DNA of 64,000 nucleotides. Origin: Argopecten irradians (lineage: Eukaryota). Shown here piece by piece: positions 1 to 64,000 of the stretch. The translations under genes and the position numbers were made by a program. The notes below the pieces were generated by a model. The model made no database searches and was not told the origin of the DNA. It saw only the letters and a program-made list of their open reading frames with translations. The stretch lies in contig NC_091134.1 in NCBI RefSeq assembly GCF_041381155.1, positions 61,182,902 through 61,246,901 on the forward strand. Reading direction: 5' to 3'. Each line of letters begins with the position of its first letter. Positions within the stretch are counted from its first letter, which is position 1.

Positions 1-262
1 CTGGCCAGTATATAGATGTTATATGACCTTGTCAAGTATGTGACACACTACTGACCTAGTATATAGATGTTATAGACCTTGACAAGTATGACATACTGAC
101 TGCCAGTTATATGAGATGTTATGTGACCTTGTCAAGTATGACACACTGACTGGCACTATATAATGTTTATGGTGACCTTGTCAGTTATAACACACTGACT
201 GGTGGCCAGTATAGTAGATGTTATAACATGACCTTTGTCATATATAAACATACTGACTGGCA
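1..262. repeat. Tandem repeat, ~50-58 bp unit x ~5 (window-truncated). Diverged inverted relative of the 60-bp array at 7205-7555.
   Basis: Direct reading. Repeated units ctggccagtatatagatgttat..gaccttgtcaagtatg..acactgac. The reverse complement resembles the unit ..caagcttgacccataacactagtgct.. at 7205-7555. Confidence 0.75.
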
Positions 263-588
263 GATATAGAAGGGTCTGGATGAGGCTAAGAAGATCCTTC
301 TACTCATACTGCACTACCTACCCAAATCATGGACATTCAATTTCATTATCTTTGGAACAGGTAATATACTGACTAGATATGTTTCCTTGGGTTATTAAGT
401 TGGTTTTTAGGGCTGAACATTATGACAGTGAATCAATAATTATCAGAAAGTTAATCTTCATATCAATCATTTAAACAATTGCAAAGTAGTGTACGTAACT
501 TATACTATGGCTTTAGTAATTAGCATGCCCATTTGTCTCATCACAATATAAAAACCATTAGATTATTATCCGCTGCCCAACGAAGTTG

Positions 589-1245
589 GTGTAAAAATGT
601 GTCTTTTAAAGCCAAATATCGCCTAATACTGGCCAACGAAACGACTAAATACCCAATACTACCCAATACTACATGTAAATCACTAATTAAACATTTTTTA
701 TGACATAATCTATTTAATTATGTTAAATTAAAAAAAAATTGTCTTATAAAATGAGTTTTGTGTAAAAATGTGAGTTTTAAGGCCTAATATCGGCCAGAAA
801 TTACCCAATACTAGCTAACGAAACGACGAAATACCCAAAACTACCCAATACTATATGTAAATAACTTACTAACCATTCTTTTATGACATATTTTGTTTAT
901 CTATGTGAAATTAATATAAAGTTTGTCTTATAAAATCAGTTTTGTGTAAAAATGTGTCTTTTAAAGCCAAATATCGCTCAATACTGGCCAACGAAACGAC
1001 TAAATACCCAATACTACCCAATACTACATGTAAATCACTTATTTACCACGCTTTTGTGACATAATCTTTTTATTTATGTTAAGTTAAAATAGAGTTTGTC
1101 TTATATGACGACTTTTGTGTAAAAATGTGGGTTTTGAGGCCAAATATCGCCTATAAACACCCATATACCGCCAAACACATCTAAATGCCCAATACTACAC
1201 AATACTACATAAAAAGCAACTAATTTAGCATTTTATGCAACATTT
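589..1245 (+). repeat. Satellite array, ~178-bp unit x ~3.7 (unit contains gtgtaaaaatgtgtcttttaaagccaaatatcgcc...acccaatactacccaatactac). A partial copy lies at about 2790-2960.
   Basis: Units start near 589, 759, 942 and 1116 with >85% identity by eye. Confidence 0.85.
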
Positions 1246-2510
1246 CTAATTAATTTTGCTTTATGATAAATAAGTTTTACTTATAATGTACAATATACAA
1301 ATAATGTATCATTCATTTAATCCAAATTTCTAGTTTACATTATTCAAGGATTTAGAAGTGAGAGTCTTACTTATAAATCCTTGACATTATTATTTGAGTT
1401 ATATATGGCATAAAAAGTAATTTGTAAATGTAAAATAGATGATTTGCTTTGATATCCTTTACCCATAAATACCTGATATCACGCAACACAATGAGTCTAG
1501 ATACTACACAATACTACTTACACATTGTTTTGTTAAACTCTCCTAAGTATAATGTACATTATGTAACAATGTTATTTGTCAATAAAATGCGCGTGCTTGT
1601 CATCTACTGGGCTAGATATTGTTGTGGGAGTGGAAAAGGAATGACTTTCCTTGAGAGACAGCAGTCCACAATGTGACGGTTTATTACATTTTTGCTGTGA
1701 AATGCAAGGTTTTATTGTGAAAGTATACGGTATTTTCCAGTCGGGTAAAAATATCAAGTTTTGCATTTATTTGCAATACTTTTTTCATCTTTTATATCTA
1801 ATTTGGCACCAATAGGCTTCCGTATATTTATATCCTAAAAGTTATCAATTTATATTGTAAAAACGTCATTTTGTACGTTACAGGAATACACATGGTAAAA
1901 ATATGATTGGCTAGAAGTAGAAGATGGGATATGCATATTGCTCTATATACATTTTAATTTCCTGTCTTTAAGTCAACGTAAAACTATGAAAAATATTAAT
2001 AACCACTCTCAATTTCCATTTGCCGTTCCATTATCTATTTTGAGCAATACGGCAAATATTCTATTGCGAAACACAGGGATCATAAAATTAGTTATAGTTT
2101 ATATCAATATGGACCCGTTTTATTGGTATAGATCGAAAATCGGTAAAGTTTCTTTTTTTCATAGTATTGAGCATGTAAGAGGTCAGAGAAATCACTATAT
2201 ATTTGGAAATAAACACATAATCACGTGATCACTAGTTACCCAAAGTACAATTCCATATTTCAGCCAATGACACAAATGAGGAAGTAAGCATGGTACTTGT
2301 TTAACTAGGTTTTTTACTGCAGAAAAATGCACGTGTTTTGCACTTTTTTAGTGAAATTCTCTCGCGGATCGTGGTTTCATTTCCAAGGTTAGAAACAGAT
2401 TGAATTTCACAAATATAAATTTGTATCTATCTTGTTACAAGCGTTTGTTATATAAAGGCATCACGAATTTTAATACGGTTTTAATGGCCATGTACAATAT
2501 TGGTTCAACT

Positions 2511-2532
2511 GGGGGGGGGGGGGGGGGGGGGG
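2511..2532. repeat. Homopolymer (G)22
   Basis: 22 consecutive G read directly. Confidence 0.9.
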
Positions 2533-3595
2533 AATCCTCCCGGAATGAATTTGAATTTCATACATGTACAGTATAAATAAAGATTAAGATGAATTGATAG
2601 TATCATATCCTTATTTATTGAATACAAGGTCAGTATAGAGGCTAATTTAGCAAGTCTGACCATTATGTATGGATATACATGTTGCGATATATTCAGGTAC
2701 ATTTAGGAACCATTGGAGATATTTCATTAAGTTCTCAGTATGGGCTGTGCATCGAAATGAAGTTTGAAATGCTCAATGCTATCCAATACTGTAAACAACT
2801 TATTAACCACTCTTTTATGACATAATCTATCTAATTATGTTAAAATCAAGTATCTTTTACCTTCAATAATGAACTTGTTTTTACAAATGTGTGTTTTAAA
2901 GCCAAATTTCGCGCGGAAATAACCAATACACAATGAATTAATGCCCAATACTTCATAAAAACAACTAACATGATTAACAATCCTTTTGCCGTTTTTTTTC
3001 TTTTGTGTTTTGAATGATGTTTTGGTGTAAATTTATTTCAAAATTTGTAAGTCCTATACTGACTGAACCAAAATATAAATACCTAATAACTGTTTCAATT
3101 TCATACTCGGAAACAGGCTTTGAAGACTTTCTGACAGACGCAAAATAAGAAAACTTGCGTCTATAAATCGAGAGTAATTTAGCACCATACTACCTCCATG
3201 TCACTTCTTCCTCTAAAAGTTCTTTGATACATTCTTCTCTCCATGTGGGAAATGACTTGGATGAAGCGACTAGATCAACACCTTCATTAGCAACTTTTCA
3301 AATATGTACATCACGTAATTCTGATAAAAAATATCCAGCCAATTACGATTTTGGTGACAGATTCTTCAGATTTCTTTATTACTCTCTGACACACTTACGT
3401 GTGTAACAAGAGGTCAAATCAGTATAATACATTTTGACATGACGGAACACAGTCAACATAGCATTAGTATGATACAGAATATAATGGACTTATTGATCTA
3501 ATTATTATAAATTAATTTCTCTAATTTCTCAATAAACCTGCTAAGTTGCGAAAGAATACGTACGTTACACAGTGAGATTAGACCTTTCATTTTTG

Positions 3596-4400
3596 TTAGA
3601 TTAGGGTTCGTAAAATAATATTTTGGTATGTGTATTTGCCTAATTTGATGAACTGATATGTGAGTACAATTAAATAAGTAGTGAAATTCGTCACCAATAC
3701 CGTTGGAACAAAGGGGACAAATTCTTTCATTGCGGGTATATTAGCCCATCGTCCCGTTTCTATGGGCAAATGTAAATTAGAAGTACGTAATTTAACAATA
3801 TTTTTTCTATCTTTTTCATTCAGTTTCAATAGATAATTCTCCATTTGAAAATCGTTTTTAAAAACTGTATACATTTTACCTTTTGATGACAAATTCATAT
3901 CATTAAACCACCTTTGAATAAATTGATCCTTAAGTATTTGTTTAATGGTAAATTTTAAATATATTTTGTTCAATGTACAAGATTCCTGTATATTCCATAC
4001 AAAATTTAAGCCTGTCTCATAAAAAATATTTCGCACAAAATCGATCCATTTAAAACTTATGTTTCCATTTACATGCAATTGGTACATTAGTTTATATATT
4101 TTGCTTGACAATTTATCAGTGGAAATTAAATTATACCAAAACATGACCATTCTACATTTCACTTCAATACTCAACGGATATCTACTCAATTCACCATAGA
4201 CTATAAAGTTTGGTGTACTACGTCTCAAACCTAAGATACGTTTACAGAATTGCAAGTGATTTTTTTCAATAAGAAAATACAAATATTGTACATACAAAGT
4301 GAAGGCATCGATGTAGCCAGTTTTTCGATTTATTTCGAGTAAACATAGCTCACCAACAGTCCAAATTGTATCGTAGTCATATGTGTGAGAATGCCTATCA
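3596..4400 (-). mobile_element. Non-LTR retrotransposon (LINE, CR1/L2-like) ORF2 C-terminal fragment
   Basis: The 233-aa ORF contains ..ILGLRRSTPNFIVYGELSRYPL.. and ..KLRTSNLHLPIETGRW... These are motifs typical of the region downstream of RT in CR1/L2-type LINE pol proteins. There is no upstream RT or EN, so it is a fragment. Confidence 0.6.
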
Positions 4401-5914
4401 TAATTTTTTTATTTCACCGAAAAACTTTAATTACTAATGCATATTTACTATGATTTTTAAACGAAACTTACTATAAATCCAATATGCGTGGGTTGATAAG
4501 TTGGTTGAAATGCTTGTTACCGCGAGAGTCATTACACATTATTAATATACTTTTGGCATTTCATTATAGTTACATGTTACATTTACTCCAGTGAGTGTAA
4601 TAAAAGATTTCTTTTTCATATTAACGGCGGACAAAAGTAATTTGACTAAATATTAACTATCTAAATATCTGGTATAATGCGATTACTAGTCCGCTAAACC
4701 TGCCTATATTATTAGGCTTTTTTATTTATTTTTTTTTTGCCTAATATATAGTCTATATATTAGGCAAAAAAAATTAAAAAGCCGACGTCAATTTCTCATT
4801 TTTTCTTCATAATTCCACAGGCGAAAATAAAAATGTGTCTATCTTCAGTATTGAACATATTCAAGTCATATCATTTCGGATAAAAGTATCATTTTACACA
4901 TTTCAGATACATTGTGCAATTTTAGAAATAGATTACACAGTGTATGAAGATATCTTATAAAGTATATAAAATATCTTATATATATGCAGTGAAATTAAGG
5001 ATCGACATTGCTCTTTGAATAAATGTCATGTTGGCTTGCCATAAGATTGATTTGTTTAATTTCTTAGCTTCAGAGTCTTTTATCACTGAATATATTTCCT
5101 TTCTATAACAAGCGACTATACAGTGTCCTCGCAAGCAACTATACATCGCCAGTTTCAAAACAATGCAAGTGACTATACAATTTTAACTAATCATCCTACA
5201 ACTTCAAAATTCGATTAAGTAAAAGATATGGTGTCCATTGATATATATTGATATGTGTTTTATATTGTTAGATTCACCTTAGATGGTGCTTGAAAGAATG
5301 GAAGTCATACAGAATACCTTAAAATTGTGCAAAATATTAGGCGGGCGTCTTAATTCTTCGATGATGAACAGCAGATCAACTCTCGAAATGTGTCTGAAAC
5401 GTTAATGCTGATTAACCCTCAACATCTCATTAGTCACTGGTAGTTCAAATTGCTATCCATGACGCCATTTATAACTGAAAATTACAAAAAAAAAATGTAT
5501 AGAATAAATGAAATTGGCAAAAATTATCCACTATCCATTGTCTTAGCAAGTGATCGAGTACCGCTATACAGACTCGCAACTACGAAATTTAAAAAATACT
5601 ATTTATACACTTCCGTTCATACACTCTGGATTCGTTCATGTCCAATGTTAGAGATCAAGTAACCAATGAGAATTCAGCCTTGTCAATCACTTGATGATTA
5701 TAATGACTGACACCTGTAATTAGTGTCCGCTAGCCAATGATATGTTTGAAGAGGAGGGGCCTAGAGTCGAGCACCTGTCAATTATACCTGACTGATCAAA
5801 GGGGACGTCCACGGACAAATGCCGTAATTTTTCTACACCGTGTATTTTGTAAAAAGATTAATTATAAAGTTTGAATGGATTTCTACGAAATTTTAGTAGA
5901 AAAAAATCGCGTTA

Positions 5915-5996
5915 TTGCACAAAACTTTGGCGTTGTTACGCGAAACTTTGGCGTTATTACGCAAAACTATCGCGTTATTACGCAAAATGTACATTA
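5915..5996. repeat. 20-21 bp tandem repeat x4 (cgcgttattacgcaaaacttt)
   Basis: Direct reading. Confidence 0.8.
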
Positions 5997-6654
5997 TACG
6001 TATGATGGTTAGCACACATTTTTGTAGCTATCAGAAAATAATCAACAACTTTCAAACCAAACGGTTATTACATGATCAATGGTGCAAAAACGTGTGCATT
6101 TGATGAGGCAAATATTTATTTTATGGTGTTATACCACCCTAATTAATTTACATTGTGTAAATTATGAATGAGGTCGTATACATAATCGGACATCATTTTT
6201 TATATTCTACCTGGGTAATATAACACCATATGCATATTAAACGAATTCGAATCGGTCCCTAATTTTTACATTAGATGTGTAGTTTCTCTGAAAAATATCA
6301 ATTGGATTATTTGAGGTGCTTGAAGGATGGCCATAGGACACTACCCTGGTGAACTCAACGTTTGGACATTGGAGTTAAAAATTACAATATCTATGCGAAT
6401 ATGACGGCACAACACTAATATTAGATGATATTTTTGAAAAAGGTAAACAAAAACTTAAATGTCATATTCCTAACAACGGTAACAACCATTTTTTCCAATG
6501 ATTTTCAAATTTCTTTTGAAGAGTATCGCTTTTATTAAAAACTATATATTTTTGGATACGGTAGTGATATTTTATAACATTTACATGTGCATTTACATTA
6601 AACGTTTTATGGAGACACTTTGTTTTATAAATATAGTGCTTAATAATTCTCACT

Positions 6655-7135
6655 TGCAACCACTGTAGTTTCGAACACACATTTTTACACAAAACTCATT
6701 TTATAAGACAAACTTTATTTTAATTTAACATAGACAAATAGAAAATGTCATAAAAAAATGGTTAGTAAGTTATTTACATATAGTATTGGGTAGTATTGGG
6801 TATTTCGTCGTTTCGTTAGCTAGTATTGGGTAATTTCCGGCCGATATTTGGCCTCAGAACCCACATTTTTACACAAAACTCATTTCATAAGACAAATTTT
6901 ATTTAAATTTAATATAAATAAATAGATTATGTCATAAAAGGATGTTTAATTAGTGATTTACATATAGTATTGGGTAGTATTGGGTATTTAGTCGTTTCGT
7001 TGGCCAGTATTGGGCGATATTTGGCTTTAACACACTCATTTTTACACAAAACTCATTTTTAAAGGCAAAATATAGTTTAATTGAATGGTATTGATTATAT
7101 AAAGTCCCAAAACAATGATTTATTAGCTATTTACA
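6655..7135 (-). repeat. Same ~178-bp satellite family as 589-1245, in inverted orientation, x ~2.7
   Basis: The reverse complement of the units matches gtgtaaaaatgtg...acccaatactacccaatac. Confidence 0.85.
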
Positions 7136-7200
7136 GGTAGTATTGGGTAGTATTGGGTAGTATTGGGTGGTATTGGGTAGTATTGGGTAGTATTGGGTAT
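7136..7200. repeat. Microsatellite (GTAGTATTGG)n x6. This is an expansion of the 10-bp motif found inside the 178-bp satellite unit.
   Basis: gtagtattgggtagtattgg... read directly. The motif is the reverse complement of cccaatactac. Confidence 0.9.
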
Positions 7201-7204
7201 TTAG

Positions 7205-7555
7205 CCGCGCCGCAGGTAGACACATCAAGTGTTGACAAGCTTGATCCATAACACTAGTGCTTATGCTCTGTACAGGTAGGCACATCAAGTGTTGATATGC
7301 TTGACCCATAACGCTAGTGCTTAAGCTCTGTACAGGTAGACACATCAAGTGTTGGCAAGCTTGACCCATAGCACTAGTGCTAAAGCTCTATACAGGTAAG
7401 TACATATTGTTGATATGCTTGACCCATAACGCTAGTGCTTAAGATCTATACAGGTAAGTACATCAAGTGTTGGCAAGCTTGACCCATAACACTAGTGCTA
7501 AAGCTCTATACAGGTAAGTACATATTGTTGTTGCTTGACCCATAACGCTAATGAT
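7205..7555 (-). repeat. Tandem repeat, ~60-bp unit x6 (ctgtacaggtagacacatcaagtgttggcaagcttgacccataacactagtgctaaagct)
   Basis: Six consecutive units read directly. Confidence 0.85.
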
Positions 7556-8175
7556 ATCTTGTTAGGAAATTAATTCAAAATAAGTTGATCTATTTGATTG
7601 GTCTCAATAGTGCTGTCATAAAAAGGCAATATGTACAGTCAAAATTGTGGTTAATCTGAATGTACTGCAATCTATGAAATTTCTTGCAGGGATGCAGTTA
7701 AGTTGTTGGTTGTACTGTATGTACCTGAAAATTTGTGATTGATATATCATTTTATGCTGCAACTGTCCCACAAACTGACCGATAACTACGGCCGGATAAA
7801 CTTCTGCTATATCTGTCAATATGAAATGCTTTAGGGGATCCGTCAATGCAATCACTTGAATATGTTACACATTTGACAAAACTTTTTCTTATTTGACCGA
7901 TAACTTTAACCTTCAGGTGAATGGAACGTCATTCAGTCCCACTAAAAGGTGACATCACATTCACCGGAATTACGTCATTCTTATGATATTGCAAATCTTG
8001 TATAGCGCTTATATATTTCCCACGTTAGTAAAAGGAGTAGGTACACTCTCATTCGGTTATTAAATAAGTGAATGAATCTCTTCCTCCGCATCAAAGAAGT
8101 GTTTCACTTCGAGCAAAACCAAGTAAATAACTGGCAATTTGCTTTCTTTTTGAATGTCATAATGGTTGCAGGATA

Positions 8176-8328
8176 AACAGAATACATGGTTAGTATCTTA
8201 TAATACAAGTTTTATTTTGGTGCTCAACACGGAAAGCCAAGATGACTTGGCACAGCCTTGTCATCTCGGCTTTCTTAAGTCTCACACCAAAATAAATCTT
8301 GTGTTGTAAGATACTAACCATGTATTCT
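8176..8328. repeat. ~150-bp foldback. It has 30-bp terminal inverted repeats (acagaatacatggttagtatcttataatacaag / cttgtgttgtaagatactaaccatgtattct) and a nested inner palindrome (gaaagccaagatgac / gtcatctcggctttc).
   Basis: The reverse complement of the right arm equals the left arm apart from 2-3 mismatches. The inner palindrome was verified by eye. Confidence 0.7.
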
Positions 8329-8559
8329 CTATATATGTAAAGGGTATATTTACATGTCCATTGCATAATATCGAAAAATTAATTAATCAGCTTCATGTTT
8401 CAGTCACAGAAGTGCAAATATTGGTTGTTATATTTCTGAAATTGATGTGTTACGTGCTTAGGCTACCTTTACATTTTCTTCCTGGTCTGCTAGCATGCAT
8501 TACTTAAAATTGGAAAGTAGCTAAATAAATTTTATATTTTATTTCTATTTCAATTGCAG

Positions 8560-8747
8560 TCTGTAGATGCTAACATGGGAAATACAGATCTGTACCGACC
8601 TCTGCACTCATTTTACCTTTTAAAGCCGGAGAATGCATTACGGAATATTTTCCTTGTGTCTGATGGACATATCAACCACAAAGATGTTACCATGGATACA
8701 GTACACAAAAACTCCCAACATACACGGGTGTTCACCTTTGGTGTCAG
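8560..8747 (+). CDS. Gene A exon (vWA domain middle: SVDANMGNTDLYRPLHSFYLLKPENALRNIFLVSDGHINHKDVTMDTVHKNSQHTRVFTFGV)
   Basis: Acceptor caattgcag| and donor gtgtcag|gtctga. It holds the vWA MIDAS-region motifs GxT and the hydrophobic-DG strand. It is phase 0 in and phase 2 out. Confidence 0.7.
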
Positions 8748-9275
8748 GTCTGAAACAAATCATTCTTTAAAAAATTCAACACTTATCATTGGAAAATTTG
8801 GGTAGTAGACTTAGAATATTGATTCAATAGTATTTAGTAATTAGACTGATGTGGGAGACCAATAGTAACCTTAGTGTCCATCTATATGTCTAAAACTAAA
8901 ACAAAAATTGTCCCATTTCAGTAAAAATTGGTATACAGGAGTATTTGCAGGGGTTACTAGTCATTTACTACTAACTACAGCTAAGGGGTCAACTATATGG
9001 GGTCAGGGCCATTACTGTTGGATTTCAGTTTTCTAATAAGTTTTACTACGATAACCAAATATGATATTGACTTCCCAATCACTAGTCAGTTTTAGTGAGG
9101 ATGATGTTTTAGTGATTTCACGTGCATGTGATTTAATTTGATTCGTAAATTGATTGTACATATTTCACATTTTTTCATCTGCAGGAAAAGGCCATGTAGT
9201 GTACTTACCTGGCAATTTTAAAGTTATCTTGGTATTGAATGTCTCCCCTCCTTAAAATCACCACCTTTTTGGATT

Positions 9276-10935
9276 TTTAGCCCACCATCATCAGATGGTG
9301 GGCTATTTAAATCACCTTTTGTCTGTGGTCCGTCGTCCGTCCGTCCGTCCTTCTTTCCGTCCGTCCGTCCGTTAACAATTCTTGTTACCGCTATTTCTCA
9401 GAAAGTACTGAAGTGATCTTTCTCAAATTTCATATGTAGGTTCCCCTATGGCCCTAGTTGTGCATATTGCATTTTGGGACTGATCAGTTAACAAGATGGC
9501 TGCAAGGTGGCCATCTTGGATTTTGGTAGTTAAAGTTTGTTACCGCTATTTCTCAAAAAGTGCAGAAGGGATCTTTCTCAAATTTTATATGTAGGTTCCC
9601 CTAGGACCCTAGTTGTGCATTTTGCATTTTGGGACGGATCGGTCAACAAGATGGCCGACAGGTGGCCATCTTGGATTTTGGTAGTTAAAGTTTGTTACCG
9701 CTATTTCTCAAAAAGTGCAGAAGGGATCTTTCTCAAATTTTATATGTAGGTTCCCCTATGGCCCTAGTTGTGCATATTGCATTTTGGGACCGTTCGGTCA
9801 AAAATATGGCCGACAGGCGGCCATCTTGGATTTTGATAGTTGAAGTTTATTACCGCTATTTCTCAGAAAGTACTGAAGGGATCTTTCTCAAATTTCATAT
9901 GTAGGTTCCCCTGGGACCCTAGTTGTGCATATTGCATTTTGGGACCGATCGGTCAACAAGATGGCCAACAGGCGGCCATCTTTGATTTTGGTAGTTAAAG
10001 TTTGTTACCGCTATTTCTCAAAAAGTGCTGAAGGGATCTTTCTCAAATTTTATATGTAGGTTCCCCTAGGACCCTAGTTGTGCATATTGCATTTTGGGAC
10101 CGATCGGTCAACAAGATGGCCAACAGGCGGCCATCTTTGATTTTGGTAGTTAAAGTTTGTTACCGCTATTTCTCAAAAAGTGCTGAAGGGATCTTTCTCA
10201 AATTTTATATGTAGGTTCCCCTAGGACCCTAGTTGTGCATATTGCATTTTGGGACCGATCGGTCAACAAGATGGCTGACATGCGACCATCTTGGATTTTT
10301 ATAGTTAAAGTTTGTTACCGCTATTTCTCAGAAAGTACTGAAGGGATCTTTCTCAAATTTCATATGTATGTTCCCCTAGGGCCCTAGTTGTGCATATTGC
10401 ATTTTGGGACCGATCGGTCAACAAGATGGCTGCCATGCAGCTATCATGGATTTTTATAGTTAAAGTTTTTTATTGCTTTTTCTCAGAAAGTATTGAAGGG
10501 ATCTGTCTCAAATTTCATATGTAGGTACCCCTAGGTCCCTAGTTGTGCATATTGTGTTTTGGGACCGATCGGTCAACAAGATGGCCACCTGGCAGCCATC
10601 TTGGATTTTGATAGTTAAAGTTTGTTATTGCTATTTCTAAAAAAGTACTGAAGGGATCTCTCTCAAATTGTATATGCAGGTTCCCCTAGGGCCCTAGTTG
10701 TGCATATTGCATTTTGTAACTATTAGGTCAACAAGATGGCTGCACAGCCGCCATCTTGGATTTCATCGTTGAAGTTTGTTACCACTATTTCTTAGAAAGT
10801 ACTATAGCGATCTATCTCAAATTTTATATGTAGTGTGTTTGAAAAAGTTTGAAAAGCAGGGAAAAGATCCCTCTTTCCATTGTCAGACATAGATAATTCT
10901 TTGGTGGGCGCCAAGATCCCTCTGGGATCTCTTGT
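9276..10935 (-). mobile_element. HINE/DINE-1-like non-autonomous element carrying satellite B. On the + strand it reads, in order:
- TTTAG + hairpin (agcccaccatcatcagatggtgggct)
- (CCGT)n microsatellite 9319-9372
- ~155-bp satellite B x ~9.5 (9383-10835)
- palindromic tail (agatccctctgggatct)
   Basis: Direct reading. The order of hairpin, tetranucleotide microsatellite and tandem array matches the 3-prime to 5-prime layout reported for Helentron-associated HINEs. Confidence 0.6.
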
Positions 10936-11002
10936 TAAGGCAATGTGGTTTTCACTAATTACTACATCTTATTTCTCATATTTTTCATATTTTTATCAAC
11001 AG

Positions 11003-11102
11003 CAGTGTAATGAATCGCCACTTGCTTGGAGCTCTTGCTCGCGTTGGGGCAGGTGCCTTTGAGGGATTTGATAGTAAAGCAAAATCAAAATGGGAAGGCA
11101 AG
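11003..11102 (+). CDS. Gene A exon (S(S)VMNRHLLGALARVGAGAFEGFDSKAKSKWEGK). NAGNAG acceptor at 11002/11005.
   Basis: Acceptor tatcaacag(cag)| and donor ggcaag|gtaaac. The phase is consistent with the previous exon. The peptide resembles the VWA5A region ARASGGTSEFITGKDRMQSK. Confidence 0.65.
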
Positions 11103-11324
11103 GTAAACTGTATTTCTATAAAACTTGGAAGTTTGAAAGTATAAAGTCTTGTTGAGAATGAAATTTTTATTCTTTTATAAAGAAACATGATAAAGTAATA
11201 GTCCTGCTAAGCAGTCCAACAGCAATGTTAACGAAAGTTCTATAATTACATTGTAAATTTTTGCTCCAATTACACATTCTGCTATGTGATAATAGACCTA
11301 AGGAGCTTAATTCATTCACTTGTG

Positions 11325-11590
11325 TTTTTAAGCCCAGCATCATCAGATGATGAGTTAAGTCATATCTTTTTTGCCAGCTATAGTTCTCTGAAATTGTTCT
11401 CAAAAGTTCTGAAAGTATCTTTTCCAAGAGTTTTTAACAATTCAAGTTTGTTATTGCTTCTTCTCAAAATACTGTGTGTTTCTATATCCCTATTGATCTC
11501 TAGGTGTGTGTATTCCATTTTGGAATTGATTTAGAAAACAAAGCCAACTGCAGGTGGCTATCTTAGTTTTGATAATTTAAGTATTAAATG
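11325..11590 (-). mobile_element. Degenerate solo copy of the same element type, with a hairpin remnant (ttaagcccagcatcatcagatgatgag) and about one diverged satellite-B monomer
   Basis: The monomer gttattgcttcttctcaaaatactg...caactgcaggtggctatcttagttttg aligns to the satellite-B unit gttaccgctatttctcaaaaagtg...caagatggccgacaggtggccatcttggattttg. Confidence 0.5.
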
Positions 11591-11868
11591 TTTCCACAAT
11601 AACCACATCTCAAAAGATGTTGGATTATTTATGGTCTAATATTACAAGTTTGCTCCCATTGTCCTTACCTTAGTATTGTTTATACATGTACTCCATTTTA
11701 GGGTCATATGAAAACCAAAACAGGAGAGAAATGAAAAAAGTATAGCTGATATATATAGGTCCTTGATTTAACCGATATCACATTATTCAGTTATGAACCA
11801 TAAGATCCCTCAGATCTCTTGCTAAAATATATACAATACTACATGTACATCATTATATCTGTTTCCAG

Positions 11869-12036
11869 GTGAAGTCACAGATTGCTAAGGCGGGTCAGCC
11901 TGGTTTGACATCAGTTGCTGTCTCTTGGCAACAGGAAGATGGTGCCCCGCCTCCAAAACAAGCACCCAATCAAATCACAGCTCTGTTTAGTGGATCAAGG
12001 ATGGTTGTTTACGGATTTGTAAAGAACTGTTCCAGT
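11869..12036 (+). CDS. Gene A exon (VKSQIAKAGQPGLTSVAVSWQQEDGAPPPKQAPNQITALFSGSRMVVYGFVKNCSS)
   Basis: Acceptor gtttccag| and donor ccagt|gtaagt. It resembles VWA5A ..VSLSWHLPPG..IFRGQRLISYAQL. Confidence 0.7.
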
Positions 12037-12151
12037 GTAAGTTGTTTGTCTATGATTTCCTGTAAGCCTTTGGGAGTCAGAAGTTGACAACCCTTTAATA
12101 ACATGTAACTGTCATATGTTATACAGTTCTATGTAAAACAAACTGGTTACT

Positions 12152-12927
12152 CAGTATTGCCAACTCACTCGATTTCTCCGGGTTGACCCGTTTTTTTAGA
12201 CATTTTAGAATGCATAACCTGATTGACCCGTCTGGTCATCAAATAACTTGATTTTCAGCACTTGTACAAAAGTGTCAAAAAGCTCACAAAAATCACGTCA
12301 GATAAAGCCATAAGCGCAATTTTAATTACATCTCAGGGCTTTAGACTCATATCGGCCTTTGTATAATGCAGGTAGCTATGTTTGTGTTTACACAAACTTT
12401 CATAAAGGTGTGAAATTGTAGCAATTAATCTATTCAGTCATGCATCACAATGTCTATGATCGTTTTTAGCAAGAGCCAGCTAGCAAAATCAGACATGGCC
12501 ATTTAATACTCTTCAAAATCAGTAATAATCTTTTCAAAACTCTTCAAGATTTACTCACATAAATAAAACATAGTCACGTGAACGGTATCCTAGCTGTTGA
12601 AGTAGGCAGACAAGCTAATCATAATGGCTGCCATTTTGTTTAGTCAAAGACAATAGTGAAACCAGACAAAAATCCGGATTTATTTAATAAATATTTAAAA
12701 GATTTTTTAATAATTTTCTTTATTAATTATCAGATATTAATTTCATTATTACAAAAATATTCATAAATATTATTGAATAACAATATGAATATCATAAATA
12801 TATGCATATTCTAGGCTTTAAAAAAGTGTTTAAAATTTCACTCAAATGACCCTTGTTTTGACCCTTTCACCCGTTTTTTCAAGGGTGATCACCTGATTTG
12901 ACCTCATCAGAGGTTGTTGGCAATACT
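12152..12927. mobile_element. MITE candidate, ~775 bp, terminal inverted repeats cagtattgccaac...gttggcaatactg
   Basis: 13-bp perfect TIRs read directly, with subterminal gacccg/cgggtcaa-like repeats. The TSD is not clear. Confidence 0.4.
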
Positions 12928-13177
12928 GGTTTCTGACTGCATAAAATATTATTTAGAAAAGAAGTATTAATATTGTAATTAAGTGTATTTGTGATGTCTA
13001 CTGATGATAGTTTTCTGGGCATTGTGTGAACCACACCTGACATTACTCACCAGTCATATACAGGTGATGCAGTGCTTATATAAGAAATTACCCGCCAACT
13101 CTGTATAGATTGTCTGTAAACTGATTCCATCGCAACATTTAAGGTTCTATTAAGAAAATGTTTTGTTTCTTCTGCAG

Positions 13178-13258
13178 GCAACATTGACTGCTGAAATAGG
13201 CGACCAGGAAATAGCAGCTTTAGTGACCAAATCTGACCGATATGTCACCAAAGGAAAG
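13178..13258 (+). CDS. Gene A exon (ATLTAEIGDQEIAALVTKSDRYVTKGK)
   Basis: Acceptor tcttctgcag| and donor ggaaag|gtaaga. It is 81 nt and phase 0. Confidence 0.6.
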
Positions 13259-13453
13259 GTAAGACAGCTCACAAGTGCTAAACAATAACGTGACGGCATC
13301 AATACATGTGGCGTAACTGCGGCGTGCATTGTAGATGACGTCATCAATATTGACGCATAACAACATTCCTGCGATAATGGCGCGATGAAAAAGCTGAAAA
13401 CCAACTGGAATTTCATCATTTTTTCTACAAAGTATGGGAGAAAAAGAATCAAA

Positions 13454-13552
13454 CATGGGTCTGTCAAGTGGACAAGCCTCGGGTTGACCGGCCAAAATCT
13501 TTCACTCGGGTTGAGATATCCCTGTCCACTTGACAGACCCATGTAAGATCCT
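13454..13552. mobile_element. Small hairpin MITE. It has 24-bp perfect inverted repeats (catgggtctgtcaagtggacaag / cttgtccacttgacagacccatg) with a ~50-bp loop. A related half-copy lies at about 29245-29275.
   Basis: Direct reading. Confidence 0.55.
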
Positions 13553-13792
13553 AGTAGTCTCCTATGATCCAGTTTGCTAGTTTTTCTTAGATCTGTACTA
13601 GAAAAAGTAATTCTCCCATAATCTGTCAATGTCCCGTTTCCAGTTTGTAACATGTACATGTACTTGGAAAAGTAAAACAAAGGACTCACATGTGACTTTC
13701 CTTGATTTAAGCATGATATGTTGATTTTTAGTTTCAGTTTTAAGATGTTTGTACAGATTCAGGGAATTTCCACTAACATTTTGATGTTACAG

Positions 13793-13873
13793 ATTTTACA
13801 CCGTTTGGCAGCCAAAGCAATCATTCGTGATTGGGAGGATGGACTGCTCTCCCCAGATGGTCTAAATCAACAG
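13793..13873 (+). CDS. Gene A exon (ILHRLAAKAIIRDWEDGLLSPDGLNQQ)
   Basis: Acceptor ttgatgttacag| and donor caacag|gtaaga. HRLAA is a VWA5A-like motif. Confidence 0.7.
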
Positions 13874-14688
13874 GTAAGATGTCTTTTTAAGAATATTACT
13901 TTATCAACTGTGGTTTATATTTCTATACTGTTGTGTGTGGTATTTTAATACCATTGGTTTGGAAAAGTTTAGTTCAACATATGTGTATGTTGTTCAAGAC
14001 ACAAACATGTATTTCTTATAAAAGTGTTTTGAAACTCTTCTGGAATCTTCTAAGCCTTGACACTTTGAGCTGCACACAGGATTTACCTAGTAACTGGTTT
14101 ATAAGTGATTGTCCAAAAAAGGATCACATATAAACCGGGCAGCGGTCCAAAATCTTAATATATACCGGCTACAGGTCTCTTATAGACCAGTTAAGGGTAC
14201 ATTCTGTGCCTTCCATGAAATGTAACACAAAAGGAACAAAAGGGTTTACACTATATTAAACTGTGTTTTAAGGGTTAAATAGACAATCTTTGGACACCTT
14301 CTTCTAAGTTACATATAGGCCAATAGCCTTATTATTTCTTAAAATGAATGGCTTTGAAAATTAATTCATGATTACAGGAATGAAGTAAGTTTTAAGTTTT
14401 AATAAGGATTGTTAACTCGATGTCCAAGGCCTTGGCAGTTGATATAAACATGGGCCTGTAGAATGCTTGAGTTTTGGAATGTGCTAGGTTTATTGATGGA
14501 AGAAAGTCAGAATACCCGGAGAAAAACCACTGACCAGCAGTCAGTACCTAGCAATTCGAATTCACGACCCAGAGGTTGAAGGCTTGTGGTTACACCCCCC
14601 CCTAAATTTGCTCTTGTTATAGAACATCTCATTGACATTAACTTTTGTATACATAGTTTGACCGTCTGAATTAATGTTTTTATTTCAG

Positions 14689-14790
14689 AGAATGAAGATG
14701 GACCTAAAAGGCTATGTTATAAAGCTTAGCAAAGAGTTCTGTATAGTGACTTCACTAACTAGCTTCATCGCAGTGGAAAAACGTGAAAAG
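14689..14790 (+). CDS. Gene A exon (RMKMDLKGYVIKLSKEFCIVTSLTSFIAVEKREK)
   Basis: Acceptor tttatttcag| and donor gaaaag|gtctga. TSFIAVE compares with SSFTAFIAI in VWA5A and ITIH. Confidence 0.7.
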
Positions 14791-15209
14791 GTCTGAGAGA
14801 AAACTTAATTTCAAAAATGTAACTTTGAAGTTAAGAGTTTGTATTTTGTTGTACTTTTGGCCGTTCTGCTCTTCCTATCAATATATATATATAGAAACAA
14901 CCACATTATGGATATTTCTAAATAAATGTCACAGTAGGTTATTTTGTACTATGCCCCCTATGAAACAACTCTGTTGTTTCTATTGCATTATTATAGCTTT
15001 AGTTTTAAAACAATCTTGAATACTTTAGTACAAAAAGTCTGAAATTTTCTGATTATAATAATAGAAAGACATTTATAGAAATGAGATAATATTTTCTTCT
15101 AACAAGGTATTTTGTTATATCTTTACATATGAGCTGTTTATAAAAGGCTGACAAAATCATTGTGTGTTGACTTGTAATAGTGGTGATGTACTTGTCTGAT
15201 TAATAATAG

Positions 15210-15335
15210 GATGAAGAAATGACATGTGCTCCGGATATCTATGAACTCTTGGATGAAGTGCGAGAAAATGTTTGTTCATTCCTTCGCCTCGACATCACCC
15301 CAAATGATTTTGAAGCAGCTCTAGATTCTGATGAT
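15210..15335 (+). CDS. Gene A exon (DEEMTCAPDIYELLDEVRENVCSFLRLDITPNDFEAALDSDD)
   Basis: Acceptor ttaataatag| and donor gatgat|gtaagt. It is 126 nt and phase 0. There is no homology support beyond frame and splice sites. Confidence 0.5.
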
Positions 15336-15417
15336 GTAAGTGTGTTTTTAGATATAATCAAGCCTTCAGATTACTAAAAGGTTATTAGTAAGGCTTGTAA
15401 GACAAATTTACTTCAGA

Positions 15418-16382
15418 TAGGGCTGAAACGATTAGTAATTTTTGTATTCAATTATTTGGTCTCATGTAATCGATTACTAATCGATTAATCGTTTGAATTG
15501 AAGGCAACTATATTGTTTCACTACTGACTACTGAAAACGTCCGCCATGTTTTGTTATCAACTAATAATAACACCTACCGTATAATATGACAGAGGACATG
15601 CCTTATATAATATAAGCCTACCAATATCCCAATGATATTTAAATCTCTGCAACAAATAAGAATAGATTTATTGACAAAACAAACGTATTTTATCCCAAAT
15701 AAGCTCTGAATTCCGTTCCTGTATTGTCTTCCGTAACATCGTTTAAATCAAGTCTGCTAACCCGCTGTTTTGACGTGACCTTCACACGTACGACTAATCA
15801 ACCAAATCTGGATCGCCACGGAGCAACATGACCAAATTTTCGTCAATGAACTTTTTTATTTCCGTGATCAAAAAAACAAAATAAATCAACAACTCTTATA
15901 TTCAATTAGAATATGAACAAAAACATTCTTTTTATATGATAAACACATGCAATAGTAAAATCTAAATGTTCAAGATTACTGCTCCTTCCGCTCCCGAGCG
16001 TCCCGGCGGCGATTAGGCCTCCGTGACGTAACAACATGGAGTCGATCGCTAGTGAAAATTGGCGAACAGCGTGTTGCAAGCTTTCTCATGACATCCACTT
16101 TTTCATTGATTAATGACTTTAACTTCCACAGAGACGTAATTTAACAAGTATTTCTCACATCATATATGCTTTGTTGAGTTCAAAACATGTACATAAAGAG
16201 ATGAAACTCCAGTCGGAATGGCTTACTCAGAAATCCATGATCTGTCAACGTGTTTAGTCAGCTTACAATGCACTGGCTATGCATGTTACGATTAACGATT
16301 AATAAAATCTTTAATCGATTATCAGCAATTAGCTTCATTAATCTAATCGCCTCCGATTATTCGACTAATCGTTTCAGCCCTA
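15418..16382. mobile_element. Non-autonomous hAT-superfamily DNA transposon (~965 bp). It has 18-bp perfect TIRs (TAGGGCTGAAACGATTAG) and an 8-bp target-site duplication ACTTCAGA (15410-15417 and 16383-16390).
   Basis: TIR and TSD read directly. An 8-bp TSD plus a TAGGG.. terminus is the hAT hallmark. There is no transposase ORF inside. Confidence 0.75.
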
Positions 16383-17194
16383 ACTTCAGACCATAGGCAC
16401 ATTTTTAGTAGGGGGGAGGAGGGCAGTATTCTTGAATCAACGATCCCCACCTGTCCGTAGAAAAAAATGTCCAGACACTTCCACCTTATTTATTGAATCA
16501 ATTTCAGTGAAACTTGGCAGCAACGCTGGCAGGGCCATGTGTAGATGTGTATGCAGGTTTTATCTTATAAAAAATTTGGTTGCCAAGGTAAACAGGTCAC
16601 TGTACACAGGTTTTATAATGTAGCCAATGACTAAGCTTGTTGTTAAATTTTGGATAATTTTCTTCAAACTTGGTGAATTGTTGTAACACATGGATATCTA
16701 TAATTTGACACACCACATGATTCCATAGCAGTTTTTATGGAAAAAAGATTGTACATAGATAATCTCATTTACTCTCTGATATCTTAAGCATGCACTATGA
16801 TTACCAGGTACCAGGTGAGCGATTTTATTGTGTTCATGAAACTTAACCCTGTTATCTGACGTAAATGACCATACAATGTAGTTTGTTTCTGCCGAATAAT
16901 TATGTAATGAGAGCAATATCTGACATTTAAATCAATTTGTAAGTTTTAATTGTAATATTAAATACTTCACAATTACTTAGTCGGTATATCCAAAGATGTA
17001 ATGTAAATAAAAAACAAAAAGAAAAAAAAACCTCTGAGCCTTGTGTTTCCGTAAGGTTGTCAGTTATACACATATTTCATAACTTAATATTAATGTCATA
17101 CAATTGAGACACAAAACCTTAATTAACCACTTTGTTGGAACTGTCCAAAAGTATATACTTTTCATAGACATACAGAATTCTGATTTATTCTCAG

Positions 17195-17233
17195 GAATCC
17201 ACCAGTTATTCGACAGATGATACCGGTGAACAT
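17195..17233 (+). CDS. Gene A micro-exon (ESTSYSTDDTGEH)
   Basis: Acceptor tgatttattctcag| and donor gaacat|gtaagt. It is 39 nt and phase 0. Support is weak because it is short. Confidence 0.4.
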
Positions 17234-17274
17234 GTAAGTAATACATCAATTATTGTATGGATGTACCTTAAGGT

Positions 17275-18512
17275 GGCTAAGATGTGATATTGTTTATGTA
17301 GACAGAAGATCAAGTAAATGAGGTAGAGGTGTGATATTGTTTATGTAGACAGAAGATCAAGTAAATGAGGTAGAGGTGTGATATTATTTATGTAGACAGA
17401 AGATCAGGTAAATGAGGAAGAGATGTGATATTGTTTATGTAGACAGAAGATCAGGTAAATGAGGCTGAGATGTGATATTGTTTATGTAGACAGAAGGTCA
17501 GGTAAATGAGGTAGAGATGTGATATTGTTTATGTAGACAGAAGATCAGGTAAATGGGGTAGAGATGTGATATTGTTTATGTAGACAGAAGATCAAGTAAA
17601 TGAGGTAGAGATGTGATATTGTTTATGTAGACAGAAGATCAGGTAAATGAGGTAGAGATGTGATATTGTTTATGTAGACAGAAGATCAGGTAAATGAGGT
17701 AGAGATGTGATATTATTTATGTAGACAGAAGATCAGGTTAATGAGGTAGAGATGTGATATTGTTTATGTAGACAGAAGTTTAGTAAAAATGGGTAGTGAT
17801 ATGATATTGTTTATGTAGACAGAAGATCAGGTAAATGAGGTAGAGATGTGATATTGTTTATGTAGACAGAAGATCAGGTTAATGAGGTAGAGATGTGATA
17901 TTGTTTATGTAGACAGAAGATCAGGTAAATGAGGCTGAGATGTGATATTGTTTATGTAGACAGAAGATCAGGTAAATGAGGAAGAGATGTGATATTGTTT
18001 ATGTAGACAGAAGATCAGGTAAATGAGGTAGAGATGTGATATTGTTTATGTAGACAGAAGACCAGGTTAATGAGGTAGAGATGTGATATTGTTTATGTAG
18101 ACAGAAGACCAGGTTAATGAGGTAGAGATGTGATATTGTTTATGTAGACAGAAGACCAGGTTAATGAGGTAGAGATGTGATATTGTTTATGTAGACATAA
18201 GATCAGGTAAATGAGTTAGAGATGTGATATTGTTTATGTAGACAGAAGATCAGGTAAATGAGGTAGATATGTGATATTGTTTATGTAGACAGAAGATCAG
18301 GTAAATGAGGTAGAGATGTGATATTGTTTATGTAGACAGAAGATCAAGTAAATGAGGTAGAGATGTGATATTGTTTATGTAGACAGAAGATCAGGTAAAT
18401 GAGGTAGAGATGTGATATTGTTTATGTAGACAGAAGATCAAGTAAATGAGGTAGAGATGTGATATTGTTTATGTAGACAGAAGATCAGGAAATGAGGTAG
18501 AGATGTGATATT
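17275..18512. repeat. 37-bp minisatellite (unit ~tgtgatattgtttatgtagacagaagatcaggtaaatgaggtagaga) x ~33, left block
   Basis: Direct reading. It sits in a gene A intron. Confidence 0.9.
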
Positions 18513-18514
18513 GT

Positions 18515-20370
18515 TTTTAGGTCATCTGACCCGAAGGGTCAGGATGACCTATAGTCATCATGTTTCATCCGTCATCGTCCGCCGTCCGCCGTCCGCCGTG
18601 CGTTAACTTTTCACATTTTGAACTTCTTCTCAAGTTCTACCAGTGCAATTTGGCTGAAACTTGCATGAAATGATCCTGACATGGTCCCGACAAAGTGTTG
18701 TTATTTTTCGGGTCGATCCGAAATCAAAGATGGCCGCCACAGCCGCCATCTTGAAAACACATTTTGAACTTCTTCTCAAGTTCTACCGGTGCGATTTGAC
18801 TGAAACTTGCATGAAATGATCCTGACATGGTCCCGACAAAGTGTTGTTAATTTTCAGGTCGATCCGAAATCCAAGATGGCCGCCACAGCCACCATCTTGA
18901 AAACACATTTTGAACTTCTTCTAAAGTTCTACTGGTGCGCTGAAACTTGCATGAAATGATCCTGACATGGTCCTGACAAAGTGTTGTTATTTTTCGGGTC
19001 GATCCGAAATCCAAGATGGCCGCCACAGTCGCCATCTTGAAAACACATTTTGAACTTCTTCTCAAGTTCTACTGGTGCGATTTGGCTGAAAATTGCATGA
19101 AATGATCCTGACATGGTCCTGACAAAGTGTTGTTATTTTTCGGGTCGATCCGAAATCCAAGATGGCAGCCACAGCCGCCATCTTGAAAACACATTTTGAA
19201 CTTCTTCTCAAGTTCTACTGGTGCGATTTGGCTGAAACTTGCATGAAATGATCCTGACATGGTCCCGACAAAGTGTTGTTATTTTTCGGGTCGATCCCAA
19301 ATCCAAGATGGCCGCCACAGCCGCCATCTTGAAAACACATTTTGAACTTCTCAAGTTCTACCGGTGCGATTTGGCTGAAACTTGCATGAAATGATCCTGA
19401 CATGGTCCCGACAAAGTGTTGTTATTTTTCGGGTCGATCCGAAATCCAAGATGGCCGCCACAGCCGCCATCTTTAAAACACATTTTGAACTTCTCAAGTT
19501 CTACCGGTGCGATTTGGCTGAAACTTGCATGAAATGATCCTGACATGGTCCCGACAAAGTGTTGTTATTTTTCGGGTCGATCCGAAATCCAAGATGGCCG
19601 CCACAGCCGCCATCTTGAAAACACATTTTGAACTTCTTCTCAAGTTCTACCGGTGCGATTTGACTGAAACTTGCATGAAATGATCCTGACATGGTCCAAA
19701 CAAAGTGTTGTTATTTTTCGGGTCGATCCGAAATCCAAGATGGCCGCCACAGCCGCCATCTTGAAAACACATTTTGAACTTCTTCTCAAGTTCTACTGGT
19801 GCGATTTGACTGAAACTTGCATGAAATGATCCTGGCATGGTCCCGACAAAGTGTTGTTATTTTTCGGGTCGATCCGAAATCCAAGATGGCCACCACAGCC
19901 GCCATCTTGAAAACACATTTTGAACTTCTTCTCAAGTTCTACCGGTGCGGTTTGACTGAAACTTGCATGAAATGATCCTGACATGGTCCTGACAAAGTGT
20001 TGTTATTTTTTAGGTTGATACGAAACCCAAGATGGCAGCCACAGCCGCCATCTTGAAAACATATTTCGAACTTCTTCTCAAGTTCTACCGGTGCGATTTG
20101 GCTGAAACTTGCATGAAATGATCCTGACATGGGCCCGACAAAGTATTGTTACATCTCTGGTTGATCACAAATCGAAGCTGGCTACCATGACACTCTATCT
20201 AATTAATTTCCTATATGTTAAGGCCCTTGGGCCTCTTGTTTGAAATAAAATTTGTTGAAAGAAATTGAAAATGATCCTGACATGGTCCTGACAAAGTGAC
20301 ACCATATATAATTAATTTTACTATTGCCAAGGTAGTCAGATGACCGTTAAGGCCCTTTGGGCCTCTTGTT
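18515..20370 (-). mobile_element. HINE-like element carrying satellite C, inserted inside the 37-bp minisatellite. On the + strand it reads, in order:
- TTTTAG + hairpin (ggtcatctgacccgaagggtcaggatgacc)
- (CCGT/CCGC)n
- ~146-bp satellite C x ~10.5 (18603-20150)
- duplicated tail ..gtcagatgaccgttaaggccctttgggcctcttgtt
   Basis: The minisatellite unit is split (..gatattgttt | element | gtagacataagatcagg..) and resumes in phase. The tail contains gtcagatgacc, which is complementary to the head stem ggtcatctgac (an asymmetric TIR). Confidence 0.65.
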
Positions 20371-22195
20371 GTAGACATAAGATCAGGTAAATGAGGAAGA
20401 GATGTGATATTATGAAGACAGAAGATCAGGTAAATGAGGAAGAGATGTGATATTGTTTATGTAGACAGAAGATCAGGTAAATGAGGTAGAGATGTGATAT
20501 TGTGTATGTAGACAGAAGATAAGGTAAATGAGGTAGAGATGTGATATTGTTTTTGTAGACAGAAGATAAGGTAAATGAGGAAGAGATGTGATATTGTTTT
20601 TGTAGACAGAAGATCAGGTAAATGGGGTAGAGATGTGATATTGTTTATGTAGACAGAAGATCAGGTAAATGAGGTAGAGGTGTGATATTGTTTATGTAGA
20701 CAGAAGATCAGGTAAATGAGGTAGAGATGTGATATTGTTTATGTAGACAGAAGATCAAGTAAATGAGGTAGAGGTGTGATATTGTTTATGTAGACAGAAG
20801 ATCAAGTAAATGAGGTAGAGATGTGATATTGTTTATGTAGACAGAAGATCAGGTAAATGAGGAAGAGATGTGATATTGTTTATGTAGACAGAAGATCAAG
20901 TAAATGAGGTAGAGGTGTGATATTGTTTATGTAGACAGAAGATCAAGTAAATGAGGTAGAGGTGTGATATTGTTTATGTAGACAGAAGATCAGGTTAATG
21001 AGGTAGAGATGTGATATTGTTTATGTAGACAGAAGACCAGGTTAATGAGGTAGAGATGTGATATTGTTTATGTAGATAGAAGATCAGGTAAATGAGGTAG
21101 AGATGTGATATTGTTTATGTAGACAGAAGATCAGGTTAATGAGGTAGAGATGTGATATTGTTTATGTAGACAGAAGGTCAGGTAAATGAGGTAGAGATGT
21201 GATATTGTTTATGTAGACAGAAGGTCAGGTAAATGAGGTAGAGATGTGATATTGTTTATGTAGACAGAAGGTCAGGTAAATGAGGTAGAGATGTGATATT
21301 GTTTATGTAGACAGAAGATCAGGTAAATGAGGTAGAGATGTGATATTGTTTATGTAGACAGAAGATCAGGTAAATGAGGTAGAGATGTGATATTGTTTAT
21401 GTAGACAGAAGACCAGGTAAATGAGGTAGAGATGTGATATTGTTTATGTAGACAGAAGATCAGGTTAATGAGGTAGAGATGTGATATTGTTTATGTAGAC
21501 AGAAGATCAGGTAAATGAGGTAGAGATGTGATATTGTTTATGTAGACAGAAGATCAAGTAAATGAGGTTGAGATGTGATATTGTTTATGTAGACAGAAGA
21601 TCAGGTAAATGAGGTAGAGATGTGATATTGTTTATGTAGACAGAAGATCAGGTAAATGAGGTAGAGATGTGATATTGTTTATGTAGACAGAAGATCAGGT
21701 AAATGAGGTTGAGATGTGATATTGTTTATGTAGACAGAAGATCAGGTAAATGAGGAAGAGATGTGATATTGTTTATGTAGACAGAAGATCAGGTTAATGA
21801 GGTAGAGATGTATATGTTTATGTAGACAGAAGATCATAATGAGGTGTGTGATATGTTATGTAGACAGAAGATCAGGTAAATGAGGTAGAGATGTGATATT
21901 GTTTATGTAGACAGAAGATCAGGTAAATGAGGTAGAGATGTGATATTGTTTATGTAGACAGAAGATCAGGTAAATGAGGTAGAGATGTGATATTGTTTAT
22001 GTAGACAGAAGATCAGGTAAATGAGGTAGAGATGTGATATTGTTTATGTAGATAGAAGATCAGGTAAATGAGGTAGAGATGTGATATTGTTTATATAGAC
22101 AGAAGGTAAGGTAAATGAGGTAGAGATGTGATATTGTTTATGTAGATAGAAGATCAGGTAAATGAGGTTGAGATGTGATATTGTGTAGACAAAAG
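20371..22195. repeat. 37-bp minisatellite, right block x ~49
   Basis: Same unit as the block at 17275-18512. Confidence 0.9.
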
Positions 22196-22610
22196 ATAAG
22201 GTAAATAGAGGTCAATCATTTAAATCGATGCATGTCATAATATTCTTCATGGATTGTAACCAAATTTGGCCAGAAACATCCTCTAAGAGTTTGTATAGTT
22301 ATTGGCTCTGACCCCCTGGGGCAGGAGGGGCGAGGTTTAATAGGAGAAATAGAGGTAATTCCTTTAAATCGCTACTAGTCATAGAGTTCTGCATTAAATT
22401 TGGCTAGAAACATCTTTTGAGGAAGGGGAACAGACTGTTTATAAATTTTGGCTGTAAAGCAGAATAAGTGGAGCCTAATGGGGAAATTAGTAAATATCTA
22501 AATTTACTTCAGAAAAGAAACAATGAACCTGTAATCAGAACCTTACTTGGCATTACAAACCAGGTGAGCGATACAGGCCCTCTTGGCCTCTTGTTTAGAT
22601 GATTTCAATA
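22196..22610 (-). mobile_element. Headless fragment of a satellite-D element: ~1.7 monomers plus tail (..accaggtgagcgatacaggccctcttggcctcttgttt)
   Basis: It matches the 31054-33057 element at the monomer and tail. Confidence 0.55.
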
Positions 22611-22673
22611 CTTTTCTCTTTACTTTATTTTTGAATATAAACTGATAATTAGATAAGTTTTGTCTCTTGATAG

Positions 22674-22709
22674 GAAGAAGAAGAAAAGAAGGGTGAAAGT
22701 GATAGAAAG
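22674..22709 (+). CDS. Gene A micro-exon (EEEEKKGESDRK)
   Basis: Acceptor ttgtctcttgatag| and donor agaaag|gtaaca. It is 36 nt. Support is weak. Confidence 0.35.
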
Positions 22710-23640
22710 GTAACATCTGGAAATTGACCATAATAAGATTGATTATTTAGCCTTTACAAGCAATTTATTGTTCTGTTTATTATGTGCAACACTCAATAAA
22801 CAAACAGGATACTTTATGATTGGAAACATTGCACAAATCGTGGCTAAACAAACTCTTGAAAAAAAAACTATCATACACCAATCCAAAAAAATGCCCTGCA
22901 CTTAACAATGAAGGGCTACTTATATAATAAATCCAAATTTGGACACGCTTTTCATAAAATTATTGCATGTACCAGGGAGGAGATTAAAGTAAGGCCATAA
23001 ATCACTATTTTGTAAAAGAAATCAAGGAAAGAAAACTTCACAGTTCTTATATTTTCAGTCTGCATTTGATTCGTGGTAAGTGAATTTGAGACTTCAAAAA
23101 CGGGGAGGGGCGCTTATTGTGTCGGTATAGGGTAATCATGTTTTCAGTCTGTATTTAGTAAAGAAAATTTTATTAAAAGATTTAAATTCAGGGTAATTGA
23201 ACTTAAATGCCTTGAAAAGGGGGAACCAAAATTTTATATCTGACTTCTGTATTTGACCCAGTAAGCACCCTACCCCTATCAGTTCCTCTCCCCCAGTTTT
23301 GAAGCCTCAATTTCACATACCTCAAATTAGATGGAGACAAATATATGAAAAACCAAATTAAATCATTTCTTGTTTTGATTTCTTTAATTTGCAAATTGAT
23401 TTATGGCTTACTGTGTGCAATTATGTTATGAAATTAATGGCCGTCTTATTTCTTTCAATTTTTGAAGCATACTGTGCACTTCTGGGGTCAATTGTGATAA
23501 TACATTAATTTTGTAGTATGTAATTAAAAAATAAAATTAATATAGTGACTTGCTTATATGAACAAGTTCAATAGTGTTTAATGGGTTTAGATTTTGAATT
23601 AATTGAAAATTTTAGATATTTTGTTTTCCTTTTTTGATAG

Positions 23641-23693
23641 AGTCCAGTACCACGTCAGTATGCCTTTTTTGGGGCAGGAGGTGATGATTATGA
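23641..23693 (+). CDS. Gene A exon (SPVPRQYAFFGAGGDDY-)
   Basis: Acceptor ttccttttttgatag| and donor tatga|gtaagt. It ends in phase 2 and joins in-frame to the next exon. Confidence 0.45.
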
Positions 23694-24434
23694 GTAAGTC
23701 TTAGTTGTAAAAATTACTTCAATTTAATGGAGTCAATTTAAAAGCATAATTCAATACCAGCGAGTTTATCACATCATTTGAAAATATAAAAATGCTAATA
23801 TAAGAAAATAATGAACAACAATGATTGACATATTAAGTCCTTTTATTGGCTCAGTAGCGTATTTTTAAGACTGAGTTGGTTCAAGTAAATAACCTTGACT
23901 TTCATTTAAGTCTGAAAAGAATATTTAGTATTTTGTCTCTGTACTAAAGAGGCCTATACCATCTTCTCCACCTGATTATCACCCCCATTGGTCCATCCAG
24001 GTGATATGGTATGTCACCAAAACTATGTCAGTGTGACCTATTTTGAATTGAATTGTGACCTCAATTTAATGAAAAAATCACTTGTTTAGGGTCTTTCTTC
24101 TATATAATAAGGCACACTGAAGCATCGTACTTGGGAAACGGGGTTCATCTAGATGAGACATAGTGTTTCATACCAAAACCAGTACAATTGTTCAGTACCA
24201 TTTGTGTAGTTATATCAGTGTTTATATTTCAGTTCAAATGGCTATATATATTGTCTACTTGAAACTTTAGTAGATGGATGAGACTTTGAACTACATATAA
24301 GATATGTTGGTTAATGGGTATAATAAAGTAGGTGAAATAAATTTCATGCCATTGAATTGACTTGCTGTTGATCAGTACATGTTTGTATGTAGTTTAGAAT
24401 GTTATATTGAAGATGGTCTCAAACTCTTTTTTAG

Positions 24435-24525
24435 AGTGATTTCATCTTCCCATGATCATGACATTCCCACTGCTAATCCTGAATACTGTCTAATGTCTCA
24501 AGAGAAAGAATCTCCAGAAGACGTT
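24435..24525 (+). CDS. Gene A exon (-E VISSSHDHDIPTANPEYCLMSQEKESPEDV)
   Basis: Acceptor ctcttttttag| and donor gacgtt|gtaagt. The phase completes the GA- from the previous exon. Confidence 0.45.
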
Positions 24526-24897
24526 GTAAGTATAAATCATTGCCTTTTGTCTGTCTTCTTGTGTCCCTAAACAATTGATATTTTAAACTTCTCCAAAACT
24601 ACAAAAGCAAATTAAAAAAAACTTCTTAGGCATTAAGACCATTGAAAATGGTGAATTGTGTGGCCACTTTCCCTAGGAGGCTGTGGGGCCGGTCAAAAAG
24701 GCTGTAATTCACTAGAATTTCAAAAGTTGTCTTCTCAATTTACTTATGAAGTAGGATCAAATACTCTTCATATATAGAAGGATCATTATAAGGTTCTTTT
24801 CAGAAATTGTGAATTTCTTGGTCCTGGGATCTCAGCTTATCCCCTGGGGAGGGGATCAAATTGAATATAATAAACAATTATGGCCCTCTGTGGAGGA

Positions 24898-24992
24898 ATA
24901 CATCTAGAATTGTCTCCCTGGAAAGAGTTATTTTCTCGAGGGCGAAGCCCGAGAGAAAATAACTCTTTCCAGGGAGACAATTCTAGATGTAT
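24898..24992. repeat. Near-perfect hairpin. It has ~41-bp inverted repeats (atacatctagaattgtctccctggaaagagttattttctcg) around a 12-nt loop.
   Basis: The reverse complement was verified by eye. Confidence 0.7.
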
Positions 24993-25289
24993 CCGGACAC
25001 ATAGGAACATAATTATTTTATTATACCGAACAAAATTAAAAGAAAAAAAAATCTCTGTTAAAAGAACCCAAGAAGATGTTTCCCAACAACAACGTTGTTA
25101 AATATTCGTTGGGCTACAAAAAATAAATAACAGCATTGCCATTGTTGGTTGACGTTGCAGATGACGTCAACTTCCGGTCACGTGCGGTTATTTCCCTCGC
25201 CTTCCAATTCCGGGGAAACATCTAACTTATGCAATATCATGTGATCAAGTTTAATCCAATCAGAACATTCTAAATGAAAATGAGGTATA

Positions 25290-26850
25290 ATAATAGCTTA
25301 TAGTCATACATGTTGTGTCCATCGTCATGCACCTTGTGTAAACTTTTAATTCAAATGACTTCTTTTCAATAAACAAAGGGCCCAGCATATTCATATTGGG
25401 CCTGCGGCATGCTGGCATAAAGTGGTACCAAGTTTGTTCGAATGAATGACCTTGACCTTCATTTCAGGTCACAGGGGTAAAAAAGGCTAAAATATTTAAA
25501 CAACTTCATCTCTGTAACCAAAAGACCCAGGTTACTCAAATTGGACCTGTTGCATGCTGGCACAAAGGGCTACCAAGTTTGTTCAAATAAATGACCTTGA
25601 CCTTTATTCAAGGCCACAGGAATCAAAAAGGCTAAAATATTAAAGACTTCTTCTCAATTGCTAAGAGCCCATGAGACCTGATATTGGGTCTGTAGCATGT
25701 TGGGGTGAAAGGCTACTAAGTCTGTTGAATGAATGACTTTGACCTTCCTTCAAGGTCACAGGAGTCAAATAGGCTTCAATCTTTTAATCACTTTTTGTGA
25801 ATAACTAAGAGGCCGGGGTACTGATATTGGGTCTGAAGCATGCTTGGGTGAAGAGCTACTGTAACCAAGTATGTTTAAATGAATGACCTTGATTTTCATT
25901 TCAAGATTACATGAATCAGATACAATCTTACTGTGTATTTCAGTTTAACTAGATATTGTATTAGCAGTCAGATGACCATTAAGTCACTTTGGGCCTCTCG
26001 TTGAGCATTATTTGCTCACCTGCCCAAAGAGCAATTGAGCTTATATGTCCGTCTATCTGACATGAACATTTCCCTTTAAATAATTTCTTCTCCAAAAGTA
26101 GCAGACTTAGCGTCCTTAAACTTGACTTATATTATACTGGGATAAAAGGCTACTAAATAAGTTTATTCTAATGAATGACTTTGAATGAAGGTTAAGGTCA
26201 CATATGTCAAATAACCTAAAATCTTTTAACGTTTTTTTTTTGTTAATAACCAAGAGGCCAGGAAACCTGATATTGGGTCTGTGACATGCTGGGATAATGA
26301 CTGAATGTCAAGGTCACAGGGGTCAAAATAGTGAAAATCTTTAAACAACTTAAAATAACTAAGAGGCCTAGAGACCGGTTATTTGGACTGTGCCATGCTG
26401 GGACAATAGGCTACAAAGCTTGTTCAAACAAATGACCTTAACCTTTATTCAAGGTCACAGCTGTCAAATATTGGAAAAATATACAACTACTGTACTGGAG
26501 AATTACTAGTATATGTGTAATACTTTAATTGTTAGTTGAAGAAAAGGTGAACATTTTCAGTCTATTTGATTATTTCATATTGATGTGAAGTTGTTTTGTC
26601 CTACATACTGTATACTTGGAAGCCTGCTGTATTTTGTCAGGAAGCCTGCTGTATTTTGTCAGGAAGCCTGCTGTATTTTGTCAATAGTCAGATGGGCCAT
26701 TTTTGGCACCATATAAAATTATATGCTCCCATTAGTTTAAAGCCAGATGGGTGCATTAGGGGCCATTATAGCTTTTACACATCTTTGTTACATTTTGTAT
26801 CATATCTCAGGTGACTGTTAAGGCCCATGGACCTCTCTTTTGTTGTACCA
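25290..26850 (-). mobile_element. Two adjacent satellite-A (~145-bp unit) HINE-like elements:
- The first is 5-prime-hairpin-truncated: array 25380-25960, tail ..gtcagatgaccattaagtcactttgggcctctcgttg to about 26013.
- The second has a variant head tttgctcacctgcccaaagagcaattgagcttat, about 3 monomers, a (ggaagcctgctgtattttgtca)x3 block at 26616-26682, and a tail at about 26800-26850.
   Basis: Satellite-A unit: ..gctaccaagtttgttcaaatgaatgaccttgaccttcattcaaggtcacaggggtcaaataggctaaaatctttaaa.. The same family appears at 35120-35400 and 53470-54200. Confidence 0.55.
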
Positions 26851-26924
26851 ATACCAATATCAAGTATGAATATCCAGGATATGAACAAGTCAGTAACATC
26901 AGTCCATAGGCTATCAAATACTTT

Positions 26925-27000
26925 TTAGCTCACCTCTTGAAGAGGAGGGGGGGGGGTGCTTATAGAATCACCCTGGTGTCAGCGTTGGCATTAAAATGAC
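26925..27000 (-). mobile_element. Degenerate hairpin-head remnant (tttttagctcacctcttgaagagga(G)10tgcttat)
   Basis: It matches the ttttagctcacctg..ggtgagcttat head family. It contains a (G)10 tract. Confidence 0.35.
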
Positions 27001-27474
27001 CGCGTTAAGGGTTTGGTGAAATTGTTGAAATGAAATAATGTTATCTGTAATAAATGACATGTAGTTCTACAATGATATTGGATTATAATTGTTAGCTCAA
27101 GATTAGCTTATACCATAATGTGGGTTCTGTCCTTCAACAGTCGACTTAACCGCTGGTCAGAATTTATCCCAATTTGACAAGTATTGCATCCTTAAGAGGT
27201 GGGAACTGAAAATTATACAAAAGATCAGGCTGAGTGGCGGGGCCAAAGGTATCAATTTGTCTATTTCCAGAATGATTTCTTCCCAGTAACTAACTAGACA
27301 TAAGATAGTACACATATTGCATTGGTAGCAATCCTATGGAGTTGGGGATTCAAAATTGTTCAAATGGTTGGCCCCCTAGTTCACTTGAGGTAAATTGATA
27401 TTGTATATATGTTGTAAGGTCAATTGAATTGGCATTAGAGCCTGAAATTGACAAAAGATATATATCATTTGCAG

Positions 27475-27581
27475 TATGAAGCAGCTTTGGGTGAAGTGTA
27501 TGGACTTTTGTCTGACTTAGAAGAAGATGTGTATGACGATATGTATTGCAATGCCGATTCTGAAGTTGAGAGGTCACACAG
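27475..27581 (+). CDS. Gene A exon (YEAALGEVYGLLSDLEEDVYDDMYCNADSEVERSH-)
   Basis: Acceptor atcatttgcag| and donor cacacag|gtaggt. It ends in phase 2. Confidence 0.5.
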
Positions 27582-29389
27582 GTAGGTAAAGTATTCTGGG
27601 AATGTGTATATATTATTTGTTAGCGGAAACTAATAGGATTACGCCTCATTAAGTAGAGCTTAATATTTTACTTAAAGACCTAATATGATACAAAGTATTT
27701 TTTTGCTGACATGATTAAACATTTTACTATAAATTCAATGTAATTTAAACTTTCAGGTAGCTCTAAAAGTTTCATGCATGATATGGTCCTGCTGATGTTA
27801 AGTTAAAGAAGTTTTATTGAATATTAAAATTGTTATGAACAAGGTCAATCATTTTGATAAATTGTGGAAGAAAGCAGAGTGAGGAGTTTGGAGGTTTCGT
27901 TAGCCTGCCATACCCCTTTCTAACTTATATAACCATAGTAATATGGCTTTTACAAAGAAAGTTGAGATCTATATCTAGCTCACCTGATCGGAAGGGCCAG
28001 ATAGTTGCCATGAAATATCATCTATCCCTCTGTCTATTAATTTTTCCTTTGCTGCTAGATCTGCATAGATTGTAACCAAAGGAGGGGTATCACTTTGGGC
28101 TGTTTTACGGCCACTCAGTCATAAGCAAATTATTTTGCATGAAGATACATTAGGGTCAGCTGCATATTGTATGCTATTCAGAATATCCATGTTTTTCTAT
28201 GCTCATGATAATTTCAGAGGTCAAAGATCAAACGGTGGAAATTCACATTTTCATTGTTTAAGTCCTAATTAATTAAATATTAGAATAGAGATAAACTTTT
28301 TTGCAGATTTTGCATGTAAATATTGGGTTTGTAAAGTTCAGTTCAGAAAACTGATGAAAAGTTCAAAAAGTAGGTCACAGTGACCTAGTTAAGCATTTAT
28401 TCTATTTAAGCATTAAAAACTTTAATATTTTTGCTGAAAACTAAGATTTTTTCACCGATTTGATTGCTTGAAATTGATGTTTAGTACTGCATAAGGATCT
28501 TGACTTGACCTGTTTAAGATGATTACATCCTAGGGTCACATTGGTTAGGTCAGGTGCATAAATTAGGTCATATTCAATGAATGGTATCATCTATCCACTA
28601 AGCATATGCTGTTTTCCAATGTTTAAAACATGATTTGAAATTATTTAGACTTGTTTTATGAGCTTAATTTCAAGCAACGCATTGACTGTGGTAGGATGTT
28701 AGAATTATGCCTTCTGTCCCACTGCATGATCGTGACAGGCGACTAAATTTGGAATCTTAATTTCACGGTTACTGAGATGAAAATATTATAATTTTTCAAC
28801 CATTTCAAAGCTTTAGAGTAATGTTTAGCACTTGATTTGTATTTTGTCAGATCTACAATAGATTATTACATCCTAATATCACATTTGCTGGGTCACATGT
28901 ATAAATGTTATAAGTACAGGTTATGTACAAAAACATCCTTCAGGCCTAGGCAAACAGAAATTGTATAAATCTTGGTTCTGACCTCCCCCTGGGCCAAATA
29001 TGGGGAAGCTGAGATAAGATAATTCCTCTAAATTGCTACAGTAACTATAGTCTTAAGGTTCTTCATCCAATGGATTTTAACTGAATTTGATTAGAAATGT
29101 TCTTTGGGAAAGGTGAACAGATTTTGTATAAATGGCTGGGTGGGACTCATTAGGGGGAAATAGAAATAATTCTTTTATATGATAACCTTGAGTAAATAAA
29201 CATAACCTGTACCAGTGGAAATCTTACAAAATGACATAAATGAAATATCCCTGTCTATTTGACAGACCCATGTTTGACTCCTTTTCTCCCATATTTGAAC
29301 AACAATTGATGAAATTCCAGTCATTAAATTGTGCCATATCCTAGAAATGTCATAATAATAATGATAACATTGTTGACAATGGGCGACAC

Positions 29390-30957
29390 ATATATTGATG
29401 ATGTTATGCTTTTGTCTTAAGTATGGAGCCATCCTTTATGAAGTCACAGTGGCATATGTGAGTAAAGCCAGTCTGCCATATGGCAGTCATTGCTTTATGT
29501 CAATCTGGCAAAATTTCCAACTATGCAGTCAATGATGTCCCTAAGCATCATTATAGAATCTCGCCATGTTTTATTTTGAAATCCTTGTTGACCTTGTTTT
29601 GATAATAAATAATGTAATTAAAGACTTCTTTGCTTGCAAATAATTGGAGCATTCAGAATTTAAAAAAGTAGTTGTTGTAAAAATTCCAGTTACCTCTGTT
29701 TGTTACATTTTTGTATATCACCACATTGAATGTTTACTTTTTATCATCAGTAGAGTGTCAGAAGGGGAGTCAATACCTTCATCTTTACTGGTGACGGAAA
29801 AAATGGTGAGTTTACACAGATAAGCATTCCAGATTCATATTAATCCACCGGCATGCTGGAATGACTAGATCACTAAATAAAGTATTTCAGTGAAAGTTAC
29901 TCTGTGTTCTATTTTGTCTTTGTATGTAACAGTTATCTATCCTTGAGTTATCTATTTGGCCCACTTCATTTAAAATGCCAGGTGGAGTCAGTCATGTGGC
30001 TGGCTTATAAAAGGCTTGTGTCAATAAAATTCTGCCAGTAAGCTAATTAAATCCAAATTTGTATTTAGAAAATGTGATGTTTTCCCAGATAATTACGGTA
30101 ATATTTATTCCTGACTGGCATGGTAAGTGTGTTTTTAGCTCACCTGGCCTGAAGGGCCGGTGAGCTTATATATATTGATGATGTTTGCTTTTGTCTTAAG
30201 TATGGAGCCATCCTTTATGAAGTCACAGTGGCATATGTGAGTAAAGCCAGTCTGCCATATGGCAGTCATTGCTTTATGTCAATCTGGCAAAATTTCCAAC
30301 TATGCAGTCAATGATGTCCCTAAGCATCATTATAGAATCTCGCCATGTTTTATTTTGAAATCCTTGTTGACCTTGTTTTGATAATAAATAATGTAATTAA
30401 AGACTTCTTTGCTTGCAAATAATTGGAGCATTCAGAATTTAAAAAAGTAGTTGTTGTAAAAATTCCAGTTACCTCTGTTTGTTACATTTTTGTATATCAC
30501 CACATTGAATGTTTACTTTTTATCATCAGTAGAGTGTCAGAAGGGGAGTCAATACCTTCATCTTTACTGGTGACGGAAAAAAATGGTGAGTTTACACAGA
30601 TAAGCATTCCAGATTCCAGATTCATATTAATCCACCGGCATGCTGGAATGACTAGATCACTAAATAAAGTATTTCAGTGAAAGTTACTCTGTGTTCTATT
30701 TTGTCTTTGTATGTAACAGTTATCTATCCTTGAGTTATCTATTTGGCCCACTTCATTTAAAATGCCAGGTGGAGTCAGTCATGTGGCTGGCTTATAAAAG
30801 GCTTGTGTCAATAAAATTCTGCCAGTAAGCTAATTAAATCCAAATTTGTATTTAGAAAATGTGATGTTTTCCCAGATAATTACGGTAATATTTATTCCTG
30901 ACTGGCATGGTAAGTGTGTTTTTAGCTCACCTGGCCTGAAGGGCCGGTGAGCTTATG
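29390..30957. repeat. Tandem duplication of a ~780-bp unit (29390-30169 and 30170-30957). Each copy ends with the hairpin tttttagctcacctggcctgaagggccggtgagcttat.
   Basis: The two copies are >98% identical by eye. Indels include ttatgc/tttgc and A6/A7. Confidence 0.85.
29750..29804 (+). CDS. Gene A candidate exon (-S RVSEGESIPSSLLVTEKM), in copy 1 of a 780-bp tandem duplication. The paralogous copy at 30530-30585 has an extra A that breaks the frame.
   Basis: Acceptor tttttatcatcag| and donor aaaatg|gtgagt. Only copy 1 keeps the phase chain intact. Confidence 0.35.
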
Positions 30958-33057
30958 TCATGGCGCGGCGTCCGTCGTCGTCCGTGCCGTCCGTCCGTCC
31001 GTCCGTCCGTCCGTCCGTCGTCCGTCCGTCCGTCCGTCGTCCGTCCGTCCGTCAACATTTCCTTTAAATCGCTACTAGTCATAGAGTTCTGCATGGATTG
31101 TAACCAAATTTGGCCACAAACATCCTTGGGGGAGGGGGAACAGAACTTGTATAAATTTTGGCTCTGTCCCCCCCGGGGCAGGAGGGGCGGGGCCCAATAG
31201 GGGAAATAGAGGTAAATCCTATAAATCGCTACTTGTCCTAGAGTTCTGCATGGATTGTAATCAAATTTGACCACAAACATCCTTGGGGGAGGGGGAACAG
31301 AACTTGTATAAATTTTGGCTCTGGTCCCTCAGGGGCAGGAGGGGCGGGGCCCAATAGGGGAAATAGAGGTAAATCCTATAAATCGCTACTTGTCCTAGAG
31401 TTCTGCATGGATTGTAACCAAATTTGACCACAAACATCCTTGGGGGAGCAGAAACAGAACTTGTATATAAATTTTGGCTCTGGTCCCCCAGGGGCAGGAG
31501 GGGCGGGGCCCAATAGGGGAAATAAAGGTAAATCCTTTATATCGCTACTTGTAATAGAGTTCTACATGAATTGTAACCAAATTCGGCCACAAACATCCTT
31601 GGGGGAAGGGGAACAGAACTTGTGTAAATTTTGACTCTGGTCCCCCGGGGGCAGGAGGGGCGGGGCCCAATAGGGGAAATAGAGGTAAATCCTTTAAATC
31701 GCTACTAGTCATTGAGTTCTGAATGGAATGTAACCAAATTTGGCCACAAACATCCTTGGGGGAAGGGGAACAGACCTTGTATAAATTTTGGCTCTGACCC
31801 CCGGGGGCAGGAGGGGCGGGGCCCAATAGGGGAAATAGAGGTAAATCCTTTAAATCTCTACTAGTCATAGAGCTCTACATGAATTGTAACCAAATTTGGC
31901 CACAAACATCCTTGGGGGAAGGGGAACAGAACTTGTATAAATTTTGGTTCTGATCCCCCAGGGGCAGGAGGGGCGGGGCCCAATAGGGGAAATAGAGGTA
32001 AATCCTTTATATCGCTACTTGTCATAGAGTTCTGAATGGAATGTAACCAAATTTGGCCATAAACATCCTTATGGGAAGGGGAAGAGAACTTGTATAAATT
32101 TTGGCTCTAGTCCCCCGGGGGCAGGAGGGGCGGGGCCCAATAGGGGAAATAGAGGTAAATCCTTTAAATCGCTACTAGTCATTGAGTTCTGAATGGAATG
32201 TAACCAAAATTTGGCCACAAACATCCTTTGGGGAAGGGGAACAGAACTTGTATAGATTTTGGCTCTGACCCCCCCGGGGGCAGGAGGGGCGGGGCCCAAT
32301 AGGGGAAATAGAGGTAAATCCTTTATATCGCTACTTGTCATAGAGTTCTGAATGGAATGTAACCAAATTTGGCCATAAACATCCTTTGGGGAAGGGGAAG
32401 AGAACTTGTATAAATTTTGGCTCTAGTCCCCCGGGGGCAGGAGGGGCGGGGCCCAATAGGGGTAATAGAGGTAAATCCTTTAAATCGCTACTAGTCATTG
32501 AGTTCTGAATGGAATGTAACCAAAATTTGCCACAAGCATCCTTTGGGGAAGGGGAACAGAACTTGTATAGATTTTGGCTCTGACCCCCCCGGGGGCAGGA
32601 GGGGCGGGGCCCAATAGGGGAAATAGAGGTAAATCCTTTAAATTGCTACTAGTCATAGAGTTCTGCATGGATTGAAACCAAATTTGGCCACAAACATCCT
32701 TGGGGGAAGGGGAACAGAACTTGTATAAATTTTGACTCTGGCCCCCCGAGGACAGGACGGGTGGGGCCCAATAGGGGAAATAGAGGTAAATCCTATAAAT
32801 CACTTCTTGTCCTAGAGTTTTTCTTGGATTGTGACCAAATTTAGCCATAAACATCCTTGGGGGAAGGGGAACAGAACTTGTATAAATTTTGGCTCTGACC
32901 CCCTGGGGGCGGGAGGGGTGGGGCCCAATAGGGGATTTAGAGGTTAATATTAAAATTCCTTCAGAAAAGAAACAATGAACCTGTATTCAGAACATTACTT
33001 GGCATTACAAACCAGGTGAGCGATACAGGCCCTCTGGGCCTCTTGTTTACAAACAAC
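30919..33057 (-). mobile_element. HINE-like element carrying satellite D. On the + strand it reads, in order:
- hairpin agctcacctggcctgaagggccggtgagct
- (CGTC/CCGT)n microsatellite 30958-31053
- ~157-bp satellite D x12 (31054-32935)
- tail ..ttcagaaaagaaacaatgaacctgta..accaggtgagcgatacaggccctctgggcctcttgtttac
   Basis: Direct reading. The satellite-D monomer contains the GC-box-like aggaggggcggggccc. Confidence 0.6.
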
Positions 33058-33179
33058 ATAATTATAGCCCCCTACCCTTACAACAAAGTTACGCCGTTTT
33101 GTTACAAAATGATAAAACAATTACTCCTCTTAAACTACTGAAGAAATTTCATCGAAGTTTGGTAGCAATAATCTTTATA

Positions 33180-33430
33180 CAGTGCAGATATGCATAATTG
33201 ATATCTGAACAAGACATATTCATCTTTATTTAGGTCATCTAACCTGGAGAGTCAGGATGACCTATATTACAGTGCAAATATGCATAATTGATATCTGAAC
33301 TAGATATATTCATCTTTATTTAGGTCATCAAATTAAACCTGAACGGTCAGGATGACCTATATTCATCATGCTTTGTCTGTTGTCATGCTCTGTTTGTAAA
33401 CATTTAAACCACTTCTTAATAACCGATGTA
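33180..33430 (-). mobile_element. Degenerate element. It has two tandem copies of a ~90-bp segment, each with the hairpin head (taggtcatctaacctggagagtcaggatgacct / taggtcatcaaattaaacctgaacggtcaggatgacct), then a decayed microsatellite and the start of a satellite-A monomer.
   Basis: Compared with the 53395 element head, tgtcatcatgc..cgtc..aaacttttcatttaaatgacttcttc. Confidence 0.45.
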
Positions 33431-35119
33431 TCTCCATTTGCCCACTTTTTATAATCTGATAATTACGGTAGCAGAATGTTATGACAAGGATTATAATCTA
33501 TTTCAGAGAAGTTAACCTGGATTTACCTGTATTTTACCTGTAAAATTTCACCTGTACTACTGTACTTATTCCATAAGGGTATCATTTATATATAACATGT
33601 ACATGTATGAAAATTATATTACATGGAAAAATCTATAAATTTGTTACTCTATTTGTGATCTCAGTTATGTTCTTGATATTTTTATATTAAGTGAACATAT
33701 CAAATGTATAATCAATATTTGGTACTAACAAAAAAAATCCTTTCTATCATTTTGACAAACATACATACATGCCATACAATTACATTAAACTTCATGTACA
33801 TATACACATAAATGATAACTAGAAAAATAGTTTATGGTAATATCTAATCATACAGTTTATATTTACGCCTCTTTTCATTAGAAATAACCTTTTTGACATT
33901 TTATTTTACTAAAATATATTGCAATATATCTTCATTTTTAGGAACCCCATTGTGCCAATTTGCTGACAAAAATCTTACCAGTACTTTTACGTTCATAATT
34001 GGACATGTGCGAAATTTATTATAAAAAGTCCTTTTTCGAAGTATCACTAGCTAAAAGATTACTGTTTTTCCGGGAAGATTGCGTGTTCAAACTATCCGGA
34101 ATCAGCAAAACTTTGAACAATTTATCATTGTTCTTCAGTTATAGTATAATGTTAATCAGTTACAATTACATTTGTAGTCTCTCAAACAATTTGCATTCTG
34201 CAGAAGTATATCTTATGTAAAAATCCTTAGGTTTTTTATAGTGTGACATATATATATACCAACTCATGCAAATTCAGTTTTGCAGGCTACTGTTTTCGAT
34301 ATTACAGTACAACATTTAGGACAAAAGATATCTCAATTAATCCAAATATCACATTCTGACTAAAAGTATATTATCTTAACCTTTTATTAAGTAGATATTT
34401 TAGGGGCCATCTGGATGTTTAAAAAAAATTGCGAAAATATCATCCTTGATGAAAAAATAGCTGGATTTTCTCAATGTGTAACATACAAATATATACAGTC
34501 ATTGTAGAATTGGAAGGCCGGGACATCGGTAAAATTTGGTATCGATTGTATCGTATAAAACTGTATACGATATAATTAATTATATACAATTATGTTATTT
34601 ACATGTATATATATTGTTACATGTATCCTCCTATAGAACAGTATCTTGTGATATATTCTCTAATTCTCTATATGTTTGGATAAGTACACATGCCAACATA
34701 AGAAGCATTATTATCTTATATGATAATGTTAGTGGAATATGTGTATTACTTTTGTCAAATATTTTGTAGCTAACAGGTTAGTAATTACAGGTACATACAG
34801 TACCGTGCCAAAAGTATTGTAAATTAATGGTAATATTACATATTTGTTTTTAAATAACTCTTGAAATTGCAACAGTTTGTAAAAAACAACTTGCTATTTT
34901 TGTGACAAAAACATATATAGTACTGTACTGTATATATTGATATCTTTCTATTTCCCCACTTTTGACAAACTATAGTTTGCTCAGGTAAACTAATACAGGT
35001 AAGCACAGGTAAAAATTAATATGGAAATGACTATAATTGGTTTTCCATTGTTCTTCTATACCAACACTTTTCTTTGTTCTCTAAAAAGTGGGCAAATGGA
35101 GAACACACCACCCAAGGTA

Positions 35120-35400
35120 CTGATATAAGGCATTTAGCATGCTTGGATAAAGGTTTATTAAAATTCACAGGGATCAAAAAGGCTAAACATTTTAAATGAC
35201 TTTTTGAACAATTTAGAGTACTTGTGACCTGGTATTGGGCCTGTAGCAAGCTAGCGTAAAGAGTTATAAAGTTTGTTGAAATGAATGACCTTGAATTTTA
35301 AATGACTTACTGCATACTTCATTTCTACTATATGTAGTCAGATGACTGTTAAGGCCCATTGGGCCTGACTTGTTAGAGTTATGCTCTTTTGTTACACAAG
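35120..35400 (-). mobile_element. Headless satellite-A fragment (~1.5 monomers) plus tail (gtcagatgactgttaaggcccattgggcctgacttgtt)
   Basis: Matches the satellite-A unit and the tail consensus. Confidence 0.5.
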
Positions 35401-35742
35401 TGGAGTAAAGTTGGATACCTGAATAACATTTCTGTTTTTTTTTCTGGTGTCAATTGTTTTTCTCGGTGTTCTGCCATACTTTTCTTGACCAGCTAAATCT
35501 CCCCTGGTCTAGCTATAGTGACACCCAGTCAGCACACTGGCAACATATGAAGTCCTACCATTGTAACAATAGGTGCTATAGTTATATCTAGCTATTAGCT
35601 TTGAGAGTTTAATTTTTGACCCTGATTGCATTGTTGTGGTTCCTCTCTCCAGAGTTCTTTGACACGTCTCACTCCTTATTTGATCCTAGCTGCTGTAACC
35701 AATATGTTTATACCATGAAAGCTGATATCTGTTCTGTTGCAG

Positions 35743-35846
35743 TCTATGATGTCTGAAGAGGAGTCGGATGAAGAAGAGGAAATGGGGTTTGGACTCTTTG
35801 AGGATGATCATGCAGCTGACTTCATTGTGGAAAAGCAGATGAAACT
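35743..35846 (+). CDS. Gene A acidic exon (SMMSEEESDEEEEMGFGLFEDDHAADFIVEKQMKL-). If the weak donor ct|gtataa is not used, the frame reads through to a TAA at 35869-35871 with AATAAA at 35946-35951, giving an alternative terminal exon.
   Basis: Acceptor ctgttgcag|. The frame is continuous with the exon at 29750-29804. The ribosomal P-protein-like EESDEEEEMGFGLFEDD motif was read directly. Internal donor use gives a phase-2 end that matches the next exon exactly. Confidence 0.5.
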
Positions 35847-35945
35847 GTATAAACTACATCTTACATATTAATTATTTGTGTATCAAGCTAACTTATTGTG
35901 ATTAGTTTTGTTATGACAATCACCATTTAGAAAACATAAATTTTG

Positions 35946-35951
35946 AATAAA
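35946..35951 (+). promoter_or_regulatory. AATAAA polyadenylation signal, ~75 nt after the read-through stop of the acidic exon (possible short isoform of gene A)
   Basis: Hexamer read directly. Confidence 0.3.
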
Positions 35952-36497
35952 TGATCAATGCATTTTTCTCATATTTAATATTAGTATGATACCCTTGAAC
36001 TGCAAATATATGTACTTAATTTGATCAATCATCAGATGGTGGGCTATTCAAGGTGCATTTTGTCTTGTTATTGCCATTTCAAAGCGATGCTGTAGTGATC
36101 TTTTCATAGAGAAGAGTAGAATTTTAGACATGAAATTATCTTCAAAGGCTGATTGTCAAGTTTTCGGATTTACTATATCTACTTTTAAATTAGTTTCATC
36201 AATAGTCATAACCAGAATGACCTTTGAACTATCCTTAAGCTTCAACCTATGGTAAGGAGAGTTCCATGAAGTTTCCTCTATGTCAAATATATTATTACAT
36301 AAACTTGAATCATGAAGCAAGAACATTCTAAAAAAATTAATGAAAATAAAATGCCGGGAACTTACTTGTCTAAAGTTACACAAGTTAGCTGTATTTACTG
36401 CTGCTGGTTCTGCTTATAATAAAAAATGATTTTGTGTTTACAAAAAATGTATAATCTCTGTCAAAAGCAAGACATATTACATTTGTTTTTTTTACAG

Positions 36498-37920
36498 GAG
36501 TTCTGAAGAAGACTCGAAACAAGATCATCCAGTGACGCTACTATGTGCAGATTCTCTGCCTTCCTTATCAGAACGGTCTGCCTCACCTAAAACATCATTT
36601 TTACCCACTACAATAGAGGAGGACGTCTCAGAAGCTATTAGCTGTACCATTGCAAGGCCTGATAAGGTTGCCACATCGGTTTCCCCAAGGCCGTTAGGTG
36701 CAGGTCCACCCGAAGTCCCCCTATTTGACATGATGGATTTGAAATCCAGAGGCCCTCCAGATCATACTTCTGGTATGCTTAAAACCTATCGTCATCTAAG
36801 CCAATTTCATCCCATTGAATTGTCAGAAATACAACCTCCACCTGCCATGGCCTTTACACCTGGAGCAGCACCTTCCCATCAACAACAATCTGCAATGGCT
36901 GTTACACTGGGAGCTCCTCCACAAACACAGTCTGCCATGGCCTATACATCAGAAGTCCCTCTTCCTCTTCCACAACAAGCTGCTAATAGGTCAGCAATAA
37001 GTGCTCCATCAGCTAGGCCTCCTCCGCCTCCTCCGCCTCGTCAAATGCTTGACATGGCATTTACATTAAGTGGACCTCCTCCCCCACCAAGGGCTCCATC
37101 AGCTGGGCCTCCTCTGCCTCCTCAAATGCTTGACATGGCTTTTACATCAAGTGGACCTCCTCCCCCACCAAGGGCTCCATCAGCTAAACCTCCTCCGCCT
37201 CCTCCAATGCTTGGCAAGGATTTTACATCAAGTGGACCTCCTCGCCCACCAAGGGCTCCATCAGCTAGACCTCCTCTGCCTCCTCCAATGCTTGGCAAGG
37301 ATTTTACATCAAGTGGACCTCCTCGCCCACCAAGGGCTCCATCAGCTAAACCTCCTCCGCCTCCTCCAATGCTTGGCAAGGATTTTACATCAAGTGGACC
37401 TCCTCGCCCACCAAGGGCTCCATCAGCTAAACCTCCTCCGCCTCCTCCAATGCTTGGCAAGGATTTTACATCAAGTGGACCTCCTCGCCCACCAAGGGCT
37501 CCATCAGCTAGACCTCCTCTGCCTCCTCCAATGCTTGACAAGGCTTTTACATCAAGTGGACCACCTCCTCCACCTCCTGTATCTCTCATGGCTGTTACAT
37601 CAAGTAGACCTCCTTCCCGATCAAATTTTCGATTAGCTGGACCACCTCCACCTCCTCCAATGCCTTACAAGGCTTTTACATCAAGTGGATCTTCTTCCCC
37701 ACCAATGCCTCAAATTACATTTTGTAAAATGTCTGCAAAGATTCCTTCAAGTCATAAAAGTTACTCATCTGACGATGATGATGAGTATTACAGGGTGCAT
37801 TCTCTCAGTAAGCCTTCCAGACCTGATCCAATTCCAATGTCTTTGGATTATGACCTTGATGATGTACCAAAATATAAGGATGAAGGCAAAGATGGGGTTG
37901 TGCATTTTGCATGTTCACAG
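36498..37920 (+). CDS. Gene A large exon. It is proline-rich and low-complexity, with 8 tandem 23-aa repeats (FTSSGPPRPPRAPSAKPPPPPPMLGKD) encoded by 69-bp DNA repeats (about 36990-37560). It has an FH1-like polyproline character.
   Basis: A 470-aa ORF with acceptor gtttttttttacag| and donor tcacag|gtatgt. It starts with 1 nt completing a codon and ends in phase 0. Confidence 0.6.
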
Positions 37921-38776
37921 GTATGTCCAAGAGTTTGTGATTGATATATTGCAATACATGATATTTACTGATATCATAATTATTTAGGTATTTTTTGCTA
38001 AATAAATACATAATACATTATGTATATTATATTTGATTCAAAAGTGTAGTCATGTACATTCCTAGAACCGATCAAATTGCACTAAATAATTCAATCTATA
38101 CATATGAGAAACGGATACATTTTATCATAAATGTACTAGTTAATCTACATTAGTGCTCCTTGATTACCTATACCTCATGAGAAAACATGCATTCGTTTAT
38201 ATAAGGGTTGTCAAACCGGTTGGAATTCACTAACCGGTTACTCGATATATTTTCCGATAAAGTAACCGGTTAGTTGGTGAACTTATATGTAACAATGGCT
38301 ATAATTTAACGTACCGGTTTGTGTGCTGCAGTTTAAACGAGTTGTACTAACGACAGTGTGACTACCTTTTTAATAAGACTATTTTGTTAAACCAACACTT
38401 TCAATTCTGATATTTCTAAGAACTACTTTCGGTATGGAATCTGGAAATTCCAGATTCTGGAAAGAATAGAAAGTACAAAAAAGTTAAACTGACTTTATGC
38501 AGCGAGTCGTGAACAGTTGCTGATAGCAAATGGAGCCACAGCAAATTCTACCAATGTTGTGTTCGTTTGTTAACTACTATTAGCGTAGGCCTTTTGTTTA
38601 GACGTATTGCTATATAATTTGAAACTGTCACATCAAGAATAATGTAAATACTGCAAGTTTCTCTAAACATTGTACATTGTAAAGAGCCTGAATAAACCTG
38701 AATAAAGTTTGAAGAGATAGACTACAGGTATGATGTGTGTCTAGTTTTCAATCATTTGTTTACCAATATCTTTTTT

Positions 38777-39000
38777 GGGGCCGCGGTGGCCAAGTGGTTA
38801 AGATGTCTCGATATATTACCACAAGCCTTCCACCTCTGGGTCGCGAGTTCAAATCCCACGTCGGGCAGTTGCCAGGTACTTACCGCTGGCTGGTGGTTTT
38901 TCACCGAGTTCTCCGGCTTTCCACCACCAACTAACCTGGCACGTCCTTACATGACCCTTGCTGTTAATAGGACGTTAAACTAATAAACCCAAACCCAAAT
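38777..39000 (+). mobile_element. tRNA-derived SINE. It has a tRNA-like head (ggggccgcggtggccaagtggttaag...gagttcaaatcccacgtcgggcag, with A- and B-box-like motifs), a conserved central domain (..ccttacatgacccttgctgttaataggacgttaaac) and a short aaacccaaacccaaa tail.
   Basis: A-box TGGCCAAGTGG and B-box GAGTTCAAATCC were read directly. The central domain recurs at about 51625-51665. Confidence 0.65.
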
Positions 39001-39228
39001 TAATATCTTATTGTGTCTCGCTATATACATACAAACATTATACAAACCTATTTGATAATACATGTACCATATTTGACCCTATAAACACTTCAGGCCCCTA
39101 CAGAACTGGTAAAATGGGTTGGGAAATCATCAGAAGACCCTGATTTTGGATTCACGCTAAAGTTTTAAACAAATTTTAATAATTGCAGTTATGATACTTA
39201 AATGTAAAGTGAAATTTCTTTAATTTAG

Positions 39229-39306
39229 GTACTAGAAAAATGTGACAGCATTCCTTCACCTGCCAGTATTCTAGCTGATGAAACAGAGGTTATTGTTATT
39301 TCTGAG
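39229..39306 (+). CDS. Gene A exon (VLEKCDSIPSPASILADETEVIVISE)
   Basis: Acceptor tctttaatttag| and donor tctgag|gtaagc. It is 78 nt and phase 0. Confidence 0.5.
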
Positions 39307-39670
39307 GTAAGCAATTTTGGATGTGTTTGGAACAGTCATTAAATACATGAATAAGGATACTGAGTTATACCTAGTTTTTATATACTTAGTCATAAAGTGA
39401 GACATATCTTCTCGTATTTCTTTATCATGGGGTATTAAAATGAAACTGAAATTTATTTACAGTGTTTATCAAGAGATAAATAACATGTAAGTGTGAAAAC
39501 TTGAACACATACTCCAAATAGAATAGAAATATACTTTTAAATTGTTGCCTCACACACCACAGTGCTTTAAAATTTATCAATAGGATTGAATTGTATATAA
39601 ACTGTCATTACATTGGAAAGGTTTGAATGTAACCATAAAATCTTAAATTGGGATTTTCTCAATCTTACAG

Positions 39671-39754
39671 GAGTTGACAGCACAAAAGGCTTCTCGTACA
39701 AAGAAAAAGAAGGCAATGTTGTCCATTTCAAAGCCACTCAAAAAGATCGACCTG
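39671..39754 (+). CDS. Gene A exon (ELTAQKASRTKKKKAMLSISKPLKKIDL)
   Basis: Acceptor ctcaatcttacag| and donor gacctg|gtaaat. It is 84 nt and phase 0. Confidence 0.5.
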
Positions 39755-39865
39755 GTAAATAATTAAGCTTCAACACATCTTCTGGTTCTAAAGATGTGAT
39801 ACATTTTTCTCTGACTGTATTTATAACACCCTCTGTTGTAGGTTATCATTAGTATAAAGTCATAG

Positions 39866-42800
39866 GTAGGTATTGTTATACTGTCCTTGGTACATAGTCA
39901 TTGCTAGGTATTGTTATACTGTCCTTGGTACATAGTCATTGTTAGGTATTGTTATACTTGTCCATTGGTAATAGTCATTGTTAGGTATTTTTATACTGTC
40001 CTTGGTATATAGTCATTGTTAGGATTGTTATACTGTCCTTGGTACATAGTCATTGTTAGATATTGTTATACTATCCTTGGTATATAGTCATTGTTAGGTA
40101 TTGTTATACTGTCCTTGGTATATAGTCATTGTTAGGTATTGTTATACTGTCCTTGGTACATAGTCATTGTTAGGTATTGTTATACTGTCCTTGGTATATA
40201 GTCATTGTTAGGTATTGTTATACTATCCTTGGTATATAGTCATTGTTAGGTATTGTTATACTGTCCTTGGTATATAGTCATTGTTAGGTATTGTTATACT
40301 GTCCTTGGTATATAGTCATTGTTAGGTATTGTTATACTGTCCTTGGTATATAGTCATTGTTAGGTATTGTTATACTGTCCTTGGTATATAGTCATTGTTA
40401 GGTATTGTTATACTTTCCTTGGTATATAGTCATTGTTAGGTATTGTTATACTATCCTTGGTATATAGTCATTGTTAGGTATTGTTATACTGTCCTTGGTA
40501 TATAGTCATTGTTAGGTATTGTTATACTGTCCTTGGTATATAGTCATTGTTAGGTATTGTTATACTGTCCTTGGTATATAGTCATTGTTAGGTATTGTTA
40601 TACTGTCCTTGGTATATAGTCATTGTTAGGTATTGTTATACTGTCCTTGGTATATAGTCATTGTTAGGTATTGTTATACTGTCCTTGGTATATAGTCATT
40701 GTTAGGTATTGTTATACTGTCCTTGGTATATAGTCATTGTTAGGTATTGTTATACTATCCTTGGTATATAGTCATTGTTAGGTATTGTTATACTGTCCTT
40801 GGTATATAGTCATTGTTAGGTATTGTTATACTGTCCTTGGTATATAGTCATTGTTAGGTATTGTTTATCTGTCCTTGGACTATATAGTCATTGTTAGGTA
40901 TTGTTATACTGTCCTTGGTATAGTCATTGTTCATTGTTATACTTCCTGGTATAGTCATTGTTTATTGTTATACTGTCCTTGGTATATAGTCATAGTTAGG
41001 TATTGTTATACTGTCCTTGGTACATAGTCATTGTTAGGTATTGTATTGTACTGTCCTTGGTACATAGTCATTGTTAGTATTGGTATTGTTATACTGTCCT
41101 TGGTACATAGTCATTGTTAGGTATTGTTATACTGTCCTTGGTATATAGTCATTGTTAGGTATTGTTATACTGTCCTTGGTACATAGTCATTGTTAGGTAT
41201 TGTTATACTGTCCTTGGTACATTAGTCATTGTTAGGTATTGTTATACTGTCCTTGGTATATAGTCATTGTTAGGTATTGTTATTACTGTCCTTGGTACAT
41301 AGTCATTGTTAGGTATTGTTATACTGTCCTTGGTATATAGTCATTGTTAGGTATTGTTATACTGTCCTTGGTATATAGTCATTGTTAGGTATTGTTATAC
41401 TGTCCTTGGTATATAGTCATTGTTAGGTATTGTTATACTGTCCTTGGTACATAGTCATTGTTAGGTATTGTTATACTATCCTTGGTATATAGTCATTGTT
41501 AGGTATTGTTATACTGTCCTTGGTATATAGTCATTGTTAGGTATTGTTATACTGTCCTTGGTATATAGTCATTGTTAGGTATTGTTATACATCCTTGGTA
41601 TAGTCATTGTTAGGTATTGTCCTTTAGGTATTGTTATACTGTCCTTGGTATATAGTCATTGTTAGGTATTGTTATACTGTCCTTGGTATATAGTCATTGT
41701 TAGGTATTGTTATACTGTCCTTGGTATATAGTCATTGTTAGGTATTGTTATACTGTCCTTGGTATATAGTCATTGTTAGGTATTGTTATACTGTCCTTGG
41801 TATATAGTCATTGTTAGGTATTGTTATACTGTCCTTGGTATATAGTCATTGTTAGGTATTGTTATACTGTCCTTGGTATATAGTCATTGTTAGGTATTGT
41901 TATACTGTCCTTGGTACATTATCATTGTTAGGTATTGTTATACTGTCCTTGGTACATAGTCATTGTTAGGTATTGTTATACTGTCCTTGGTACATAGTCA
42001 TTGTTAGGTATTGTTATACTGTCCTTGGTATATAGTCATTGCTAGGTATTGTTATACTGTCCTTGGTACATAGTCATTGTTAGGTATTGTTATACTGTCC
42101 TTGGTATATAGTCATTGTTAGGTATTGTTATACTGTCCTTGGTATATAGTCATTGTTAGGTATTGTTATACTGTCCTTGGTATATAGTCATTGTTAGGTA
42201 TTGTTATACTGTCCTTGGTATATAGTCATTGTTAGGTATTGTTATACTATCCTTGGTATATAGTCATTGTTAGGTATTGTTATACTGTCCTTGGTACATA
42301 GTCATTGTTAGGTATTGTTATACTATCCTTGGTATATAGTCATTGCTAGGTATTGTTATACTATCCTTGGTATATAGTCATTGTTAGGTATTGTTATACT
42401 GTCCTTGGTATATAGTCATTGTTAGGTATTGTTATACTGTCCTTGGTATATAGTCATTGTTAGGTATTGTTATACTGTCCTTGGTATATAGTCATTGTTA
42501 GGTATTGTTTATACTATCCTTGGTATATAGTCATTGTTAGGTATTGTTATACTGTCCTTGGTATATAGTCATTGTTAGGTATTGTTATACTGTCCTTGGT
42601 ACATAGTCATTGTTAGGTATTGTTATACTGTCCTTGGTACATATAGCCATTGTTAGGTATTGTTATACTGTCCTTGGTATATAGTCATTGTTAGGTATTG
42701 TTATACTGTCCTTGGTATATAGTCATTGTTAGGTATTGTTATACTATCCTTGGTATATAGTCATTGTTAGGTATTGTTATACTGTCCTTGGTATATAGTC

Positions 42801-45800
42801 ATTGTTAGGTATTGTTATACTGTCCTTGGTATCATAGTCATTGTTAGGTATTGTTATACTGTCCTTGGTATATAGTCATTGTTAGGTATTGTTATACTGT
42901 CCTTGGTATATAGTCATTGTTAGGTATTGTTATACTGTCCTTGGTATATAGTCATTGTTAGGTATTGTTATACTGTCCTTGGTATATAGTCATTGTTAGG
43001 TATTGTTATACTGTCCTTGGTATATAGTCATTGTTAGGTATTGTTATACTGTCCTTGGTACATAGTCATTGTTAGGTATTGTTATACTGTCCTTGGTACA
43101 TAGTCATTGTTAGGTATTGTTATACTGTCCTTGGTACATAGTCATTGTTAGGTATTGTTATACTGTCCTTGGTACATAGTCATTGTAGGTAGGTACTTCC
43201 TTGGTATAGCATTGTTAGGTATTGTTATACTGTCCTTGGTACATAGTCATTGTTAGGTATTGTTATACTGTCCTTGGTACATAGTCATTGTTAGGTATTG
43301 TTATACTGTCCTTGGTATATAGTCATTGTTAGGTATTGTTATATACTGTCCTTGGTATATAGTCATTGTTAGGTATTGTTATACTGTCCTTGGTATATAG
43401 TCATTGTTAGGTATTGTTATACTGTCCCTTAGGTATTGGTCCTTGGTATATAGTCATTGTTAGGTATTGTTATACTGTCCTTGGTATATAGTCATTGTTA
43501 GGTATTGTTTATACTGTCCTTGGTACATAGTCATTGTTAGGTATTGTTATACTATCCTTGGTATATAGTCATTGTTAGGTATTGTTATACTGTCCTTGGT
43601 ATATAGTCATTGTTAGGTATTGTTATACTATCCTTGGTATATAGTCATTGTTAGGTATTGTTATACTGTCCTTGGTATATAGTCATTGTTAGGTATTGTT
43701 ATACTGTCCTTGGTACATAGTCATTGTTAGGTATTGTTATACTGTCCTTGGTATATAGTCATTGTTAGGTATTGTTATACTGTCCTTGGTATATAGTCAT
43801 TGTTAGGTATTGTTATACTGTCCTTGGTACATAGTCATTGTTAGGTATTGTTATACTGTCCTTGGTACATAGTCATTGTTAGGTATTGTTATACTGTCCT
43901 TGGTATATAGTCATTGTTAGGTATTGTTATACTATCCTTGGTATATAGTCATTGTTAGGTATTGTTATACTGTCCTTGGTACATAGTCATTGTTAGATAT
44001 TGTTATACTGTCCTTGGTACATAGTCATTGTTAGGTATTGTTATACTGTCCTTGGTATATAGTCATTGTTAGGTATTGTTATACTGTCCTTGGTACATAG
44101 TCATTGTTAGGTATTGTTATACTGTCCTTGGTACATAGTCATTGTTAGGTATTGTTATACTGTCCTTGGTATATAGTCATTGTTAGGTATTGTTATACTA
44201 TCCTTGGTATATAGTCCATGTTAGGTATTGTTATACTGTCCTTGGTATATAGTCATTGTTAGGTATTGTTATACTGTCCTTGGTATATAGTCATTGTTAG
44301 GTATTGTTATACTGTCCTTGGTATATAGTCATTGTTAGGTATTGTTATACTGTCCTTGGTATATAGTCATTGTTAGGTATTGTTATACTGTCCTTGGTAT
44401 ATAGTCATTGTTAGGTATTGTTATACTATCCTTGGTATATAGTCATTGTTAGGTATTGTTATACTGTCCTTGGTACATAGTCATTGCTAGGTATTGTTAT
44501 ACTGTCCTTGGTATATAGTCATTGTTAGGTATTGTTATACTGTCCTTGGTATATAGTCATTGTTAGGTATTGTTATACTGTCCTTGGTATATAGTCATTG
44601 TTAGGTATTGTTATACTATCCTTGGTACATAGTCATTGTTAGGTATTGTTATACTATCCTTGGTACATAGTCATTGTTAGGTATTGTTATACTGTCCTTG
44701 GTATATAGTCATTGTTAGGTATTGTTATACTGTCCTTGGTATATAGTCATTGTTAGGTATTGTTATACTGTCCTTGGTATATAGTCATTGTTAGGTATTG
44801 TTATACTGTCCTTGGTATATAGTCATTGTTAGGTATTGTTATACTGTCCTTGGTATATAGTCATTGTTAGGTATTGTTATACTGTCCTTGGTATATATAG
44901 TCATTGTTAGGTATTGTTATACTGTCCTTGGTATATAGTCATTGTTAGGTATTGTTATACTGTCCTTGGTACATAGTCATTGTTAGGTATTGTTATACTG
45001 TCCTTGGTACATAGTCATTGTTAGGTATTGTTATACTATCCTTGGTATATAGTATTGTACTATCCTTGGTATATAGTCATTGTTAGGTATTGTTATACTG
45101 TCCTTGGTATATAGTCATTGTTAGGTATTGTTATACTGTCCTTGGTATATAGTCATTGTTAGGTATTGTTATACTATCCTTGGTATATAGTCATTGTTAG
45201 GTATTGTTATACTGTCCTTGGTACATAGTCATTGTTAGGTATTGTTATACTATCCTTGGTAACATAGTCATTGTTAGGTATTGTTTATACTATCCTTGGT
45301 ATATAGTCATTGTTAGGTATTGTTATACTGTCCTTGGTATATAGTCATTGCTAGGTATTGTTATACTGTCCTTGGTATATAGTCATTGTTAGGTATTGTT
45401 ATACTGTCCTTGGTATATAGTCATTGTTAGGTATTGTTATACTGTCCTTGGTATATAGTCATTGTTAGGTATTGTTATACTGTCCTTGGTACATAGTCAT
45501 TGTTAGGTATTGTTATACTGTCCTTGGTATATAGTCATTGTTAGGTATTGTTATACTGTCCTTGGTACTTATAGTCATTGTTAGGTATTGTTATACTGTC
45601 CTTGGTATATAGTCATTGTTAGGTATTGTTATACTGTCCTTGGTACATAGTCATTGTTAGGTATTGTTATACTGTCCTTGGTATATAGTCATTGTTAGGT
45701 ATTGTTATACTGTCCTTGGTACATAGTCATTGTTAGGTATTGTTATACTATCCTTGGTATATAGTCATTGTTAGGTATTGTTATACTGTCCTTGGTATAT

Positions 45801-46878
45801 AGTCATTGTTAGGTATTGCTAGGTATTGTTATACTGTCCTTGGTACATAGTCATTGTTAGGTATTGTTATACTATCCTTGGTATATAGTCATTGTTAGGT
45901 ATTGTTATACTGTCCTTGGTATATAGTCATTGTTAGGTATTGTTATACTGTCCTTGGTATATAGTCATTGTTAGGTATTGTTATACTATCCTTGGTATAT
46001 AGTCATTGTTAGGTATTGTTATAGGTATTGTTATACTGTCCTTGGTATATAGTCATTGTTAGGTATTGTTATACTGTCCTTGGTATATAGTCATTGTTAG
46101 GTATTGTTATACTGTCCTTGGTACATAGTCATTGTTAGGTATTGTTATACTGTCCTTGGTATATAGTCATTGTTAGGTATTGTTATACTGTCCTTGGTAT
46201 ATAGTCATTGTTAGGTATTGTTATACTGTCCTTGGTATATAGTCATTGTTAGGTATTGTTATACTATCCTTGGTATATAGTCATTGTTAGGTATTGTTAT
46301 ACTGTCCTTGGTATATAGTCATTGTTAGGTATTGTTATACTGTCCTTGGTATATAGTCATTGTTAGGTATTGTTATACTGTCCTTGGTACATAGTCATTG
46401 TTAGGTATTGTTATACTGTCCTTGGTATATAGTCATTGTTAGGTATTGTTATACTGTCCTTGGTATATAGTCATTGTTAGGTATTGTTATACTGTCCTTG
46501 GTATATAGTCATTGTTAGGTATTGTTATACTGTCCTTGGTATATAGTCATTGTTAGGTATTGTTATACTGTCCTTGGTATATAGTCATTGTTAGGTATTG
46601 TTATACTGTCCTTGGTATATAGTCATTGTTAGGTATTGTTATACTGTCCTTGGTATATAGTCATTGTTAGGTATTGTTATACTATCCTTGGTATATAGTC
46701 ATTGTTAGGTATTGTTATACTGTCCTTGGTATATAGTCATTGTTAGTGTTAGGTATTGTTATACTGTCCTTGGTATATAGTCATTGTTAGGTATTGTTAT
46801 ACTGTCCTTGGTATATAGTCATTGTTAGGTATTGTTATACTGTCCTTGGTATATAGTCATTGTTAGGTATTGTTATAT
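39866..46878. repeat. 36-bp minisatellite (tatagtcattgttaggtattgttatactgtccttggta), ~7 kb and ~195 units, in a gene A intron
   Basis: Direct reading. Units carry occasional t/c (tatag/catag) and g/a variants. Confidence 0.95.
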
Positions 46879-47384
46879 CTTTACTTTACATTCCTTATAC
46901 TATTCTATAGTTAAAGTCTTTTAAAGTACATTTTTTTCAGATGTTTGTGCACGTGAAATGTTGACCAGTCAACATCGAAATGCTGACTGCTTACTTCATG
47001 TTGATGTTACAATTTATATTTGGCACGTATTTGTCTAAATGATAAAAGATATAACAAAACATTTGTAGAGTTTTTGGTCAACATGTTATATGGTGATTTG
47101 TTTTACTGAACTAACCCTAACCCTAGTTCAACGTAACACATGTTGACCTCAAACTCCGTCAACGTAAATGCAGTCAAGTGTCTGTCAAGAGAGACCAAAT
47201 AGGATCAAATGAATTGTTTTTCAAAACAAAATTTTCTTCAATGCTTGGAATTTCAAAACAAAATTTTCTTCAATGCTTGGAAATAATTATTATACTGTAG
47301 AACCCTTTATCGTATTTATAATAGATTGAAAAATCTTATGGTGGAAGCATGATACCTGAACATGTCTTTATGATATACAAATAG

Positions 47385-47498
47385 GAGCAGTCTGTTTCGT
47401 GGAGGAAATGTGAGTCACCAGACTTCTTCAGAAAGATGGATCAAGAAAATGACTTACTTGAAGCTGATCAGAAGAAGCCAACAGAACATGCAAAGAAG
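47385..47498 (+). CDS. Gene A exon (EQSVSWRKCESPDFFRKMDQENDLLEADQKKPTEHAKK)
   Basis: Acceptor tacaaatag| and donor aagaag|gttggt. It is 114 nt and phase 0. Confidence 0.5.
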
Positions 47499-48094
47499 GT
47501 TGGTATATAAAGCAGGTACAATGAAGTAGCAGATCCAACATATGTTTTCATCAGGTAATGTCGAAAGAAATGTCTACAGATACTTCTAAGTTATAGGTAA
47601 TAATTAGTCCCAACAATTCTAAGTTAGCGTATTACAGAGAGATCTGTCCGTACAGGTAGGTATTGATTGTTATGTCAAGTTTTTCAGAGAAAAGACATAA
47701 TTTTCACTCACAAACGTCTTTAATGTTTACATTACTACTGCACAGTAGAGCTTGATGTTACTACTAAACCCAATGTATGATAATTTACAATTTTTACATT
47801 TGTTTTGGCTCAGCTGGCAAAGTTTTACCTTCATCAGAGGTCACGAAAAGATTGGATTCATGACAGTATGAGAATTTACAAAGGATATTCTTAAAATTAA
47901 TCAATAAGAAAATTAAAAGTGATTAAAAGTGTTCTATTTATCTTTGTTTATTCGGGTTATCGATTGAATGATTTGTTACTGTTTAGTTGGTTTTCCTTTC
48001 AACAACAGCAACAGTCCAGAAACCCATTAGTCCAGAAACCCATTATTTCTCATCAAATATTTTCCTCTATGCATACGTGTCGGGTTTTTTTCAT

Positions 48095-48122
48095 CCTTTA
48101 TATATATATATATATATATATT
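48095..48122. repeat. (TA)n microsatellite
   Basis: Direct reading. Confidence 0.9.
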
Positions 48123-48641
48123 AATTTCATTTCTTATAACTGGAATAACTGTAGTGTAGTTAGAAAATTAGCACCTTTGTAAATAGTTATGTTTTACAAG
48201 AAATACGAGCACTTGGCTTAAAATTTTTAGCCTAAAATATCTGGCGCGAACAGTGCTAAGATGTATTTACCGTTAAAATATGTATTAACTGGTAATGACG
48301 TTACATTCAATACTTTCCTCCATAGACAGATATTCTGTAATACAAAATGAATGCAAAGACGGAATAAAAATTATAGGCATACATATATATACTGTAAACA
48401 TGGATATTTTAGCGAGTGCTTAATTTCGCGATTTGCATGCATAAACTCCCCCTCTCCTAAATTTCCATGTTTATAGTAGATATAAAATTTGATATGTATG
48501 ATAGGATTGAGGATAAGTGTACTAGAATAGACTTTGATTATACTATAACCTTTTGAGCTGATGGTTTCTCTGATACATTTAATAGATAATGCAGGATTTT
48601 GTTCTACAACATGATGTGTTTGTTCTTTTGATTTATTCAAG

Positions 48642-48768
48642 ATACCAGTTGGTAGGAAGTGTCATGGAATGAGAGTAACAGAGAGCATTGAAAGAAATAC
48701 GGAGGAATTAAGCTTCCAAAGGGCTGGAGCCTATCGTACAAGGTCTTCTGGTGGATCTTGCTGTATGG
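48642..48768 (+). CDS. Gene A candidate exon (IPVGRKCHGMRVTESIERNTEELSFQRAGAYRTRSSGGSCCM-)
   Basis: Acceptor tttattcaag| and donor tgtatgg|gtatat. It ends with 1 extra nt, which the next confirmed exon needs. There is no homology support. Confidence 0.3.
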
Positions 48769-49602
48769 GTATATGCTATATTTGATATTTCACACACTTG
48801 TGACCTTGTTGGGAAGATTACTTATCAGATTTGCTTATCTGAATGACCTTGAGCTTTATTTCAAGTTCTATAATCTAATTTTGAAGATTGTTTAAACACA
48901 ATTTAAGCATTCGAGAGCTTTAGATTTCTGAATTAACCAAAAGGCGAGGAATTAAGACCCATTGAATGTTTTCTTTACTCTAGTGCTTCAGTCTGTATTG
49001 ACTTTGGCGTTGGTTGAAAATATATACATTTCATCTCAAATTATTTCTGTGTAAAGAGATCATATTCTATCATCCCTACAGCTCTAGAAAGGAAAGTAAA
49101 TTATTGAACTTTTAAATTGAACTTTGTTAATTGTTTCGCAGAATTAATAGTCAGTGTTTGAAGAGACACTGGTGTGACAACATACTTTTGTTTCTTGAAA
49201 AAAAAACCCACTGATATTTAGAAGGACTAATCTGTTGTTTGGGCAGCACAGTCCCAATACCGCTCCATAATAGAGGACCTTTGCTGTTTCTTCCTGGTAG
49301 GCCCTAATACAACACTTGATATTTTTCCAATTTCAACAAAATCTAGGATTAAGCAACAGGCAATGCCTATGTAAGTTCTCTTTCTCTCACCATAATAACC
49401 ACCTGTAAAACCACACAGTCAATCACAGTGCCCCGTTATTCAATTCTTTTGATGTGCATCAAAGGTCCAAACTTCCTTTTTATCTTTGCTCACACGGTTT
49501 TCAGTTTTCCTACAAAAATATCCCATAGGTGGATATAATGACAGTGATAGTAACCACTGGAATATCAAGGTGAATAATAGAACGCAAACGGTTTCTTGGT
49601 AG

Positions 49603-49776
49603 GCCCTAGAACGGCAACATATGAGAACACACGCAATGGAAGAGCTCTACATGTAGATGGACGATGGGTTCAGGATAAAGAAAGACCAGAAGAACTGCAT
49701 GGATTTTTGTCTAAAGTCAAAGATAAATCTGGAGGCAAAGGCCGAAGCTTAAATGATCTGACTGACAGAGAGCCTG
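49603..49776 (+). CDS. Gene A possible additional exon (..PRTATYENTRNGRALHVDGRWVQDKERPEELHGFLSKVKDKSGGKGRSLNDLTDREP-)
   Basis: Acceptor tttcttggtag| and strong donor cctg|gtgagt. It is phase-neutral (1 nt in, 1 nt out), so frame cannot confirm or exclude it. Confidence 0.2.
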
Positions 49777-50654
49777 GTGAGTTAGGCTGAGACATAATCT
49801 CTGATACTACAAAGATGGTAGCTGTTTTCTTCATTTCTTCTCCTGGAACTTTTCAAAAGACAGTCAGACTTCAATTCATGATTTTTTCTTTCAGTGTAGA
49901 AGGCTTATTTTGTAGTGATATTCATACCAGGCAAGGGAGATGATTATGTCACACCTTGCAGTGGTTTGCTGACACTTTCTTGAAAGAGTGATCACATCAA
50001 TGTTATGATGTATCCTGATTAACATGTCACATGATTGCGAACATGTCACATGATTGCCAACATGTCACATGATTGCGAACCTATTGAGAAGGTGAAATAT
50101 TGTACACCAGGCCATTAATTTTATGGTTGACACAGAGGCTGTTATTATAATTTTTAGATTATATCCAACTGATAATATATTGTCCTGTTTAATAATCCAG
50201 AAACTTTGGTAGACTTTATGGATATCCAGTGTTAAGATGATAACTTTTAGGCTGCCTCGCTGCTGCTGATTATCAGCCAGTGAATGGAAATGGACTGGTC
50301 AAAATTACTCTGCAAGATCTGCTGATGTACTTAGCTGTAATCCCTAGACAGCCAGCTGACATATATCACATGTTACAATCCATTTATGTATATATTTATT
50401 GCTTCTCAAGTGATAGCTCTTATTTTGACAGTCAAATGTTGGCGCCTTCATGTCTTTATTGTTTTGTATAACCCCCTGCCTACGATCAAGCTATGTGGAG
50501 TATACTGTCTCATCTGTGTTTTGAATTGAACACTGACAATCGATGGATTATGAAAACATTGTGTACAACACATACAATGTTTGGCATATTTTCTTTTAAT
50601 GATATTCCCAAAACTCCTTCCCATTTACTAAACTAGTACTTGTATTAGTACATT

Positions 50655-50760
50655 TACTAGTTTTTAGCTCGCCTATTCGAAGAATAGGGGGAGCTAATGT
50701 TGTCACCCCGGCGTCGGCGTCGGTGTCAGCGTTGGCGTCCCATTTCACGTTAAAGTTTTT
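50655..50760 (-). mobile_element. Hairpin-head remnant (tttttagctcgcctattcgaagaatagggggagct) followed by a (CGTCGG)-like microsatellite remnant
   Basis: Same head family as the 30919 element. No satellite array follows. Confidence 0.35.
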
Positions 50761-51404
50761 GAGCAAGTTTCTGTTTCGTCAATTGTTTAAGCTTAAGTCA
50801 TAATAAATGTTTATGATTTTATTTTCCTAATGTGTATGGATGCTGAACGTGATAATACAACCAATTTGGGGCCCTTTAAGGGGTTTTTGAGTCTGTTAAT
50901 TTGTCATATTTCCATGTTTAAATAGTAAATACTTGAACATCAACTTCTTCTGAATAGACGAGCTTTGCTGTTCTCCAACAGCTCTTGTCTTTTTCCTAAC
51001 TTACTCTGCTGTCACATTTTTCTCTCAAATCTTTTATAAAACTAGGTATGCTTATCATCTGTTGGTGTGTCTCCATATTTCCTGCATTATGAGAGGTTTT
51101 GCTATATGTTGTGAATAGAAAATATCATGGAAAACTCCAGTCATATGACACACTTAGGAACCAATTCAAATCTTGAATGTTTTACACGAAGAGTAGAGAA
51201 CATGTGCAGGTCTTTTAATAAAATATAATTGGAAATGCTGCTATTGTATTTAAGTAAAAACAAGATATTATTTTCATATAGACAAGTTCTAAATTCTTAT
51301 TTAGGATCACGTTTTAATAACATCATGTAAAATTGGTGATGCAATACACTGACATAAGCAATTGCATAGAAATGCTCTTTGTATACATACATTATAGAGT
51401 GCCA

Positions 51405-51680
51405 TGTCAGTATACCGGGAGTTGGATTACTGGTTCGCCCGGGCCGTTGTCAGTATAATGTGACGGAGTGGGGTGTGTTGCTTTGAGTCTTTGGTGGAAT
51501 GTTTCAAATATATAGCACTATAAAAAGGGCAACAGTTCCACTATACAAGGAGGCACAATGCGAATATACCACAGTCTTCCAAAGCACGCACAGCGCACTT
51601 CATACACACTGCACCCCGCATGCATGGGAAGCCATCCTTACATGACCATGGCTGTTAATAGGACATTAATTAACAGAGCA
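51405..51680 (+). mobile_element. Second SINE-like copy. It shares the conserved central domain (ccatccttacatgaccatggctgttaataggacattaa) with the 38777 SINE but has a different 5-prime part.
   Basis: Domain identity read directly. A B-box-like ggttcgccc lies at about 51440. Confidence 0.4.
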
Positions 51681-52004
51681 CCATGTACTGACTGGTAACC
51701 ACAAAATTAAATTTCATGTACTCCAAGGTCAAGGTCATTAGAGGTCATCCTGGTCACATCACAGGACCAGCGGGGTTAATCCCTTAATGAGCAAGTCATG
51801 GTTTACTCCATAGGAATGGCAAACAAAGCTTATAAACGGTCATGATTATTTTGTTTAATTGCATCTTTCCATAAAATTTCAGACATGTTGACTTTTAATA
51901 GAGAACAATCTATATTCCATGCGCATATCTGTTGTGCTTAAAGTGGCTTGTCGGAGTTGAAGAAATGAAGCCTATCTTCAATTGTTTTGTTTGTTATGTT
52001 TTAG

Positions 52005-52105
52005 ATCTTGCCGATGTCGGATCAAAAATGCCAGTCATTGCTAAGGCAGCAAAGAAAAACCTCAGTAAAAAAGAATTTGACATCCTGAAAAAAATTCAAA
52101 ATAAG
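52005..52105 (+). CDS. Gene A exon (-D LADVGSKMPVIAKAAKKNLSKKEFDILKKIQNK)
   Basis: Acceptor gttatgttttag| and donor aataag|gtacat. Confidence 0.6.
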
Positions 52106-52427
52106 GTACATGTATATCCAAACGTAAAAAGTAAATGGATACTTTAACATCTTTAAAGGATATGAAAATAAAGTGCAATGTAAATATTCATCTTCATAAT
52201 AAACTATTGGATTGGATTTAAGGTTAACTATTGATAGTATTATCAATATTTTGAACAACCCTATTACTATTTGATAAATAAAGCAATTATAACCGAATCT
52301 CTATTATTATAAATATCACATTATGAAAACGATGAAATATTAGACTTCATAAAAGTCGAGGTATCAGCTGTATATGAAATTGAAATTTCACACTCATATT
52401 GTTCATAATAAACTGATTGTATTACAG

Positions 52428-52524
52428 TTAGGGGGTTGGACGAGGGATGAACTGGAGAAGGACCTGTATATTGATTTATCAGCCTGTATTGAGGTCCTAA
52501 ACACTGCAGGACTGAAGTCACTTG
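52428..52524 (+). CDS. Gene A exon (LGGWTRDELEKDLYIDLSACIEVLNTAGLKSL-)
   Basis: Acceptor gtattacag| and donor cacttg|gtaggt. It resembles the VWA5A C-terminal NGSWDLNEDLAKILG. Confidence 0.65.
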
Positions 52525-52857
52525 GTAGGTGGTACTGCATCGTAACTTCATCTCTATGGGAGTTTACTCAACAGGATTTTTCTCCAGTTGCATTTAATTT
52601 GATAAAAGTCGGTAAAAAGAAATGTAATTACGTTGTTTATTTTACTTTGTGGACTTCCTTTTCATTTTTGGACAGTCTTGAGCTAAAAACTTTGGAAACA
52701 GGAGAAAAAAATATCATACACAATTAGAGCCGAAACCTTGTTTTCTGGTATGGTTCGATCACACATAATAAATTTATATTTAAGATGCTGAGTGAAGGGT
52801 ATTCGATCATCGGTAAATGAACAGAAATCCTACTATACTGCATGAATATTTTTTTAG

Positions 52858-53153
52858 GTGTGAAGGTCGCTATGGAAATGGAGAATGTTTTAGTGACAGC
52901 ATTTGTTGTCATGTGGATACTCAAGACACTGGCACCAGAGTTATTCCCCTTGGATACCACCACCAGGAATTGGTCCCAAACTGCCGTGGAAATAGCAGCA
53001 GCCGTACTGGAGATATATGACCATGATCGGTCGTTGTTGGACAAGGCTGTTCAGTACTGTGACCAGTTAGAGAGGGCACACCCAGGTGTCGCCTATATAT
53101 TGGAACTGGGGTCTAACTGGTTCAATGTGGCTTCAAAAATATTAGGGTTATGA
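52858..53153 (+). CDS. Gene A terminal coding exon (-G VKVAMEMENVLVTAFVVMWILKTLAPELFPLDTTTRNWSQTAVEIAAAVLEIYDHDRSLLDKAVQYCDQLERAHPGVAYILELGSNWFNVASKILGL*)
   Basis: Acceptor tatttttttag| and stop TGA at 53151-53153. It resembles the VWA5A C-terminus ..SSGWATILAVIWLHS..ELLERKAVAWMRAH. Confidence 0.65.
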
Positions 53154-53394
53154 TTTCTATAACTGATGCAAAATTGAAAAGACTGAGTAACTAGAGTATC
53201 ATTTGAATATGAAGAATTTTGAAATGAGATTAATGTTCTTTGATTACAAGACATTTGAAATTAGGCAAAGGCATTTCAAATGAACTATATACTTTTCAAA
53301 TGAAAATTGTTAGGTAGTTGATATGGTTGTATGTGAAAAGGTTTATTTTTTTATGAAAACTTATGGTGTGCTGATTATGTAAAAGACATATTTT

Positions 53395-54350
53395 AGGTCA
53401 TCTGACCCGAAGGGTCATTATGACCTATTGTCATCATGCACCGTCTGTCGTCGTGCGCCGTGCGTAAACTTTTCATTTAAATGACTTCTTCTCTATAACC
53501 GAAAAGCCAAGGGTACTCATATTTGGCCGGTAGCATGCTGGGATGAAGGGCTACCAAGTTTGTTAAAATGAATGGCCTTGACCTTCATTCAAGGTCACAG
53601 GGGTCAAATAGGTGAAAATCTTTAAATGACTTCTTCTTAATAACCAAACAGCCTAGGGACTTGATATTGGGCCTGTGGCATGCTTGGATGAAGGGCTACC
53701 AAGTTTTTTCAAATGAATAACATTGACCTTCATTCAAGGTCACAGGGGTCAAATAGGTGAACATCTTTAAACGATTCTTCTTAATAACAAAGAGGCCTAG
53801 GGACCTGATATTAGGCCTGTTAGATGCTGGGATGAAGGGCTACAAAGTTTGTTCAAATGAATGACCTTGACCTCCATTCAAGGTCACAGGGGTCATAAAG
53901 GCTAAAATCTTTAAACAACTTCTTTTTAATAATAAAGAGGCCTAGGGACCTGATATTGCGACTTTGGCATGCTTGGATAAAGGGCTAATGAGTTTGTTCA
54001 AATGAATGACCTTGATCTTCATTCAAGGTCACAGGGGTCAAATAGGCTAAAATTGTTAAAAGACTTCTTAATAACCAAAATGCCTAGAGACCTGATATTG
54101 GGCCTGTGACATGTTGGGATGAAGCTCTACAAAGTTTGTTCAAATGAATGATCTTGACTTTAGGGATCAAATAGGCTAAAATATTTAAATGGCTTCTTTT
54201 TAATAACCAAGAGGCAAAGGGGCCTCTAATGTGCTTAGGCATGATATAAATTCTTATTCACTCTCCTATTTGTTAAGTATGAACCATGCATGATTACCAG
54301 ATAGCAGGTGAGCGATTCGGGCCCATTGGGCCCTTGTTACATTTACAATA
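53395..54350 (-). mobile_element. HINE-like element carrying satellite A, immediately 3-prime of the gene A stop. On the + strand it reads, in order:
- ttttag + hairpin (ggtcatctgacccgaagggtcattatgacc)
- decayed (CGTC)n 53437-53468
- ~145-bp satellite A x ~5 (53470-54200)
- tail ..accagatagcaggtgagcgattcgggcccattgggcccttgttac
   Basis: Direct reading. Confidence 0.6.
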
Positions 54351-56411
54351 ACACAGAATTGATGCACTTAATTCTATTGTTAATTTATAACTACCTATAT
54401 CACTGTACAAAATTGAATTGAAATTGTAGACCACAACTTGCCTTCTTGGTTTGATTATGTCATGCGCATTTAAAAACTCTTTAGAAGTAAAAATGATTTT
54501 GACGGAACAAGTTCATGTTGTTATCAGATATATGTTTGGGCAGTTAAAAGAACTTGAACCGTAATTAAGGTCGGCTCTGATATTGTTGTCATATACTCTC
54601 AAAGTTTACTATAATCTGTATCTATGTAAAACATTAATCATACTTTCTAGGAAAACTTTCTTATAAATCATTGTGATATATTTTACAAGAAGTATTTTTT
54701 TGTATTTCTTTTACTGTTTTAACTATATTATAAAGTCTGTGATCAACCTGAATTGTGATAAAAAGGACATAGTTGTATGAGTGATGCGTCATAAAACTGG
54801 CCTTTAAGTTATAGGAAATTGTAGTTTCTCACACACATCTACATGCATTTCTCAATACTGCGAAATGTAGCATGTGATGTGTCAGCAAAATGTTTATATT
54901 GATGATGGCTCCACATTATGTGTATTGTTTGAAAAATGTTTTTTAAGCGGAAAACACTTTACCTTCATGATCAGTTAATGCATAATTCAGTACTCTGAAC
55001 TGAAAGTTGTTAAGTATACGATTGGCATTATTCATGACTACTAAATAAGCTGTTGATGTAATAAATGAATTTGATCGTATAATGATGACCATTCTTGCTT
55101 TTCATGCTCATAAAAGCATTACAATTTTATCGCACTAACATTGAATTTAAATGTGGTGTATGGAATGATCAGTGATACGAAATAAATTCATAGGTTTTTG
55201 AAAAACCTTTTCTTATAGAAAAATAAAAACAAATGCTTATCTTAAGAATAGCACCAATGAGGGCAATTATTTATGCCTTTTTGTGACACGAACAAAACAA
55301 AACGGCTGAACTATTTTAGATTAGAGATTGTTGAAAACTAAAGCTTATATCGTTATGTTATTATTTTACATATTTTGTTTATTATTCATTTTAATGTGAT
55401 ATTGCCATGATGTATACTATGCATTGGAATATATCAATAAATGCATTTTCCATTTAAAACTTACCACTTTACTTGTCAATGTGTGTTCTTTTTACCAGTT
55501 TGTCATGGAGGTTTTCAGAGGTGAGACAGATCATACGATTCTTGCTGTTTGATTGAGAGCATGGAAACATAACTAATTATTAATATAATAATAATGAGGG
55601 GAAAAAGCAACAACAAAAAATTAAAACGACCAAATATGTAAAATTATGATATAAAGCTCAATATTTAGCGAGTCCTCTCTATTCTTTTGACACCCACAAA
55701 TTTGTTTTTGACAAAGGGCTTCAGAAAAGACGCTTGCTAAGATTATTAAATAATATTAAGTATCATAGATTATAAAGTTTGTTTATGTTTAAAGAGAAGG
55801 AGAAACAGTAGGAATCCACTTAGATCTTTTTTGGTCAAAATAGAAAGATCCTCAGCAGTAAAAATGTATGAAAATGAGTTGATTTTACAGGAATTTTATG
55901 GACCGGAAGTTATTAGTCTATCCTCATGAGTGCCAAGTGAAGTTCGTCTATATTGTGTTATGTTTGGCTGGGATTTGAGCACACTATGTCTCTTACCTTT
56001 TATGATATGTAAAACCACTTGAGTACGGAGTCCGGAGATCTCATAAACAATTTCAAGTGATAACCATATGACGAAATTCCTAGCATTTCAACCAAACTGT
56101 TGTCTGAAGGTGAAATACCTGCAAATGGAAGGGGTAATCGGATCGGAAGACGGCAAGACTAGACAACGATGTTTAGTAGGCATATTGATTCTTTTTACAT
56201 GTATATATGATGTTAAGCCGTAAAATTTCCTTGGCCAATTGATCAAATTGAGTTTTGACTATTACCGTCAAACATTTATATTTCATTTTGTCTTTGTTTT
56301 CGAAGGTGAGCGAAAAAGAACACACTTTGTTAGGTATTTATTGGGTAATGAGGTTTAACGTCCTAATTATAACCAGGGTCATTAAAGGTCAGCCTCCCCT
56401 ATATGTAATGT

Positions 56412-57555
56412 GCCGGTGTAACGTTGAAAATGGACCCCCGTTGAAAACTGACCTCGGGTCATTTTTCAACGTTGAAAAATGACCCCGAAAACCGTTGAAA
56501 ACTGAACTTTCAGCGCACTTTTTACACCTACCCGTTGAAAATAGACCCCGTTGAAAAGTGACCCCATAAGAACTCGTTTTTACACAACAACACAACACGA
56601 CACCACAACACCACGAAACCACACACCATCACACAGCACAGCAACACACCAACAACACAACAACAAAACACAACATAACACCACACAACAACACATCACA
56701 TCACACAACAAAACACAACAAAATAACACAACATCACACAACACAACATCAAACAACATAACATCACATAACACAACCACGCATCACACTAAACACAACA
56801 CAAGACAACATTACACAACAACACGACACAACATCACAACAAAACATCACACAACACAATCACAACACACAACACGACCTAACAACACAACAATAGAACA
56901 ACACAACACCCGACAACAACACAACATCACACAACATAACGCAACAACACATCACAAAACAACACAACACAACCATACGCAGAACACAACATAACTGATC
57001 CATACGCAGATATAATACATGCATTCTTGTATTGCAGGGAATAAATATATATTAACAATTACTGAATATCTGACAAACGTAAAATCGTCGAAAATATAAT
57101 CATAAAAAATCATTAAGAAACAAATTAATGATATCCCATAATTATAGTTTTGTAACACTATCCACTGGTACTAGGAAGTGAACACCACATAGTACAAACT
57201 TAGTGCCGTATTCTCCATAATAAACATACAAGCACCTAAAATATTTAAATGAGGTATTTGTTACGATGATAACAATATCAATTTTCAATTCAAATCGAGG
57301 TGATTACGTAATTTAAATACCAGCACAGAAGGGTCGCTTATATTAGGAAAGGCGGTAACAGAATTCGAGAACAGTTATATATGTGAATGTACTAGGGTCA
57401 TATTTCAACAGATCACCCGTTGATAGTTTGCCAAAGTCATTTTTCAACAGACCTGCCGTTGAGAATTGACCCTAGACACTGTCAATTTTCAACGGCATGT
57501 TCAATTTTCAACGGCATTCGGGTCCGTTTTCAACGGAGGTCCATTTTCAACGTTA
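56412..57555. mobile_element. Foldback-like element (~1.15 kb). It has ~150-bp inverted arms built from ~22-bp subrepeats (CCGTTGAAAAyTGACC), flanking a ~420-bp (CAACA/CACAA)n low-complexity core (56575-56995) and a ~400-bp AT-rich segment.
   Basis: Left arm 56412-56560. The right arm 57400-57555 is its reverse complement: ggtgtaacgttgaaaatggacc appears in both. Opposite-strand ORFs share VFNGGPFSTLHR. Confidence 0.6.
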
Positions 57556-58849
57556 CACCGTATGTATGCATGTTTTGGGAGACTGCAGTATATTGTATAT
57601 TTGTCCCCGTGTAATAGTGGACTATTGTGGTTTAGAGCTCCCTCACTAAAGCATGTCGTCAACAACACATCCATCCGTCATATCAAACTCACATCGGATA
57701 AACCAGTCGTCCCACTCCTTTTCTACTGAGCGTTAAGCAAGATCAGAAACTACCCTTTTAATGTCGTGTCACGACTAGAGGATATAACGTTGAGTCTTTC
57801 ATACTGGGACGAACGTTTAACTCGAGGCCAAGGTAGTAAAATGGTATTACAGGAGACATTATGATGAAGAAAGTCAGTTAGGAAACGATAATATCTAGTC
57901 ACCTTTTCAATTCATTCAAACGCCTTTCCTACAGGGGAGACATACATGTGGTCAAATCATTTACGTATTTGACATTCTATCCTTTACACGGTACTTCCTG
58001 AGAAGTTTCAGGTATACATGGCTTTAGATCGGCGTGCTGCCCTACATTATTCATGTACAACCTATATTTCATATGTCAATTTGTGATTATGAGTTGCGTG
58101 TTATAACGATCTACCTATGTTTATCCCATAACTATGCATGTTTCACAATGTAAAACTCCTGTGATAAATTCCATAGCAGTTGGTTATCGTTTATGTTTAC
58201 ACACTTCCTTGAATGAGAAACAACTGATCACCATGGTATTCAGATAGAGGTAAGTTATAGGATAAACAAGATCCCCAACACGTGACTGCTGTTCATCATG
58301 TTTATTTAACACTCGTTAGTTAATTTTCAAATTTTTAAAAGACACGAGCCTTAGCGAGTCGTTTAAAAATTTAAAAATTAAATAACGGGGTTAATAAACA
58401 TGGTTAAGAACAGTCAGTTGTTGAGGAACCTCTATGTAACAGCACTTCAGGGTACCTGACGTCATTTTTTATCAAAGAAAACTACTAAGTACGTAACTTT
58501 TCACACAAACTGATGACGTATCAATCAGTACCTACAGCAATCAGAGTAAGTACCTAATTACTTGTCCTTCAGGATCATCTCCTGTGATGTCCATTTAAAA
58601 TTACGTTTCAAGAGTCTTGAATATAAAAATATGTGTAAACTACCCCGCTTGTTAATTCTACTTTAGGTTGATCTATGGTTTGGCATTTATGTAGATATAT
58701 CTATTTATTTTAAAAAAGTATATATTTTTTTCATGTTTTAATTTTAGTAAAAAAATAAACACTTCTCCGTCAACACTAATTCAAGTTTGTTACTCACAGT
58801 GGCAAATATGGACAGACTTATATCTGCCTGCTTACAATATGGCAACGGA

Positions 58850-58860
58850 TATAAACCAAT
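58850..58860 (+). promoter_or_regulatory. Possible TATA box (TATAAA 58850-58855) plus CCAAT (58856-58860), ~135 bp upstream of the gene B ATG
   Basis: Motifs read directly. No transcript evidence. Confidence 0.2.
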
Positions 58861-58991
58861 CTTAATACAATTTTTAGCTCCCGAAATGAGATAGAATGAA
58901 ATTCTTACACATCTATGCAACAGAACAATGGGTGTGAGAATCGTGAGAGCTTATCACAAGGGAGAACCGACGCGCCGGAAGTTGGCCAGTT

Positions 58992-59071
58992 ATGAACAGA
59001 ATAAGGATATCAAGAAGAATGTTTGCTTTTGTTTTGCTGCTATTGGCTTCATCATCTGCAGCAGATGACGG
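58992..59071 (+). CDS. Gene B exon 1, start codon plus signal peptide (MNRIRISRRMFAFVLLLLASSSAADD-)
   Basis: ATG at 58992, hydrophobic core FAFVLLLLA, donor gacgg|gtaagt. Confidence 0.7.
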
Positions 59072-59607
59072 GTAAGTTATATTGATGTAATAGCAATATT
59101 GTAACAATATCTTTACTTACTGATCACATCGTATGTTCCGTCAAATAAATATTCCATATCATTATTTCCTTCTTATTTAGAATATAACAAAATAAAAGAG
59201 CATCATCATTTGCACGGTAATGCTGTAGTGTAATAAAGCGGACCAAAGTTAAGGGTTACTAATAGGACACAGATATCTAAATCTTTGTTCAGTATCACTG
59301 TAGACGTATCATGTTGGTAGACCGGGTAAAAATACTTCCCACCATTTTTTTTCATATTTAAAAACAACGATTATGTTTTAACGTTGGTTCGGTAGTTTTA
59401 GGTAGTCTCTGAACACCACGTATTGAAGACAACAGGTACCGGTTAAATCTGTATATAAATTGTTTGATAATGATATTTCATTAGATATCGTATGGTACGC
59501 TCGTATTGCTTGTATTGGAAACCTTAAGATGCTAAAGTTTCTGTCCTATGGAAAATTGGTTTCCATAACTTTTTTTGTCTTTTTTTTTTGTAACAGGGTG
59601 TTTGACA

Positions 59608-59674
59608 TCAAGTACCCAAATGTTGTTATAGCGGCCCAGGGTGATGGGAATGTGTCGTTACAGGTAACATTTGA
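59608..59674 (+). CDS. Gene B exon 2 (-G VFDIKYPNVVIAAQGDGNVSLQ)
   Basis: Acceptor tttttttttgtaacag| and donor ttacag|gtaaca. Confidence 0.65.
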
Positions 59675-60068
59675 TATGTCTCAAGAATTATAAGGTGTTC
59701 TGCTTAAATATGGAGGATATAAAACTATATGTATTAATTGTTTGCGAAATCTAATATAACTAACATGCATAATAATGTATAAAGGCAGAATAATTCGCAC
59801 TATTTTTTAACAACATTTCATTGGTTAAAATTGATCCTATATTGGCACGGTGGTTATCTTCCTTATTTGTTGTTACAAGACTTGTATTTATTACTACTAT
59901 AGCTAAGCAAAATGTACATGATTGAATGGATATATGTGAAGTGAAAACTAATTCCCTACCTTTGTTATACTCCATTCATTGTTTTGAGGTGATAATCCAA
60001 CACATTTACGAATATTGACGAAATCATATTGGCATCACTTAATATAGTAATTATTATCCTCCCGTCAG

Positions 60069-60161
60069 TCTGGCCCTGCCACGAAGGACTTGTACATACT
60101 TCCTGGACCAAACGGAGGCTCTGTATACATGGAGGATACAGATCTGCTGCATATAATAAAG
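60069..60161 (+). CDS. Gene B exon 3 (SGPATKDLYILPGPNGGSVYMEDTDLLHIIK)
   Basis: Acceptor cctcccgtcag| and donor ataaag|gtaata. Confidence 0.65.
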
Positions 60162-60623
60162 GTAATAAGATATAACTATATCTATTTAACTCAGTTCAAC
60201 AAGACTATGCAGTGTTTGTATGCTAGCATAAGATACAAACTTTTGGAAAGTCTCTCTGTTGACTTCATGATCACGTCTGGGAAAACACTTTCATTTATCA
60301 AATGTGAGATCAGATGTGTTTATTACTTTAAATATGTATGTTGGTTCCAATTTCGCCATATAACCTTATTCCATATAGTAAATTACTCTCTATCTTCATA
60401 CGTAACTATAACTGTAATTATAAAGCAAGTAAAGTAAGCGGTTTGGAAAGGTTATGTGCAGTCTTCCCTTCTCGAAAGGGTTCATAGCGTTCGACATATC
60501 TATAGACGTTACCAGCTTTTACATTCTACAGAGTACATATTTGGGAAGGTGTTATAATTATTTTATTCCACTTATTATCGTACTAACTAACATAATTTTG
60601 TTATTTGTCTTTCTCTACTCTAG

Positions 60624-60725
60624 ATTGCTGAAAGCCTTCCGCCTGTCTGGTCTCCTCATGCTCACGTAGCATTCTTCGGCACATTTAAGGGTGAAGAGAA
60701 GGTGGACTTGAAACTAGAAGCGGAG
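60624..60725 (+). CDS. Gene B exon 4 (IAESLPPVWSPHAHVAFFGTFKGEEKVDLKLEAE)
   Basis: Acceptor ttctctactctag| and donor gcggag|gtaata. Confidence 0.65.
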
Positions 60726-61250
60726 GTAATAAAACCTAAAAAGCAATTGTTTAAGGATACATTCTGTGTGCACAGTTAATATTTAGATGGTTTCCCCTGT
60801 ATTTGGCATGTGACGAGTGCGTTTATGGTTTGGTGTCCATTCTATAGAATTGTATTTTACAGAATCATGCTGCTAAAGAGAAGGGACAAAGAACACATTG
60901 CACGGTCACATCAAATTGCCAACTTAATTTATGTTAAACCTTAATCAGAAGGGAAAAAAATACATTTTTATGCTTAAGTATGTCTCGGCAATGGGTAGAA
61001 ACAGATCATTCCGCATAGAAGTGTACAGTCAACTCAAGGATAAACGTGAGGACAGTCTCATGGGAAGGTAATGTTCAGAAATGAAGTCATGTAGGAAGCG
61101 AAGATATTGTCTTAAATTTATTGGCCTCTATGATTTCGGTTTTTTCCAATCTGCGGAAAATTAAAATATTTAATATTTTGGAATTTTAAAATGGTATTCA
61201 AGTACTAAATCGACATTTTATTAATAAATTTTGCTGAAGTATAATTTTAG

Positions 61251-61455
61251 TTGCTATCGTTTGAGGACCCGGAGGGTAGGGCCCTCAAGTTTGCCCTCGT
61301 TGCTGGAGACCTACCACCAGGTTTCAAGTTGAACGGTACCACTGGTCACGTGACGGGTGTTGTCCCTGATGTAACCACTAGTTACAAATTCACCATCCGG
61401 GCTATCGATGTACATAACAAGTACGCTGACGCAGTGTTCAAGATGGAAACCTTAG
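61251..61455 (+). CDS. Gene B exon 5, cadherin-like (Cadg/putative Ig) domain (LLSFEDPEGRALKFALVAGDLPPGFKLNGTTGHVTGVVPDVTTSYKFTIRAIDVHNKYADAVFKMETL-)
   Basis: Acceptor ataattttag| and donor cttag|gtacaa. The pattern F.L.AGDLP.G..LN..TG.V.G.V.....Y.F.I.A.D is typical of dystroglycan-type cadherin-like domains. Confidence 0.7.
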
Positions 61456-62172
61456 GTACAACTAATAAAATAAGATGGTTGTTTCTTATTCTACTTTTCA
61501 TAAAATTTCAGTAATGTATTTGAGATATATCTTATTCAAATGAATCAACTTTGGTTTTCATAAAAGTTCCGCTGTGTTGGATACACACATCGCAATTTCC
61601 TGTGTGGTCAGCGGATTGCATTTTCTTGAGAAAGTAAAATGATTTCTTTCACTATTTCGCAAATGACGTTTGGAGGTACATATTGCATTAATTCCTCGTC
61701 ATTGAATGTTGTCTATTATAGAATTTTCCCTTAAAGTATTTTTGCTGTAAATGTAAACTTAATTTGTGTATAGCAAGATCATTTTTTTACGTGTACATTC
61801 ATTTTCATAAGCTTACTTTTTGTAGCAGTTTATAACGTACAAATGGCAAGCCTTGGATAAGTTGATACAAAGACGTAAACGTTGAAAGAGAAACGTCCTT
61901 TACAGAAAGAAATTTAGAATTGTGTTCAGTTTATTGAATTAGAATAATTGACCTGAATACGTGTTTGATTCAAAAATAGTAGTCACTTCCATCATAATCG
62001 GTTTTTGGTTAAATAGAATCGCGTTGTGATGTTTTTTTGATATATCGAAATTAGCAAAGAAATGTAGTTAACCTGAATGTAAATGTAAATTTGTGGAAAT
62101 AATAAGTAATGAAGAAGATTGTTTTCTTGCATTGATTATGACATCCTTATCAAATATGATATATATACTTCA

Positions 62173-62287
62173 GAGTTTGATCACTGTGCGTCCAACCCTT
62201 GTCTACATAACGGTGAGTGCACTGATAGGACAGGTGGATTTTTCTGTAACTGTACGACTACCTACGGTGGAGCTAAATGTGAATATG
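62173..62287 (+). CDS. Gene B exon 6, EGF-like domain (-E FDHCASNPCLHNGECTDRTGGFFCNCTTTYGGAKCEY-). Boundaries are +/-1 nt (see the coordinate caveat in the rejected list).
   Basis: Six-cysteine EGF pattern CxxxxCxxxGxCxxxxxxFxCxCxxxxxGxxCE. Acceptor tatacttcag| and donor atatg|gtaagg. Confidence 0.7.
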
Positions 62288-62696
62288 GTAAGGATTAAAT
62301 TTATTGTAGTATTTTGAAATTTGTGTTGTATTAATGATCTTGTTTTATGTAATTGTATTTAATACTACTTTCGAAAAGGAGATGGCTAACTTATATTTAT
62401 TTTTATCTTATTTCAGTGAGATACTTCAATGCTTTTCGTTATTTTTTGAGAGTTTTGTTTACAAAATAAAAAATGACTTGATATTCGATTTATTTGCTTT
62501 ATCAAGAAATCATGTTTACAAATCTATATGTATAATCAATGCCTTTATTGTAAATGGAAAGTCACGATAATGTTGTGTTTTTGCTCTATACTTAGATTGT
62601 CTTTAAATATTGGTGGGAAAGAAAAAAAATATCCAGTGAGAATGTCGCATTCTGCATACAAACAGCGTAAAAAGGATTATTTACGTTTTATTTAAG

Positions 62697-62864
62697 CATG
62701 TTCGAATAATGCCGTTGGTATAAGAAGCCGGAGCATCATACCCGATGCCCAGTTGTCAGCCTATCAAACTTACAGTTCCTATCTAGCCTCCAATGGCAGA
62801 TACAGCGCCAGCGGCTACGGTTGGTGTGGAGTAAATACCGATTCGTGGCTCCAGGTGGACTTAG
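62697..62864 (+). CDS. Gene B exon 7, discoidin (F5/8 type C) domain N-terminal part (-A CSNNAVGIRSRSIIPDAQLSAYQTYSSYLASNGRYSASGYGWCGVNTDSWLQVDL-)
   Basis: Acceptor gttttatttaag| and donor acttag|gttact. It carries the canonical discoidin motifs C..LG..SG.I.D.Q..AS and WLQVDL. Confidence 0.8.
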
Positions 62865-63355
62865 GTTACTATATTTTCTTCTTTTGATATTTCTATTTTC
62901 AATAACAGAAAAACTCATTTGTATGACCTAGAGAAGGTATTTCGATGTCACCATATTTTGATGTCCTTGCTTCATCTGTCGACATTTTTAACATGAAATA
63001 CCATTCACTCGATTTATATTCGTACCGTGTTATTTCTTAATATCAATAATAAGTTTCATTCGGTAGAACTTATGTAAAGCTGTAGGAAATAGCATTTAGT
63101 AGTTAAGTCTAAAATTGATGTTTCGCTTAATTAGCCATTAAATTTCAGTCATTTTCCTTTTTCCAGTAACACCACTACTTACGCTGTATTCAGATTTGAT
63201 ACTTTAAGGTTTGTTCTCAGCACTTTCAAAGAAAATAGCACAATACCTAACAGGAGTTTATTGATAAAATTATTGCTTAGAAAAATACTATGTTACCATT
63301 ATGATAATAGGCCAATGGTTCTCGACCTGTTATTTTTACATAAATGTTATTGCAG

Positions 63356-63489
63356 GAAATATAACAAGAATATACAGAGTCAGTCAGCAAGGATATTCTA
63401 GTTCTCAGTACACCTTAGCATACACAATATCTTACAGCATTGATGGAAACACATTCCAGAAAGTCAACGACACGAACGGAAACGAGCAT
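63356..63489 (+). CDS. Gene B exon 8, discoidin middle (-G NITRIYRVSQQGYSSSQYTLAYTISYSIDGNTFQKVNDTNGNEH)
   Basis: Acceptor gttattgcag| and donor gagcat|gtacgt. Confidence 0.75.
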
Positions 63490-63754
63490 GTACGTATGGT
63501 TTAATTTCACAATGCATTTATGTCTGTTCATAAATAGCGCCCTTTTGTAATTCGTAATTTCCCTCATGCACTGATTTAATGAATAATTCAGTTACAGTGT
63601 TAGGTGTTTAACTGTACGCATGTTACAAGCATCTTAAAGAATCTTGACAGAGAATGAAAATTTCAACGTTTAAACTATGAATTTGTTAAAGCATGTTCTA
63701 TGTAAACGTACGCATGTTTAGCATTGCTATGTTGAATTATTTTTGATGTTACAG

Positions 63755-63898
63755 ACATTCTCAGCGTCTACAAGCACACGTTCCTACAGTCTACCCACAC
63801 CCGTCGATGCAAGATTTGTTCGTTTCCATCCTACGAGCTTCCGTAGCAGGCCTTGCTTTAAAGTGGAACTGTATGGATGTCATGTGTACGAAATCTGA
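63755..63898 (+). CDS. Gene B exon 9, discoidin C-terminal (TFSASTSTRSYSLPTPVDARFVRFHPTSFRSRPCFKVELYGCHVYEI*)
   Basis: Acceptor tgatgttacag| and stop TGA at 63896-63898. The motifs ARFVRFHP and ELYGC are the usual discoidin C-terminal signature. Confidence 0.8.
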   Translation, partial: TFSASTSTRSYSLPTPVDARFVRFHPTSFRSRPCFKVELYGCHVYEI

Positions 63899-63903
63899 AT
63901 AAA
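63898..63903 (+). promoter_or_regulatory. AATAAA polyadenylation signal overlapping the gene B stop codon
   Basis: tgAATAAAtg read directly. Confidence 0.5.
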
Positions 63904-64000
63904 TGTTCTCAAAATTTTGCAAAGATTTGAAGTTTTGTTATAAAGAAGATTTAAGTATTTTAACAATGCCACACAATGTAAATCGCCATAAATGTTACGA

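Follow-up and report, generated by a model that had tools for sequence, protein, structure and literature searches.

An inverted pair of short 173/184-bp satellite-like arrays among unrelated repeats within a PARP4-like gene of Argopecten irradians

The sequence analysed was a 64,000-nt window of Argopecten irradians DNA (GCF_041381155.1 NC_091134.1:61182902-61246901), which lies inside a PARP4-like gene. Searches for further copies in the scallop genome were carried out within this window. No Rfam family and no tRNA were found in the whole window, and no N run was present in the region under study. The features of this region are listed below, with positions counted from the first nucleotide of the window.

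4-268, plus strand: left outer array, ~49-bp unit (47-55 bp), about 4.4-5 copies, running past the left edge of the window
270-360, plus strand: relic exon A of the PARP4-like gene, VWA domain, KGLDEAKKILLLILHYLPKSWTFNFIIFGT; donor ACAG/GTAATA, ends in phase 1
579-1290, plus strand: left inner array, 171-184-bp satellite-like repeat, four monomers m1-m4 (TRF, blastn and monomer alignment)
589-759, plus strand: monomer m1, A type
760-943, plus strand: monomer m2, B type with an 11-bp insert
944-1116, plus strand: monomer m3, A type
1117-1290, plus strand: monomer m4, divergent and B-like
1344-1384, no strand: palindrome with an 11-bp stem, TCAAGGATTTA, ~55 bp past the end of the left inner array; DNA fold z-score -3.0
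2766-2958, plus strand: third, degenerate copy of the 173-bp repeat, ~1.1-1.3 units, in the orientation of the left array
3596-~4290, minus strand: LINE (non-LTR) ORF2 tail by homology, C-terminal part, 5'-truncated and frameshifted
6674-7207, minus strand: right inner array, same repeat family inverted, two full monomers, the partial Mc and 15 bp of a further monomer
6691-6874, minus strand: monomer Ma, B type, full
6875-7047, minus strand: monomer Mb, A type, full
7048-7207, minus strand: monomer Mc, partial; 7048-7135 is the tail before the 10-bp expansion
7136-7212, minus strand: (GGTAGTATTG)6.4 expansion (TRF 7136-7199, 96% matches) and its junction, 13 bp, to the 60-bp array
7213-7556, plus strand: right outer array, 60-bp unit with a 118-bp higher-order dimer, ~5.2 units
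8560-8746, plus strand: exon B of the PARP4-like gene, SVDANMGNTDLYRPL...FTFGV, starts in phase 0

The host gene was recognised from two VWA exons. Relic exon A, which sits between the outer and inner arrays on the left side, matched amino acids 877-907 of the PARP4-like protein P0016 of Ylistrum balloti (77% identity, E 7e-11, tblastn), and the DNA alignment with that species included the donor site. The homology started precisely at 270, at the edge of the 49-bp array (boundary 269/270); aa 845-876 with LDLSNSM, encoded by the 5' half of the orthologous exon, were missing. The distance from exon A to exon B was 8.2 kb in Argopecten irradians versus 0.9 kb in Ylistrum balloti. None of the repeats listed above was present in the Ylistrum balloti interval, and the introns of that species at this locus were too diverged to align. 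The small 74-nt exon between exons A and B was undetectable in the interval by peptide, profile and splice-constrained scans, the profile having been built from 33 homologs. In the peptide scan, minus-strand 3045-3128 scored highest (32-34, ~E 2). An inverted exon at this position, which would have pointed to an arm-mediated inversion, was considered and rejected; the position ranked 12th of 791 pseudo-exons in the splice-site and phase-constrained scan, in which plus-strand 4782-4864 ranked second and was not convincing. All eight RefSeq isoforms began at the methionine of exon B (8575). The repeat-swollen interval coincides with a break in PARP4-like coding, at which one exon is missing, another is truncated and the RefSeq models start downstream.

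The inner arrays, previously given as ~178-bp repeats in mirror orientation, were found to be real and mutually inverted, with TRF periods of 173 and 184 bp. In a blastn comparison of the window against itself, 586-960 (+) was paired with 7050-6674 (-) at 92.3% identity over 377 bp (E 3e-155), and a separate inverted-repeat search of the window recovered the same arms at 91%. The A monomers were 171-173 bp long and the B monomers, which carry the 11-bp insert, 184 bp; the two types alternated head-to-tail in both arms. The repeat is a tandem-repeat (satellite-like) family with a higher-order A-B structure. The identity of monomers in register across the arms was 94% for m1-Mb and 92% for m2-Ma. 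These values were higher than every same-array comparison, which ranged from 79 to 89% (m1-m3 89%, m2-m4 79%, A versus B types 83-88% in the left array), and higher than every out-of-register comparison (77-80%). An apparent 85% match between the Mc tail and m4 was an artefact of gap-rich pairwise alignment and was not seen with MAFFT. The arms were AT-rich, ~0.4-0.7 kb long and 6-8% diverged, with no sign of homogenisation.

The (GGTAGTATTG)6.4 expansion on the right side, reported earlier as running directly into the 60-bp array, does so through a 13-bp junction at 7200-7212. This junction consisted of GGTATTTAGCCG (monomer phase about 53-64) followed by CGCCG, after which the 60-bp array started at 7213. 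The expansion enlarged the CAATACTACCCAATACTAC motif found in every 173/184-bp monomer, and the motif CAATACTACC, internal to the monomer, was its source. The third copy of the family at 2766-2958, which had been overlooked in the preliminary description, was 71-74% identical to both inner arrays (E 1e-19 to 4e-21, blastn) and also gave inverted pairs in the inverted-repeat search. Three copies of the family were located within 7 kb, and blastn found none in the other 56 kb of the window, which indicates a local origin.

The outer arrays, which had been described as mirror images with units of ~55-60 bp, differed in period and had no reliable similarity on either strand. TRF reported the left array at 4-224 (period 49, 80% matches), and self-blastn extended it to 268; the right array was detected at 60 bp (85% matches) and 118 bp (91%), and also by self-blastn. 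According to blastn, the two arrays did not match on either strand, and the inverted-repeat search of the window yielded no inverted pair linking them. The Smith-Waterman score of the full arrays was reached by 287 of 300 shuffles on the same strand and by 149 of 300 in the reverse complement. A weak and scoring-dependent signal (z 2.2-4.2) was obtained from the consensus units in the reverse complement only and was driven by the common CTTGTCAA and GTTATG. The possibility that the outer arrays were diverged mirror images was dropped as unproven, the full-array comparisons being null. No further copies of either outer array were found elsewhere in the window.

The 5.4-kb interior between the inner arrays was not palindromic by blastn or by the inverted-repeat search. 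On homology, 3596-~4290 is a LINE fragment related to the region of ORF2 that follows the reverse-transcriptase domain of intact elements. It matched the homolog cluster P0001 at 48% identity (E 8e-47), and the cluster-mate P0002 was located directly downstream of an RVT_1 ORF on the same strand in five independent contigs. The ORF2 fragment of the preliminary description, tentatively labelled CR1/L2-like there, is genuine as a LINE tail, but its homology begins near 4290 and not at 4400. The window copy went out of frame after RWANIP, ahead of a C..C...H...C motif. The tail itself had no Pfam match and the window copy no reverse-transcriptase domain; ORF1 of the homologous LINE element had no Pfam assignment, and a search of ten ORFs in the spacer for transposon proteins gave no credible Pfam match.

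The homology of the inner arms ended at the array edges and was confined to the satellite monomers. The left array started ~9 bp before phase 0 and ended near phase 174, whereas the right array, in reverse complement, started near phase 53 and ended at phase 15; the two arrays thus stopped at different monomer phases at both ends. No shared sequence was found between their inner flanks or between their outer flanks, with scores within the shuffle range in both cases. No target-site duplication was detected (500-590 versus 7195-7290 scored at the shuffle mean), and no monomer remnant was found in the left outer flank of the left array. The palindrome at 1344-1384 had no counterpart near the right array or the third copy.

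A single mirror-symmetric composite complex covering 1-7555 was rejected on these results, because the outer arrays are unrelated (blastn, shuffles and inverted-repeat search), the conserved PARP4-like exon at 270-360 comes between the two left-hand arrays, the interior lacks palindromic structure, and the flanks of the arms have neither common sequence nor a target-site duplication. The inversion of the inner arrays stands, and the long-range inverted repeat is present between these arrays only. The inner arrays are 5.4 kb apart, and cruciform extrusion would be unlikely with the ~5.7-kb spacer between the best-matching arms. The region is ordinary repeat clutter and not a single mirror-image element.

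The explanation to which we incline, with slightly more than even confidence, is a locally made, inverted duplicate of an A-B dimer from a dispersed satellite-like repeat, surrounded by unrelated and independent pieces. The same A-B dimer occurs in both arrays with 6-8% divergence, and common descent from one dimer follows from this. Beside the observed anatomy, identities, lack of shared flanks and host-gene context, the mechanism of duplication and the order of events may be inferred as follows. The PARP4-like interval would have been put together piecemeal from unrelated repeats, and one A-B dimer would have been copied locally in inverted orientation, possibly by template switching or by repair-associated inverted duplication. 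The two arms would then have evolved separately; the right arm would have enlarged its 10-bp internal motif, and the left arm would retain the older monomers m3 and m4. The 49-bp array, the 60/118-bp array, the LINE tail, the third 173-bp copy and the remainder of the spacer would be independent pieces, and the unrelated insertions around the inverted dimer later events. The inverted-array structure would have no function of its own and would not be mobile as a unit. Among the three mechanisms offered earlier, nested insertion is the closest to the evidence, in the sense of nested insertions into repeat-rich DNA.

Alternatively, although this is rather unlikely, a non-autonomous transposon with the 173/184-bp repeats as its internal cargo could have inserted independently two or three times, with copies facing opposite ways. 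The candidate carriers are a Helentron-derived HINE or a tandem-repeat-bearing MITE, kinds that have been described in oysters and clams. Short, dispersed arrays of 2-5 monomers of 140-180 bp, often beside a microsatellite, are typical HINE cargo of bivalves (PMC7492417). The general layout here, a microsatellite and then a short array of ~170-bp repeats, resembles that of a HINE: a microsatellite lies at one end of the right inner array, a palindrome comes after the left one, a dispersed third copy is present, and true HINE examples occur in the same window at 9328-10833, 18517-20370 and 30969-32948. Nevertheless, the defining flank modules were absent and the junction phases differed between the two arrays. 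On the left-flank side, the left arm had neither a microsatellite nor an upstream palindrome, and the microsatellite of the right arm adjoined the 60-bp array instead of a flank module; it is an expanded internal monomer motif and not a flank component. The right-flank module (~60 bp, with a subterminal repeat and a palindrome) was not found either, the only palindrome being that after the left array, which the other copies lack. The element at 18517-20370 served as a positive control. Its left flank was palindromic, a microsatellite and a 146-bp array followed, the right flank contained a palindrome, and the whole element sat in phase inside a 47-bp satellite. A transposon carrying satellite repeats is therefore readily recognised in this genome by its hallmarks, which are lacking around the 173-bp arrays; the other 56 kb hold no copies of these arrays. 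A transposon whose two copies were both truncated at both ends may still be their origin.

An inversion of 1291-7212 that split a once-direct array, so that the arms were neighbouring parts and not duplicates, would look like local duplication if neighbouring dimers were unusually similar. The dimeric A-B structure makes such similarity conceivable, and undoing the flip places m4 beside the microsatellite and Mc, which gives one seven-monomer array. The breakpoint phases do not fit, however, since m4 ends near 174 and Mc starts near 53, and monomers of the same type in the left array are 79-89% identical versus 92-94% across the arms. The missing exon, convincingly found on neither strand, supplies no orientation marker for the flip, and we regard this inversion as improbable. 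An assembly artefact, in the form of local mis-orientation or collapse in a repeat-rich, heterozygous genome built by long-read assembly with Hi-C scaffolding, is equally improbable. The likely source assembly was made from 10-kb PacBio libraries with Raven, Purge Haplotigs and instaGRAAL scaffolding (PMC11439060); these methods, the 6.6-kb span of the structure, which is near the read length, and the break of PARP4-like coding continuity exactly at this structure are consistent with an artefact. Against it, exons A and B are correctly ordered and oriented, N runs are lacking, the junctions are unique sequence, and the arms differ by 6-8%, where identical arms would be expected from a duplicated read or a collapse. 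It is very improbable that 1-7555 is one large foldback-type transposon or palindromic amplicon, as proposed earlier. Like Drosophila FB elements, the region has long inverted arms of tandem subrepeats, unequal in length, with a heterogeneous middle, and the shorter-period repeats outside on the right superficially resemble FB termini. Unlike these elements, it has no common terminal inverted repeats and no target-site duplication, a host exon lies inside the supposed left terminus, the outer repeats are unrelated, and no transposase-like ORF is present in the interior. Large genomic palindromes and inverted segmental duplications, such as those of the human Y chromosome, share with the region two inverted arms and a unique spacer. 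A palindrome maintained by conversion would have near-identical (>99%) arms over unique sequence; here the best match comprises satellite monomers only, at 92%, and the spacer is non-palindromic.

No second copy of the full architecture was found in the 64-kb window, and public collections (metagenome, viral and prokaryote) yielded no other copies when scanned. A 23-mer scan of JGI metagenomes returned only two contigs, which contained an unrelated MITE-like element sharing GTATTGGG motifs, and the viral and prokaryote collections scanned for the 173/184-bp repeat yielded nothing. A protein search with concatenated satellite-ORF peptides gave no match, exact-product look-ups of the window ORFs and RefSeq proteins found no contigs, and the repeat sequences were not found in the literature search. 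The closest known kind is the short, dispersed satellite-like arrays of Crassostrea gigas (140-180-bp monomers in 2-5 copies; PMC7492417, PMC8268682). As in that species, the arrays here are AT-rich, euchromatic and intronic, with 3-4 monomers of 171-184 bp each; one side adjoins a microsatellite, and several fragments in either orientation lie close by. Unlike those arrays, they are without Helentron flanks that could be recognised by a subterminal inverted repeat, an internal repeat and a right-flank palindrome, and their microsatellite consists of expanded copies of a 10-bp motif from within the monomer instead of a 3-8-nt flank repeat. The 173/184-bp repeat, a family not found in the literature searched, is a further instance of this known kind of dispersed short bivalve arrays.

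It is doubtful that recombination or template switching between the arrays, or the rearrangement from which the arrays arose, deleted or scrambled the 5' half of exon A together with the small VWA exon. If this were true, the PARP4-like gene would have lost its front, and the expressed protein would be N-terminally truncated, without the BRCT, PARP catalytic and VIT domains and half of the VWA domain. It would then be a documented structural truncation of a bivalve gene by an intronic satellite inverted repeat. The break in PARP4-like coding may merit a short follow-up by scallop genome researchers. The structure itself is of little importance beyond annotation. It illustrates that what looks like a large mirror-image satellite complex in a bivalve genome can resolve, when tested, into a modest inverted pair and unrelated neighbours, and that host-gene exons are markers that a supposed unit is not one unit.

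Four tandem arrays were recognised within 1-7555 by sequence reading and Tandem Repeats Finder. No further copies of these array families were detected by blastn in the rest of the 64-kb window.

Tandem arrays in 1-7555 (Tandem Repeats Finder)
4-224 (to 268 by self-blastn): left outer array, unit ~49 bp
~579-1290, + strand: left inner array, period 173/184 bp
6674-7189, - strand: right inner array, period 173/184 bp
7136-7199: (GGTAGTATTG)6.4 at the end of the right inner array
7213-7553: right outer array, 60 bp with a 118-bp higher-order unit

The preliminary description treated 1-7555 as one mirror-image satellite complex. The inner arrays agreed with this arrangement. They lie on opposite strands, and a blastn search with the region as query and the window as subject aligned 586-960 (+) with 7050-6674 (-) (377 bp, 92.3% identical, E 3e-155), out-of-register alignments giving 77-80%. 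The arms were also recovered by a separate inverted-repeat search and aligned at residue level. The proposed GGTAGTATTG expansion of the right inner array was likewise found, just ahead of the 60-bp array. Monomer boundaries were set by anchoring on GTGTAAAAATGTG. The left array reads m1, m2, m3, m4, and the right array, in reverse complement, consists of an incomplete Mc, in which the 10-bp motif is expanded, followed by Mb, Ma and 15 bp of another unit. Type A monomers (m1, m3 and Mb) are 171-173 bp long, and type B monomers (m2, Ma and the diverged m4) carry an 11-bp insert and reach 184 bp. The nearest relatives were always located across the arms (m1-Mb 94%, m2-Ma 92%), and identities within an array were lower (m1-m3 89%, m2-m4 79%). 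Because the cross-arm monomers are the closer ones, both arms descend from one A-B dimer and are 6-8% diverged today. Furthermore, a third, degenerate 173-bp copy (71-74% identity, blastn) lies on the + strand of the spacer at 2766-2958.

The symmetry claimed for the outer arrays was not recovered. Their periods differ (~49 bp on the left versus 60/118 bp on the right), blastn gave no match between them on either strand, the inverted-repeat search returned no outer pair, and Smith-Waterman scores of the full arrays fell within the shuffle distribution. The consensus units gave a weak signal in reverse-complement orientation that depended on the scoring parameters (z 2.2-4.2), and kinship is treated as unproven. 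No similarity was detected between the arm flanks on the inner or outer side, no target-site duplication was found as direct repeats in these flanks, and the left outer flank held no monomer remnant. Moreover, the monomer phase differs between the inner arrays at both ends, and a palindrome 3' of the left inner array (1344-1384) has no counterpart elsewhere. Genuine symmetry is limited to the pair of short 173/184-bp arrays.

Spacer ORFs gave no credible Pfam match. The spacer also carries a 20-G run (2513-2532), a 43-bp near-perfect palindrome (TTTTTTTTGCCTAATATATAG...; 4731-4773) and a 21-bp repeat of 3.8 copies (5909-5987). The ORF at 3596-4297 (-), which had no Pfam domain, matched one protein cluster (48% identity, E 8e-47). 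Because, in five independent contigs, the gene of this cluster directly follows a same-strand reverse-transcriptase ORF (RVT_1), the piece is a C-terminal LINE ORF2 tail, truncated 5' and frameshifted ahead of the Cys/His motif. The minus-strand ORF2 fragment described previously is therefore present as this tail, and its proposed boundary at 4400 is replaced by a start of homology near 4290.

A clear HINE-type element at 18517-20370 served as the positive control for recognising satellite-carrying transposons. Its left flank is palindromic (TTAGGTCATCTGACCCGAAGGGTCAGGATGACCTA), its right flank carries another palindrome (AAGGCCCTTTGGGCCTC), and the parts in between are a (CCGTCCGC)n microsatellite and an array with 10.6 copies of a 146-bp unit, in agreement with the oyster HINE structure (PMC7492417). 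The element interrupts a 47-bp satellite without a change of phase; the satellite resumes beyond it, and the whole spans 17280-22212. A HINE-like layout was also seen at 9328-10833 and 30969-32948, where a 155-157-bp array comes after each of the (GTCC)n / (CGTC)n microsatellites. Intron sequence of the Ylistrum balloti PARP4-like locus (L008 17535-17980 and 23801-23961) contains units related to the 155-bp (68-70%) and 146-bp (83%) families, indicating that both are shared between scallop genera. Unlike these, the 173/184-bp family has no relatives in the Ylistrum PARP4 gene, and it had no match in the literature searched. Two JGI metagenome contigs (L001 100-840, L002 1150-1745) contain a MITE-like element that is rich in GTATTGGG motifs, is bounded by terminal inverted repeats (GTTAGAACGATAC...) and has an exact 23-mer in common with the 173-bp monomer. 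This match could be a low-complexity coincidence or distant kinship.

The ORF at 8554-8805 resembles part of a VWA domain. A HMMER search with exon B (8560-8746; query 8560-8745) returned PARP4-like proteins, identified by cluster look-up, of Argopecten irradians (XP_069141939.1; 100% identical) and Ylistrum balloti (94%). Exons of the former were placed by tblastn at 8575 to 53150, so the entire window lies inside this PARP4-like gene on the + strand. Exon A (270-360), between the left outer and left inner arrays, is 77% identical to residues 877-907 of the Ylistrum protein, with its donor site conserved. Its 5' half is missing, and homology to this first half ends exactly where the 49-bp array ends. 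In Ylistrum, where the compared stretch is L008 22278-23562, only ~0.9 kb covers the two VWA exons A and B together with a middle exon of 74 nt, and the same exon A-exon B interval is 8.2 kb in the window. The middle exon was not found in the window on either strand, and none of the three repeat families was present in the Ylistrum locus. A 162-bp hairpin just upstream of exon B (8173-8334; 50-bp arms, 90% complementary, 62 bp apart) resembles a MITE or a foldback element.

The region is a stretch of gene swollen by repeats and degenerate in part, its supposed left terminus broken by a host exon. That interruption by exon A speaks against one foldback or palindromic unit, which we regard as highly improbable. 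A pair of intact satellite-carrying transposon insertions is unlikely because the arrays resemble each other within their monomers only, their junctions fall at different phases, and shared flanks and a target-site duplication are lacking; the HINE element is the positive control for this reasoning. Truncated copies of such a transposon are a rather unlikely source. Inversion through a once-direct array is more doubtful, as is an assembly artefact. We lean towards a local inverted duplication, in which the A-B dimer would have been copied nearby in inverted orientation, the two copies would have decayed independently, and unrelated insertions would have joined the region. For bivalve genomes, dispersed short arrays of satellite-like ~170-bp repeats are documented from gene-rich DNA. 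Cruciform extrusion is improbable because ~5.7 kb separates the best-matching arms, and ectopic recombination between them is possible.

The orthologous Ylistrum intron before exon B has its own unrelated array (L008 22860-23275; ~50-bp unit, ~8 copies), and such intronic arrays turn over rapidly among scallops. A 7-kb satellite lies between two PARP4-like exons at 39852-46877 (38-bp unit, ~183 copies, 114-bp higher-order unit). Two small PARP4-like exons occur twice at 29407-30912, in a tandem duplication that is perfect (100%), has a spacing of 779-787 bp and is either very recent or a product of assembly. The phases (1 at the end of exon A, 0 at the start of exon B) do not allow the two exons to be joined in frame. 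The Met at 8575, within exon B, is the first residue of all eight RefSeq isoforms, which therefore lack the BRCT, PARP and VIT domains. The repeat-rich interval coincides with lost coding continuity in the PARP4-like gene, the one point that deserves brief follow-up.

Follow-up and report, generated by a model that had tools for sequence, protein, structure and literature searches.

The 64,000-nt stretch of contig NC_091134.1 from Argopecten irradians analysed here (the window) very probably contains, at 8560–53153 on the forward strand together with an exon at 273–360, all but the 5′ third of the gene that codes for PARP4 (vault poly-ADP-ribose polymerase) in this scallop. The locus is an ordinary, already annotated gene. 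An exhaustive protein search with the peptides from the three C-terminal exons retrieved, with 100% identity, the 1280-aa protein XP_069141939.1, which is the RefSeq PARP4-like isoform X2 of A. irradians, and k-mer mapping with junction solving showed that 8575–53153 (+) encodes at 100% identity all eight RefSeq isoforms (XP_069141930.1 and seven others, 1221–1281 aa). Introns of all eight isoforms are exclusively of the GT-AG type, and the phases of the 23 introns are closed. The sequence alone had suggested one gene of many exons, whose part within the window has a VWA domain at the 5′ end, and a phase chain closing from 8560 to the stop codon at 53153, and both proposals are borne out by the RefSeq mapping. 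In its essentials the hand-built exon model is correct, with the coordinates 8560 (acceptor), 17195, 22674, 48642, 49603, 52005 and 53153 coinciding exactly with RefSeq. Its count of 23 coding exons is one too low for the longest isoforms, X1–X4, which have 24; isoforms X5/X6, which lack 29422–29457, and X7/X8, which lack 49603–49776, have 23. Likewise, the predicted span of more than 44 kb agrees with the 44,594 nt of the locus, but the exon sequence from 8560 amounts to 3861 nt (3846 nt for the CDS of X1) and not to the roughly 3.6 kb estimated.

Exons 1 to 7, on the forward strand as are all the exons described here, encode the latter half of the VWA domain, followed by a conserved post-VWA region. 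Exon 1 (8560–8747), with the RefSeq start codon at ATG 8575 and the MIDAS motifs GNT and SDG, produced a VWA_3 match; exon 2 (11003–11102), also part of the VWA domain, has a NAGNAG alternative acceptor at 11006 that is used in X3. RefSeq and homology concur for exons 3 (11869–12036), in the post-VWA region, 4 (13178–13258), 6 (14689–14790; homology including Ylistrum) and 7 (15210–15335), where the conserved region ends (aa 236–277), and exon 5 (13793–13873; ILHRLAAKAIIRDWEDG), present in RefSeq, is 92% identical to Ylistrum L001:2-79. Scallop residues 1–253 match human PARP4 948–1199 (E=3.4e-59), the best human match in a phmmer search against PDB sequences, and the VWA/post-VWA part is 59–65% identical to PARP4 from Potamilus and Saccostrea.

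Exons 8 to 21 encode a fast-evolving disordered linker, acidic and proline-rich, in which there are a coding tandem repeat of 27 aa and a motif resembling the tail of ribosomal P-stalk proteins. The acidic exons 8 (17195–17233, 39 nt) and 9 (22674–22709, 36 nt) were identified through exact RefSeq matches only, and RefSeq mapping also placed exons 10 (23641–23693), 11 (24435–24525), 12 (27475–27581), 17 (39229–39306), 18 (39671–39754) and 19 (47385–47498), as well as the proline-rich exon 16 (36498–37920, 1423 nt), within which repeat analysis located the 81-bp (27-aa) repeat at 37027–37574. Exon 13 (29422–29457) is a 36-nt cassette that is skipped in X5/X6 and has an identical copy at 30201–30236; exon 14 (29751–29805) has a NAGNAG acceptor at 29754 in X2/X6; exon 20 (48642–48768) has an alternative donor at 48762 in X4/X8; and exon 21 (49603–49776), a cassette skipped in X7/X8, is conserved with the Ylistrum protein. 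Exons 8–15 and 17–20 are based on the RefSeq models, with no homology support even against the scallop Ylistrum and no hits in a search for transcript-derived protein matches.

Exon 15 (35743–35846) encodes SEEESDEEEEMGFGLFEDD, where the motif EEMGFGLFEDD resembles the C-terminal tail of the ribosomal P-stalk (P0/P1/P2 ...EESDDDMGFGLFD). The encoded sequence SDEEEEMGFGLFEDD follows the P-stalk pattern of an acidic run and then MGFGLF(D/E), and a profile built from six PARP4-like segments with the motif produced 27 matches against the PDB, all of them to P0/P1/P2 C-termini (best E=1.7e-6). The ribosomal tail, which binds translational GTPases, forms the extreme C-terminus of its proteins, whereas the scallop motif is internal, at residues about 436–449 of 1281. 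No P-stalk-tail-like motif was detected in human PARP4, and no MGFGLF motif was found in Ylistrum.

Exons 22 (52005–52105), 23 (52428–52524) and 24 (52858–53153, with the stop codon at 53151–53153) encode a C-terminal helical MINT domain. All three were supported by RefSeq and by profile matches, together with the C-terminal peptide search for exon 22, where the MINT region starts, and with a fold match for exon 24, which carries the motif LELGSNW. The C-terminal 164 aa correspond to the MINT (MVP-interaction) domain of PARP4: a profile from 15 homologues matches human PARP4 1572–1706 (E=2e-20), which falls within the MINT construct, human PARP4 1562–1724 (PMC12280208). Additionally, the only convincing PDB fold match of the AF2 model of this domain (pLDDT 82.7), and the top match in Foldseek, was 9bw6_B, the chain that represents PARP4 in the vault cage (probability 1.0, TM 0.51/0.60). 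Alignments read against PMC12280208 indicated that the equivalents of human S1614, in the motif AGLKSLG of exon 23, and of K1618 are kept (SLGVK), and that R1689 is not conserved, being Ile in the scallop. Judging from the homologous human PARP4, the protein would be docked by its MINT domain onto MVP repeat domains 3–5 inside the vault particle; for the scallop we put this forward only tentatively, because the PARP4-binding residues of MVP are reported to be conserved only in vertebrates (PMC12280208).

Tblastn with six mollusc PARP4 proteins, together with a profile, located a further VWA exon at 273–360 (+; GLDEAKKILLLILHYLPKSWTFNFIIFGT), outside both the RefSeq CDS and the range 8560–53153. 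It matches positions 31–60 of the PARP4 VWA profile (E=6e-7) and is bordered by an AG at 271–272 and a GT at 361, with a phase 1 donor. The sequence-only reading was wrong in leaving the window without a first vWA exon, and right in assigning the satellite complex at 1–7555 to an upstream intron, which is that between exon 273–360 and exon 8560. An exon of about 21–28 aa is expected within this intron, and profile positions 61–81 had no match on either strand of 1–9000. Joining 360 directly to 8560 breaks the frame and leads to VCRC-stop at 8571–8573, two bases before ATG 8575, and therefore the continuity of the ORF with the catalytic half remains a putative link in this assembly; a 360→8567 junction is in frame, with a deletion of about 28 aa in the VWA domain. 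All the RefSeq proteins lack a catalytic domain and begin midway through the VWA domain, at Met 8575, which counts against the PARP4 reading; this start is probably due to the missing VWA exon after 273–360. The A. irradians RefSeq proteins have no BRCT, WGR/HD or ART, and when the full-length 1281-aa protein was scanned against Pfam, VWA_3 was the only match. From the organization of the orthologues and of the related scallop locus, the BRCT, catalytic and VIT exons would sit upstream of window position 1.

Tandem repeats account for about 38% of the intron sequence and are the reason why the gene is so long; they comprise minisatellites of 38 and 47 bp together with satellites whose monomers measure 145–157 bp. 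The arrays noticed earlier (a 7-kb minisatellite, a 4.9-kb minisatellite plus element, and satellites of 1.5–2 kb) are all present. Intron 1 contains 9.4 copies of a 155-bp satellite (9382–10833, 1452 nt); intron 8 (5440 nt) contains, at 17280–22212, a 47-bp minisatellite (17280–18516 and 20370–22212) split by a 146-bp satellite (18612–20182); intron 14 contains 12 copies of a 157-bp satellite (31060–32948, 1889 nt); and intron 18 (7630 nt) contains about 183 copies of a 38-bp minisatellite (39852–46877, 7027 nt). No mutual relatedness was found by blastn among the three longer arrays. The intron between 360 and 8560 harbors a foldback-like complex (579–7187), whose arms, made of an inverted 173-bp satellite (579–1168 and 6669–7187) around about 5.5 kb, match on opposite strands, with inverted repeats of 241–260 nt at 85–91%. 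It is normal for introns to be filled with satellites in a bivalve genome, where short dispersed arrays of this type are usual; bivalves carry dispersed arrays of 140–180-bp monomers in the non-coding parts of genes (PMC7492417). Alignment also revealed a 779-bp tandem duplication (29407–30169 and 30186–30956) carrying exons 13 and 14, with no mismatches and two indels between the copies and a 1-nt insertion in the duplicate of exon 14, from about 30530. Being mismatch-free, with copies that differ by homopolymer length, this duplication looks like an assembly artefact.

The VWA and post-VWA region belongs to the VIT-VWA superfamily, common to PARP4, VWA5A and ITIH. A VWA5A-like gene, as labelled in the sequence-only reading, or an ITIH-like one would fit this region, and the Pfam matches in this part of the window are VWA_3 and VWA only. 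Such an identity is, nevertheless, barely credible: the C-terminus is the MINT domain of PARP4, the best human match is PARP4 and so are all the named homologues found in our searches. Additionally, orthologues with the same C-terminal domain from Potamilus (2363 aa) and Liolophura (2150 aa) carry BRCT, PARP, VIT and VWA, and the MINT-encoding model of Ylistrum balloti is immediately preceded, on its own strand, by a 1243-aa BRCT-PARP-VIT-VWA gene. VWA5A was rejected because of the PARP4-specific MINT domain, and ITIH because Pfam matches no C-terminal ITI heavy-chain domain behind the VWA in the full 1281-aa protein; from the three comparators proposed earlier, PARP4 was matched and VWA5A and ITIH were not. 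It is also very improbable that there are two genes here, a 5′ one with the VWA domain and a separate one with the MINT domain, and that gene prediction alone bridged them over low-complexity exons. RefSeq does split the Y. balloti locus into separate 1243-aa and 701-aa models, homology searches lend no support to the middle exons and several database proteins are MINT-only fragments; however, both ends are linked by eight RefSeq isoforms, whose cassette and NAGNAG variants are typical of models built on transcripts, 23 of 23 introns are GT-AG with closed phases, and both parts occur in a single polypeptide in the full-length orthologues from Potamilus, Liolophura and human. The vWA and C-terminal exons thus belong to one gene in the RefSeq models, as was claimed. 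Moreover, the split points are unlike in the two scallops, suggesting that they are annotation breaks and not biology.

A broken or truncated PARP4 is conceivable, although we consider it unlikely. A VWA exon would have been lost at the foldback-like satellite intron, uncoupling the catalytic half and leaving a half-VWA-linker-MINT protein from Met 8575 or, with the 360→8567 junction, a PARP4 whose VWA is about 28 aa shorter. This would agree with the unmatched profile positions, with the stop codon just before ATG 8575, with the use of this ATG by all eight isoforms and with the intact downstream ORF of 3.8 kb and its MINT domain. A separate N-terminal protein of A. irradians was absent among the best 120 matches, a search weakened by an index seemingly without proteins >1200 aa. 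However, what is missing is short and may simply have dropped out where a repeat region was misassembled, the 779-bp duplication that looks like an artefact is in this gene too, and the N-terminal model of Ylistrum is unbroken through the VWA domain.

Read as the 3′ part of a PARP4 gene, the locus can be compared with several known systems. The A. irradians RefSeq models X1–X8 (protein mono-ADP-ribosyltransferase PARP4-like) have every residue encoded by the exons described above, and differ in leaving the upstream VWA exon 273–360 out of the CDS. Potamilus streckersoni KAK3593675.1 and Liolophura sinensis XP_064611003.1, with a BRCT-PARP-VIT-VWA...MINT architecture, show collinear matches to the VWA end and the MINT end of the scallop protein, but a single ORF takes in the catalytic half and the linkers are unrelated in sequence. 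Human PARP4 (1724 aa; PDB 9bw6, 9bw7) has in common with the scallop the second half of the VWA, the post-VWA region, the MINT fold and a proline-rich linker, which is not alignable, whereas the scallop model is devoid of BRCT, HD-ART and VIT, either upstream of the window or uncoupled. VWA5A and ITIH proteins share the VWA and post-VWA homology, but are without MINT, BRCT and PARP domains. Ylistrum LOC132545763 (XP_060065435.1, 701 aa) and its 1243-aa neighbour have the same locus organization as A. irradians, with MINT exons 72–75% identical and a gene likewise stretched (43 kb for 701 aa), although the middle exons are not alignable and the annotation is split after a complete VWA domain, instead of inside it. 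As for the introns, the satellites resemble, in monomer length and array size, the HINE arrays of bivalves, which are bounded by element-specific Helentron-derived ends (PMC7492417), in having 3–12 copies of 145–157-bp monomers in non-coding parts of genes, whereas the minisatellites of 38 bp (7.0 kb) and 47 bp (3.1 kb) represent another class of repeats and far exceed the usual length of a HINE array.

An exhaustive search of a representative library of 1.8 billion proteins with the C-terminal 164 residues, translated from exons 52005–53153, returned a 100% match, including the exact C-terminus, to a 1280-aa protein. This is RefSeq XP_069141939.1, isoform X2 of an A. irradians "PARP4-like" gene, which clusters with isoforms X1 and X3–X8 (1221–1281 aa), all from a 75.5-Mb contig; with these eight isoforms the gene was annotated in RefSeq beforehand, and the gene model is not new. 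When peptides of the VWA exons were run against a word-indexed protein database, only fragments with 47–69% identity came back, and the identical RefSeq protein was missed because the index apparently lacks proteins longer than 1200 aa.

Exact k-mer mapping in the three forward frames placed X2 in 24 collinear blocks (8575–53150), and a junction solver requiring GT-AG (or GC-AG) boundaries and exact translation fully reproduced X1 (3846 nt including the stop codon); all eight isoforms were recovered with a more general solver. Exons of X1, all on the forward strand, are located at 8560–8747 (exon 1, with the ATG at 8575), 11003–11102 (2), 11869–12036 (3), 13178–13258 (4), 13793–13873 (5), 14689–14790 (6), 15210–15335 (7), 17195–17233 (8), 22674–22709 (9), 23641–23693 (10), 24435–24525 (11), 27475–27581 (12), 29422–29457 (13), 29751–29805 (14), 35743–35846 (15), 36498–37920 (16), 39229–39306 (17), 39671–39754 (18), 47385–47498 (19), 48642–48768 (20), 49603–49776 (21), 52005–52105 (22), 52428–52524 (23) and 52858–53153 (24). 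The introns are GT-AG in 23 of 23 cases, the phases close along the chain, and the locus spans 44,594 nt with 3861 nt of exon sequence. Isoforms differ by NAGNAG acceptors at 11006 and 29754, by an alternative donor at 48762, and by skipping of either the 36-nt exon 29422–29457 (X5 and X6) or exon 49603–49776 (X7 and X8).

The sequence-only reading had called a 23-exon, VWA5A-like gene of more than 44 kb at 8560–53153, and its gene model was essentially correct, being independently matched by RefSeq: positions 8560, 17195, 22674, 48642, 49603, 52005 and 53153 coincide exactly with RefSeq exons, the span agrees with the length measured, and the phase chain closes over canonical introns as claimed. 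Although X1 has 24 exons rather than 23, a 23-exon chain is a genuine RefSeq isoform too, most likely X5 or X6 because the model includes 49603. Across the whole window, neither the Rfam scan nor the tRNA scan gave a match. A second gene, unrelated to PARP4, starts near 61.2 kb, and its exons (61251–63501, forward strand) encode a He_PIG putative Ig domain (E = 2.2e-7), an EGF domain (E = 5.7e-6) and an F5/8 type C discoidin domain (E = 2.2e-5) in Pfam.

The VWA5A-like label did not hold. The VWA-side exons gave a weak Pfam match to VWA_3 alone, since they encode no more than the second half of this domain; residues 1–253 of the protein align to human PARP4 948–1199 (E = 3.4e-59) and are 59–65% identical to PARP4 from Potamilus and Saccostrea. 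At the other end, the last 164 residues (1118–1281 of X1) belong to a family, defined by them, that occupies protein C-termini in molluscs, amphioxus and other animals. In two full-length members, from Potamilus streckersoni (2363 aa) and Liolophura sinensis (2150 aa), BRCT, PARP regulatory, VIT and VWA domains precede it, and the first of the two has a match to the PARP catalytic-domain model as well. No curated Pfam model in the copy scanned matches this family, and its assignment as MINT, the C-terminal MVP-interaction domain of PARP4, rests on a PDB sequence profile and on fold. A profile from 15 members retrieved, among PDB sequences, human PARP4 1572–1706 (E = 2e-20) and essentially nothing else; this segment falls within the MINT construct (1562–1724) whose complex with MVP repeats 3–5 has been solved (PMC12280208). 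The AlphaFold2 model of the scallop domain is all-helical (mean pLDDT 82.7), and its sole convincing fold match in the PDB is 9bw6_B, the PARP4 chain of a vault-cage structure (probability 1.0, TM 0.51/0.60). Of the three MINT residues highlighted at the MVP interface, S1614, K1618 and R1689 (PMC12280208), the scallop keeps the equivalents of the first two (AGLKSLGVK) and has Ile in place of R1689.

Since both ends are homologous to PARP4, as VWA and as MINT, the gene is PARP4 (vault PARP), and identity as VWA5A or ITIH is ruled out by the human PARP4 match of the VWA side together with the C-terminal MINT domain. The outcome likewise favours a single gene over the alternative that the C-terminal exons come from another one. 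Correction of the family label from VWA5A to PARP4 is a useful outcome of the analysis, as it shows that a recognizable MINT domain also occurs among invertebrates, including molluscs and amphioxus, whereas PARP4-MVP binding is regarded as a feature of vertebrates in recent structural work (PMC12280208). By comparison with the human structure, MINT would dock the protein inside the vault shell via MVP, while the organization of the orthologs suggests that the catalytic half is encoded upstream. Some invertebrate database proteins with PARP4-like or MINT domains (P0011, P0020 and P0043) also contain unrelated Pfam domains (Hsp70, 14-3-3, synaptobrevin, actin) and are probably chimeric gene predictions across a long, repeat-rich locus.

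The window has a GC content of 31–43% and many tandem arrays with monomers of 145–173 bp, features that fit a bivalve genome; tandem repeats make up 38% of intron sequence and cover 36% of the locus vs. 13% of the remaining window. The arrays that the sequence-only reading described within single introns were all found: a 155-bp satellite in intron 1 (1452 nt), a 47-bp minisatellite in two blocks flanking a 146-bp satellite in intron 8 (17280–22212, in an intron of 5440 nt), a 157-bp satellite in intron 14 (1889 nt) and a 38-bp minisatellite (39852–46877) occupying 7027 of the 7630 nt of intron 18. The last of these, of 7 kb, is strongly strand-asymmetric, with a coding-strand GC skew of about +0.29 and an AT skew of about −0.37. 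The two blocks of the 47-bp minisatellite belong to one family (95% identity) and, therefore, one array apparently inserted into, or grew within, the other. Besides these blocks, blastn among families related two 145-bp arrays, in intron 11 (25358–25844) and just 3′ of the stop codon (53476–54158), with 77% identity, and the inverted 173-bp arms of the upstream complex, and found no relation of the 155-, 146- and 157-bp satellites to one another. The introns owe their length to local expansion of tandem arrays. Such repeat-swollen introns are ordinary for bivalves, in which arrays with 140–180-bp monomers are dispersed through euchromatin, including the non-coding parts of genes (PMC7492417); we found no evidence of array function in the PARP4 gene. 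ORFs within satellites were rejected as coding, as Pfam scans of intronic ORFs gave no significant match.

The first VWA exons had been thought to lie outside the window, but tblastn with six mollusc PARP4 proteins revealed one of them at 273–360 (forward strand), encoding GLDEAKKILLLILHYLPKSWTFNFIIFGT and bounded by a good acceptor and a good donor. In a PARP4 VWA profile HMM from 101 homologs this exon corresponds to positions 31–60 (E = 6e-7), and the exon at 8560 to positions 82–153 (E = 6e-26). The intervening positions 61–81, a conserved stretch of about 21–28 aa ("YKELFP...AKEFI"), had no match on either strand of 1–9000 using regular expressions, tblastn with short segments from six homologs, enumeration of all phase-compatible AG...GT open segments, or the profile HMM of 101 sequences run over ORFs from all six frames. 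Joining the phase-1 donor at 360 directly to the phase-0 acceptor at 8560 puts the reading out of frame (...FGT-VCRC-stop), with a TAA at 8571–8573, two bases 5′ of the RefSeq ATG (8575); an alternative acceptor at 8567 would be in frame (FGT-D-ANMGNTD), but its use would remove some 28 residues from the VWA fold. Absence of this exon would account for the N-terminal truncation of the RefSeq proteins. In a search with the PARP-VIT-VWA region from Potamilus, seeking an N-terminal PARP4 protein from A. irradians, the best 120 matches included none from a scallop. The 8.2 kb between both exons hold a foldback-like structure, whose arms are inverted 173-bp satellite arrays (579–1168 and 6669–7187; 85–91% complementary) around about 5.5 kb, with a 49-bp array (4–224) and a 60/118-bp array (7213–7550) outside the arms; a 270-aa ORF on the minus strand (3599–4408) had no significant Pfam match.

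Exons 8–15 and 17–20 encode low-complexity sequence (acidic, serine-rich and proline-rich) with no detectable similarity, even at the locus of the related scallop Ylistrum balloti, and the word-indexed database returned no transcript-derived protein covering exons 7–15 and 17–21; support for exons 8–15 and 17–20 comes from the RefSeq models, together with canonical splice sites and phases that close. Within exon 16 (1423 nt), a tandem repeat of 81 bp lies in coding sequence (37027–37574; 6.8 copies, 94% matches); it yields proline-rich 27-aa units of the form PPPPPPMLGKDFTSSGPPRPPRAPSAK and is likely a length-polymorphic coding minisatellite; related "PPPPP..AMAFT" repeats occur in Ylistrum and Pinctada proteins. 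A 779-bp tandem duplication (29407–30169 and 30186–30956) copies exons 13 and 14 with no mismatches and two indels, and A7 instead of A6 produces a frameshift in the second copy of exon 14. Either the duplication arose very recently or it is an artifact of assembly. The gap in the VWA domain would stem from real loss of the exon or from misassembly. Together, the missing exon and the mismatch-free duplication probably reflect a defect in the assembly or in the gene.

Exon 15 (35743–35846) codes for SEEESDEEEEMGFGLFEDD, a sequence very similar to the C-terminal tail of the ribosomal stalk proteins P0/P1/P2. Pinctada imbricata and Branchiostoma belcheri have comparable motifs in MINT-domain proteins, Saccostrea cucullata and Tegillarca granosa in PARP4-like VWA proteins, and one MetaClust protein has one as well; the motif is degenerate in Potamilus. 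A profile from these six segments retrieved exclusively P0/P1/P2 C-termini from all PDB sequences (27 matches, best E = 1.7e-6) and did not match human PARP4, and a phmmer search of the PDB with the single 35-aa peptide gave no matches. By this resemblance, SDEEEEMGFGLFEDD in exon 15 could be a functional mimic of the P-stalk C-terminal tail, carried in the linker of invertebrate vault PARPs, between the VWA side and MINT; in the searchable literature, GFGLFD is not mentioned with PARP4 or the vault, nor PARP4 with the P-stalk. Were the motif functional, it would point to a connection of vault PARP with the translation machinery, and such mimicry could bring partners of the P-stalk (translational GTPases, sensors of the GCN2 type) to PARP4 or into the vault. 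This idea can be joined to a second one, by which the bay scallop PARP4 would be split within the VWA domain through loss of an exon adjoining the foldback satellite element, so that the half bearing MINT and the motif would be made without the ADP-ribosyltransferase. We regard it as rather unlikely that both readings hold, the linker as a functional P-stalk-tail mimic and the gene uncoupled within VWA. Only two points may merit follow-up, namely the missing VWA exon and the P-stalk-like motif.

In Ylistrum, a 1243-aa BRCT-PARP-VIT-VWA model lies directly upstream, on the same strand, of the 701-aa MINT-encoding model (LOC132545763), and the homologs of scallop exons 5 and 6 belong to the former; thus, scallop PARP4 is a single locus, and the two species differ in where annotation divides it. 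Three matches to the initial exons of the 701-aa model, near 5.9, 10.0 and 15.1 kb (JAUZWB010000143.1, 5892–19215), lie about 4–5 kb apart and are a tandem duplication of its 5′ exons. Between both species, the middle exons cannot be aligned and the MGFGLF motif is absent from the Ylistrum locus. Exon 21 and the MINT exons are kept, with 58% identity to the Ylistrum protein over residues 1058–1280.

Follow-up and report, generated by a model that had tools for sequence, protein, structure and literature searches.

Satellite-bearing elements, probably Helentron-type HINEs, co-oriented with a VWA-family gene

The window, by which we mean the whole 64,000-nucleotide stretch analysed, contains a VIT/VWA host gene (VWA5A/PARP4-like; 8554-53153, + strand), recognised by homology, a Pfam VWA_3 match and open frames. 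Homologues of the VWA family match, in + frames and in order, three exons (8554-8769, 11001-11105 and 11866-12039), and further + strand open frames of the gene include those at 36430-37941, with proline-rich 81-bp repeats, and at 52821-53153. Between 9.3 and 54.3 kb there are at least nine, and up to 12, insertions with an ordered architecture on the + strand: a T-run, AG, a hairpin, (CCGT/CGTC)n, a tandem array of 145-157 bp monomers, and a tail with a small palindrome and CTTGTT. This order, described in an initial annotation, is indeed present at 9279, 11330, 18519, 25290/26013, 30924, 33233/33323 and 53395, and a copy that has lost its 5' part is left at 22213. The left module consists of the T-run and AG, an 8-12 nt 5' subTIR that pairs with an adjacent inverted repeat (IR) to form the hairpin, and the CCGT-type microsatellite; the right module consists of a 3' subTIR complementary to the 5' subTIR, a 5-7 bp palindrome and CTTGTT. 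All intact heads have a T-rich 5' flank and all intact tails carry CTTGTT. To the pieces already annotated we add heads at 26927, 27977 and 30137, tails at 16755-16824 and 26805-26844, and C-like monomers at 28928-29133. By the published subTIR rule the elements fall into three families, with AGCCCACC, GGTCATCTGAC and AGCTCACCTGG.

The individual elements, all on the + strand, are as follows. A1 (9274-10936; search, fold and exon homology) occupies the intron between exons 8554-8769 and 11001-11105. Its T-run (9274-9278) is followed by the 5' subTIR AGCCCACC (9279-9286), the IR GGTGGGCT (9297-9304), (CCGT)n (9328-9372) and 9.4 copies of the 155-bp satellite A (9382-10833); the tail has the 3' subTIR GGTGGGCG (10903-10910), the palindrome AGATCCC-TCT-GGGATCT (10914-10930) and CTTGTT (10931-10936). 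The old, decayed A2 (11325-11640), in the following intron, retains a T-run, a head AAGCCCAGCATCATCAGATGATGAG that matches the A head at 84% over 32 nt, and about one degenerate A-like monomer; its microsatellite is gone and its tail not recognisable. An isolated tail fragment (T0, 16755-16824; ..ATGATTACCAGGTACCAGGTGAGCGATT), identified by sequence match, is 75% identical to the D4 tail and cut off before the palindrome. B1 (18517-20370; search, fold and repeat register) has the 5' subTIR GGTCATCTGAC at 18520-18530, the IR GTCAGGATGACC, a microsatellite to about 18600 and 10.6 copies of the 146-bp satellite B (18612-20187). It has two tails, an inner one without a subTIR (20200-20240) and an outer one with the 3' subTIR GTCAGATGACC (20335-20345), GGCCC-TTT-GGGCC (20351-20363) and CTTGTT (20365-20370). 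The next three elements were recognised by sequence match. C2 (22213-22595), annotated initially as a headless fragment at 22196, is indeed 5'-truncated: it adjoins the end of a 47-bp satellite and comprises about 1.8 satellite-C monomers and a complete tail of C type, which matches that of C1 at 95% over 99 nt. D1 (25290-26002) has lost its head hairpin and retains the post-hairpin left flank, a microsatellite remnant, about four 145-bp satellite D monomers and a B-type tail (3' subTIR GTCAGATGACC at 25967-25977; CTCGTT end at 26002). D2 (26010-26844), which begins 8 nt past D1, has a C-type head (TTGCTCACCTG, 26013-26022), decayed D-like monomers (26075-26470), three copies of a 22-bp repeat and the tail CAGGTGACTGTTAAGGCCCATGGACC..TTTTGTT (26809-26844).

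Further downstream, a solo degenerate head (X1, 26925-26965; TTTTT / AGCTCACCTCTTGAAGAGGAGG..GGTGCTTAT; weak, E 0.2) no longer folds. A second degenerate head, X2 (AGCTCACCTGATCGGAAGGGCCAG at 27977; E 0.003), and the decayed C-like monomers at 28928-29133 are possibly one old element (27977-29175), for which no tail was found. At 29389-30957 lies a tandem duplication of an about 785-bp unit, made up of 745 bp of 5' host flank, the C1 head hairpin and TAT, in two copies about 99.9% identical; its distal breakpoint is 3 nt past the hairpin, and it leaves a solo head at 30137-30168. C1 itself (30922-33047; search and fold) has the 5' subTIR AGCTCACCTGG (30924-30934), the IR CCGGTGAGCT, (CGTC/CCGT)n (30969-31053), 12 copies of the 157-bp satellite C (31060-32948) and a tail with the 3' subTIR CCAGGTGAGCG (33012-33022), GGCCC-TCT-GGGCC and CTTGTT ending at 33047. 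D3 (33178-35374; search and fold) starts with a 90-bp tandem duplication (53 bp of flank, the head hairpin and TATAT; 33178-33267 and 33268-33357), followed by a microsatellite remnant, a first D monomer broken at 33431, further D monomers at 35103-35294, and a tail with the 3' subTIR GTCAGATGACT (35337-35347), GGCCC-ATT-GGGCC and TTGTT ending at 35374. It is split by a nested 1672-bp insert (33431-35102, no strand assigned) with perfect 21-nt TIRs (TCTCCATTTGCCCACTTTTTA), which is not a HINE; the piece at 35120 is therefore the 3' half of the element at 33229 and not, as annotated, a separate headless fragment. The chimeric D4 (53393-54338; search and fold) combines a B-type head (GGTCATCTGAC, 53396-53406) and 4.7 copies of the 145-bp satellite D (53476-54158) with a C-like tail (CAGGTGAGCG, 54305-54314; GGGCCC-ATT-GGGCCC; TTGTT end at 54338). 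As its head and tail subTIRs are not complementary, D4 is either a dead recombinant or a sign that the subTIRs need not strictly match. The statement that the copies fill host introns holds for A1 and A2; D4 is situated past the last coding exon detected (ORF end 53153) and may therefore not be intronic.

The GC-rich head palindromes fold as DNA hairpins (-8 to -14 kcal/mol; z -3.6 to -8.9), and in folding the tail palindromes form stems of 6-7 bp, 6-7 nt from the element end. The tail holds the complement of the head stem, as had been proposed. The pairing partners (5' subTIR / IR / 3' subTIR) are AGCCCACC / GGTGGGCT / GGTGGGCG in family A, AGGTCATC / GATGACCT / GATGACC in B and D, and AGCTCACC / GGTGAGCT / GGTGAGCG in family C; the three segments thus co-vary by family. 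Paired cells make up 94.5% of the head hairpin, against 19-45% in slid controls; four pairs are altered on both sides, and the observed score was reached by none of 500 shuffles.

The four satellites have family-specific lengths (A 155, B 146, C 157 and D 145 bp). They are distinct, yet conserved boxes link them, in one register, to one another and to the oyster Cg170 monomer, and the microsatellite-to-array junction and monomer start register are kept in all families. A relationship to the oyster CL1/Cg170 monomer is detectable for the D and B monomers (z 8.5 and 5.3, respectively), although identity to Cg170 is only about 60%. In A and B the monomer contains a conserved palindrome, CAAGATGGCCGnC..GCCATCTTG. 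D monomers stand behind both B-type and C-type heads. Given three subTIR families and monomers with shared boxes and start register, the picture of one element type carrying four unrelated satellites is not supported.

Joint insertion of the modules is seen at B1, which interrupts the 47-bp satellite at 17280-22212; this satellite resumes in register on both sides. Head, array and tail were therefore inserted as one unit into a T-run. Inside the T-run the B1 boundaries are pinned within 2 nt; at 172 and 219 bp downstream stands the GTTTTT variant of the unit, with which the empty site is perfect. This single, internal empty site fits both an element that carries TT and makes no target duplication, and a TT target-site duplication. 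In two contigs from a king-scallop gill metagenome (L002 and L003) the T-run / AGGTCATC boundary recurs together with the microsatellite and with B-like arrays; these contigs are 82-88% identical to B1 and D4 inside the element and unrelated outside. Likewise, the flanks of the copies in the window are unrelated to each other. Independent copies thus occupy unrelated loci, and at this locus the elements have later undergone decay, nesting, truncation and local duplication.

The BLAST and nhmmer matches of heads, monomers and tails all lie on the + strand, bar self-palindromic echoes, in agreement with the single orientation noted initially (p about 0.004-0.0005, post hoc). By published convention the microsatellite, the 5' subTIR and the IR with which this subTIR forms the hairpin make up the left flank, and the 3' subTIR and the small palindrome the right one; the Repbase consensi have their position 1 at the left flank. 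It follows that the elements themselves read 5' to 3' on the + strand and that the large hairpin is their 5' end, not a Helitron-type 3' hairpin. Since the homologue exons are also in + frames, the elements are co-oriented (sense) with the host VWA gene; the claim that they are antisense to it arose only from the wrong choice of strand.

These results suggest that the elements are HINEs similar to pearl, CvA and Cg_HINE of bivalves, and thus non-autonomous rolling-circle transposons of Helentron type, a reading to which we give a probability of about 0.88. We class them as HINEs because every published feature of HINEs (Thomas et al, 2014; PMC4067079) and of Cg_HINE (Vojvoda Zeljko et al, 2020; PMC7492417) is present, which upholds the original Helentron-associated, DINE-1-like and Cg_HINE-like identification. 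The 3' subTIR is 25-30 nt from the element end and the 5' inverted repeat 0-2 nt from the 5' end. The open reading frame survey found no long ORFs in the elements except frames running through repeats, there were no tRNA or Rfam matches, and no autonomous Helentron (Rep/helicase/AP-endonuclease) lies within the window.

Cut-and-paste MITEs, moved by a DDE transposase with a 2-bp TT/AA target-site duplication, would be the older classification of pearl, DTC84 and related elements. Inverted repeats do exist, TT is found at both ends and the B1 site formally fits a TT duplication; however, these repeats lie subterminally and asymmetrically, AG.. at one extreme end is not the inverted copy of ..CTTGTT at the other, and elements of this architecture in mite, Culex and Drosophila have been linked to Helentron partners with which they share 84-99.9% identity (PMC4067079). 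We regard this as improbable. Less probable still, and already contradicted, is that they are canonical Helitrons of the minus strand, whose 3' hairpin would be the large hairpin and whose CTRR terminus would be CTAA(AA), as had been proposed. On that strand every intact copy does end in hairpin plus CTAA, formally compatible with CTRR. However, the A-run that follows CT complements the T-rich target or flank and varies in length between copies, the 5' end would be AACAAGAG rather than TC, only 0-1 nt separates the hairpin from the end where a Helitron would have about 10 nt, the nucleotide past the end is A rather than T, the B1 site is a T/A-run and not an A/T step, and the homologous oyster elements are published with hairpin and microsatellite at position 1. 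It is scarcely credible that the arrays are resident intron satellites beside unrelated small insertions, or copies made by segmental duplication: two local tandem duplications do exist, and the 47-bp and 38-bp satellites of the window lack such heads and tails, but this is contradicted for B1 by its in-register insertion as one block, and elsewhere by head-tail co-variation, the conserved junction and register, the unrelated flanks, and the same head-microsatellite-array order at other loci in the scallop contigs.

For the HINEs, the trans-mobilising partner and rolling-circle mechanism would rest on the literature. By analogy with published Helentrons, an autonomous Helentron elsewhere in the genome would encode a Rep/helicase/endonuclease recognising the subTIR/hairpin signals; this protein would nick the flanking T-run, peel off one strand, starting at the 5' hairpin and ending with the 3' subTIR and palindrome, and paste it into another TT site without target duplication. 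The array would be a passive passenger, growing or shrinking in situ via unequal exchange or slippage, and end bypass or recombination between neighbouring copies could produce new head/array/tail combinations, such as D4 and the D monomers behind B- and C-type heads.

The element class, in which each copy carries its own short satellite array, is already well described. Among the closest systems is Cg_HINE of the Pacific oyster (PMC7492417; Repbase Helitron-N*_CGi), whose modules follow the same order: a 5' subTIR with its complementary IR, a tetranucleotide microsatellite of GTCY/GTCC type, 140-180 bp monomers arrayed in one fixed orientation, and a 3' subTIR and palindrome, whose 25-30 nt spacing here matches the oyster layout. 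Cg_HINE likewise inserts at T-rich/TT sites, forms short arrays scattered in genes and may hold two arrays in one element; different monomers between related flanks, as here, are already published for Cg_HINE group 2. The host differs (oyster versus apparently scallop), as does monomer length (145-157 bp here, mostly 160-180 bp there), and the subTIR sequences of our elements were not found among the oyster texts consulted. Pearl / CvA of Crassostrea virginica and its scallop relatives (Gaffney et al, 2003, as summarised in PMC3879986 and PMC5874043) are alike in their published description; according to these summaries, cores of about 156 bp are reported in Adamussium, Chlamys, Pecten and Mizuhopecten, and the elements were at first described as MITE-like, duplicating an AA target. 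[quoted passage not shown] The DINE-1/HINEs of Drosophila, Culex and mite (PMC4067079) share the subTIRs, 3' stem-loop, 5' IR (DINE-1), optional microsatellite and tandem repeats, T-run targets with variable T number, insertion clustering and association with duplication breakpoints. They do so without sequence similarity, with the 3' subTIR 38-60 nt from the end in mite, and their autonomous partners are demonstrated, whereas that of the elements here is predicted. Only two points are mildly unusual: the two flank-plus-hairpin tandem duplications, and the uniform orientation of the copies, where Cg_HINE is reported in both orientations across the oyster genome (PMC7492417).

Intact copies of the element share an ordered series of modules on the + strand. 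Each starts with a run of 2-5 T, followed by AG and then an arm of 8-12 nt that pairs with a nearby complementary arm to form the head hairpin. A conserved short stretch (TAT.GTCATCATG) links the hairpin to a CCGT/CGTC-type microsatellite, which leads through the conserved junction CGT[TAC]AAC[AT]TTTC into a tandem array. The tail consists of the reverse complement of the first arm, a 5-7 bp palindrome and CTTGTT, in that order. The initial annotation had described such an architecture and recognised the elements as HINE/DINE-1-like; the modules are indeed present at those places on the + strand and match the published HINE layout. BLAST searches with every module, together with head and tail profile searches, placed copies on the + strand only, the few minus-strand matches being palindromic halves of the same hairpins. 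Further pieces came out of these searches: three heads (26927, 27977 and 30137), two tails (16755-16824 and 26805-26844) and, at 28928-29133, C-like monomers.

In layout the element is a HINE, a non-autonomous Helentron, and it shows every defining feature that could be tested. In HINEs a 5' subTIR of ~11-15 nt starts only a few nt from the 5' end. Here this is AGCCCACC(ATC), (A)GGTCATCTGAC or AGCTCACCTGG, beginning 0-2 nt past the T-run in copies A1 (9274-10936), B1 (18517-20370), C1 (30922-33047), D3 (33178-35374) and D4 (53393-54338), the letters denoting satellite families, and in two matching metagenome contigs, NSIT01000731.1 and NSIT01000495.1. The 3' subTIR, located 25-30 nt from the 3' end and upstream of the palindrome, is complementary to it at 7/8 positions in A1, 11/11 in B1, 10/11 in both C1 and D3, and partially in D2 (26010-26844); D4 is the exception, its head being of B type and its tail of C type. 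Folded as DNA, the head hairpins of the DINE-1/Cg_HINE subtype reach -8 to -14 kcal/mol (z -3.6 to -8.9 against shuffles), while decayed heads at 11326 and 26925 now fold poorly. Every intact tail has a palindrome, GGCCC-NNN-GGGCC (AGATCCC-TCT-GGGATCT in A1), 6-7 nt from its end, although stems this short give only weak z-scores when taken singly (-0.9 to -3.4). In all families (CCGT/CGTC)n or its remnants lead into the array in one register, with monomers all on the + strand: satellite A has 9.4 copies of 155 bp, B 10.6 of 146 bp, C 12 of 157 bp and D 3-5 of 145 bp. Insertion into T-rich sequence is evident from the T-run before every intact head and the ..TTGTT that closes every tail.

Among the closest published relatives are the eleven Cg_HINE elements of oyster (Vojvoda Zeljko et al, 2020; PMC7492417). 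Their left flank, like ours, has a subTIR, an IR and a GTCY/GTCC microsatellite in that order, and is followed likewise by an array of ~140-180 bp monomers in constant orientation and a right flank of subTIR and palindrome. Cg_HINE copies insert at TT and are found inside genes, and their left flanks align to position 1 of Repbase Helitron-N consensi (PMC7492417). In DINE-1, too, an additional IR pairs with the 5' subTIR (Thomas et al; PMC4067079). CvA-like elements with ~156-bp cores have been reported in several scallops, including Pecten maximus (PMC3879986, PMC5874043). The spread of satellite-like arrays through bivalve genes by non-autonomous Helentrons is a known phenomenon, of which this locus is a clear and well-preserved example. 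Within the 64-kb window we found no open reading frame for the Rep, PIF1-like helicase and AP endonuclease of an autonomous Helentron.

One competing assignment is a canonical Helitron, which has a 5'-TC start and a hairpin ~10 nt before a 3'-CTRR end, and which inserts between A and T. On the minus strand the copies do seem to finish with a stem-loop and CTAAAA, which had been read as a CTRR terminus. This A-run, however, is the complement of variable T-rich flank: CTAA sits within a variable A/T run with the hairpin abutting it and an A following. The opposite end is AACAAGAG rather than TC, no TC start exists on either strand, and the target is a T-run, which in B1 has no A|T step. The hairpin-plus-microsatellite module corresponds to the 5' end as published, which makes the + strand that of the element itself. 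Members of this class were formerly treated as MITE-like, under the names pearl/CvA, MgE and DTC84 (PMC3879986), but a cut-and-paste MITE, with TIRs at the extreme ends and a target duplication of fixed length, does not describe them, as AG.. and ..CTTGTT at the two ends do not form inverted repeats and the 3' repeat is 25-30 nt internal, although the flanking TT may be a target duplication. A SINE derived from tRNA, 7SL or 5S RNA is dismissed, as scanning of the window gave no tRNA (ARAGORN) and no Rfam family at gathering score.

Evidence that head, array and tail of such a HINE move as one unit comes from B1, which splits a 47-bp satellite (17280-22212). The left flank ends ..GATATTGTTT(TT) and the right flank restarts GTAGACA.., exactly in register. 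Of 60 satellite units, 55 contain GTTTAT, and a GTTTTT variant, representing a perfect empty site, occurs 172 and 219 bp downstream. Therefore the 1.85-kb block 18517-20370 entered a T-run as a single piece, and its boundaries are fixed to within 2 nt. With this empty site built in, B1 is proof of the joint movement of head, array and tail, and a compact teaching case. The site is the only internal empty one, and it fits both an element that carries two T without target duplication and a duplication of TT, the same ambiguity described for HINEs by Thomas et al (PMC4067079).

The paired signals also co-vary. The 5' arm types AGCCCACC, AGGTCATC and AGCTCACC occur with hairpin partners GGTGGGCT, GATGACCT and GGTGAGCT, respectively, and are matched in the same order by tail repeats GGTGGGCG, GATGACC and GGTGAGCG. 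In an alignment of seven heads 94.5% of cells were paired, and four pairs change on both sides, as compensatory changes do; none of 500 shuffles reached the observed score and slid controls were only 19-45% paired. Finally, a pattern scan of public metagenome contigs identified a T-run|AGGTCATCTGACCCGAAGGGTCAGGATGACC head, microsatellite and B-like arrays on NSIT01000731.1 and NSIT01000495.1. These are 82-88% identical to B1 and D4 inside the element and unrelated outside it. The signals, their co-variation, insertion as a unit into a T-run and dispersal to unrelated loci are all shown by these data.

The two contigs were deposited as an Endozoicomonas-like 'metagenome', yet the assembly derives from king scallop (Pecten maximus) gill (PMC5772249), and they are therefore almost certainly host repeats of the B-type HINE rather than microbial DNA; the window itself is probably pectinid. 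In their arrays two monomer variants alternate. A third metagenome match was a GC-rich bacterial chance match and was discarded. Two exact-pattern scans of prokaryotic genomes and one of viral contigs found nothing, and searching literature text for the subTIR strings gave primer coincidences only.

On the basis of the Helentron literature, an autonomous Helentron located elsewhere would supply a Rep/helicase/AP-endonuclease protein that nicks the flanking T-run, one strand would be displaced from the 5' hairpin as far as the 3' subTIR and palindrome, and the displaced strand would then integrate at another TT.

The arrays had been described as four unrelated satellites carried by one element type. 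Satellites A-D instead belong, as diverged members, to an old lineage of monomers. A palindromic box, CAAGATGGCCGnC...GCCATCTTG, is common to A and B, with a local alignment at z = 9 against shuffles. D and B match the oyster Cg170/CL1 monomer in forward orientation only (z = 8.5/6.7 and 5.3), to which C is weakly related (z = 3.7), and all four begin in one register after the microsatellite with a CT.CT..TCA box. Under the published rule that a family has an identical subTIR of 11 nt or more, the elements form three families. Monomer D follows heads of both B and C type; such shuffling of modules is known from the Cg_HINE groups (PMC7492417). The arrays themselves change in place: that of C1 has 316- and 473-bp higher-order periods and non-adjacent monomers that are 95-96% identical. 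The D arrays are older, with monomer identities of 75-87% and a copy number that varies between copies.

Several individual copies are informative about the ends. B1 is double-tailed: palindrome and CTTGTT are retained in the inner tail (20200-20240), which has no 3' subTIR, the outer tail (20322-20370) has all three, and the register of the flanking 47-bp satellite identifies this complete outer tail as the end that moved. The arrangement hints that the 3' subTIR, and not the palindrome alone, is needed for termination. In D4 the C-like tail does not pair with the B-type 5' subTIR, and the same tail type is isolated at 16755-16824. D4 is probably a recombinant between neighbours or an end-bypass product; either route would be expected to yield such a combination. 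The copies at 25290 and 26013 are two different elements 8 nt apart: the tail of D1 (25290-26002) is of B type, and D2 starts with a C-type head and ends in a separate tail (26809-26844). The supposed headless fragment at 35120 is the 3' half of D3, whose head is at 33233/33323. The first D monomer of D3 is split by a 1672-bp insert with perfect 21-nt TIRs (TCTCCATTTGCCCACTTTTTA; 33431-33451 and 35082-35102), and this nested element (33431-35102) shows no clear target duplication and no long open reading frame.

The host gene, of VIT/VWA type, lies on the + strand, its joined + strand open frames matching Pfam VWA_3. Distant homologues align in order to exons at 8554-8769, 11001-11105 and 11866-12039, all on the + strand. 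In protein searches the VWA exons were at best 61% identical to an unnamed protein and, among named proteins, 50% identical to a PARP4-like protein of a sponge; nothing matched the C-terminal exon. A proline-rich + strand exon (36430-37941) contains ~6.8 copies of a coding 81-bp tandem repeat with the unit PPPPPPMLGKDFTSSGPPRPPRAPSA, and the terminal coding frame, also on the + strand, ends at 53153. Since the elements share the + strand with the gene, they are in sense orientation and not, as first proposed, antisense to it. The copy at 53395 is beyond the last coding frame found. The analysis corrects the annotation with regard to element strand, sense orientation, one split element and the relatedness of the monomers.

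The nine well-supported insertions, A1, A2 (11325-11640), B1, C2 (22213-22595), D1, D2, C1, D3 and D4, all have the orientation of the host gene, as do twelve across 45 kb when weak fragments are counted. Two-sided binomial p values range from 0.004 to 0.0005, and are post hoc because the window was chosen for its pattern. Strand availability of T-runs does not account for the bias, T-runs being only 1.06-1.11 times commoner than A-runs on the strand concerned, and simple poly(A) and splice motifs, tested on the avoided strand, showed no clear asymmetry between strands. Genome-wide, both HINE orientations are found in oyster (PMC7492417).

Two independent tandem duplications, in two families, have a unit composed of upstream host flank plus the 5' hairpin, with the distal breakpoint 3-4 nt past the hairpin in each. 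That at D3 (33178-33357) has a 90-bp unit and that at C1 (29389-30957) a ~785-bp unit, ~99.9% identical; an assembly artefact might account for the latter. For Drosophila, clustering of insertions and the presence of HINE-like elements at the breakpoints of duplications have been noted (PMC4067079). The duplications suggest a hairpin-associated hotspot for breaks or template switching. The uniform orientation and the duplications beside the hairpins are the sole features that could lead to something new. It is conceivable, but we consider it unlikely, that HINE integration or retention is strand-specific with respect to transcription or fork direction and that the 5' hairpin is a recurrent site of nicking or fork collapse. 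If general, such features would record within the genome the way in which Helentrons act and the strand they act on.

The window is AT-rich (GC 31-43%) and contains many other tandem repeats. A second + strand gene (61251-63895), with He_PIG, EGF and F5/8 type C domain exons, has no HINE copies in or near it. The 47-bp satellite comprises ~66 units, is G-rich on the + strand, and abuts the 5'-truncated C2 at 22213, where its 3' edge falls in a GGTAAAT.GAGGT motif common to both. Inside the host gene, a 7-kb array (39852-46877) has a 38-bp unit, a 114-bp higher-order period and skews of +0.29 (GC) and -0.37 (AT). No HINE termini were found around either of these satellites. Lastly, in a region with repeats at 806-1150, 6673-7187, 7136-7199 and 7213-7550, two sets of 173-bp repeats lie 5.5 kb apart in opposite orientations, with a 270-aa minus-strand open frame (3599-4408; no Pfam match) between them. 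After the right-hand set come (GGTAGTATTG)6 and 60/118-bp repeats ending ..CTTGTT, and the region may be a further composite transposon that carries repeats, or a foldback structure.

Follow-up and report, generated by a model that had tools for sequence, protein, structure and literature searches.

The window, a 64-kb stretch of Argopecten irradians DNA, contains two satellites, B and C, each of which forms the central ('core') repeats of a non-autonomous, Helentron-derived transposon of the HINE / pearl / DTC84 type (Table 1). Both elements open with a 5' TTTTTAG and a subTIR/IR hairpin, continue with a (CCGT)n microsatellite and an array of ~150-bp repeats, and close with a 3' subTIR that is followed by a terminal palindrome and the final CTTGTT. 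Element B follows this order from TTTTTAG (9274-9280) through hairpin, microsatellite, 155-bp array, 3' subTIR and palindrome to its CTTGTT end. Element C has inserted into a T stretch within a 47-bp satellite (17280-18516 and 20370-22212); this array picks up in phase beyond it, and the insertion shows no visible target-site duplication. Since these substructures are the defining ones of Cg_HINE, the Helentron-associated interspersed elements of Crassostrea gigas (PMC7492417), both elements can be identified as HINE-like. The initial annotation had missed their Helentron-type nature. A second copy of the 3' end of element C, lacking the subTIR, lies at 20222-20240.

Table 1. Features of elements B and C, with positions in the window.
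Feature	Position	Strand	Basis
Element B, complete Helentron-type non-autonomous element (HINE-like) with satellite B	9279..10936	+	architecture read from sequence; fits Cg_HINE description (PMC7492417)
Element B 5' subTIR AGCCCACCATC and complementary IR GATGGTGGGCT (hairpin)	9279..9304	+	sequence
Element B left-flank (GTCC)n microsatellite	9328..9372	+	TRF, period 4, 11.5 copies
Satellite B, 155-bp core repeats, 9.4 copies	9382..10833	+	TRF; monomer alignment
B palindrome 1, CAAGATGGC-N9-GCCATCTTG	9492..9518	.	exact search
B palindrome 2, copy cited in the initial annotation	9647..9673	.	sequence, exact search
B palindrome 3, degenerate left arm AAATATGGC	9802..9828	.	monomer alignment
B palindrome 4, right arm GCCATCTTT	9957..9983	.	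exact search, monomer alignment
B palindrome 5, right arm GCCATCTTT	10112..10138	.	exact search, monomer alignment
B palindrome 6, right arm ACCATCTTG	10267..10293	.	monomer alignment
B palindrome 7, right arm GCTATCATG	10422..10448	.	monomer alignment
B palindrome 8	10577..10603	.	exact search, monomer alignment
B palindrome 9, spacer TGCACAGCC resembling satellite C spacer	10732..10758	.	exact search, monomer alignment
Element B right flank: 3' subTIR GGTGGGCG, terminal palindrome AGATCCC-TCT-GGGATCT, CTTGTT end	10903..10936	+	sequence
Element C, HINE-like with satellite C	18519..20370	+	TRF, sequence
Element C 5' subTIR GGTCATCTGACCC and IR GGGTCAGGATGACC (hairpin, -13.3 kcal/mol as ssDNA)	18520..18549	+	sequence, folding
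Element C left-flank (CCGT)n-type microsatellite	18567..18601	+	sequence
Satellite C, 146-bp core repeats, 10.6 copies	18612..20182	+	TRF; alignment
C palindrome 1, (A)AAGATGGC-N10-GCCATCTTG	18726..18753	.	N10 pattern search
C palindrome 2	18872..18899	.	N10 pattern search
C palindrome 3, right half GTCGCCATCTTG = mouse L1 Tf YY1 motif	19012..19039	.	N10 pattern search; PMC11602158
C palindrome 4	19158..19185	.	N10 pattern search
C palindrome 5	19304..19331	.	N10 pattern search
C palindrome 6	19447..19474	.	N10 pattern search
C palindrome 7	19590..19617	.	N10 pattern search
C palindrome 8	19736..19763	.	N10 pattern search
C palindrome 9	19882..19909	.	N10 pattern search
C palindrome 10	20028..20055	.	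N10 pattern search
Element C right flank: 3' subTIR GGTAGTCAGATGACC, terminal palindrome GGCCC-TTT-GGGCC, TCTTGTT end	20331..20370	+	sequence, folding

The likeness to Cg_HINE is one of architecture. It comprises the same modular plan (5' subTIR with complementary IR, GTCY/GTCC-type microsatellite, ~150-180-bp satDNA-like array, 3' subTIR with a stem-loop behind it), TSD-free insertion at TT or T-rich sites, and related flanks that may hold divergent repeats (PMC7492417). However, neither a YY1-like box nor a palindrome within the monomer is described for Cg_HINE (PMC7492417). The DTC84 / pearl tandem-repeat-containing MITEs of Donax trunculus and C. virginica also join core repeats of ~160 bp to an (ACGG)n microsatellite (PMC3879986). 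The ...CTCTTGTT ends of the window's elements, when reverse-complemented, give the AACAAGAG... with which the DTC84 flank starts, and the left-flank primer of DTC84, AACAAGAGCACCGCTGGGCG, is likewise a B/C-type 3' end read on the opposite strand. A palindrome near the end of each DTC84 core repeat, proposed as a driver or hotspot of array-length change, is a published precedent for the conserved palindrome near the repeat end in B and C (PMC3879986). Yet the DTC84 palindrome TTGTCCGGACAA has 12 nt, no spacer and a position in a segment that is less variable within the DTC84 family (PMC3879986), whereas in B and C two 9-mers flank a spacer of 9-10 nt, the palindrome varies within the arrays no less than its surroundings, and its centre is hypervariable in B. 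The old bivalve satDNA family BIV160 / Cg170 is related to the pearl CvA core repeats (Plohl et al. 2010, cited in PMC5139131). Its diverged ~160-bp monomers keep two well-conserved boxes, which are not known to have an assigned function and which we liken to the AAGATGGC box as a phenomenon. CENP-B box-like motifs, often invoked for bivalve and nematode satDNAs, are likewise short protein-binding boxes kept in fast-evolving satellite monomers. The CENP-B box differs in sequence and protein and is a single, centromere-linked 17-bp site, and arrays B and C are short, dispersed and transposon-borne, unlike CENP-B-box satellites.

Searching the 64-kb window for AAGATGGC-N(5-14)-GCCATCTT gave 15 exact matches, six in array B (9493-10757) and nine in array C (18727-20054), and none outside the two arrays (0.00 expected from shuffles), which confirms for the window that the palindrome is confined to these satellites. 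Likewise, all 30 copies of the 9-mer CAAGATGGC in the window fall within arrays B and C (0.2 expected). The initial annotation had described a shared palindromic core with a 10-nt spacer in each monomer. The core is present where it had been placed, but the N10 pattern matches C monomers only (28-nt unit), whereas the 9-mers of array B are 9 nt apart (27-nt unit). Its occurrence in every monomer was overstated: most carry it, with both 8-mers intact in 6/9 full B monomers and 9/11 C monomers.

Between the two families the palindrome is by far the most conserved segment. Its arms are identical at 9/9 and 9/9 positions (18/18), whereas the consensus monomers without it are collinear with 52% identity over all columns and 67% over ungapped columns. 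The description of the satellites as otherwise dissimilar is roughly correct, but the similarity outside the palindrome is weakly above that of shuffles, which reached the observed score in 14 of 500 global and 5 of 500 local alignments, and a second short box just upstream of the palindrome (TTTTGGGACCGATCGG in B, TTTTCGGGTCGATCCG in C) is common to both. The conservation check proposed in the initial annotation nevertheless gives a divided answer. Within each array, the arms show no conservation beyond that of the remaining positions, with changed positions amounting to 4.3% in the arms versus 4.9% in the rest for B and to 1.7% (1.2% at non-CpG arm positions) versus 1.0% for C. In a large external family, the seed-corrected major-allele frequency was 0.904 for the arms and 0.878 for the rest. 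The B spacer is hypervariable (28% versus 4.9%). CpGs in the palindrome decay to the same degree as CpGs elsewhere, which gives no hint that occupancy protects them in the germ line.

Neutral decay of inserted copies, the weak collinear similarity off the box and a loose network of remote similarities joining the families would agree with a passive relic, in which case all the families, B and C included, would stem from one ancestral monomer, perhaps a Helitron-captured promoter or first-exon fragment, and the box would be its slowest-decaying remnant, functionless now. Helitrons capture promoters and exons, and AAG ATG GCG GC doubles as a Kozak-type start. Still, ORFs starting at the ATG of the box are short and show no conservation between families. 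The arms also have no feature that would lower the mutation rate, and the CpG-rich centre should decay faster, but the 18/18 match and the conserved flanks persist while the remainder is at noise in most family pairs. We regard a mere relic as improbable.

The same palindrome occurs in at least 13 other arrays with 145-161-bp monomers on low-GC public metagenome contigs, several of them with HINE hallmarks (L074, L110, L070) and microsatellites. The identical satellite C 28-mer was also found, with different flanks, in small low-GC contigs binned into MAGs. In BLAST comparisons of the window with the metagenome loci, the microsatellite and the palindrome were the only detectable sharing, and for most pairs of families the monomer remainders do not rise, or hardly rise, above noise. 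Because the external loci were retrieved with the exact arms as search pattern, arm conservation in them exists by construction, and only flanks, neighbouring monomers and the comparison of B with C were used as unbiased evidence. We infer that the palindrome is a conserved functional module of a wide, strongly diverged superfamily with ~145-160-bp core repeats.

Such a module could be a site, present once per monomer, that the autonomous Helentron's Rep/helicase recognises or cleaves, akin to the transposase site considered by the initial annotation. HUH endonucleases recognise hairpins adjoining nick sites, and within the window the box occurs in mobile elements only and near the monomer boundary. 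However, C and E2 have near-identical termini with a common 5' hairpin but different monomer palindromes, while L074, L110 and L160 share the palindrome despite unrelated termini and hairpins. In addition, the box has no sequence similarity to either terminus of its own element. A Helentron Rep gene was not found in the ORF list of the window. The transposase proposal is weakened by these observations, and we consider a Rep site very improbable.

Alternatively, the stem could count above the sequence. The palindrome would fold as a hairpin in the ssDNA rolling-circle (Helitron-type) intermediate or during replication and serve as a pause, template-switch or pseudo-terminus signal that creates and resizes the array. 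As ssDNA, the palindromes form stable hairpins (B -13.8, C -10.4 kcal/mol; z about -6), which match the 5' hairpin of the elements themselves (-13.3 kcal/mol) in strength and exceed the 3' one (-6.0 kcal/mol). The first palindrome of B, C, L070 and L160-type elements follows ~105-125 nt past the microsatellite, so that the first monomer has it at its 3' end. The hypervariability of the B spacer would fit an exposed loop, the E arrays in the window have a different palindrome at the equivalent place, and the array-length hotspot proposed for DTC84 is likewise an unrelated palindrome (PMC3879986). Yet folding gives no significant hairpin for the D monomers of the window, and the stem is never longer than the 9-mers although the flanks are conserved. 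Across 23 sub-families, positions not fixed by the search are conserved (-3 A 0.74, -2 T 0.91, +11 G 0.79, +12 C 0.64), giving the extended half-site AT(C/T)CAAGATGGC(C/G)GC, and the two halves show no covariation at these flanking positions, where agreement is no more frequent than independence predicts. At the one variable arm position (AAnATGGC), 11/12 deviating pairs are asymmetric without compensation, even if the commonest asymmetric state (G/A) would keep a G·T wobble. L110 monomers carry two half-sites in direct orientation (CCAAGATGGCCGCC-TGGTTT-CCAATATGGCCGCC), which cannot pair, and spacings other than 9-10 nt also occur. Moreover, families whose remainders and termini are unrelated have this very sequence in common and not just any palindrome. 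A structural signal is in our view rather unlikely, and the palindrome is better read as two independent asymmetric sites placed head to head. The conserved flanks without covariation, the direct orientation and the varied spacing favour paired half-sites as a candidate protein-binding site, which lends partial support to the dimeric site of the initial annotation.

YY1, known as Pho in Drosophila, is a GCCAT-binding zinc-finger factor. The half-site is identical to validated YY1 sites, namely GGCCATCTTGG, the core of an EMSA probe, and GTCGCCATCTTG, the motif of mouse L1 Tf monomers, and its variable position corresponds to the N of GCCATnTT. The YY1 box of the human L1 5'UTR, which we take to be CAAGATGGCCG, equals the left half-site of B and C. 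The resemblance to YY1 sites is thus closer than initially thought: the B right half CGGCCATCTTGG is contained within the standard YY1 consensus EMSA and reporter probe CGCTCCCCGGCCATCTTGGCGGCTGGT (PMC4763200), and the C right half, (A)GTCGCCATCTTG or GCCGCCATCTTG, agrees with the validated mouse L1 Tf motif, being identical over CGCCATCTTG and in monomer 3 over all 12 nt (PMC11602158). In this motif, the GCCAT core and the T in ..CTTG are essential (PMC11602158). Mouse L1 Tf also carries the motif in each of its transposon-borne tandem monomers (~200 bp), where both the activity of a monomer and the synergy among monomers require the YY1 site (PMC11602158). However, L1 retrotransposons are autonomous and depend on a promoter, carry a single site in each monomer and no inverted pair, and belong to another element class in another phylum. 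YY1 binding has been shown for mouse L1 Tf, whereas the sites in the window are candidates. Resemblance suggests that the motif may be that of YY1 and not of another GCCAT-reading protein.

We propose that the palindrome represents paired candidate sites for a conserved host YY1-family zinc-finger factor, selected in propagating master copies, and give this explanation about an even chance. A host YY1-family protein, whose orthologue we assume from general knowledge of Metazoa, would bind each half-site. With a YY1 pair in every monomer, the array might then be a multi-site platform, for which the tandem promoter monomers of mouse L1 Tf, where a YY1 site per monomer drives and synergises activity, are the closest worked example. 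Selection would act only on copies that go on propagating, which could explain why the box is kept between families and hosts but decays in a neutral-like manner inside inserted arrays. What the element would gain from binding is a matter of speculation and could be transcription, array stability, or chromatin that is open or unmethylated and so facilitates rolling-circle mobilisation. Against YY1 counts that there is no evident reason for a non-autonomous DNA transposon to require a promoter. YY1-like boxes offer a testable candidate role for conserved boxes in invertebrate satellite-like DNA. In favour of YY1, a CRE (TGACGTCA), another motif typical of promoters, is located 7-12 nt from the YY1-like core in two further families.

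Reports of conserved boxes with no assigned function go back about 15 years, both for the satellite DNAs of bivalves and for pearl/HINE core repeats (HINEs are non-autonomous Helentron-derived elements), and 'CENP-B-like' or 'transposase-related' motifs are the customary suggestions. For the palindrome described here, hereafter the box, its identity with YY1 sites, its behaviour as half-sites and its recurrence across unrelated families and hosts appear to be new. The initial annotation had it as a core with a 10-nt spacer shared by satellites B and C. It is indeed present in both arrays, but the spacer is 9 nt in B: an exact search of the 64 kb for AAGATGGC-N(5-14)-GCCATCTT gave 15 matches, with a gap between the 9-mers of 9 nt in all six matches in B and of 10 nt in all nine in C, and the N10 pattern matched only in C in the window. 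No match lies outside the two arrays in the 64-kb window (0.00 expected), and the half-site CAAGATGGC occurs 30 times in the window against 0.2 expected, always inside B and C. Contrary to the earlier description, the box is not intact in each monomer of the alignment. In monomers phased on the microsatellite junction, 4-12 nt separate the end of the palindrome from the following monomer in B and C alike. The two arrays thereby share a trait of pearl/DTC84 elements, in which each core repeat has a palindrome close to its end, beside the repeat junction. Upstream of the YY1-like palindrome, at a distance of 4 nt, B monomers also contain another one of 12 nt that is perfect, GACCGATCGGTC, and it has counterparts in C (the related GGTCGATCC) and in the external loci L070 and L074 (GGTCCGATC / GGTCGGCGGATC). 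Palindromes of this type may constitute a second conserved box.

The elements bearing B and C (see table) share a common frame. On the left are TTTTTAG and a hairpin that the subterminal inverted repeat (subTIR) forms with its complement. Next come a (GTCC/CCGT)n microsatellite and the array, then a short tail in which the subterminal repeat recurs as a 3' copy. A GC-rich stem-loop and (T)CTTGTT close the frame. In both elements, the 3' subTIR is complementary to the 5' subTIR and precedes the terminal stem-loop. The Cg_HINE elements of the Pacific oyster have a 5' subTIR, an IR, a GTCY microsatellite, satDNA-like repeats and a 3' subTIR plus palindrome, and insert at TT without target-site duplication (TSD) (PMC7492417), a structure that the B/C frame matches point for point. 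In addition, the left-flank primer AACAAGAGCACCGCTGGGCG of DTC84 (PMC3879986) is the reverse complement of a 3' end of the B/C kind. The insertion site, expected to be TT or T-rich and without TSD, was checked on C only, there being no empty site for B. Element C splits a 47-bp satellite at a T run within the unit variant GATATTGTTTTTGTAGACA; beyond the element the satellite is in phase again, and its sequence next to C shows no TSD. The B and C elements are ordinary members of the known HINE/pearl kind. No Rep/Hel ORF of a partner autonomous Helentron is in the ORF list of the 64-kb window, and Rfam returned no known RNA families in 9000-21000. A coding origin of the arrays was rejected: their ORFs span 40-72 aa, shift frame with every monomer and are unconserved between families. 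A protein search with an ORF from B gave no match.

Features of the window by position (nt)
Feature	Position	Description	Source
Array B	9382-10833	155 bp x 9.4 copies, 90% matches	TRF
B 5' subTIR/IR hairpin	9279-9304	AGCCCACCATC/GATGGTGGGCT	window sequence
B left-flank microsatellite	9328-9372	(GTCC)n; array next	
B palindrome, 9-nt centre	9501-9509 and equivalents		
B second palindrome	9632-9643 and equivalents	12 nt	
B 3' subTIR + stem-loop	10903-10930	GGTGGGCG plus AGATCCC-TCT-GGGATCT	
Array C	18612-20182	146 bp x 10.6 copies, 94% matches	TRF
Element C	18519-20370	splits 47-bp satellite	
C 5' subTIR/IR hairpin	18520-18549	GGTCATCTGACCC/GGGTCAGGATGACC	window sequence
C left-flank microsatellite	~18567-18601	(CCGT)n; array next	
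C 3' subTIR + stem-loop	20331-20363	GGTAGTCAGATGACC plus GGCCC-TTT-GGGCC	
47-bp satellite	17280-18516 and 20370-22212	26 + 40 copies	
Element E1	around 25290-26003	145-bp array at 25358-25844	
Element D	30924-33047	TTTTTAGCTCACCTGGCC hairpin, 157-bp x 12 repeats	
D microsatellite	30969-31053	long (CGTC)n stretch	
Solo C-type 5' hairpin	33222-33262		
Element E2	53395-54338	145-bp array at 53476-54158	
RT-like ORF	3596-4297 (- strand)	233 aa	
Proline-rich frame	36532-37944	470 aa, 81-bp repeats	
38-bp satellite	39852-46877	183 copies, 114-bp higher-order period	

Within the arrays, judged by the criterion that the initial annotation set, the palindrome does no better than the rest of the monomer. 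In B, 7/162 arm cells are changed (4.3%) compared to 54/1097 non-CpG positions elsewhere (4.9%), and the arms rank 18 and 71 of 147 9-mer windows by conservation, neither being the best. In C, 3/180 arm cells are changed (1.7%), and at non-CpG positions 2/170 (1.2%) in the arms versus 1.0% elsewhere. CpG positions are changed at 10-15% in both arrays and at 33% in the B spacer, where 23/81 cells are changed overall (28%). In the largest external family the arms reach a major-allele frequency of 0.904 and the rest 0.878 with one seed monomer per contig dropped, and an excess conservation of the arms within families is gone after this correction. DTC84-type palindromes lie where copies vary less than elsewhere, a trait thus absent in B, C and the largest external family. 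Hypervariability in B affects the 9 nt at the centre of the palindrome, non-CpG positions included, and may reflect an exposed hairpin loop, dense decay of CpGs or old polymorphism. In the last B monomer, the spacer (TGCACAGCC) is C-like.

Between families, the picture is a different one. The B and C consensus monomers align with a score of 77 versus 32 ± 5 in shuffles. Without the palindrome, they are 52% identical (67% over ungapped columns), a marginally significant likeness that shuffles reached in 14/500 global and 5/500 local alignments; the arms are identical at 18/18 positions. Public collections were scanned with CAAGATGGCY-N(8,9)-GCCATCTTG, so that the arms are fixed in the external set. 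At least 120 loci of the JGI/ENA metagenome set carry the pattern, about 75 of them on low-GC contigs that are evidently eukaryotic and concentrated in a few host-associated assemblies. About 45 further metagenome hits and nearly all GTDB hits fell into high-GC bacterial coding sequence or terminators and were treated as background. The IMG/VR scan gave 18 irrelevant hits (L001-L018), 17 of them in one phage gene; there, CAAGATGGC-N9-GCCATCTTG is purely the coding sequence of ..IQDGGRTAILK.., in the early part of a conserved gene, and this palindrome is a chance occurrence within a protein-coding region.

Palindrome-bearing arrays with 145-161-bp monomers were found by TRF in the low-GC metagenome contigs at least 13 times. 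Locus L074 has a full HINE frame with unrelated termini, L110 and L070 have TTTTTAG-hairpin-(GTCC)n frames resembling those of the window, and other metagenome loci have GTCG/CGAC/GACA microsatellites at the array edge. In L110 (positions 1-1269 of Ga0224499_10059379), which is complete as a HINE-like element, the array forms a higher-order repeat of 322 bp. The GTDB scan returned five small, mis-binned low-GC contigs from MAGs of one project (L159, JABABL; L160, JABAAY; L167, JAAZZY; L182, JABABV; L147, JAAZZI), binned as Mycoplasmatales, Chlamydiia or Gammaproteobacteria. They contain an exact satellite-C 28-mer in a different, ~420-bp unit within a TTTTTAG-hairpin-(GTCC/GTCT)n element and evidently represent HINE-like DNA of an animal host. 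By BLAST, the window and the metagenome loci share nothing beyond microsatellite and palindrome, and the remainders of the family consensuses are mostly noise, forming a loose, weak network (z about 3-7 for some pairs, about 0 for many). Across widely diverged core-repeat families, the box is therefore the single block to have survived. Selection confined to propagating master copies would be expected to produce such conservation between families together with neutrality within them. The supplement of the Cg_HINE paper (PMC7492417), which has no monomer sequences, gave no match to the box.

Two readings of the palindrome were weighed, a stem whose arms pair and two separate recognition sites. 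For this question, 23 sub-families were weighted equally and only positions unfixed by the search pattern were used. The half-site consensus reads A(-3, 0.74) T(-2, 0.91) C/T(-1) CAAGATGGC C/G(+10) G(+11, 0.79) C(+12, 0.64). At the flanks, the two halves agree in 6 cases against 9.6 expected at -1 and in 7 against 8.3 at +10, no more than independence predicts, so base pairing is not what maintains the conserved flanks. In the arms, one position varies (AAnATGGC); of the 12 pairs that deviate there, 11 are asymmetric, although a G·T wobble would still be possible with this G/A asymmetry. The monomers of L110 alternate between a 151-bp form with the inverted pair and a 171-bp form with two half-sites in direct orientation (CCAAGATGGCCGCC-TGGTTT-CCAATATGGCCGCC); half-site pairs with other spacings also occur. 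A hairpin role is a less likely alternative. It would agree with the stable folds predicted for the palindromes as ssDNA (-13.8 kcal/mol in B and -10.4 kcal/mol in C, z about -6) and with the B spacer, whose hypervariability resembles that of an exposed loop. Judged from sequence, we favour two independent, asymmetric, putative recognition sites.

A candidate protein for such sites is suggested by the half-site itself. The YY1 consensus is AAGATGGCGGC. The GCCAT core is found in the consensus half-sites of B, C and all 23 external sub-families, where the pattern required it. Read as AAnATGGC, the one arm position that varies has G (0.83) or A (0.16) and corresponds to N of GCCATnTT, the T's of which are invariant. 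The GC-rich extension 5' of the core (..GCCGCCAT / ..GCGGCCAT) is present as positions +10 to +12 of the half-site. The human L1 5'UTR box CAAGATGGCCG equals the left half-site. The CGGCCATCTTGG of B is contained in the YY1 consensus probe CGCTCCCCGGCCATCTTGGCGGCTGGT (PMC4763200). In mouse L1 Tf, monomers require the motif GTCGCCATCTTG for their promoter activity and for synergy in tandem, and a T-to-G change in ..CTTG lowers YY1 binding (PMC11602158); the T's needed there are invariant in the box. The right half of C monomer 3 is identical to this L1 Tf motif, and CGCCATCTTG is common to the motif and all C monomers with an intact right arm. The half-site thus equals tested YY1 sites and represents a candidate YY1-type site. 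The bivalve satDNA/HINE literature searched contained no mention of YY1. With the YY1 identity, the open question on the conserved boxes becomes directly testable on a named 14-mer, and the box ties invertebrate Helitron-type elements to the logic of L1 Tf tandem monomers.

Three further HINE-like elements, D, E1 and E2, lie in the window. D monomers have neither the AAGATGGC box nor a significant hairpin; their best-conserved block is GGGGCGGGGCCCAATAGGGG, presumably an Sp1-type GC box adjoining a CCAAT box. Satellite D was rejected as a third relative of B and C (shuffles B-D 21/300, C-D 64/300, not significant). At the corresponding place in the monomer, the E arrays have another palindrome, TGACCTTGA-N7-TCAAGGTCA (-7.8 kcal/mol as ssDNA hairpin), in which TCAAGGTCA is the SF-1/ERR-type nuclear-receptor half-site. 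The left flank of E2 is nearly identical to that of C (18519-18611) in hairpin, microsatellite and the first ~20 nt of the monomer, and its 3' subTIR (CAGGTGAGCG) matches the D-type 5' end, so that flanks and repeats look like reshuffled cassettes. C and E2 hence combine a common 5' hairpin with different monomer palindromes, and elements with unrelated termini have the same box. This uncoupling of box and termini favours a host factor that is conserved over a Rep specific to the element. Of the two interpretations offered initially, a protein-binding site is favoured by the non-covarying flanks, the half-sites in direct orientation and the identity with YY1 sites; a site for the transposase has lost ground, as the box does not track the termini.

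Promoter-type motifs occur beside the box in several external families. The five GTDB contigs also contain AAAATGGCGGCTATGACGTCAT and CCAAGATGGCCGCCATGACGTCAT, in which a YY1-like core adjoins a CRE palindrome. The L019 family (L019, L024, L025, L036, L065, L088, L111, L120, L129) has ATGACGTCAT 12 nt from the palindrome, the L059 unit has ACCGGAAGT plus TGACGTCA (6589 and 6877), and a large 145-bp family (L021/L100-type loci) has CCGGAAAT/CCGGAAGT. In 194 kb there are 34 copies of the CRE TGACGTCA where 2.9 would be expected, a post hoc count that includes many copies elsewhere in the contigs. It is conceivable, if rather unlikely, that the YY1-type bipartite box, often with the CRE TGACGTCA, the ETS-like CCGGAAGT or, in sister families, GC box + CCAAT or TCAAGGTCA pairs, is the defining mark of an ancient superfamily of Helentron core repeats that are nucleosome-sized and occur in several invertebrate hosts. 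Such elements would be mobile ready-made platforms for transcription factors, in which host-factor binding would keep master copies transposition-competent and seed satellite-like regulatory arrays throughout genomes.

Other parts of the window hold a 7-kb array of a 38-bp satellite, unrelated to the box, and a 470-aa open frame for a proline-rich protein with 81-bp repeats (PPPPPPMLGKDFTSSGPPRPPRAPSAK). This frame probably represents a genuine exon, from a formin/WASP-like gene; an exact protein match is not on record. The 233-aa ORF on the minus strand looks like the C-terminal portion of ORF2 from a non-LTR retrotransposon, and its best public protein is 48% identical (ENA metagenome proteins).

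Follow-up and report, generated by a model that had tools for sequence, protein, structure and literature searches.

A probable non-autonomous Helentron in the T run of a 47-bp minisatellite unit, with a double 3′ tail

Non-autonomous Helentrons (HINEs), which are common in bivalve genomes, belong to the rolling-circle-type DNA transposons and have a satellite-like array at their centre; pearl, DTC84, Cg_HINE and DINE-1 are among them. Earlier published descriptions of HINEs were centred on oysters, clams and mussels. Cg_HINE contains a 5′ subTIR (11-12 bp), a complementary IR located 1-12 bp away, a GTCY microsatellite in the left flank, a satDNA-like central array of 140-180 bp whose orientation is constant and, in the right flank, a 3′ subTIR and a palindrome (PMC7492417). 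HINE and Cg_HINE have been defined in the literature, where a TT target and the lack of a target site duplication (TSD) are also documented (PMC7492417; PMC4067079). For the Helitron Helraiser, read-through of the 3′-end upon impairment of the terminator was demonstrated experimentally (PMC4778049).

In the DNA investigated here, a 64-kb stretch hereafter called the window, an existing 47-bp minisatellite is interrupted by an insert. This insert is very probably a HINE, integrated in the sole T run of one minisatellite unit.

The interrupted minisatellite

The minisatellite spans, insert included, positions 17280-22212 and consists of two blocks:

17280 to 18516, + strand: left block (TRF: period 47, 26.3 copies, 95% matches; unit-by-unit register)
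20371 to 22212, + strand: right block (TRF: 20370-22212, 39.6 copies, 94%; register; same consensus as the left block)

An earlier note on this DNA had described a minisatellite interrupted by foreign DNA and resuming in register, and this was borne out by the unit-by-unit register and by the consensus of the two blocks, which is the same. The junction quoted there, ..gatattgttt[insert]gtagacataag.., matches the sequence exactly. The unit period of 37 bp given in that note was replaced by the 47 bp found by TRF, and its estimate of about 49 units after the insert by 39.6; the higher count resulted from the use of the wrong period (1843/37 = about 49.8).

The left block contained 26 full units, with the consensus AGATGTGATATTGTTTATGTAGACAGAAGATCAGGTAAATGAGGTAG, followed by positions 1-16 of a split unit. 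Its last base is at unit position 16 (GTTT, 18516). In the right block the array resumes at unit position 19 (GTAGACA, 20371) and continues for about 39 further units, the final ones degenerate. Of the four Ts at the junctions (18517-18 and 20369-70), two fill unit positions 17-18, and the split unit restored in this way measures exactly 47 bp (16 + 2 + 29 = 47). Seven unit types were common to both blocks, and the unit divergence was 4.5% between left and right, compared with within-block values of 4.9% and 4.2%. The split unit differed from a variant unit at 20537 in 2 positions only. A second copy of the 47-bp unit was not found elsewhere in the 64-kb window. The two blocks are thus one array, split in phase; a differing consensus or phase had been named beforehand as what would speak against a single array, and the consensus was identical and the phase continuous.

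Organisation of the insert

The net insertion is 1852 bp, located within 18517-20370, and 1854 bp lie between GTTT and GTAG. The expectation that the boundaries could be inferred exactly was overstated, since T is present at the target as well as at the ends of the element and the boundary slides by 2 nt. The left flank and the central array comprise the following features:

18514 to 18518, + strand: junction T run (5 T), of which 18514-18516 are unit positions 14-16
18519 to 18530, + strand: 5′ subTIR AGGTCATCTGAC, directly after the T run; its reverse complement GTCAGATGACCT fits 20335-20345 at 11/12 positions
18538 to 18550, + strand: IR GTCAGGATGACCT, complementary to the 5′ subTIR, the pair forming a 15-bp hairpin with a GAA loop
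18569 to 18602, + strand: GTCY-type microsatellite-like segment CCGTCATCGTCC(GCCGTCC)2GCCGTGCG, closing the left flank (sequence)
18612 to 20182, + strand: central tandem array ("satellite C"), 146-bp monomers x 10.6 (TRF, blastn)

The two Ts at 18517-18518 may be read as unit positions 17-18 of a TT variant or as the 5′-terminal Ts of the element. By folding, the hairpin of the 5′ subTIR and the IR reached -13.3 kcal/mol (z = -6.6), and none of 200 shuffles was equally stable. In the central array, which has a GC content of about 42%, the mean pairwise identity of the monomers was 94.3% (range 89-99%), the last monomer being diverged and partial, and each 146-bp monomer contained the palindrome CAAGATGGC..GCCATCTTG. 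No ORF of at least 80 aa was present in 17200-22650 and no Rfam match was obtained for the insert; a coding element and an RNA gene were rejected on these grounds, respectively.

The earlier note had taken the insert to be a mobile element with a satellite-like array in a pre-existing minisatellite, which agrees with the present results, and had left its class unnamed. Assignment to the HINE class is based on the presence of the full module order, namely the T run, 5′ subTIR, IR, GTCY microsatellite, 146-bp x 10.6 array, 3′ subTIR, GC palindrome and CTTGTT, as well as on the non-coding nature of the insert and on the occurrence of related copies in unrelated flanks. Neither a Rep/Hel ORF nor an autonomous Helentron partner was found in the 64-kb window. 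Two ORFs of the window, looked up as exact proteins, and a 470-aa proline-rich ORF, used in a homology search, gave no match. A canonical Helitron (Helitron1) was rejected based on the termini, which are T(n)AGGTC at the 5′ end and CTCTTGTT at the 3′ end and not 5′-TC/3′-CTRR. The canonical Helitron target A|T was also rejected, as the junction has a T where the A would remain.

Related heads or tails were located in the window at 53391, 33229, 33337, 25966 and 35334, in unrelated flanks. All related heads start with 3-6 T before AGG/AGC. The 5′ subTIR was kept in five related heads; copies that have it include those at 53395 and 33232 and L001 and L002, two contigs from a tissue assembly of the king scallop Pecten maximus. 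These two were detected in a head-pattern scan of metagenomes, which recovered heads only, in differing flanks; scans of prokaryotic genome contigs (head and tail patterns) and viral contigs (tail pattern) gave no further copies. The right flanks in the window ended in CT(T/C)GTT in 8 out of 8 cases, followed by unrelated sequence, and all eight contained the palindrome. The similarity among copies stopped exactly at the T run in heads and just after CTTGTT in tails. Furthermore, the 5′ and 3′ subTIRs covaried among three families in the window: AGGTCATCTG/CAGATGACC, AGCTCACCTG/CAGGTGAGC and AGCCCACCA/TGGTGGGC. TRF detected (GTCC)n/(CGTC)n at 9328-9372 and 30969-31053 adjoining other HINE arrays, and the order of microsatellite followed by array recurred at 9328-10833 and 30969-32948.

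One member of another HINE family was found next to the minisatellite:

22213 to 22597, + strand: 5′-truncated relic with 157-bp repeats, 3′ subTIR CAGGTGAGCG and end CTCTTGTT (blastn 76-78% to 31060-33049)

The relic abuts the right end of the minisatellite and lies outside the insertion. Another HINE tail was present at 16811, and the region resembles a graveyard of HINE relics. The idea that the 47-bp unit stems from the neighbouring 157-bp relic was rejected, the sole match being an unconvincing 14 nt (GGTAAAT-GAGGTA).

The double 3′ tail

The insert ends in two right flanks, here referred to as RF1 (inner) and RF2 (outer):

20186 to 20240, + strand: RF1, inner right-flank copy, with palindrome AAGGCCCTTGGGCCT (20220-20234) and end CTCTTGTT (20233-20240) (alignments)
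20241 to 20298, + strand: spacer between RF1 and RF2, 29 bp of A/T-rich sequence weakly similar to the monomer, followed by 29 bp of a monomer fragment
20296 to 20370, + strand: RF2, outer complete right flank, with 3′ subTIR GTCAGATGACC (20335-20345), palindrome AAGGCCCTTTGGGCCT (20349-20364) and terminal CTCTTGTT (20363-20370)

The duplicated tail noticed earlier is real, with AAGGCCC(T)TTGGGCCTCTTGTT at 20220-20240 and 20349-20370, and the similarity reaches upstream of the palindromes, 20186-20240 matching 20296-20370 with indels. RF1 lacks about 19 bp including the 3′ subTIR, and its palindrome folds as a weak 5-bp stem. In RF2, the 3′ subTIR is complementary to the 5′ subTIR at 11/12 positions and is located 25 nt from the end, upstream of the palindrome. 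The latter, AGGCCC-TTT-GGGCCT (20350-20364), has a 6-bp GC stem 6 nt from the end and was statistically unexceptional when taken alone (z = -1.9). The monomer fragment of the spacer (20270-20298) was 97-100% identical to monomer positions 57-86 (blastn, alignments).

RF1 is followed by TGAAAT.., which is monomer-like DNA, and not by the minisatellite GTAGACA, while RF2 abuts unit position 19. It is therefore the unit from the head to RF2 that entered the array. RF1 and RF2 differed in several substitutions and two indels.

The double tail would most plausibly be a composite made before the present insertion. With an RF1 devoid of the subTIR, transposition would have continued for about 130 bp to the intact RF2, and the whole unit would then have been inserted into the minisatellite. 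The end-bypass origin proposed in the earlier note may be kept as the best available reading, given the inner tail without a 3′ subTIR, and is unproven. Such a tail would fit 3′-end read-through, as judged from a single copy and from a putative involvement of the 3′ subTIR in the termination of Helentrons. In its full form, in which the composite of head, RF1 and RF2 would be a natural record of 3′-end read-through by a Helentron transposase, with the in-phase minisatellite as the ruler for exactly two added Ts, the proposal is put forward tentatively, as a possibility that falls short of probable. If it were true, and the loss of the subTIR had caused the bypass, termination in Helentrons would, unlike that in Helitron1, require the subterminal repeat in addition to the hairpin. 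The double 3′ flank is a small, testable lead on Helentron termination signals, and the current understanding is left unchanged by it as by the other results.

The double tail might instead have arisen by an in-situ event or by ordinary recombination, that is, by tandem duplication, by unequal exchange between monomer-like sequences, or by a second 5′-truncated HINE landing at the 3′ end of the first element. The second tail segment opens with monomer-like sequence (about positions 33-86) and goes on into the right flank, and a duplicated piece of monomer and right flank would look alike. The central array itself evolves by unequal exchange, its monomers being 89-99% identical, and the divergence between RF1 and RF2 points to an event that is not recent. 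On the other hand, an in-situ duplication requires a breakpoint precisely at the last base of the element, it is monomer-like sequence and not the minisatellite that comes after RF1, and a 5′-truncated HINE fragment is without the 5′ end needed for its own transposition. On balance, an origin of this kind seems conceivable and somewhat doubtful.

Target site and comparison with known systems

Read-through or not, the neighbouring units serve as proxies for the empty site, as the earlier note had proposed together with a T-rich target and no obvious TSD, all of which agree with the sequence. The element went into the single T run that the unit has, and no TSD longer than TT was found at the junction, where the sequence would be identical whether TT was duplicated or the element brought its own terminal Ts. 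As the target, a unit with the variant ..GTTTTTGTAG.. is most likely. This variant is present in two units 3-4 positions downstream, both of which have the A45 variant of the split unit, and with such a target no host base was lost or gained. With the consensus TTTAT as the target (..GTTTATGTAG..) instead of TTTTT, integration would have to have involved either a change of A to T or the loss of 2 nt. Judging from the biology of these families, the 5′ end and, at the other end, the 3′ subTIR/hairpin would have been recognised by a Rep/helicase(-endonuclease) transposase whose gene lies at another site of the genome, and a single-stranded copy would have moved into the TT/T-rich target without duplication of the target site.

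Cut-and-paste transposition of a MITE with a 2-bp TT (AA) TSD, in the way pearl and DTC84 were first described, is very unlikely in place of a rolling-circle Helentron derivative. The junction GTTT-TT-[AGG...CTTG]-TT-GTAG would, with the TT-variant target, be exactly the outcome of a TT duplication, which is formally possible on its own; in every copy, AGG/AGC is preceded by at least two T and the 3′ end is GTT, and an AA TSD was proposed for pearl and DTC84 (PMC3879986). A MITE with terminal inverted repeats and a fixed TSD is nevertheless at odds with the asymmetry of the inverted repeats, of which the 5′ one is near-terminal and the 3′ one is set back by 25 nt, with the GC hairpin and the conserved CTTGTT after it, which is the Helentron/Helitron2 layout. 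The variation from 3 to 6 Ts at the 5′ end among copies is left unexplained by a fixed 2-bp TSD, and empty-site analyses in oyster (PMC7492417) and mite (PMC4067079) revealed no TSD.

That the two 47-bp blocks are parts of one larger array-element-array composite that was copied en bloc, or that the junction is an assembly artefact, is highly improbable, for although HINE relics crowd the region (22213-22597 at the right end of the array and the tail at 16811) and long tandem arrays are prone to misassembly, the phase is exact, consensus and variants are shared by both sides, both junctions are canonical family termini defined from independent copies, and the 47-bp unit is without a second copy in the window.

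The locus is a clean textbook example in which a periodic host sequence serves as an internal empty site, and a bivalve HINE is seen to have landed in a T run, most likely with no loss of host bases and with an ambiguity of TT at most. It also documents the organisation of HINE families in a probable scallop genome, with subTIR covariation, GTCY microsatellites and arrays of 145-157 bp.

The module order of the insert is identical to that of Cg_HINE of the Pacific oyster (Helitron-N*_CGi in Repbase; Vojvoda Zeljko et al. 2020, PMC7492417). Both have T-rich/TT targets, and Cg_HINE is without a TSD and often located in other repeats (PMC7492417). The monomers of CL6/Cg_HINE_6 (147 bp, about 40% GC) are near those of the 146-bp array of about 42% GC described here. 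The likeness is one of organisation; 12-14-mers of the insert and its monomers were absent from the C. gigas satellitome supplements. The host here is probably a scallop, the 10.6 monomers exceed the Cg_HINE average of 3-5, and a double right flank is not described for Cg_HINE.

HINE/DINE-1 elements (Thomas et al. 2014, PMC4067079) have, as the insert, subTIRs a few nt from the 5′ end and tens of nt from the 3′ end, an IR by the 5′ subTIR, a microsatellite, central repeats and a 3′ stem-loop. They are also bounded by strings of 2-5 Ts in copy-dependent number, and use a TT target with the target site unmodified (PMC4067079). They differ in their insect and mite hosts, in their unrelated sequences and in that an autonomous partner was identified there. 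Pearl of C. virginica and DTC84 of Donax trunculus (PMC3879986) share with the insert a flank, an (ACGG)n = (CCGT)n microsatellite, core repeats of about 150-160 bp and a second flank, as well as inverted repeats that are subterminal at one end and a palindrome near the end of the core repeats. Their original description was that of tandem-repeat-containing MITEs with an AA TSD, and their core repeats usually number no more than 5 (PMC3879986).

Helitron1/Helraiser (PMC4778049) resembles the insert in a GC-rich 3′ hairpin a few bases from the end, which is the terminator in Helraiser. It makes no TSD, and its read-through to a downstream terminator gives composite 3′ ends, the origin proposed here for the RF1/RF2 tail. 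It has 5′-TC, 3′-CTRR and an A|T target where the insert has a T run with AGG, CTTGTT and subTIRs. Compared with these systems, the insert is another member of the known HINE kind, and its insertion is real but ordinary.

Interruption of the 47-bp minisatellite

The minisatellite at 17280-22212 is split by an insert of ~1.85 kb. TRF gave a period of 47 bp on both sides, with 26.3 copies and 95% matches in the left block (17280-18516) and 39.6 copies and 94% matches in the right block (20370-22212). An earlier note had given a period of 37 bp and about 49 units after the insert, the latter count (1843/37) being a consequence of the wrong period. The 37-bp figure may be a mix-up with the 38-bp array at 39852-46877, a very long minisatellite whose unit, GTATATAGTCATTGTTAGGTATTGTTATACTGTCCTTG, is present in about 183 copies (92% matches) and whose strand asymmetry is strong (AT skew -0.37, GC skew +0.29).

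When both blocks were aligned against the 47-bp consensus AGATGTGATATTGTTTATGTAGACAGAAGATCAGGTAAATGAGGTAG, the last base of the left block fell on unit position 16 (..GATATTGTTT, 18516) and the right block resumed at unit position 19 (GTAGACA.., 20371). The two missing positions can come from the four Ts at the junction (18517-18518 and 20369-20370), and the split unit reconstructed with junction Ts filling the gap is exactly 47 bp. The two blocks have the same consensus, the divergence between them (4.5%) is at the level found within them (4.9% and 4.2%), and 7 unit types are common to both, including the compound variants G3+A34 and C31+T37. Since consensus and phase agree, this is a single array interrupted in register, and its periodicity continues past the insert as first proposed. 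Elsewhere within the window no further copies of the 47-bp unit were found, nor was there convincing evidence for derivation of the unit from HINE (non-autonomous Helentron) sequence.

The insertion point is the sole run of at least three Ts in the unit, where the consensus reads GTTTATGTAG and the filled site GTTT-TT-AGG...CTTG-TT-GTAG. The units at 20537 and 20584, three and four places downstream, display the variant GTTTTTGTAG, and both agree with the split unit in having A45. The most parsimonious account is thus that the element entered a TT-variant unit without loss of any host base, adding 1852 bp net. Because target and element ends are both T, the inserted segment may be written as 18517-20368, 18518-20369 or 18519-20370, and the junction fits a target-site duplication (TSD) of TT and two element-borne Ts alike, the two being indistinguishable here. 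The boundaries, claimed in the earlier note to be exactly inferable, are thus narrowed to within 2 nt, an ambiguity that published work on Helentrons also recognises (PMC4067079). Period, unit count and exact boundaries excepted, the original reading of a mobile satellite-carrying element inserted in a minisatellite was essentially right and the insertion is real. It is an ordinary event, a well-known element class landing in a repeat, and HINE insertion into repeats has already been reported as common in oyster (PMC7492417).

Modules of the insert and its double right flank

Modules of the insert. subTIR, subterminal inverted repeat; IR, short repeat complementary to the 5′ subTIR; RF1 and RF2, inner and outer right flank.
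18514-18518: T run
18519-18530: 5′ subTIR, AGGTCATCTGAC
18538-18550: IR, GTCAGGATGACCT
18569-18602: GTCY-like microsatellite
18612-20182: central array, 10.6 monomers of 146 bp, mean pairwise identity 94%
20186-20240: RF1, palindrome AAGGCCCTTGGGCCT and CTCTTGTT
Between RF1 and 20270: 29 bp, A/T-rich, with weak monomer likeness
20270-20298: monomer fragment, 29 bp
20296-20370: RF2
20335-20345: 3′ subTIR in RF2, GTCAGATGACC, 11/12 complementary to the 5′ subTIR
20349-20364: palindrome in RF2, AAGGCCCTTTGGGCCT
20363-20370: terminal CTCTTGTT of RF2

The hairpin of 5′ subTIR and IR has a folding energy of -13.3 kcal/mol (z = -6.6). Neither ORFs of at least 80 aa nor Rfam families were found in the insert region. 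Near the end of every 146-bp monomer lies the inverted repeat CAAGATGGC(N10)GCCATCTTG; the 155-bp monomers at 9382-10833 have a related motif, CAAGATGGCC.

The alignment of RF1 with RF2 spans about 55 positions and shows a few substitutions. About 19 bp, the 3′ subTIR among them, are missing from RF1, and about 40 bp of the monomer end seen before RF1 are absent from the segment preceding RF2. RF1 is directly followed by monomer-like DNA, not minisatellite, whereas RF2 adjoins unit position 19; the entering unit therefore reached from the head (5′ end) to RF2. The most economical reading is a composite tail at the donor site, formed for example by one copy nesting in another, after which transposition would have bypassed the impaired RF1 and ended at the intact RF2. 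In experiments, the Helitron Helraiser read through in this way when its 3′ hairpin was defective (PMC4778049). An end-bypass origin, as the earlier note suggested, is the leading hypothesis given the impaired RF1 and the head-to-RF2 unit, but it comes from one copy, and the need of a subTIR for termination is putative. Doubling of the tail by recombination or a secondary event appears less likely: a tandem duplication in situ would need a breakpoint exactly at the last base of the element, and had the 130-bp piece inserted separately, a fragment devoid of a 5′ end would have had to transpose. The doubled right flank offers a minor clue to how Helentrons terminate.

Related copies and other features

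The window is AT-rich (GC about 0.31-0.43) with many tandem arrays. A microsatellite followed by a 145-157-bp array is a layout typical of bivalve genomes. The other copies have the same module order and differing subTIR sequences, in which the 5′ and 3′ subTIRs co-vary.

Arrays and subTIR pairs in the window.
9328-10833, 18612-20182, 30969-32948 and 53476-54158: arrays of 145-157-bp monomers, each with (GTCC)n/(CGTC)n upstream
30921-33048: AGCTCACCTG with CAGGTGAGC, 157-bp repeats
9274-10937: AGCCCACCA with TGGTGGGC, 155-bp repeats
Insert, also tails at 25966 and 35334: AGGTCATCTG with CAGATGACC

A scan of the sequence collection with the element head identified two contigs, NSIT01000731.1 (L001) and NSIT01000495.1 (L002), of a king scallop (Pecten maximus) tissue assembly made for characterising an Endozoicomonas-like pathogen (PMC5772249). 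In both, the head is the same and the 146-bp monomers are related, with ~86% identity across left flank and first monomer; a longer (~180-bp) monomer type alternates with the 146-bp one. This kinship makes a pectinid scallop the probable source of the window. As carriers of the HINE family of the insert, they look like scallop host repeat DNA, i.e. host contamination, within a bacterial-pathogen WGS project. In the six aligned heads (four from the window, L001 and L002) the likeness begins at the T run, with no relationship between the flanks upstream of it. All eight aligned tails (8/8) end in CT(T/C)GTT, where the likeness stops. The co-varying subTIRs and these limits of likeness are evidence for a mobile-element family with such termini.

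The region around the minisatellite is a HINE graveyard. A 5′-truncated relic of the 157-bp family (22213-22597, 76-78% identity) adjoins its right end, and a solitary 3′ subTIR, CAGGTGAGCG, is located at 16811-16850, about 430 bp upstream of its left end. At 53391-54337 a head with the AGGTCATCTG subTIR, 86% identical to that of the insert, is found with a right flank carrying the CAGGTGAGCG subTIR of another family; this is one chimeric element or else two truncated ones linked by the 145-bp x 4.7 array. The 5′ flank and head of the 157-bp HINE (cctgactggcatggtaagtgtgTTTTTAGCTCACCTGGCCTGAAGGGCCGGTGAGCTTAT) occur twice, at 30110-30170 and 30897-30960, about 790 bp apart, which suggests insertion into, or duplication of, its left flank. 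Two solitary heads (TTTAGGTCATC..GGATGACCTATA) lie at 33190-33420, 180 bp beyond the 3′ end of this element, within a segment of about 108 bp that is directly duplicated.

Two ORFs were also noted. The 470-aa ORF at 36532-37944 (+), with 81-bp (27-aa) proline-rich repeats (..GPPPPPRAPSAKPPPPPPMLGKDFTSS..), resembles a low-complexity exon, of the formin FH1 kind or another; it had no homologues at a cut-off of E<=1e-5, and the contig index gave no exact match. The 233-aa ORF at 3596-4297 (-) looks, by eye, like the C-terminal part of a non-LTR retrotransposon reverse transcriptase.

Element class

Judged by its structural modules, which match the published definition, the insert is classified as a non-autonomous Helentron (HINE). 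Such elements are defined by a 5′ subTIR few nt from the end, an adjacent IR and a GTCY microsatellite, followed by satDNA-like central repeats and a 3′ subTIR with a palindrome after it; they have T strings at the boundaries and a TT or T-rich target without TSD (PMC7492417, PMC4067079). The 5′-TC, 3′-CTRR and target between A and T of canonical Helitrons are all missing from the insert. The same module set is found in Cg_HINE of oyster, compared by its published description (PMC7492417), and in the HINE/DINE-1 elements of mite, mosquito and Drosophila (PMC4067079). Earlier bivalve descriptions of such elements are pearl and DTC84, as "MITEs" with a putative AA (= TT) TSD, and the inverted repeat of the 146-bp monomer recalls the palindrome near the end of the DTC84 core repeats (PMC3879986).
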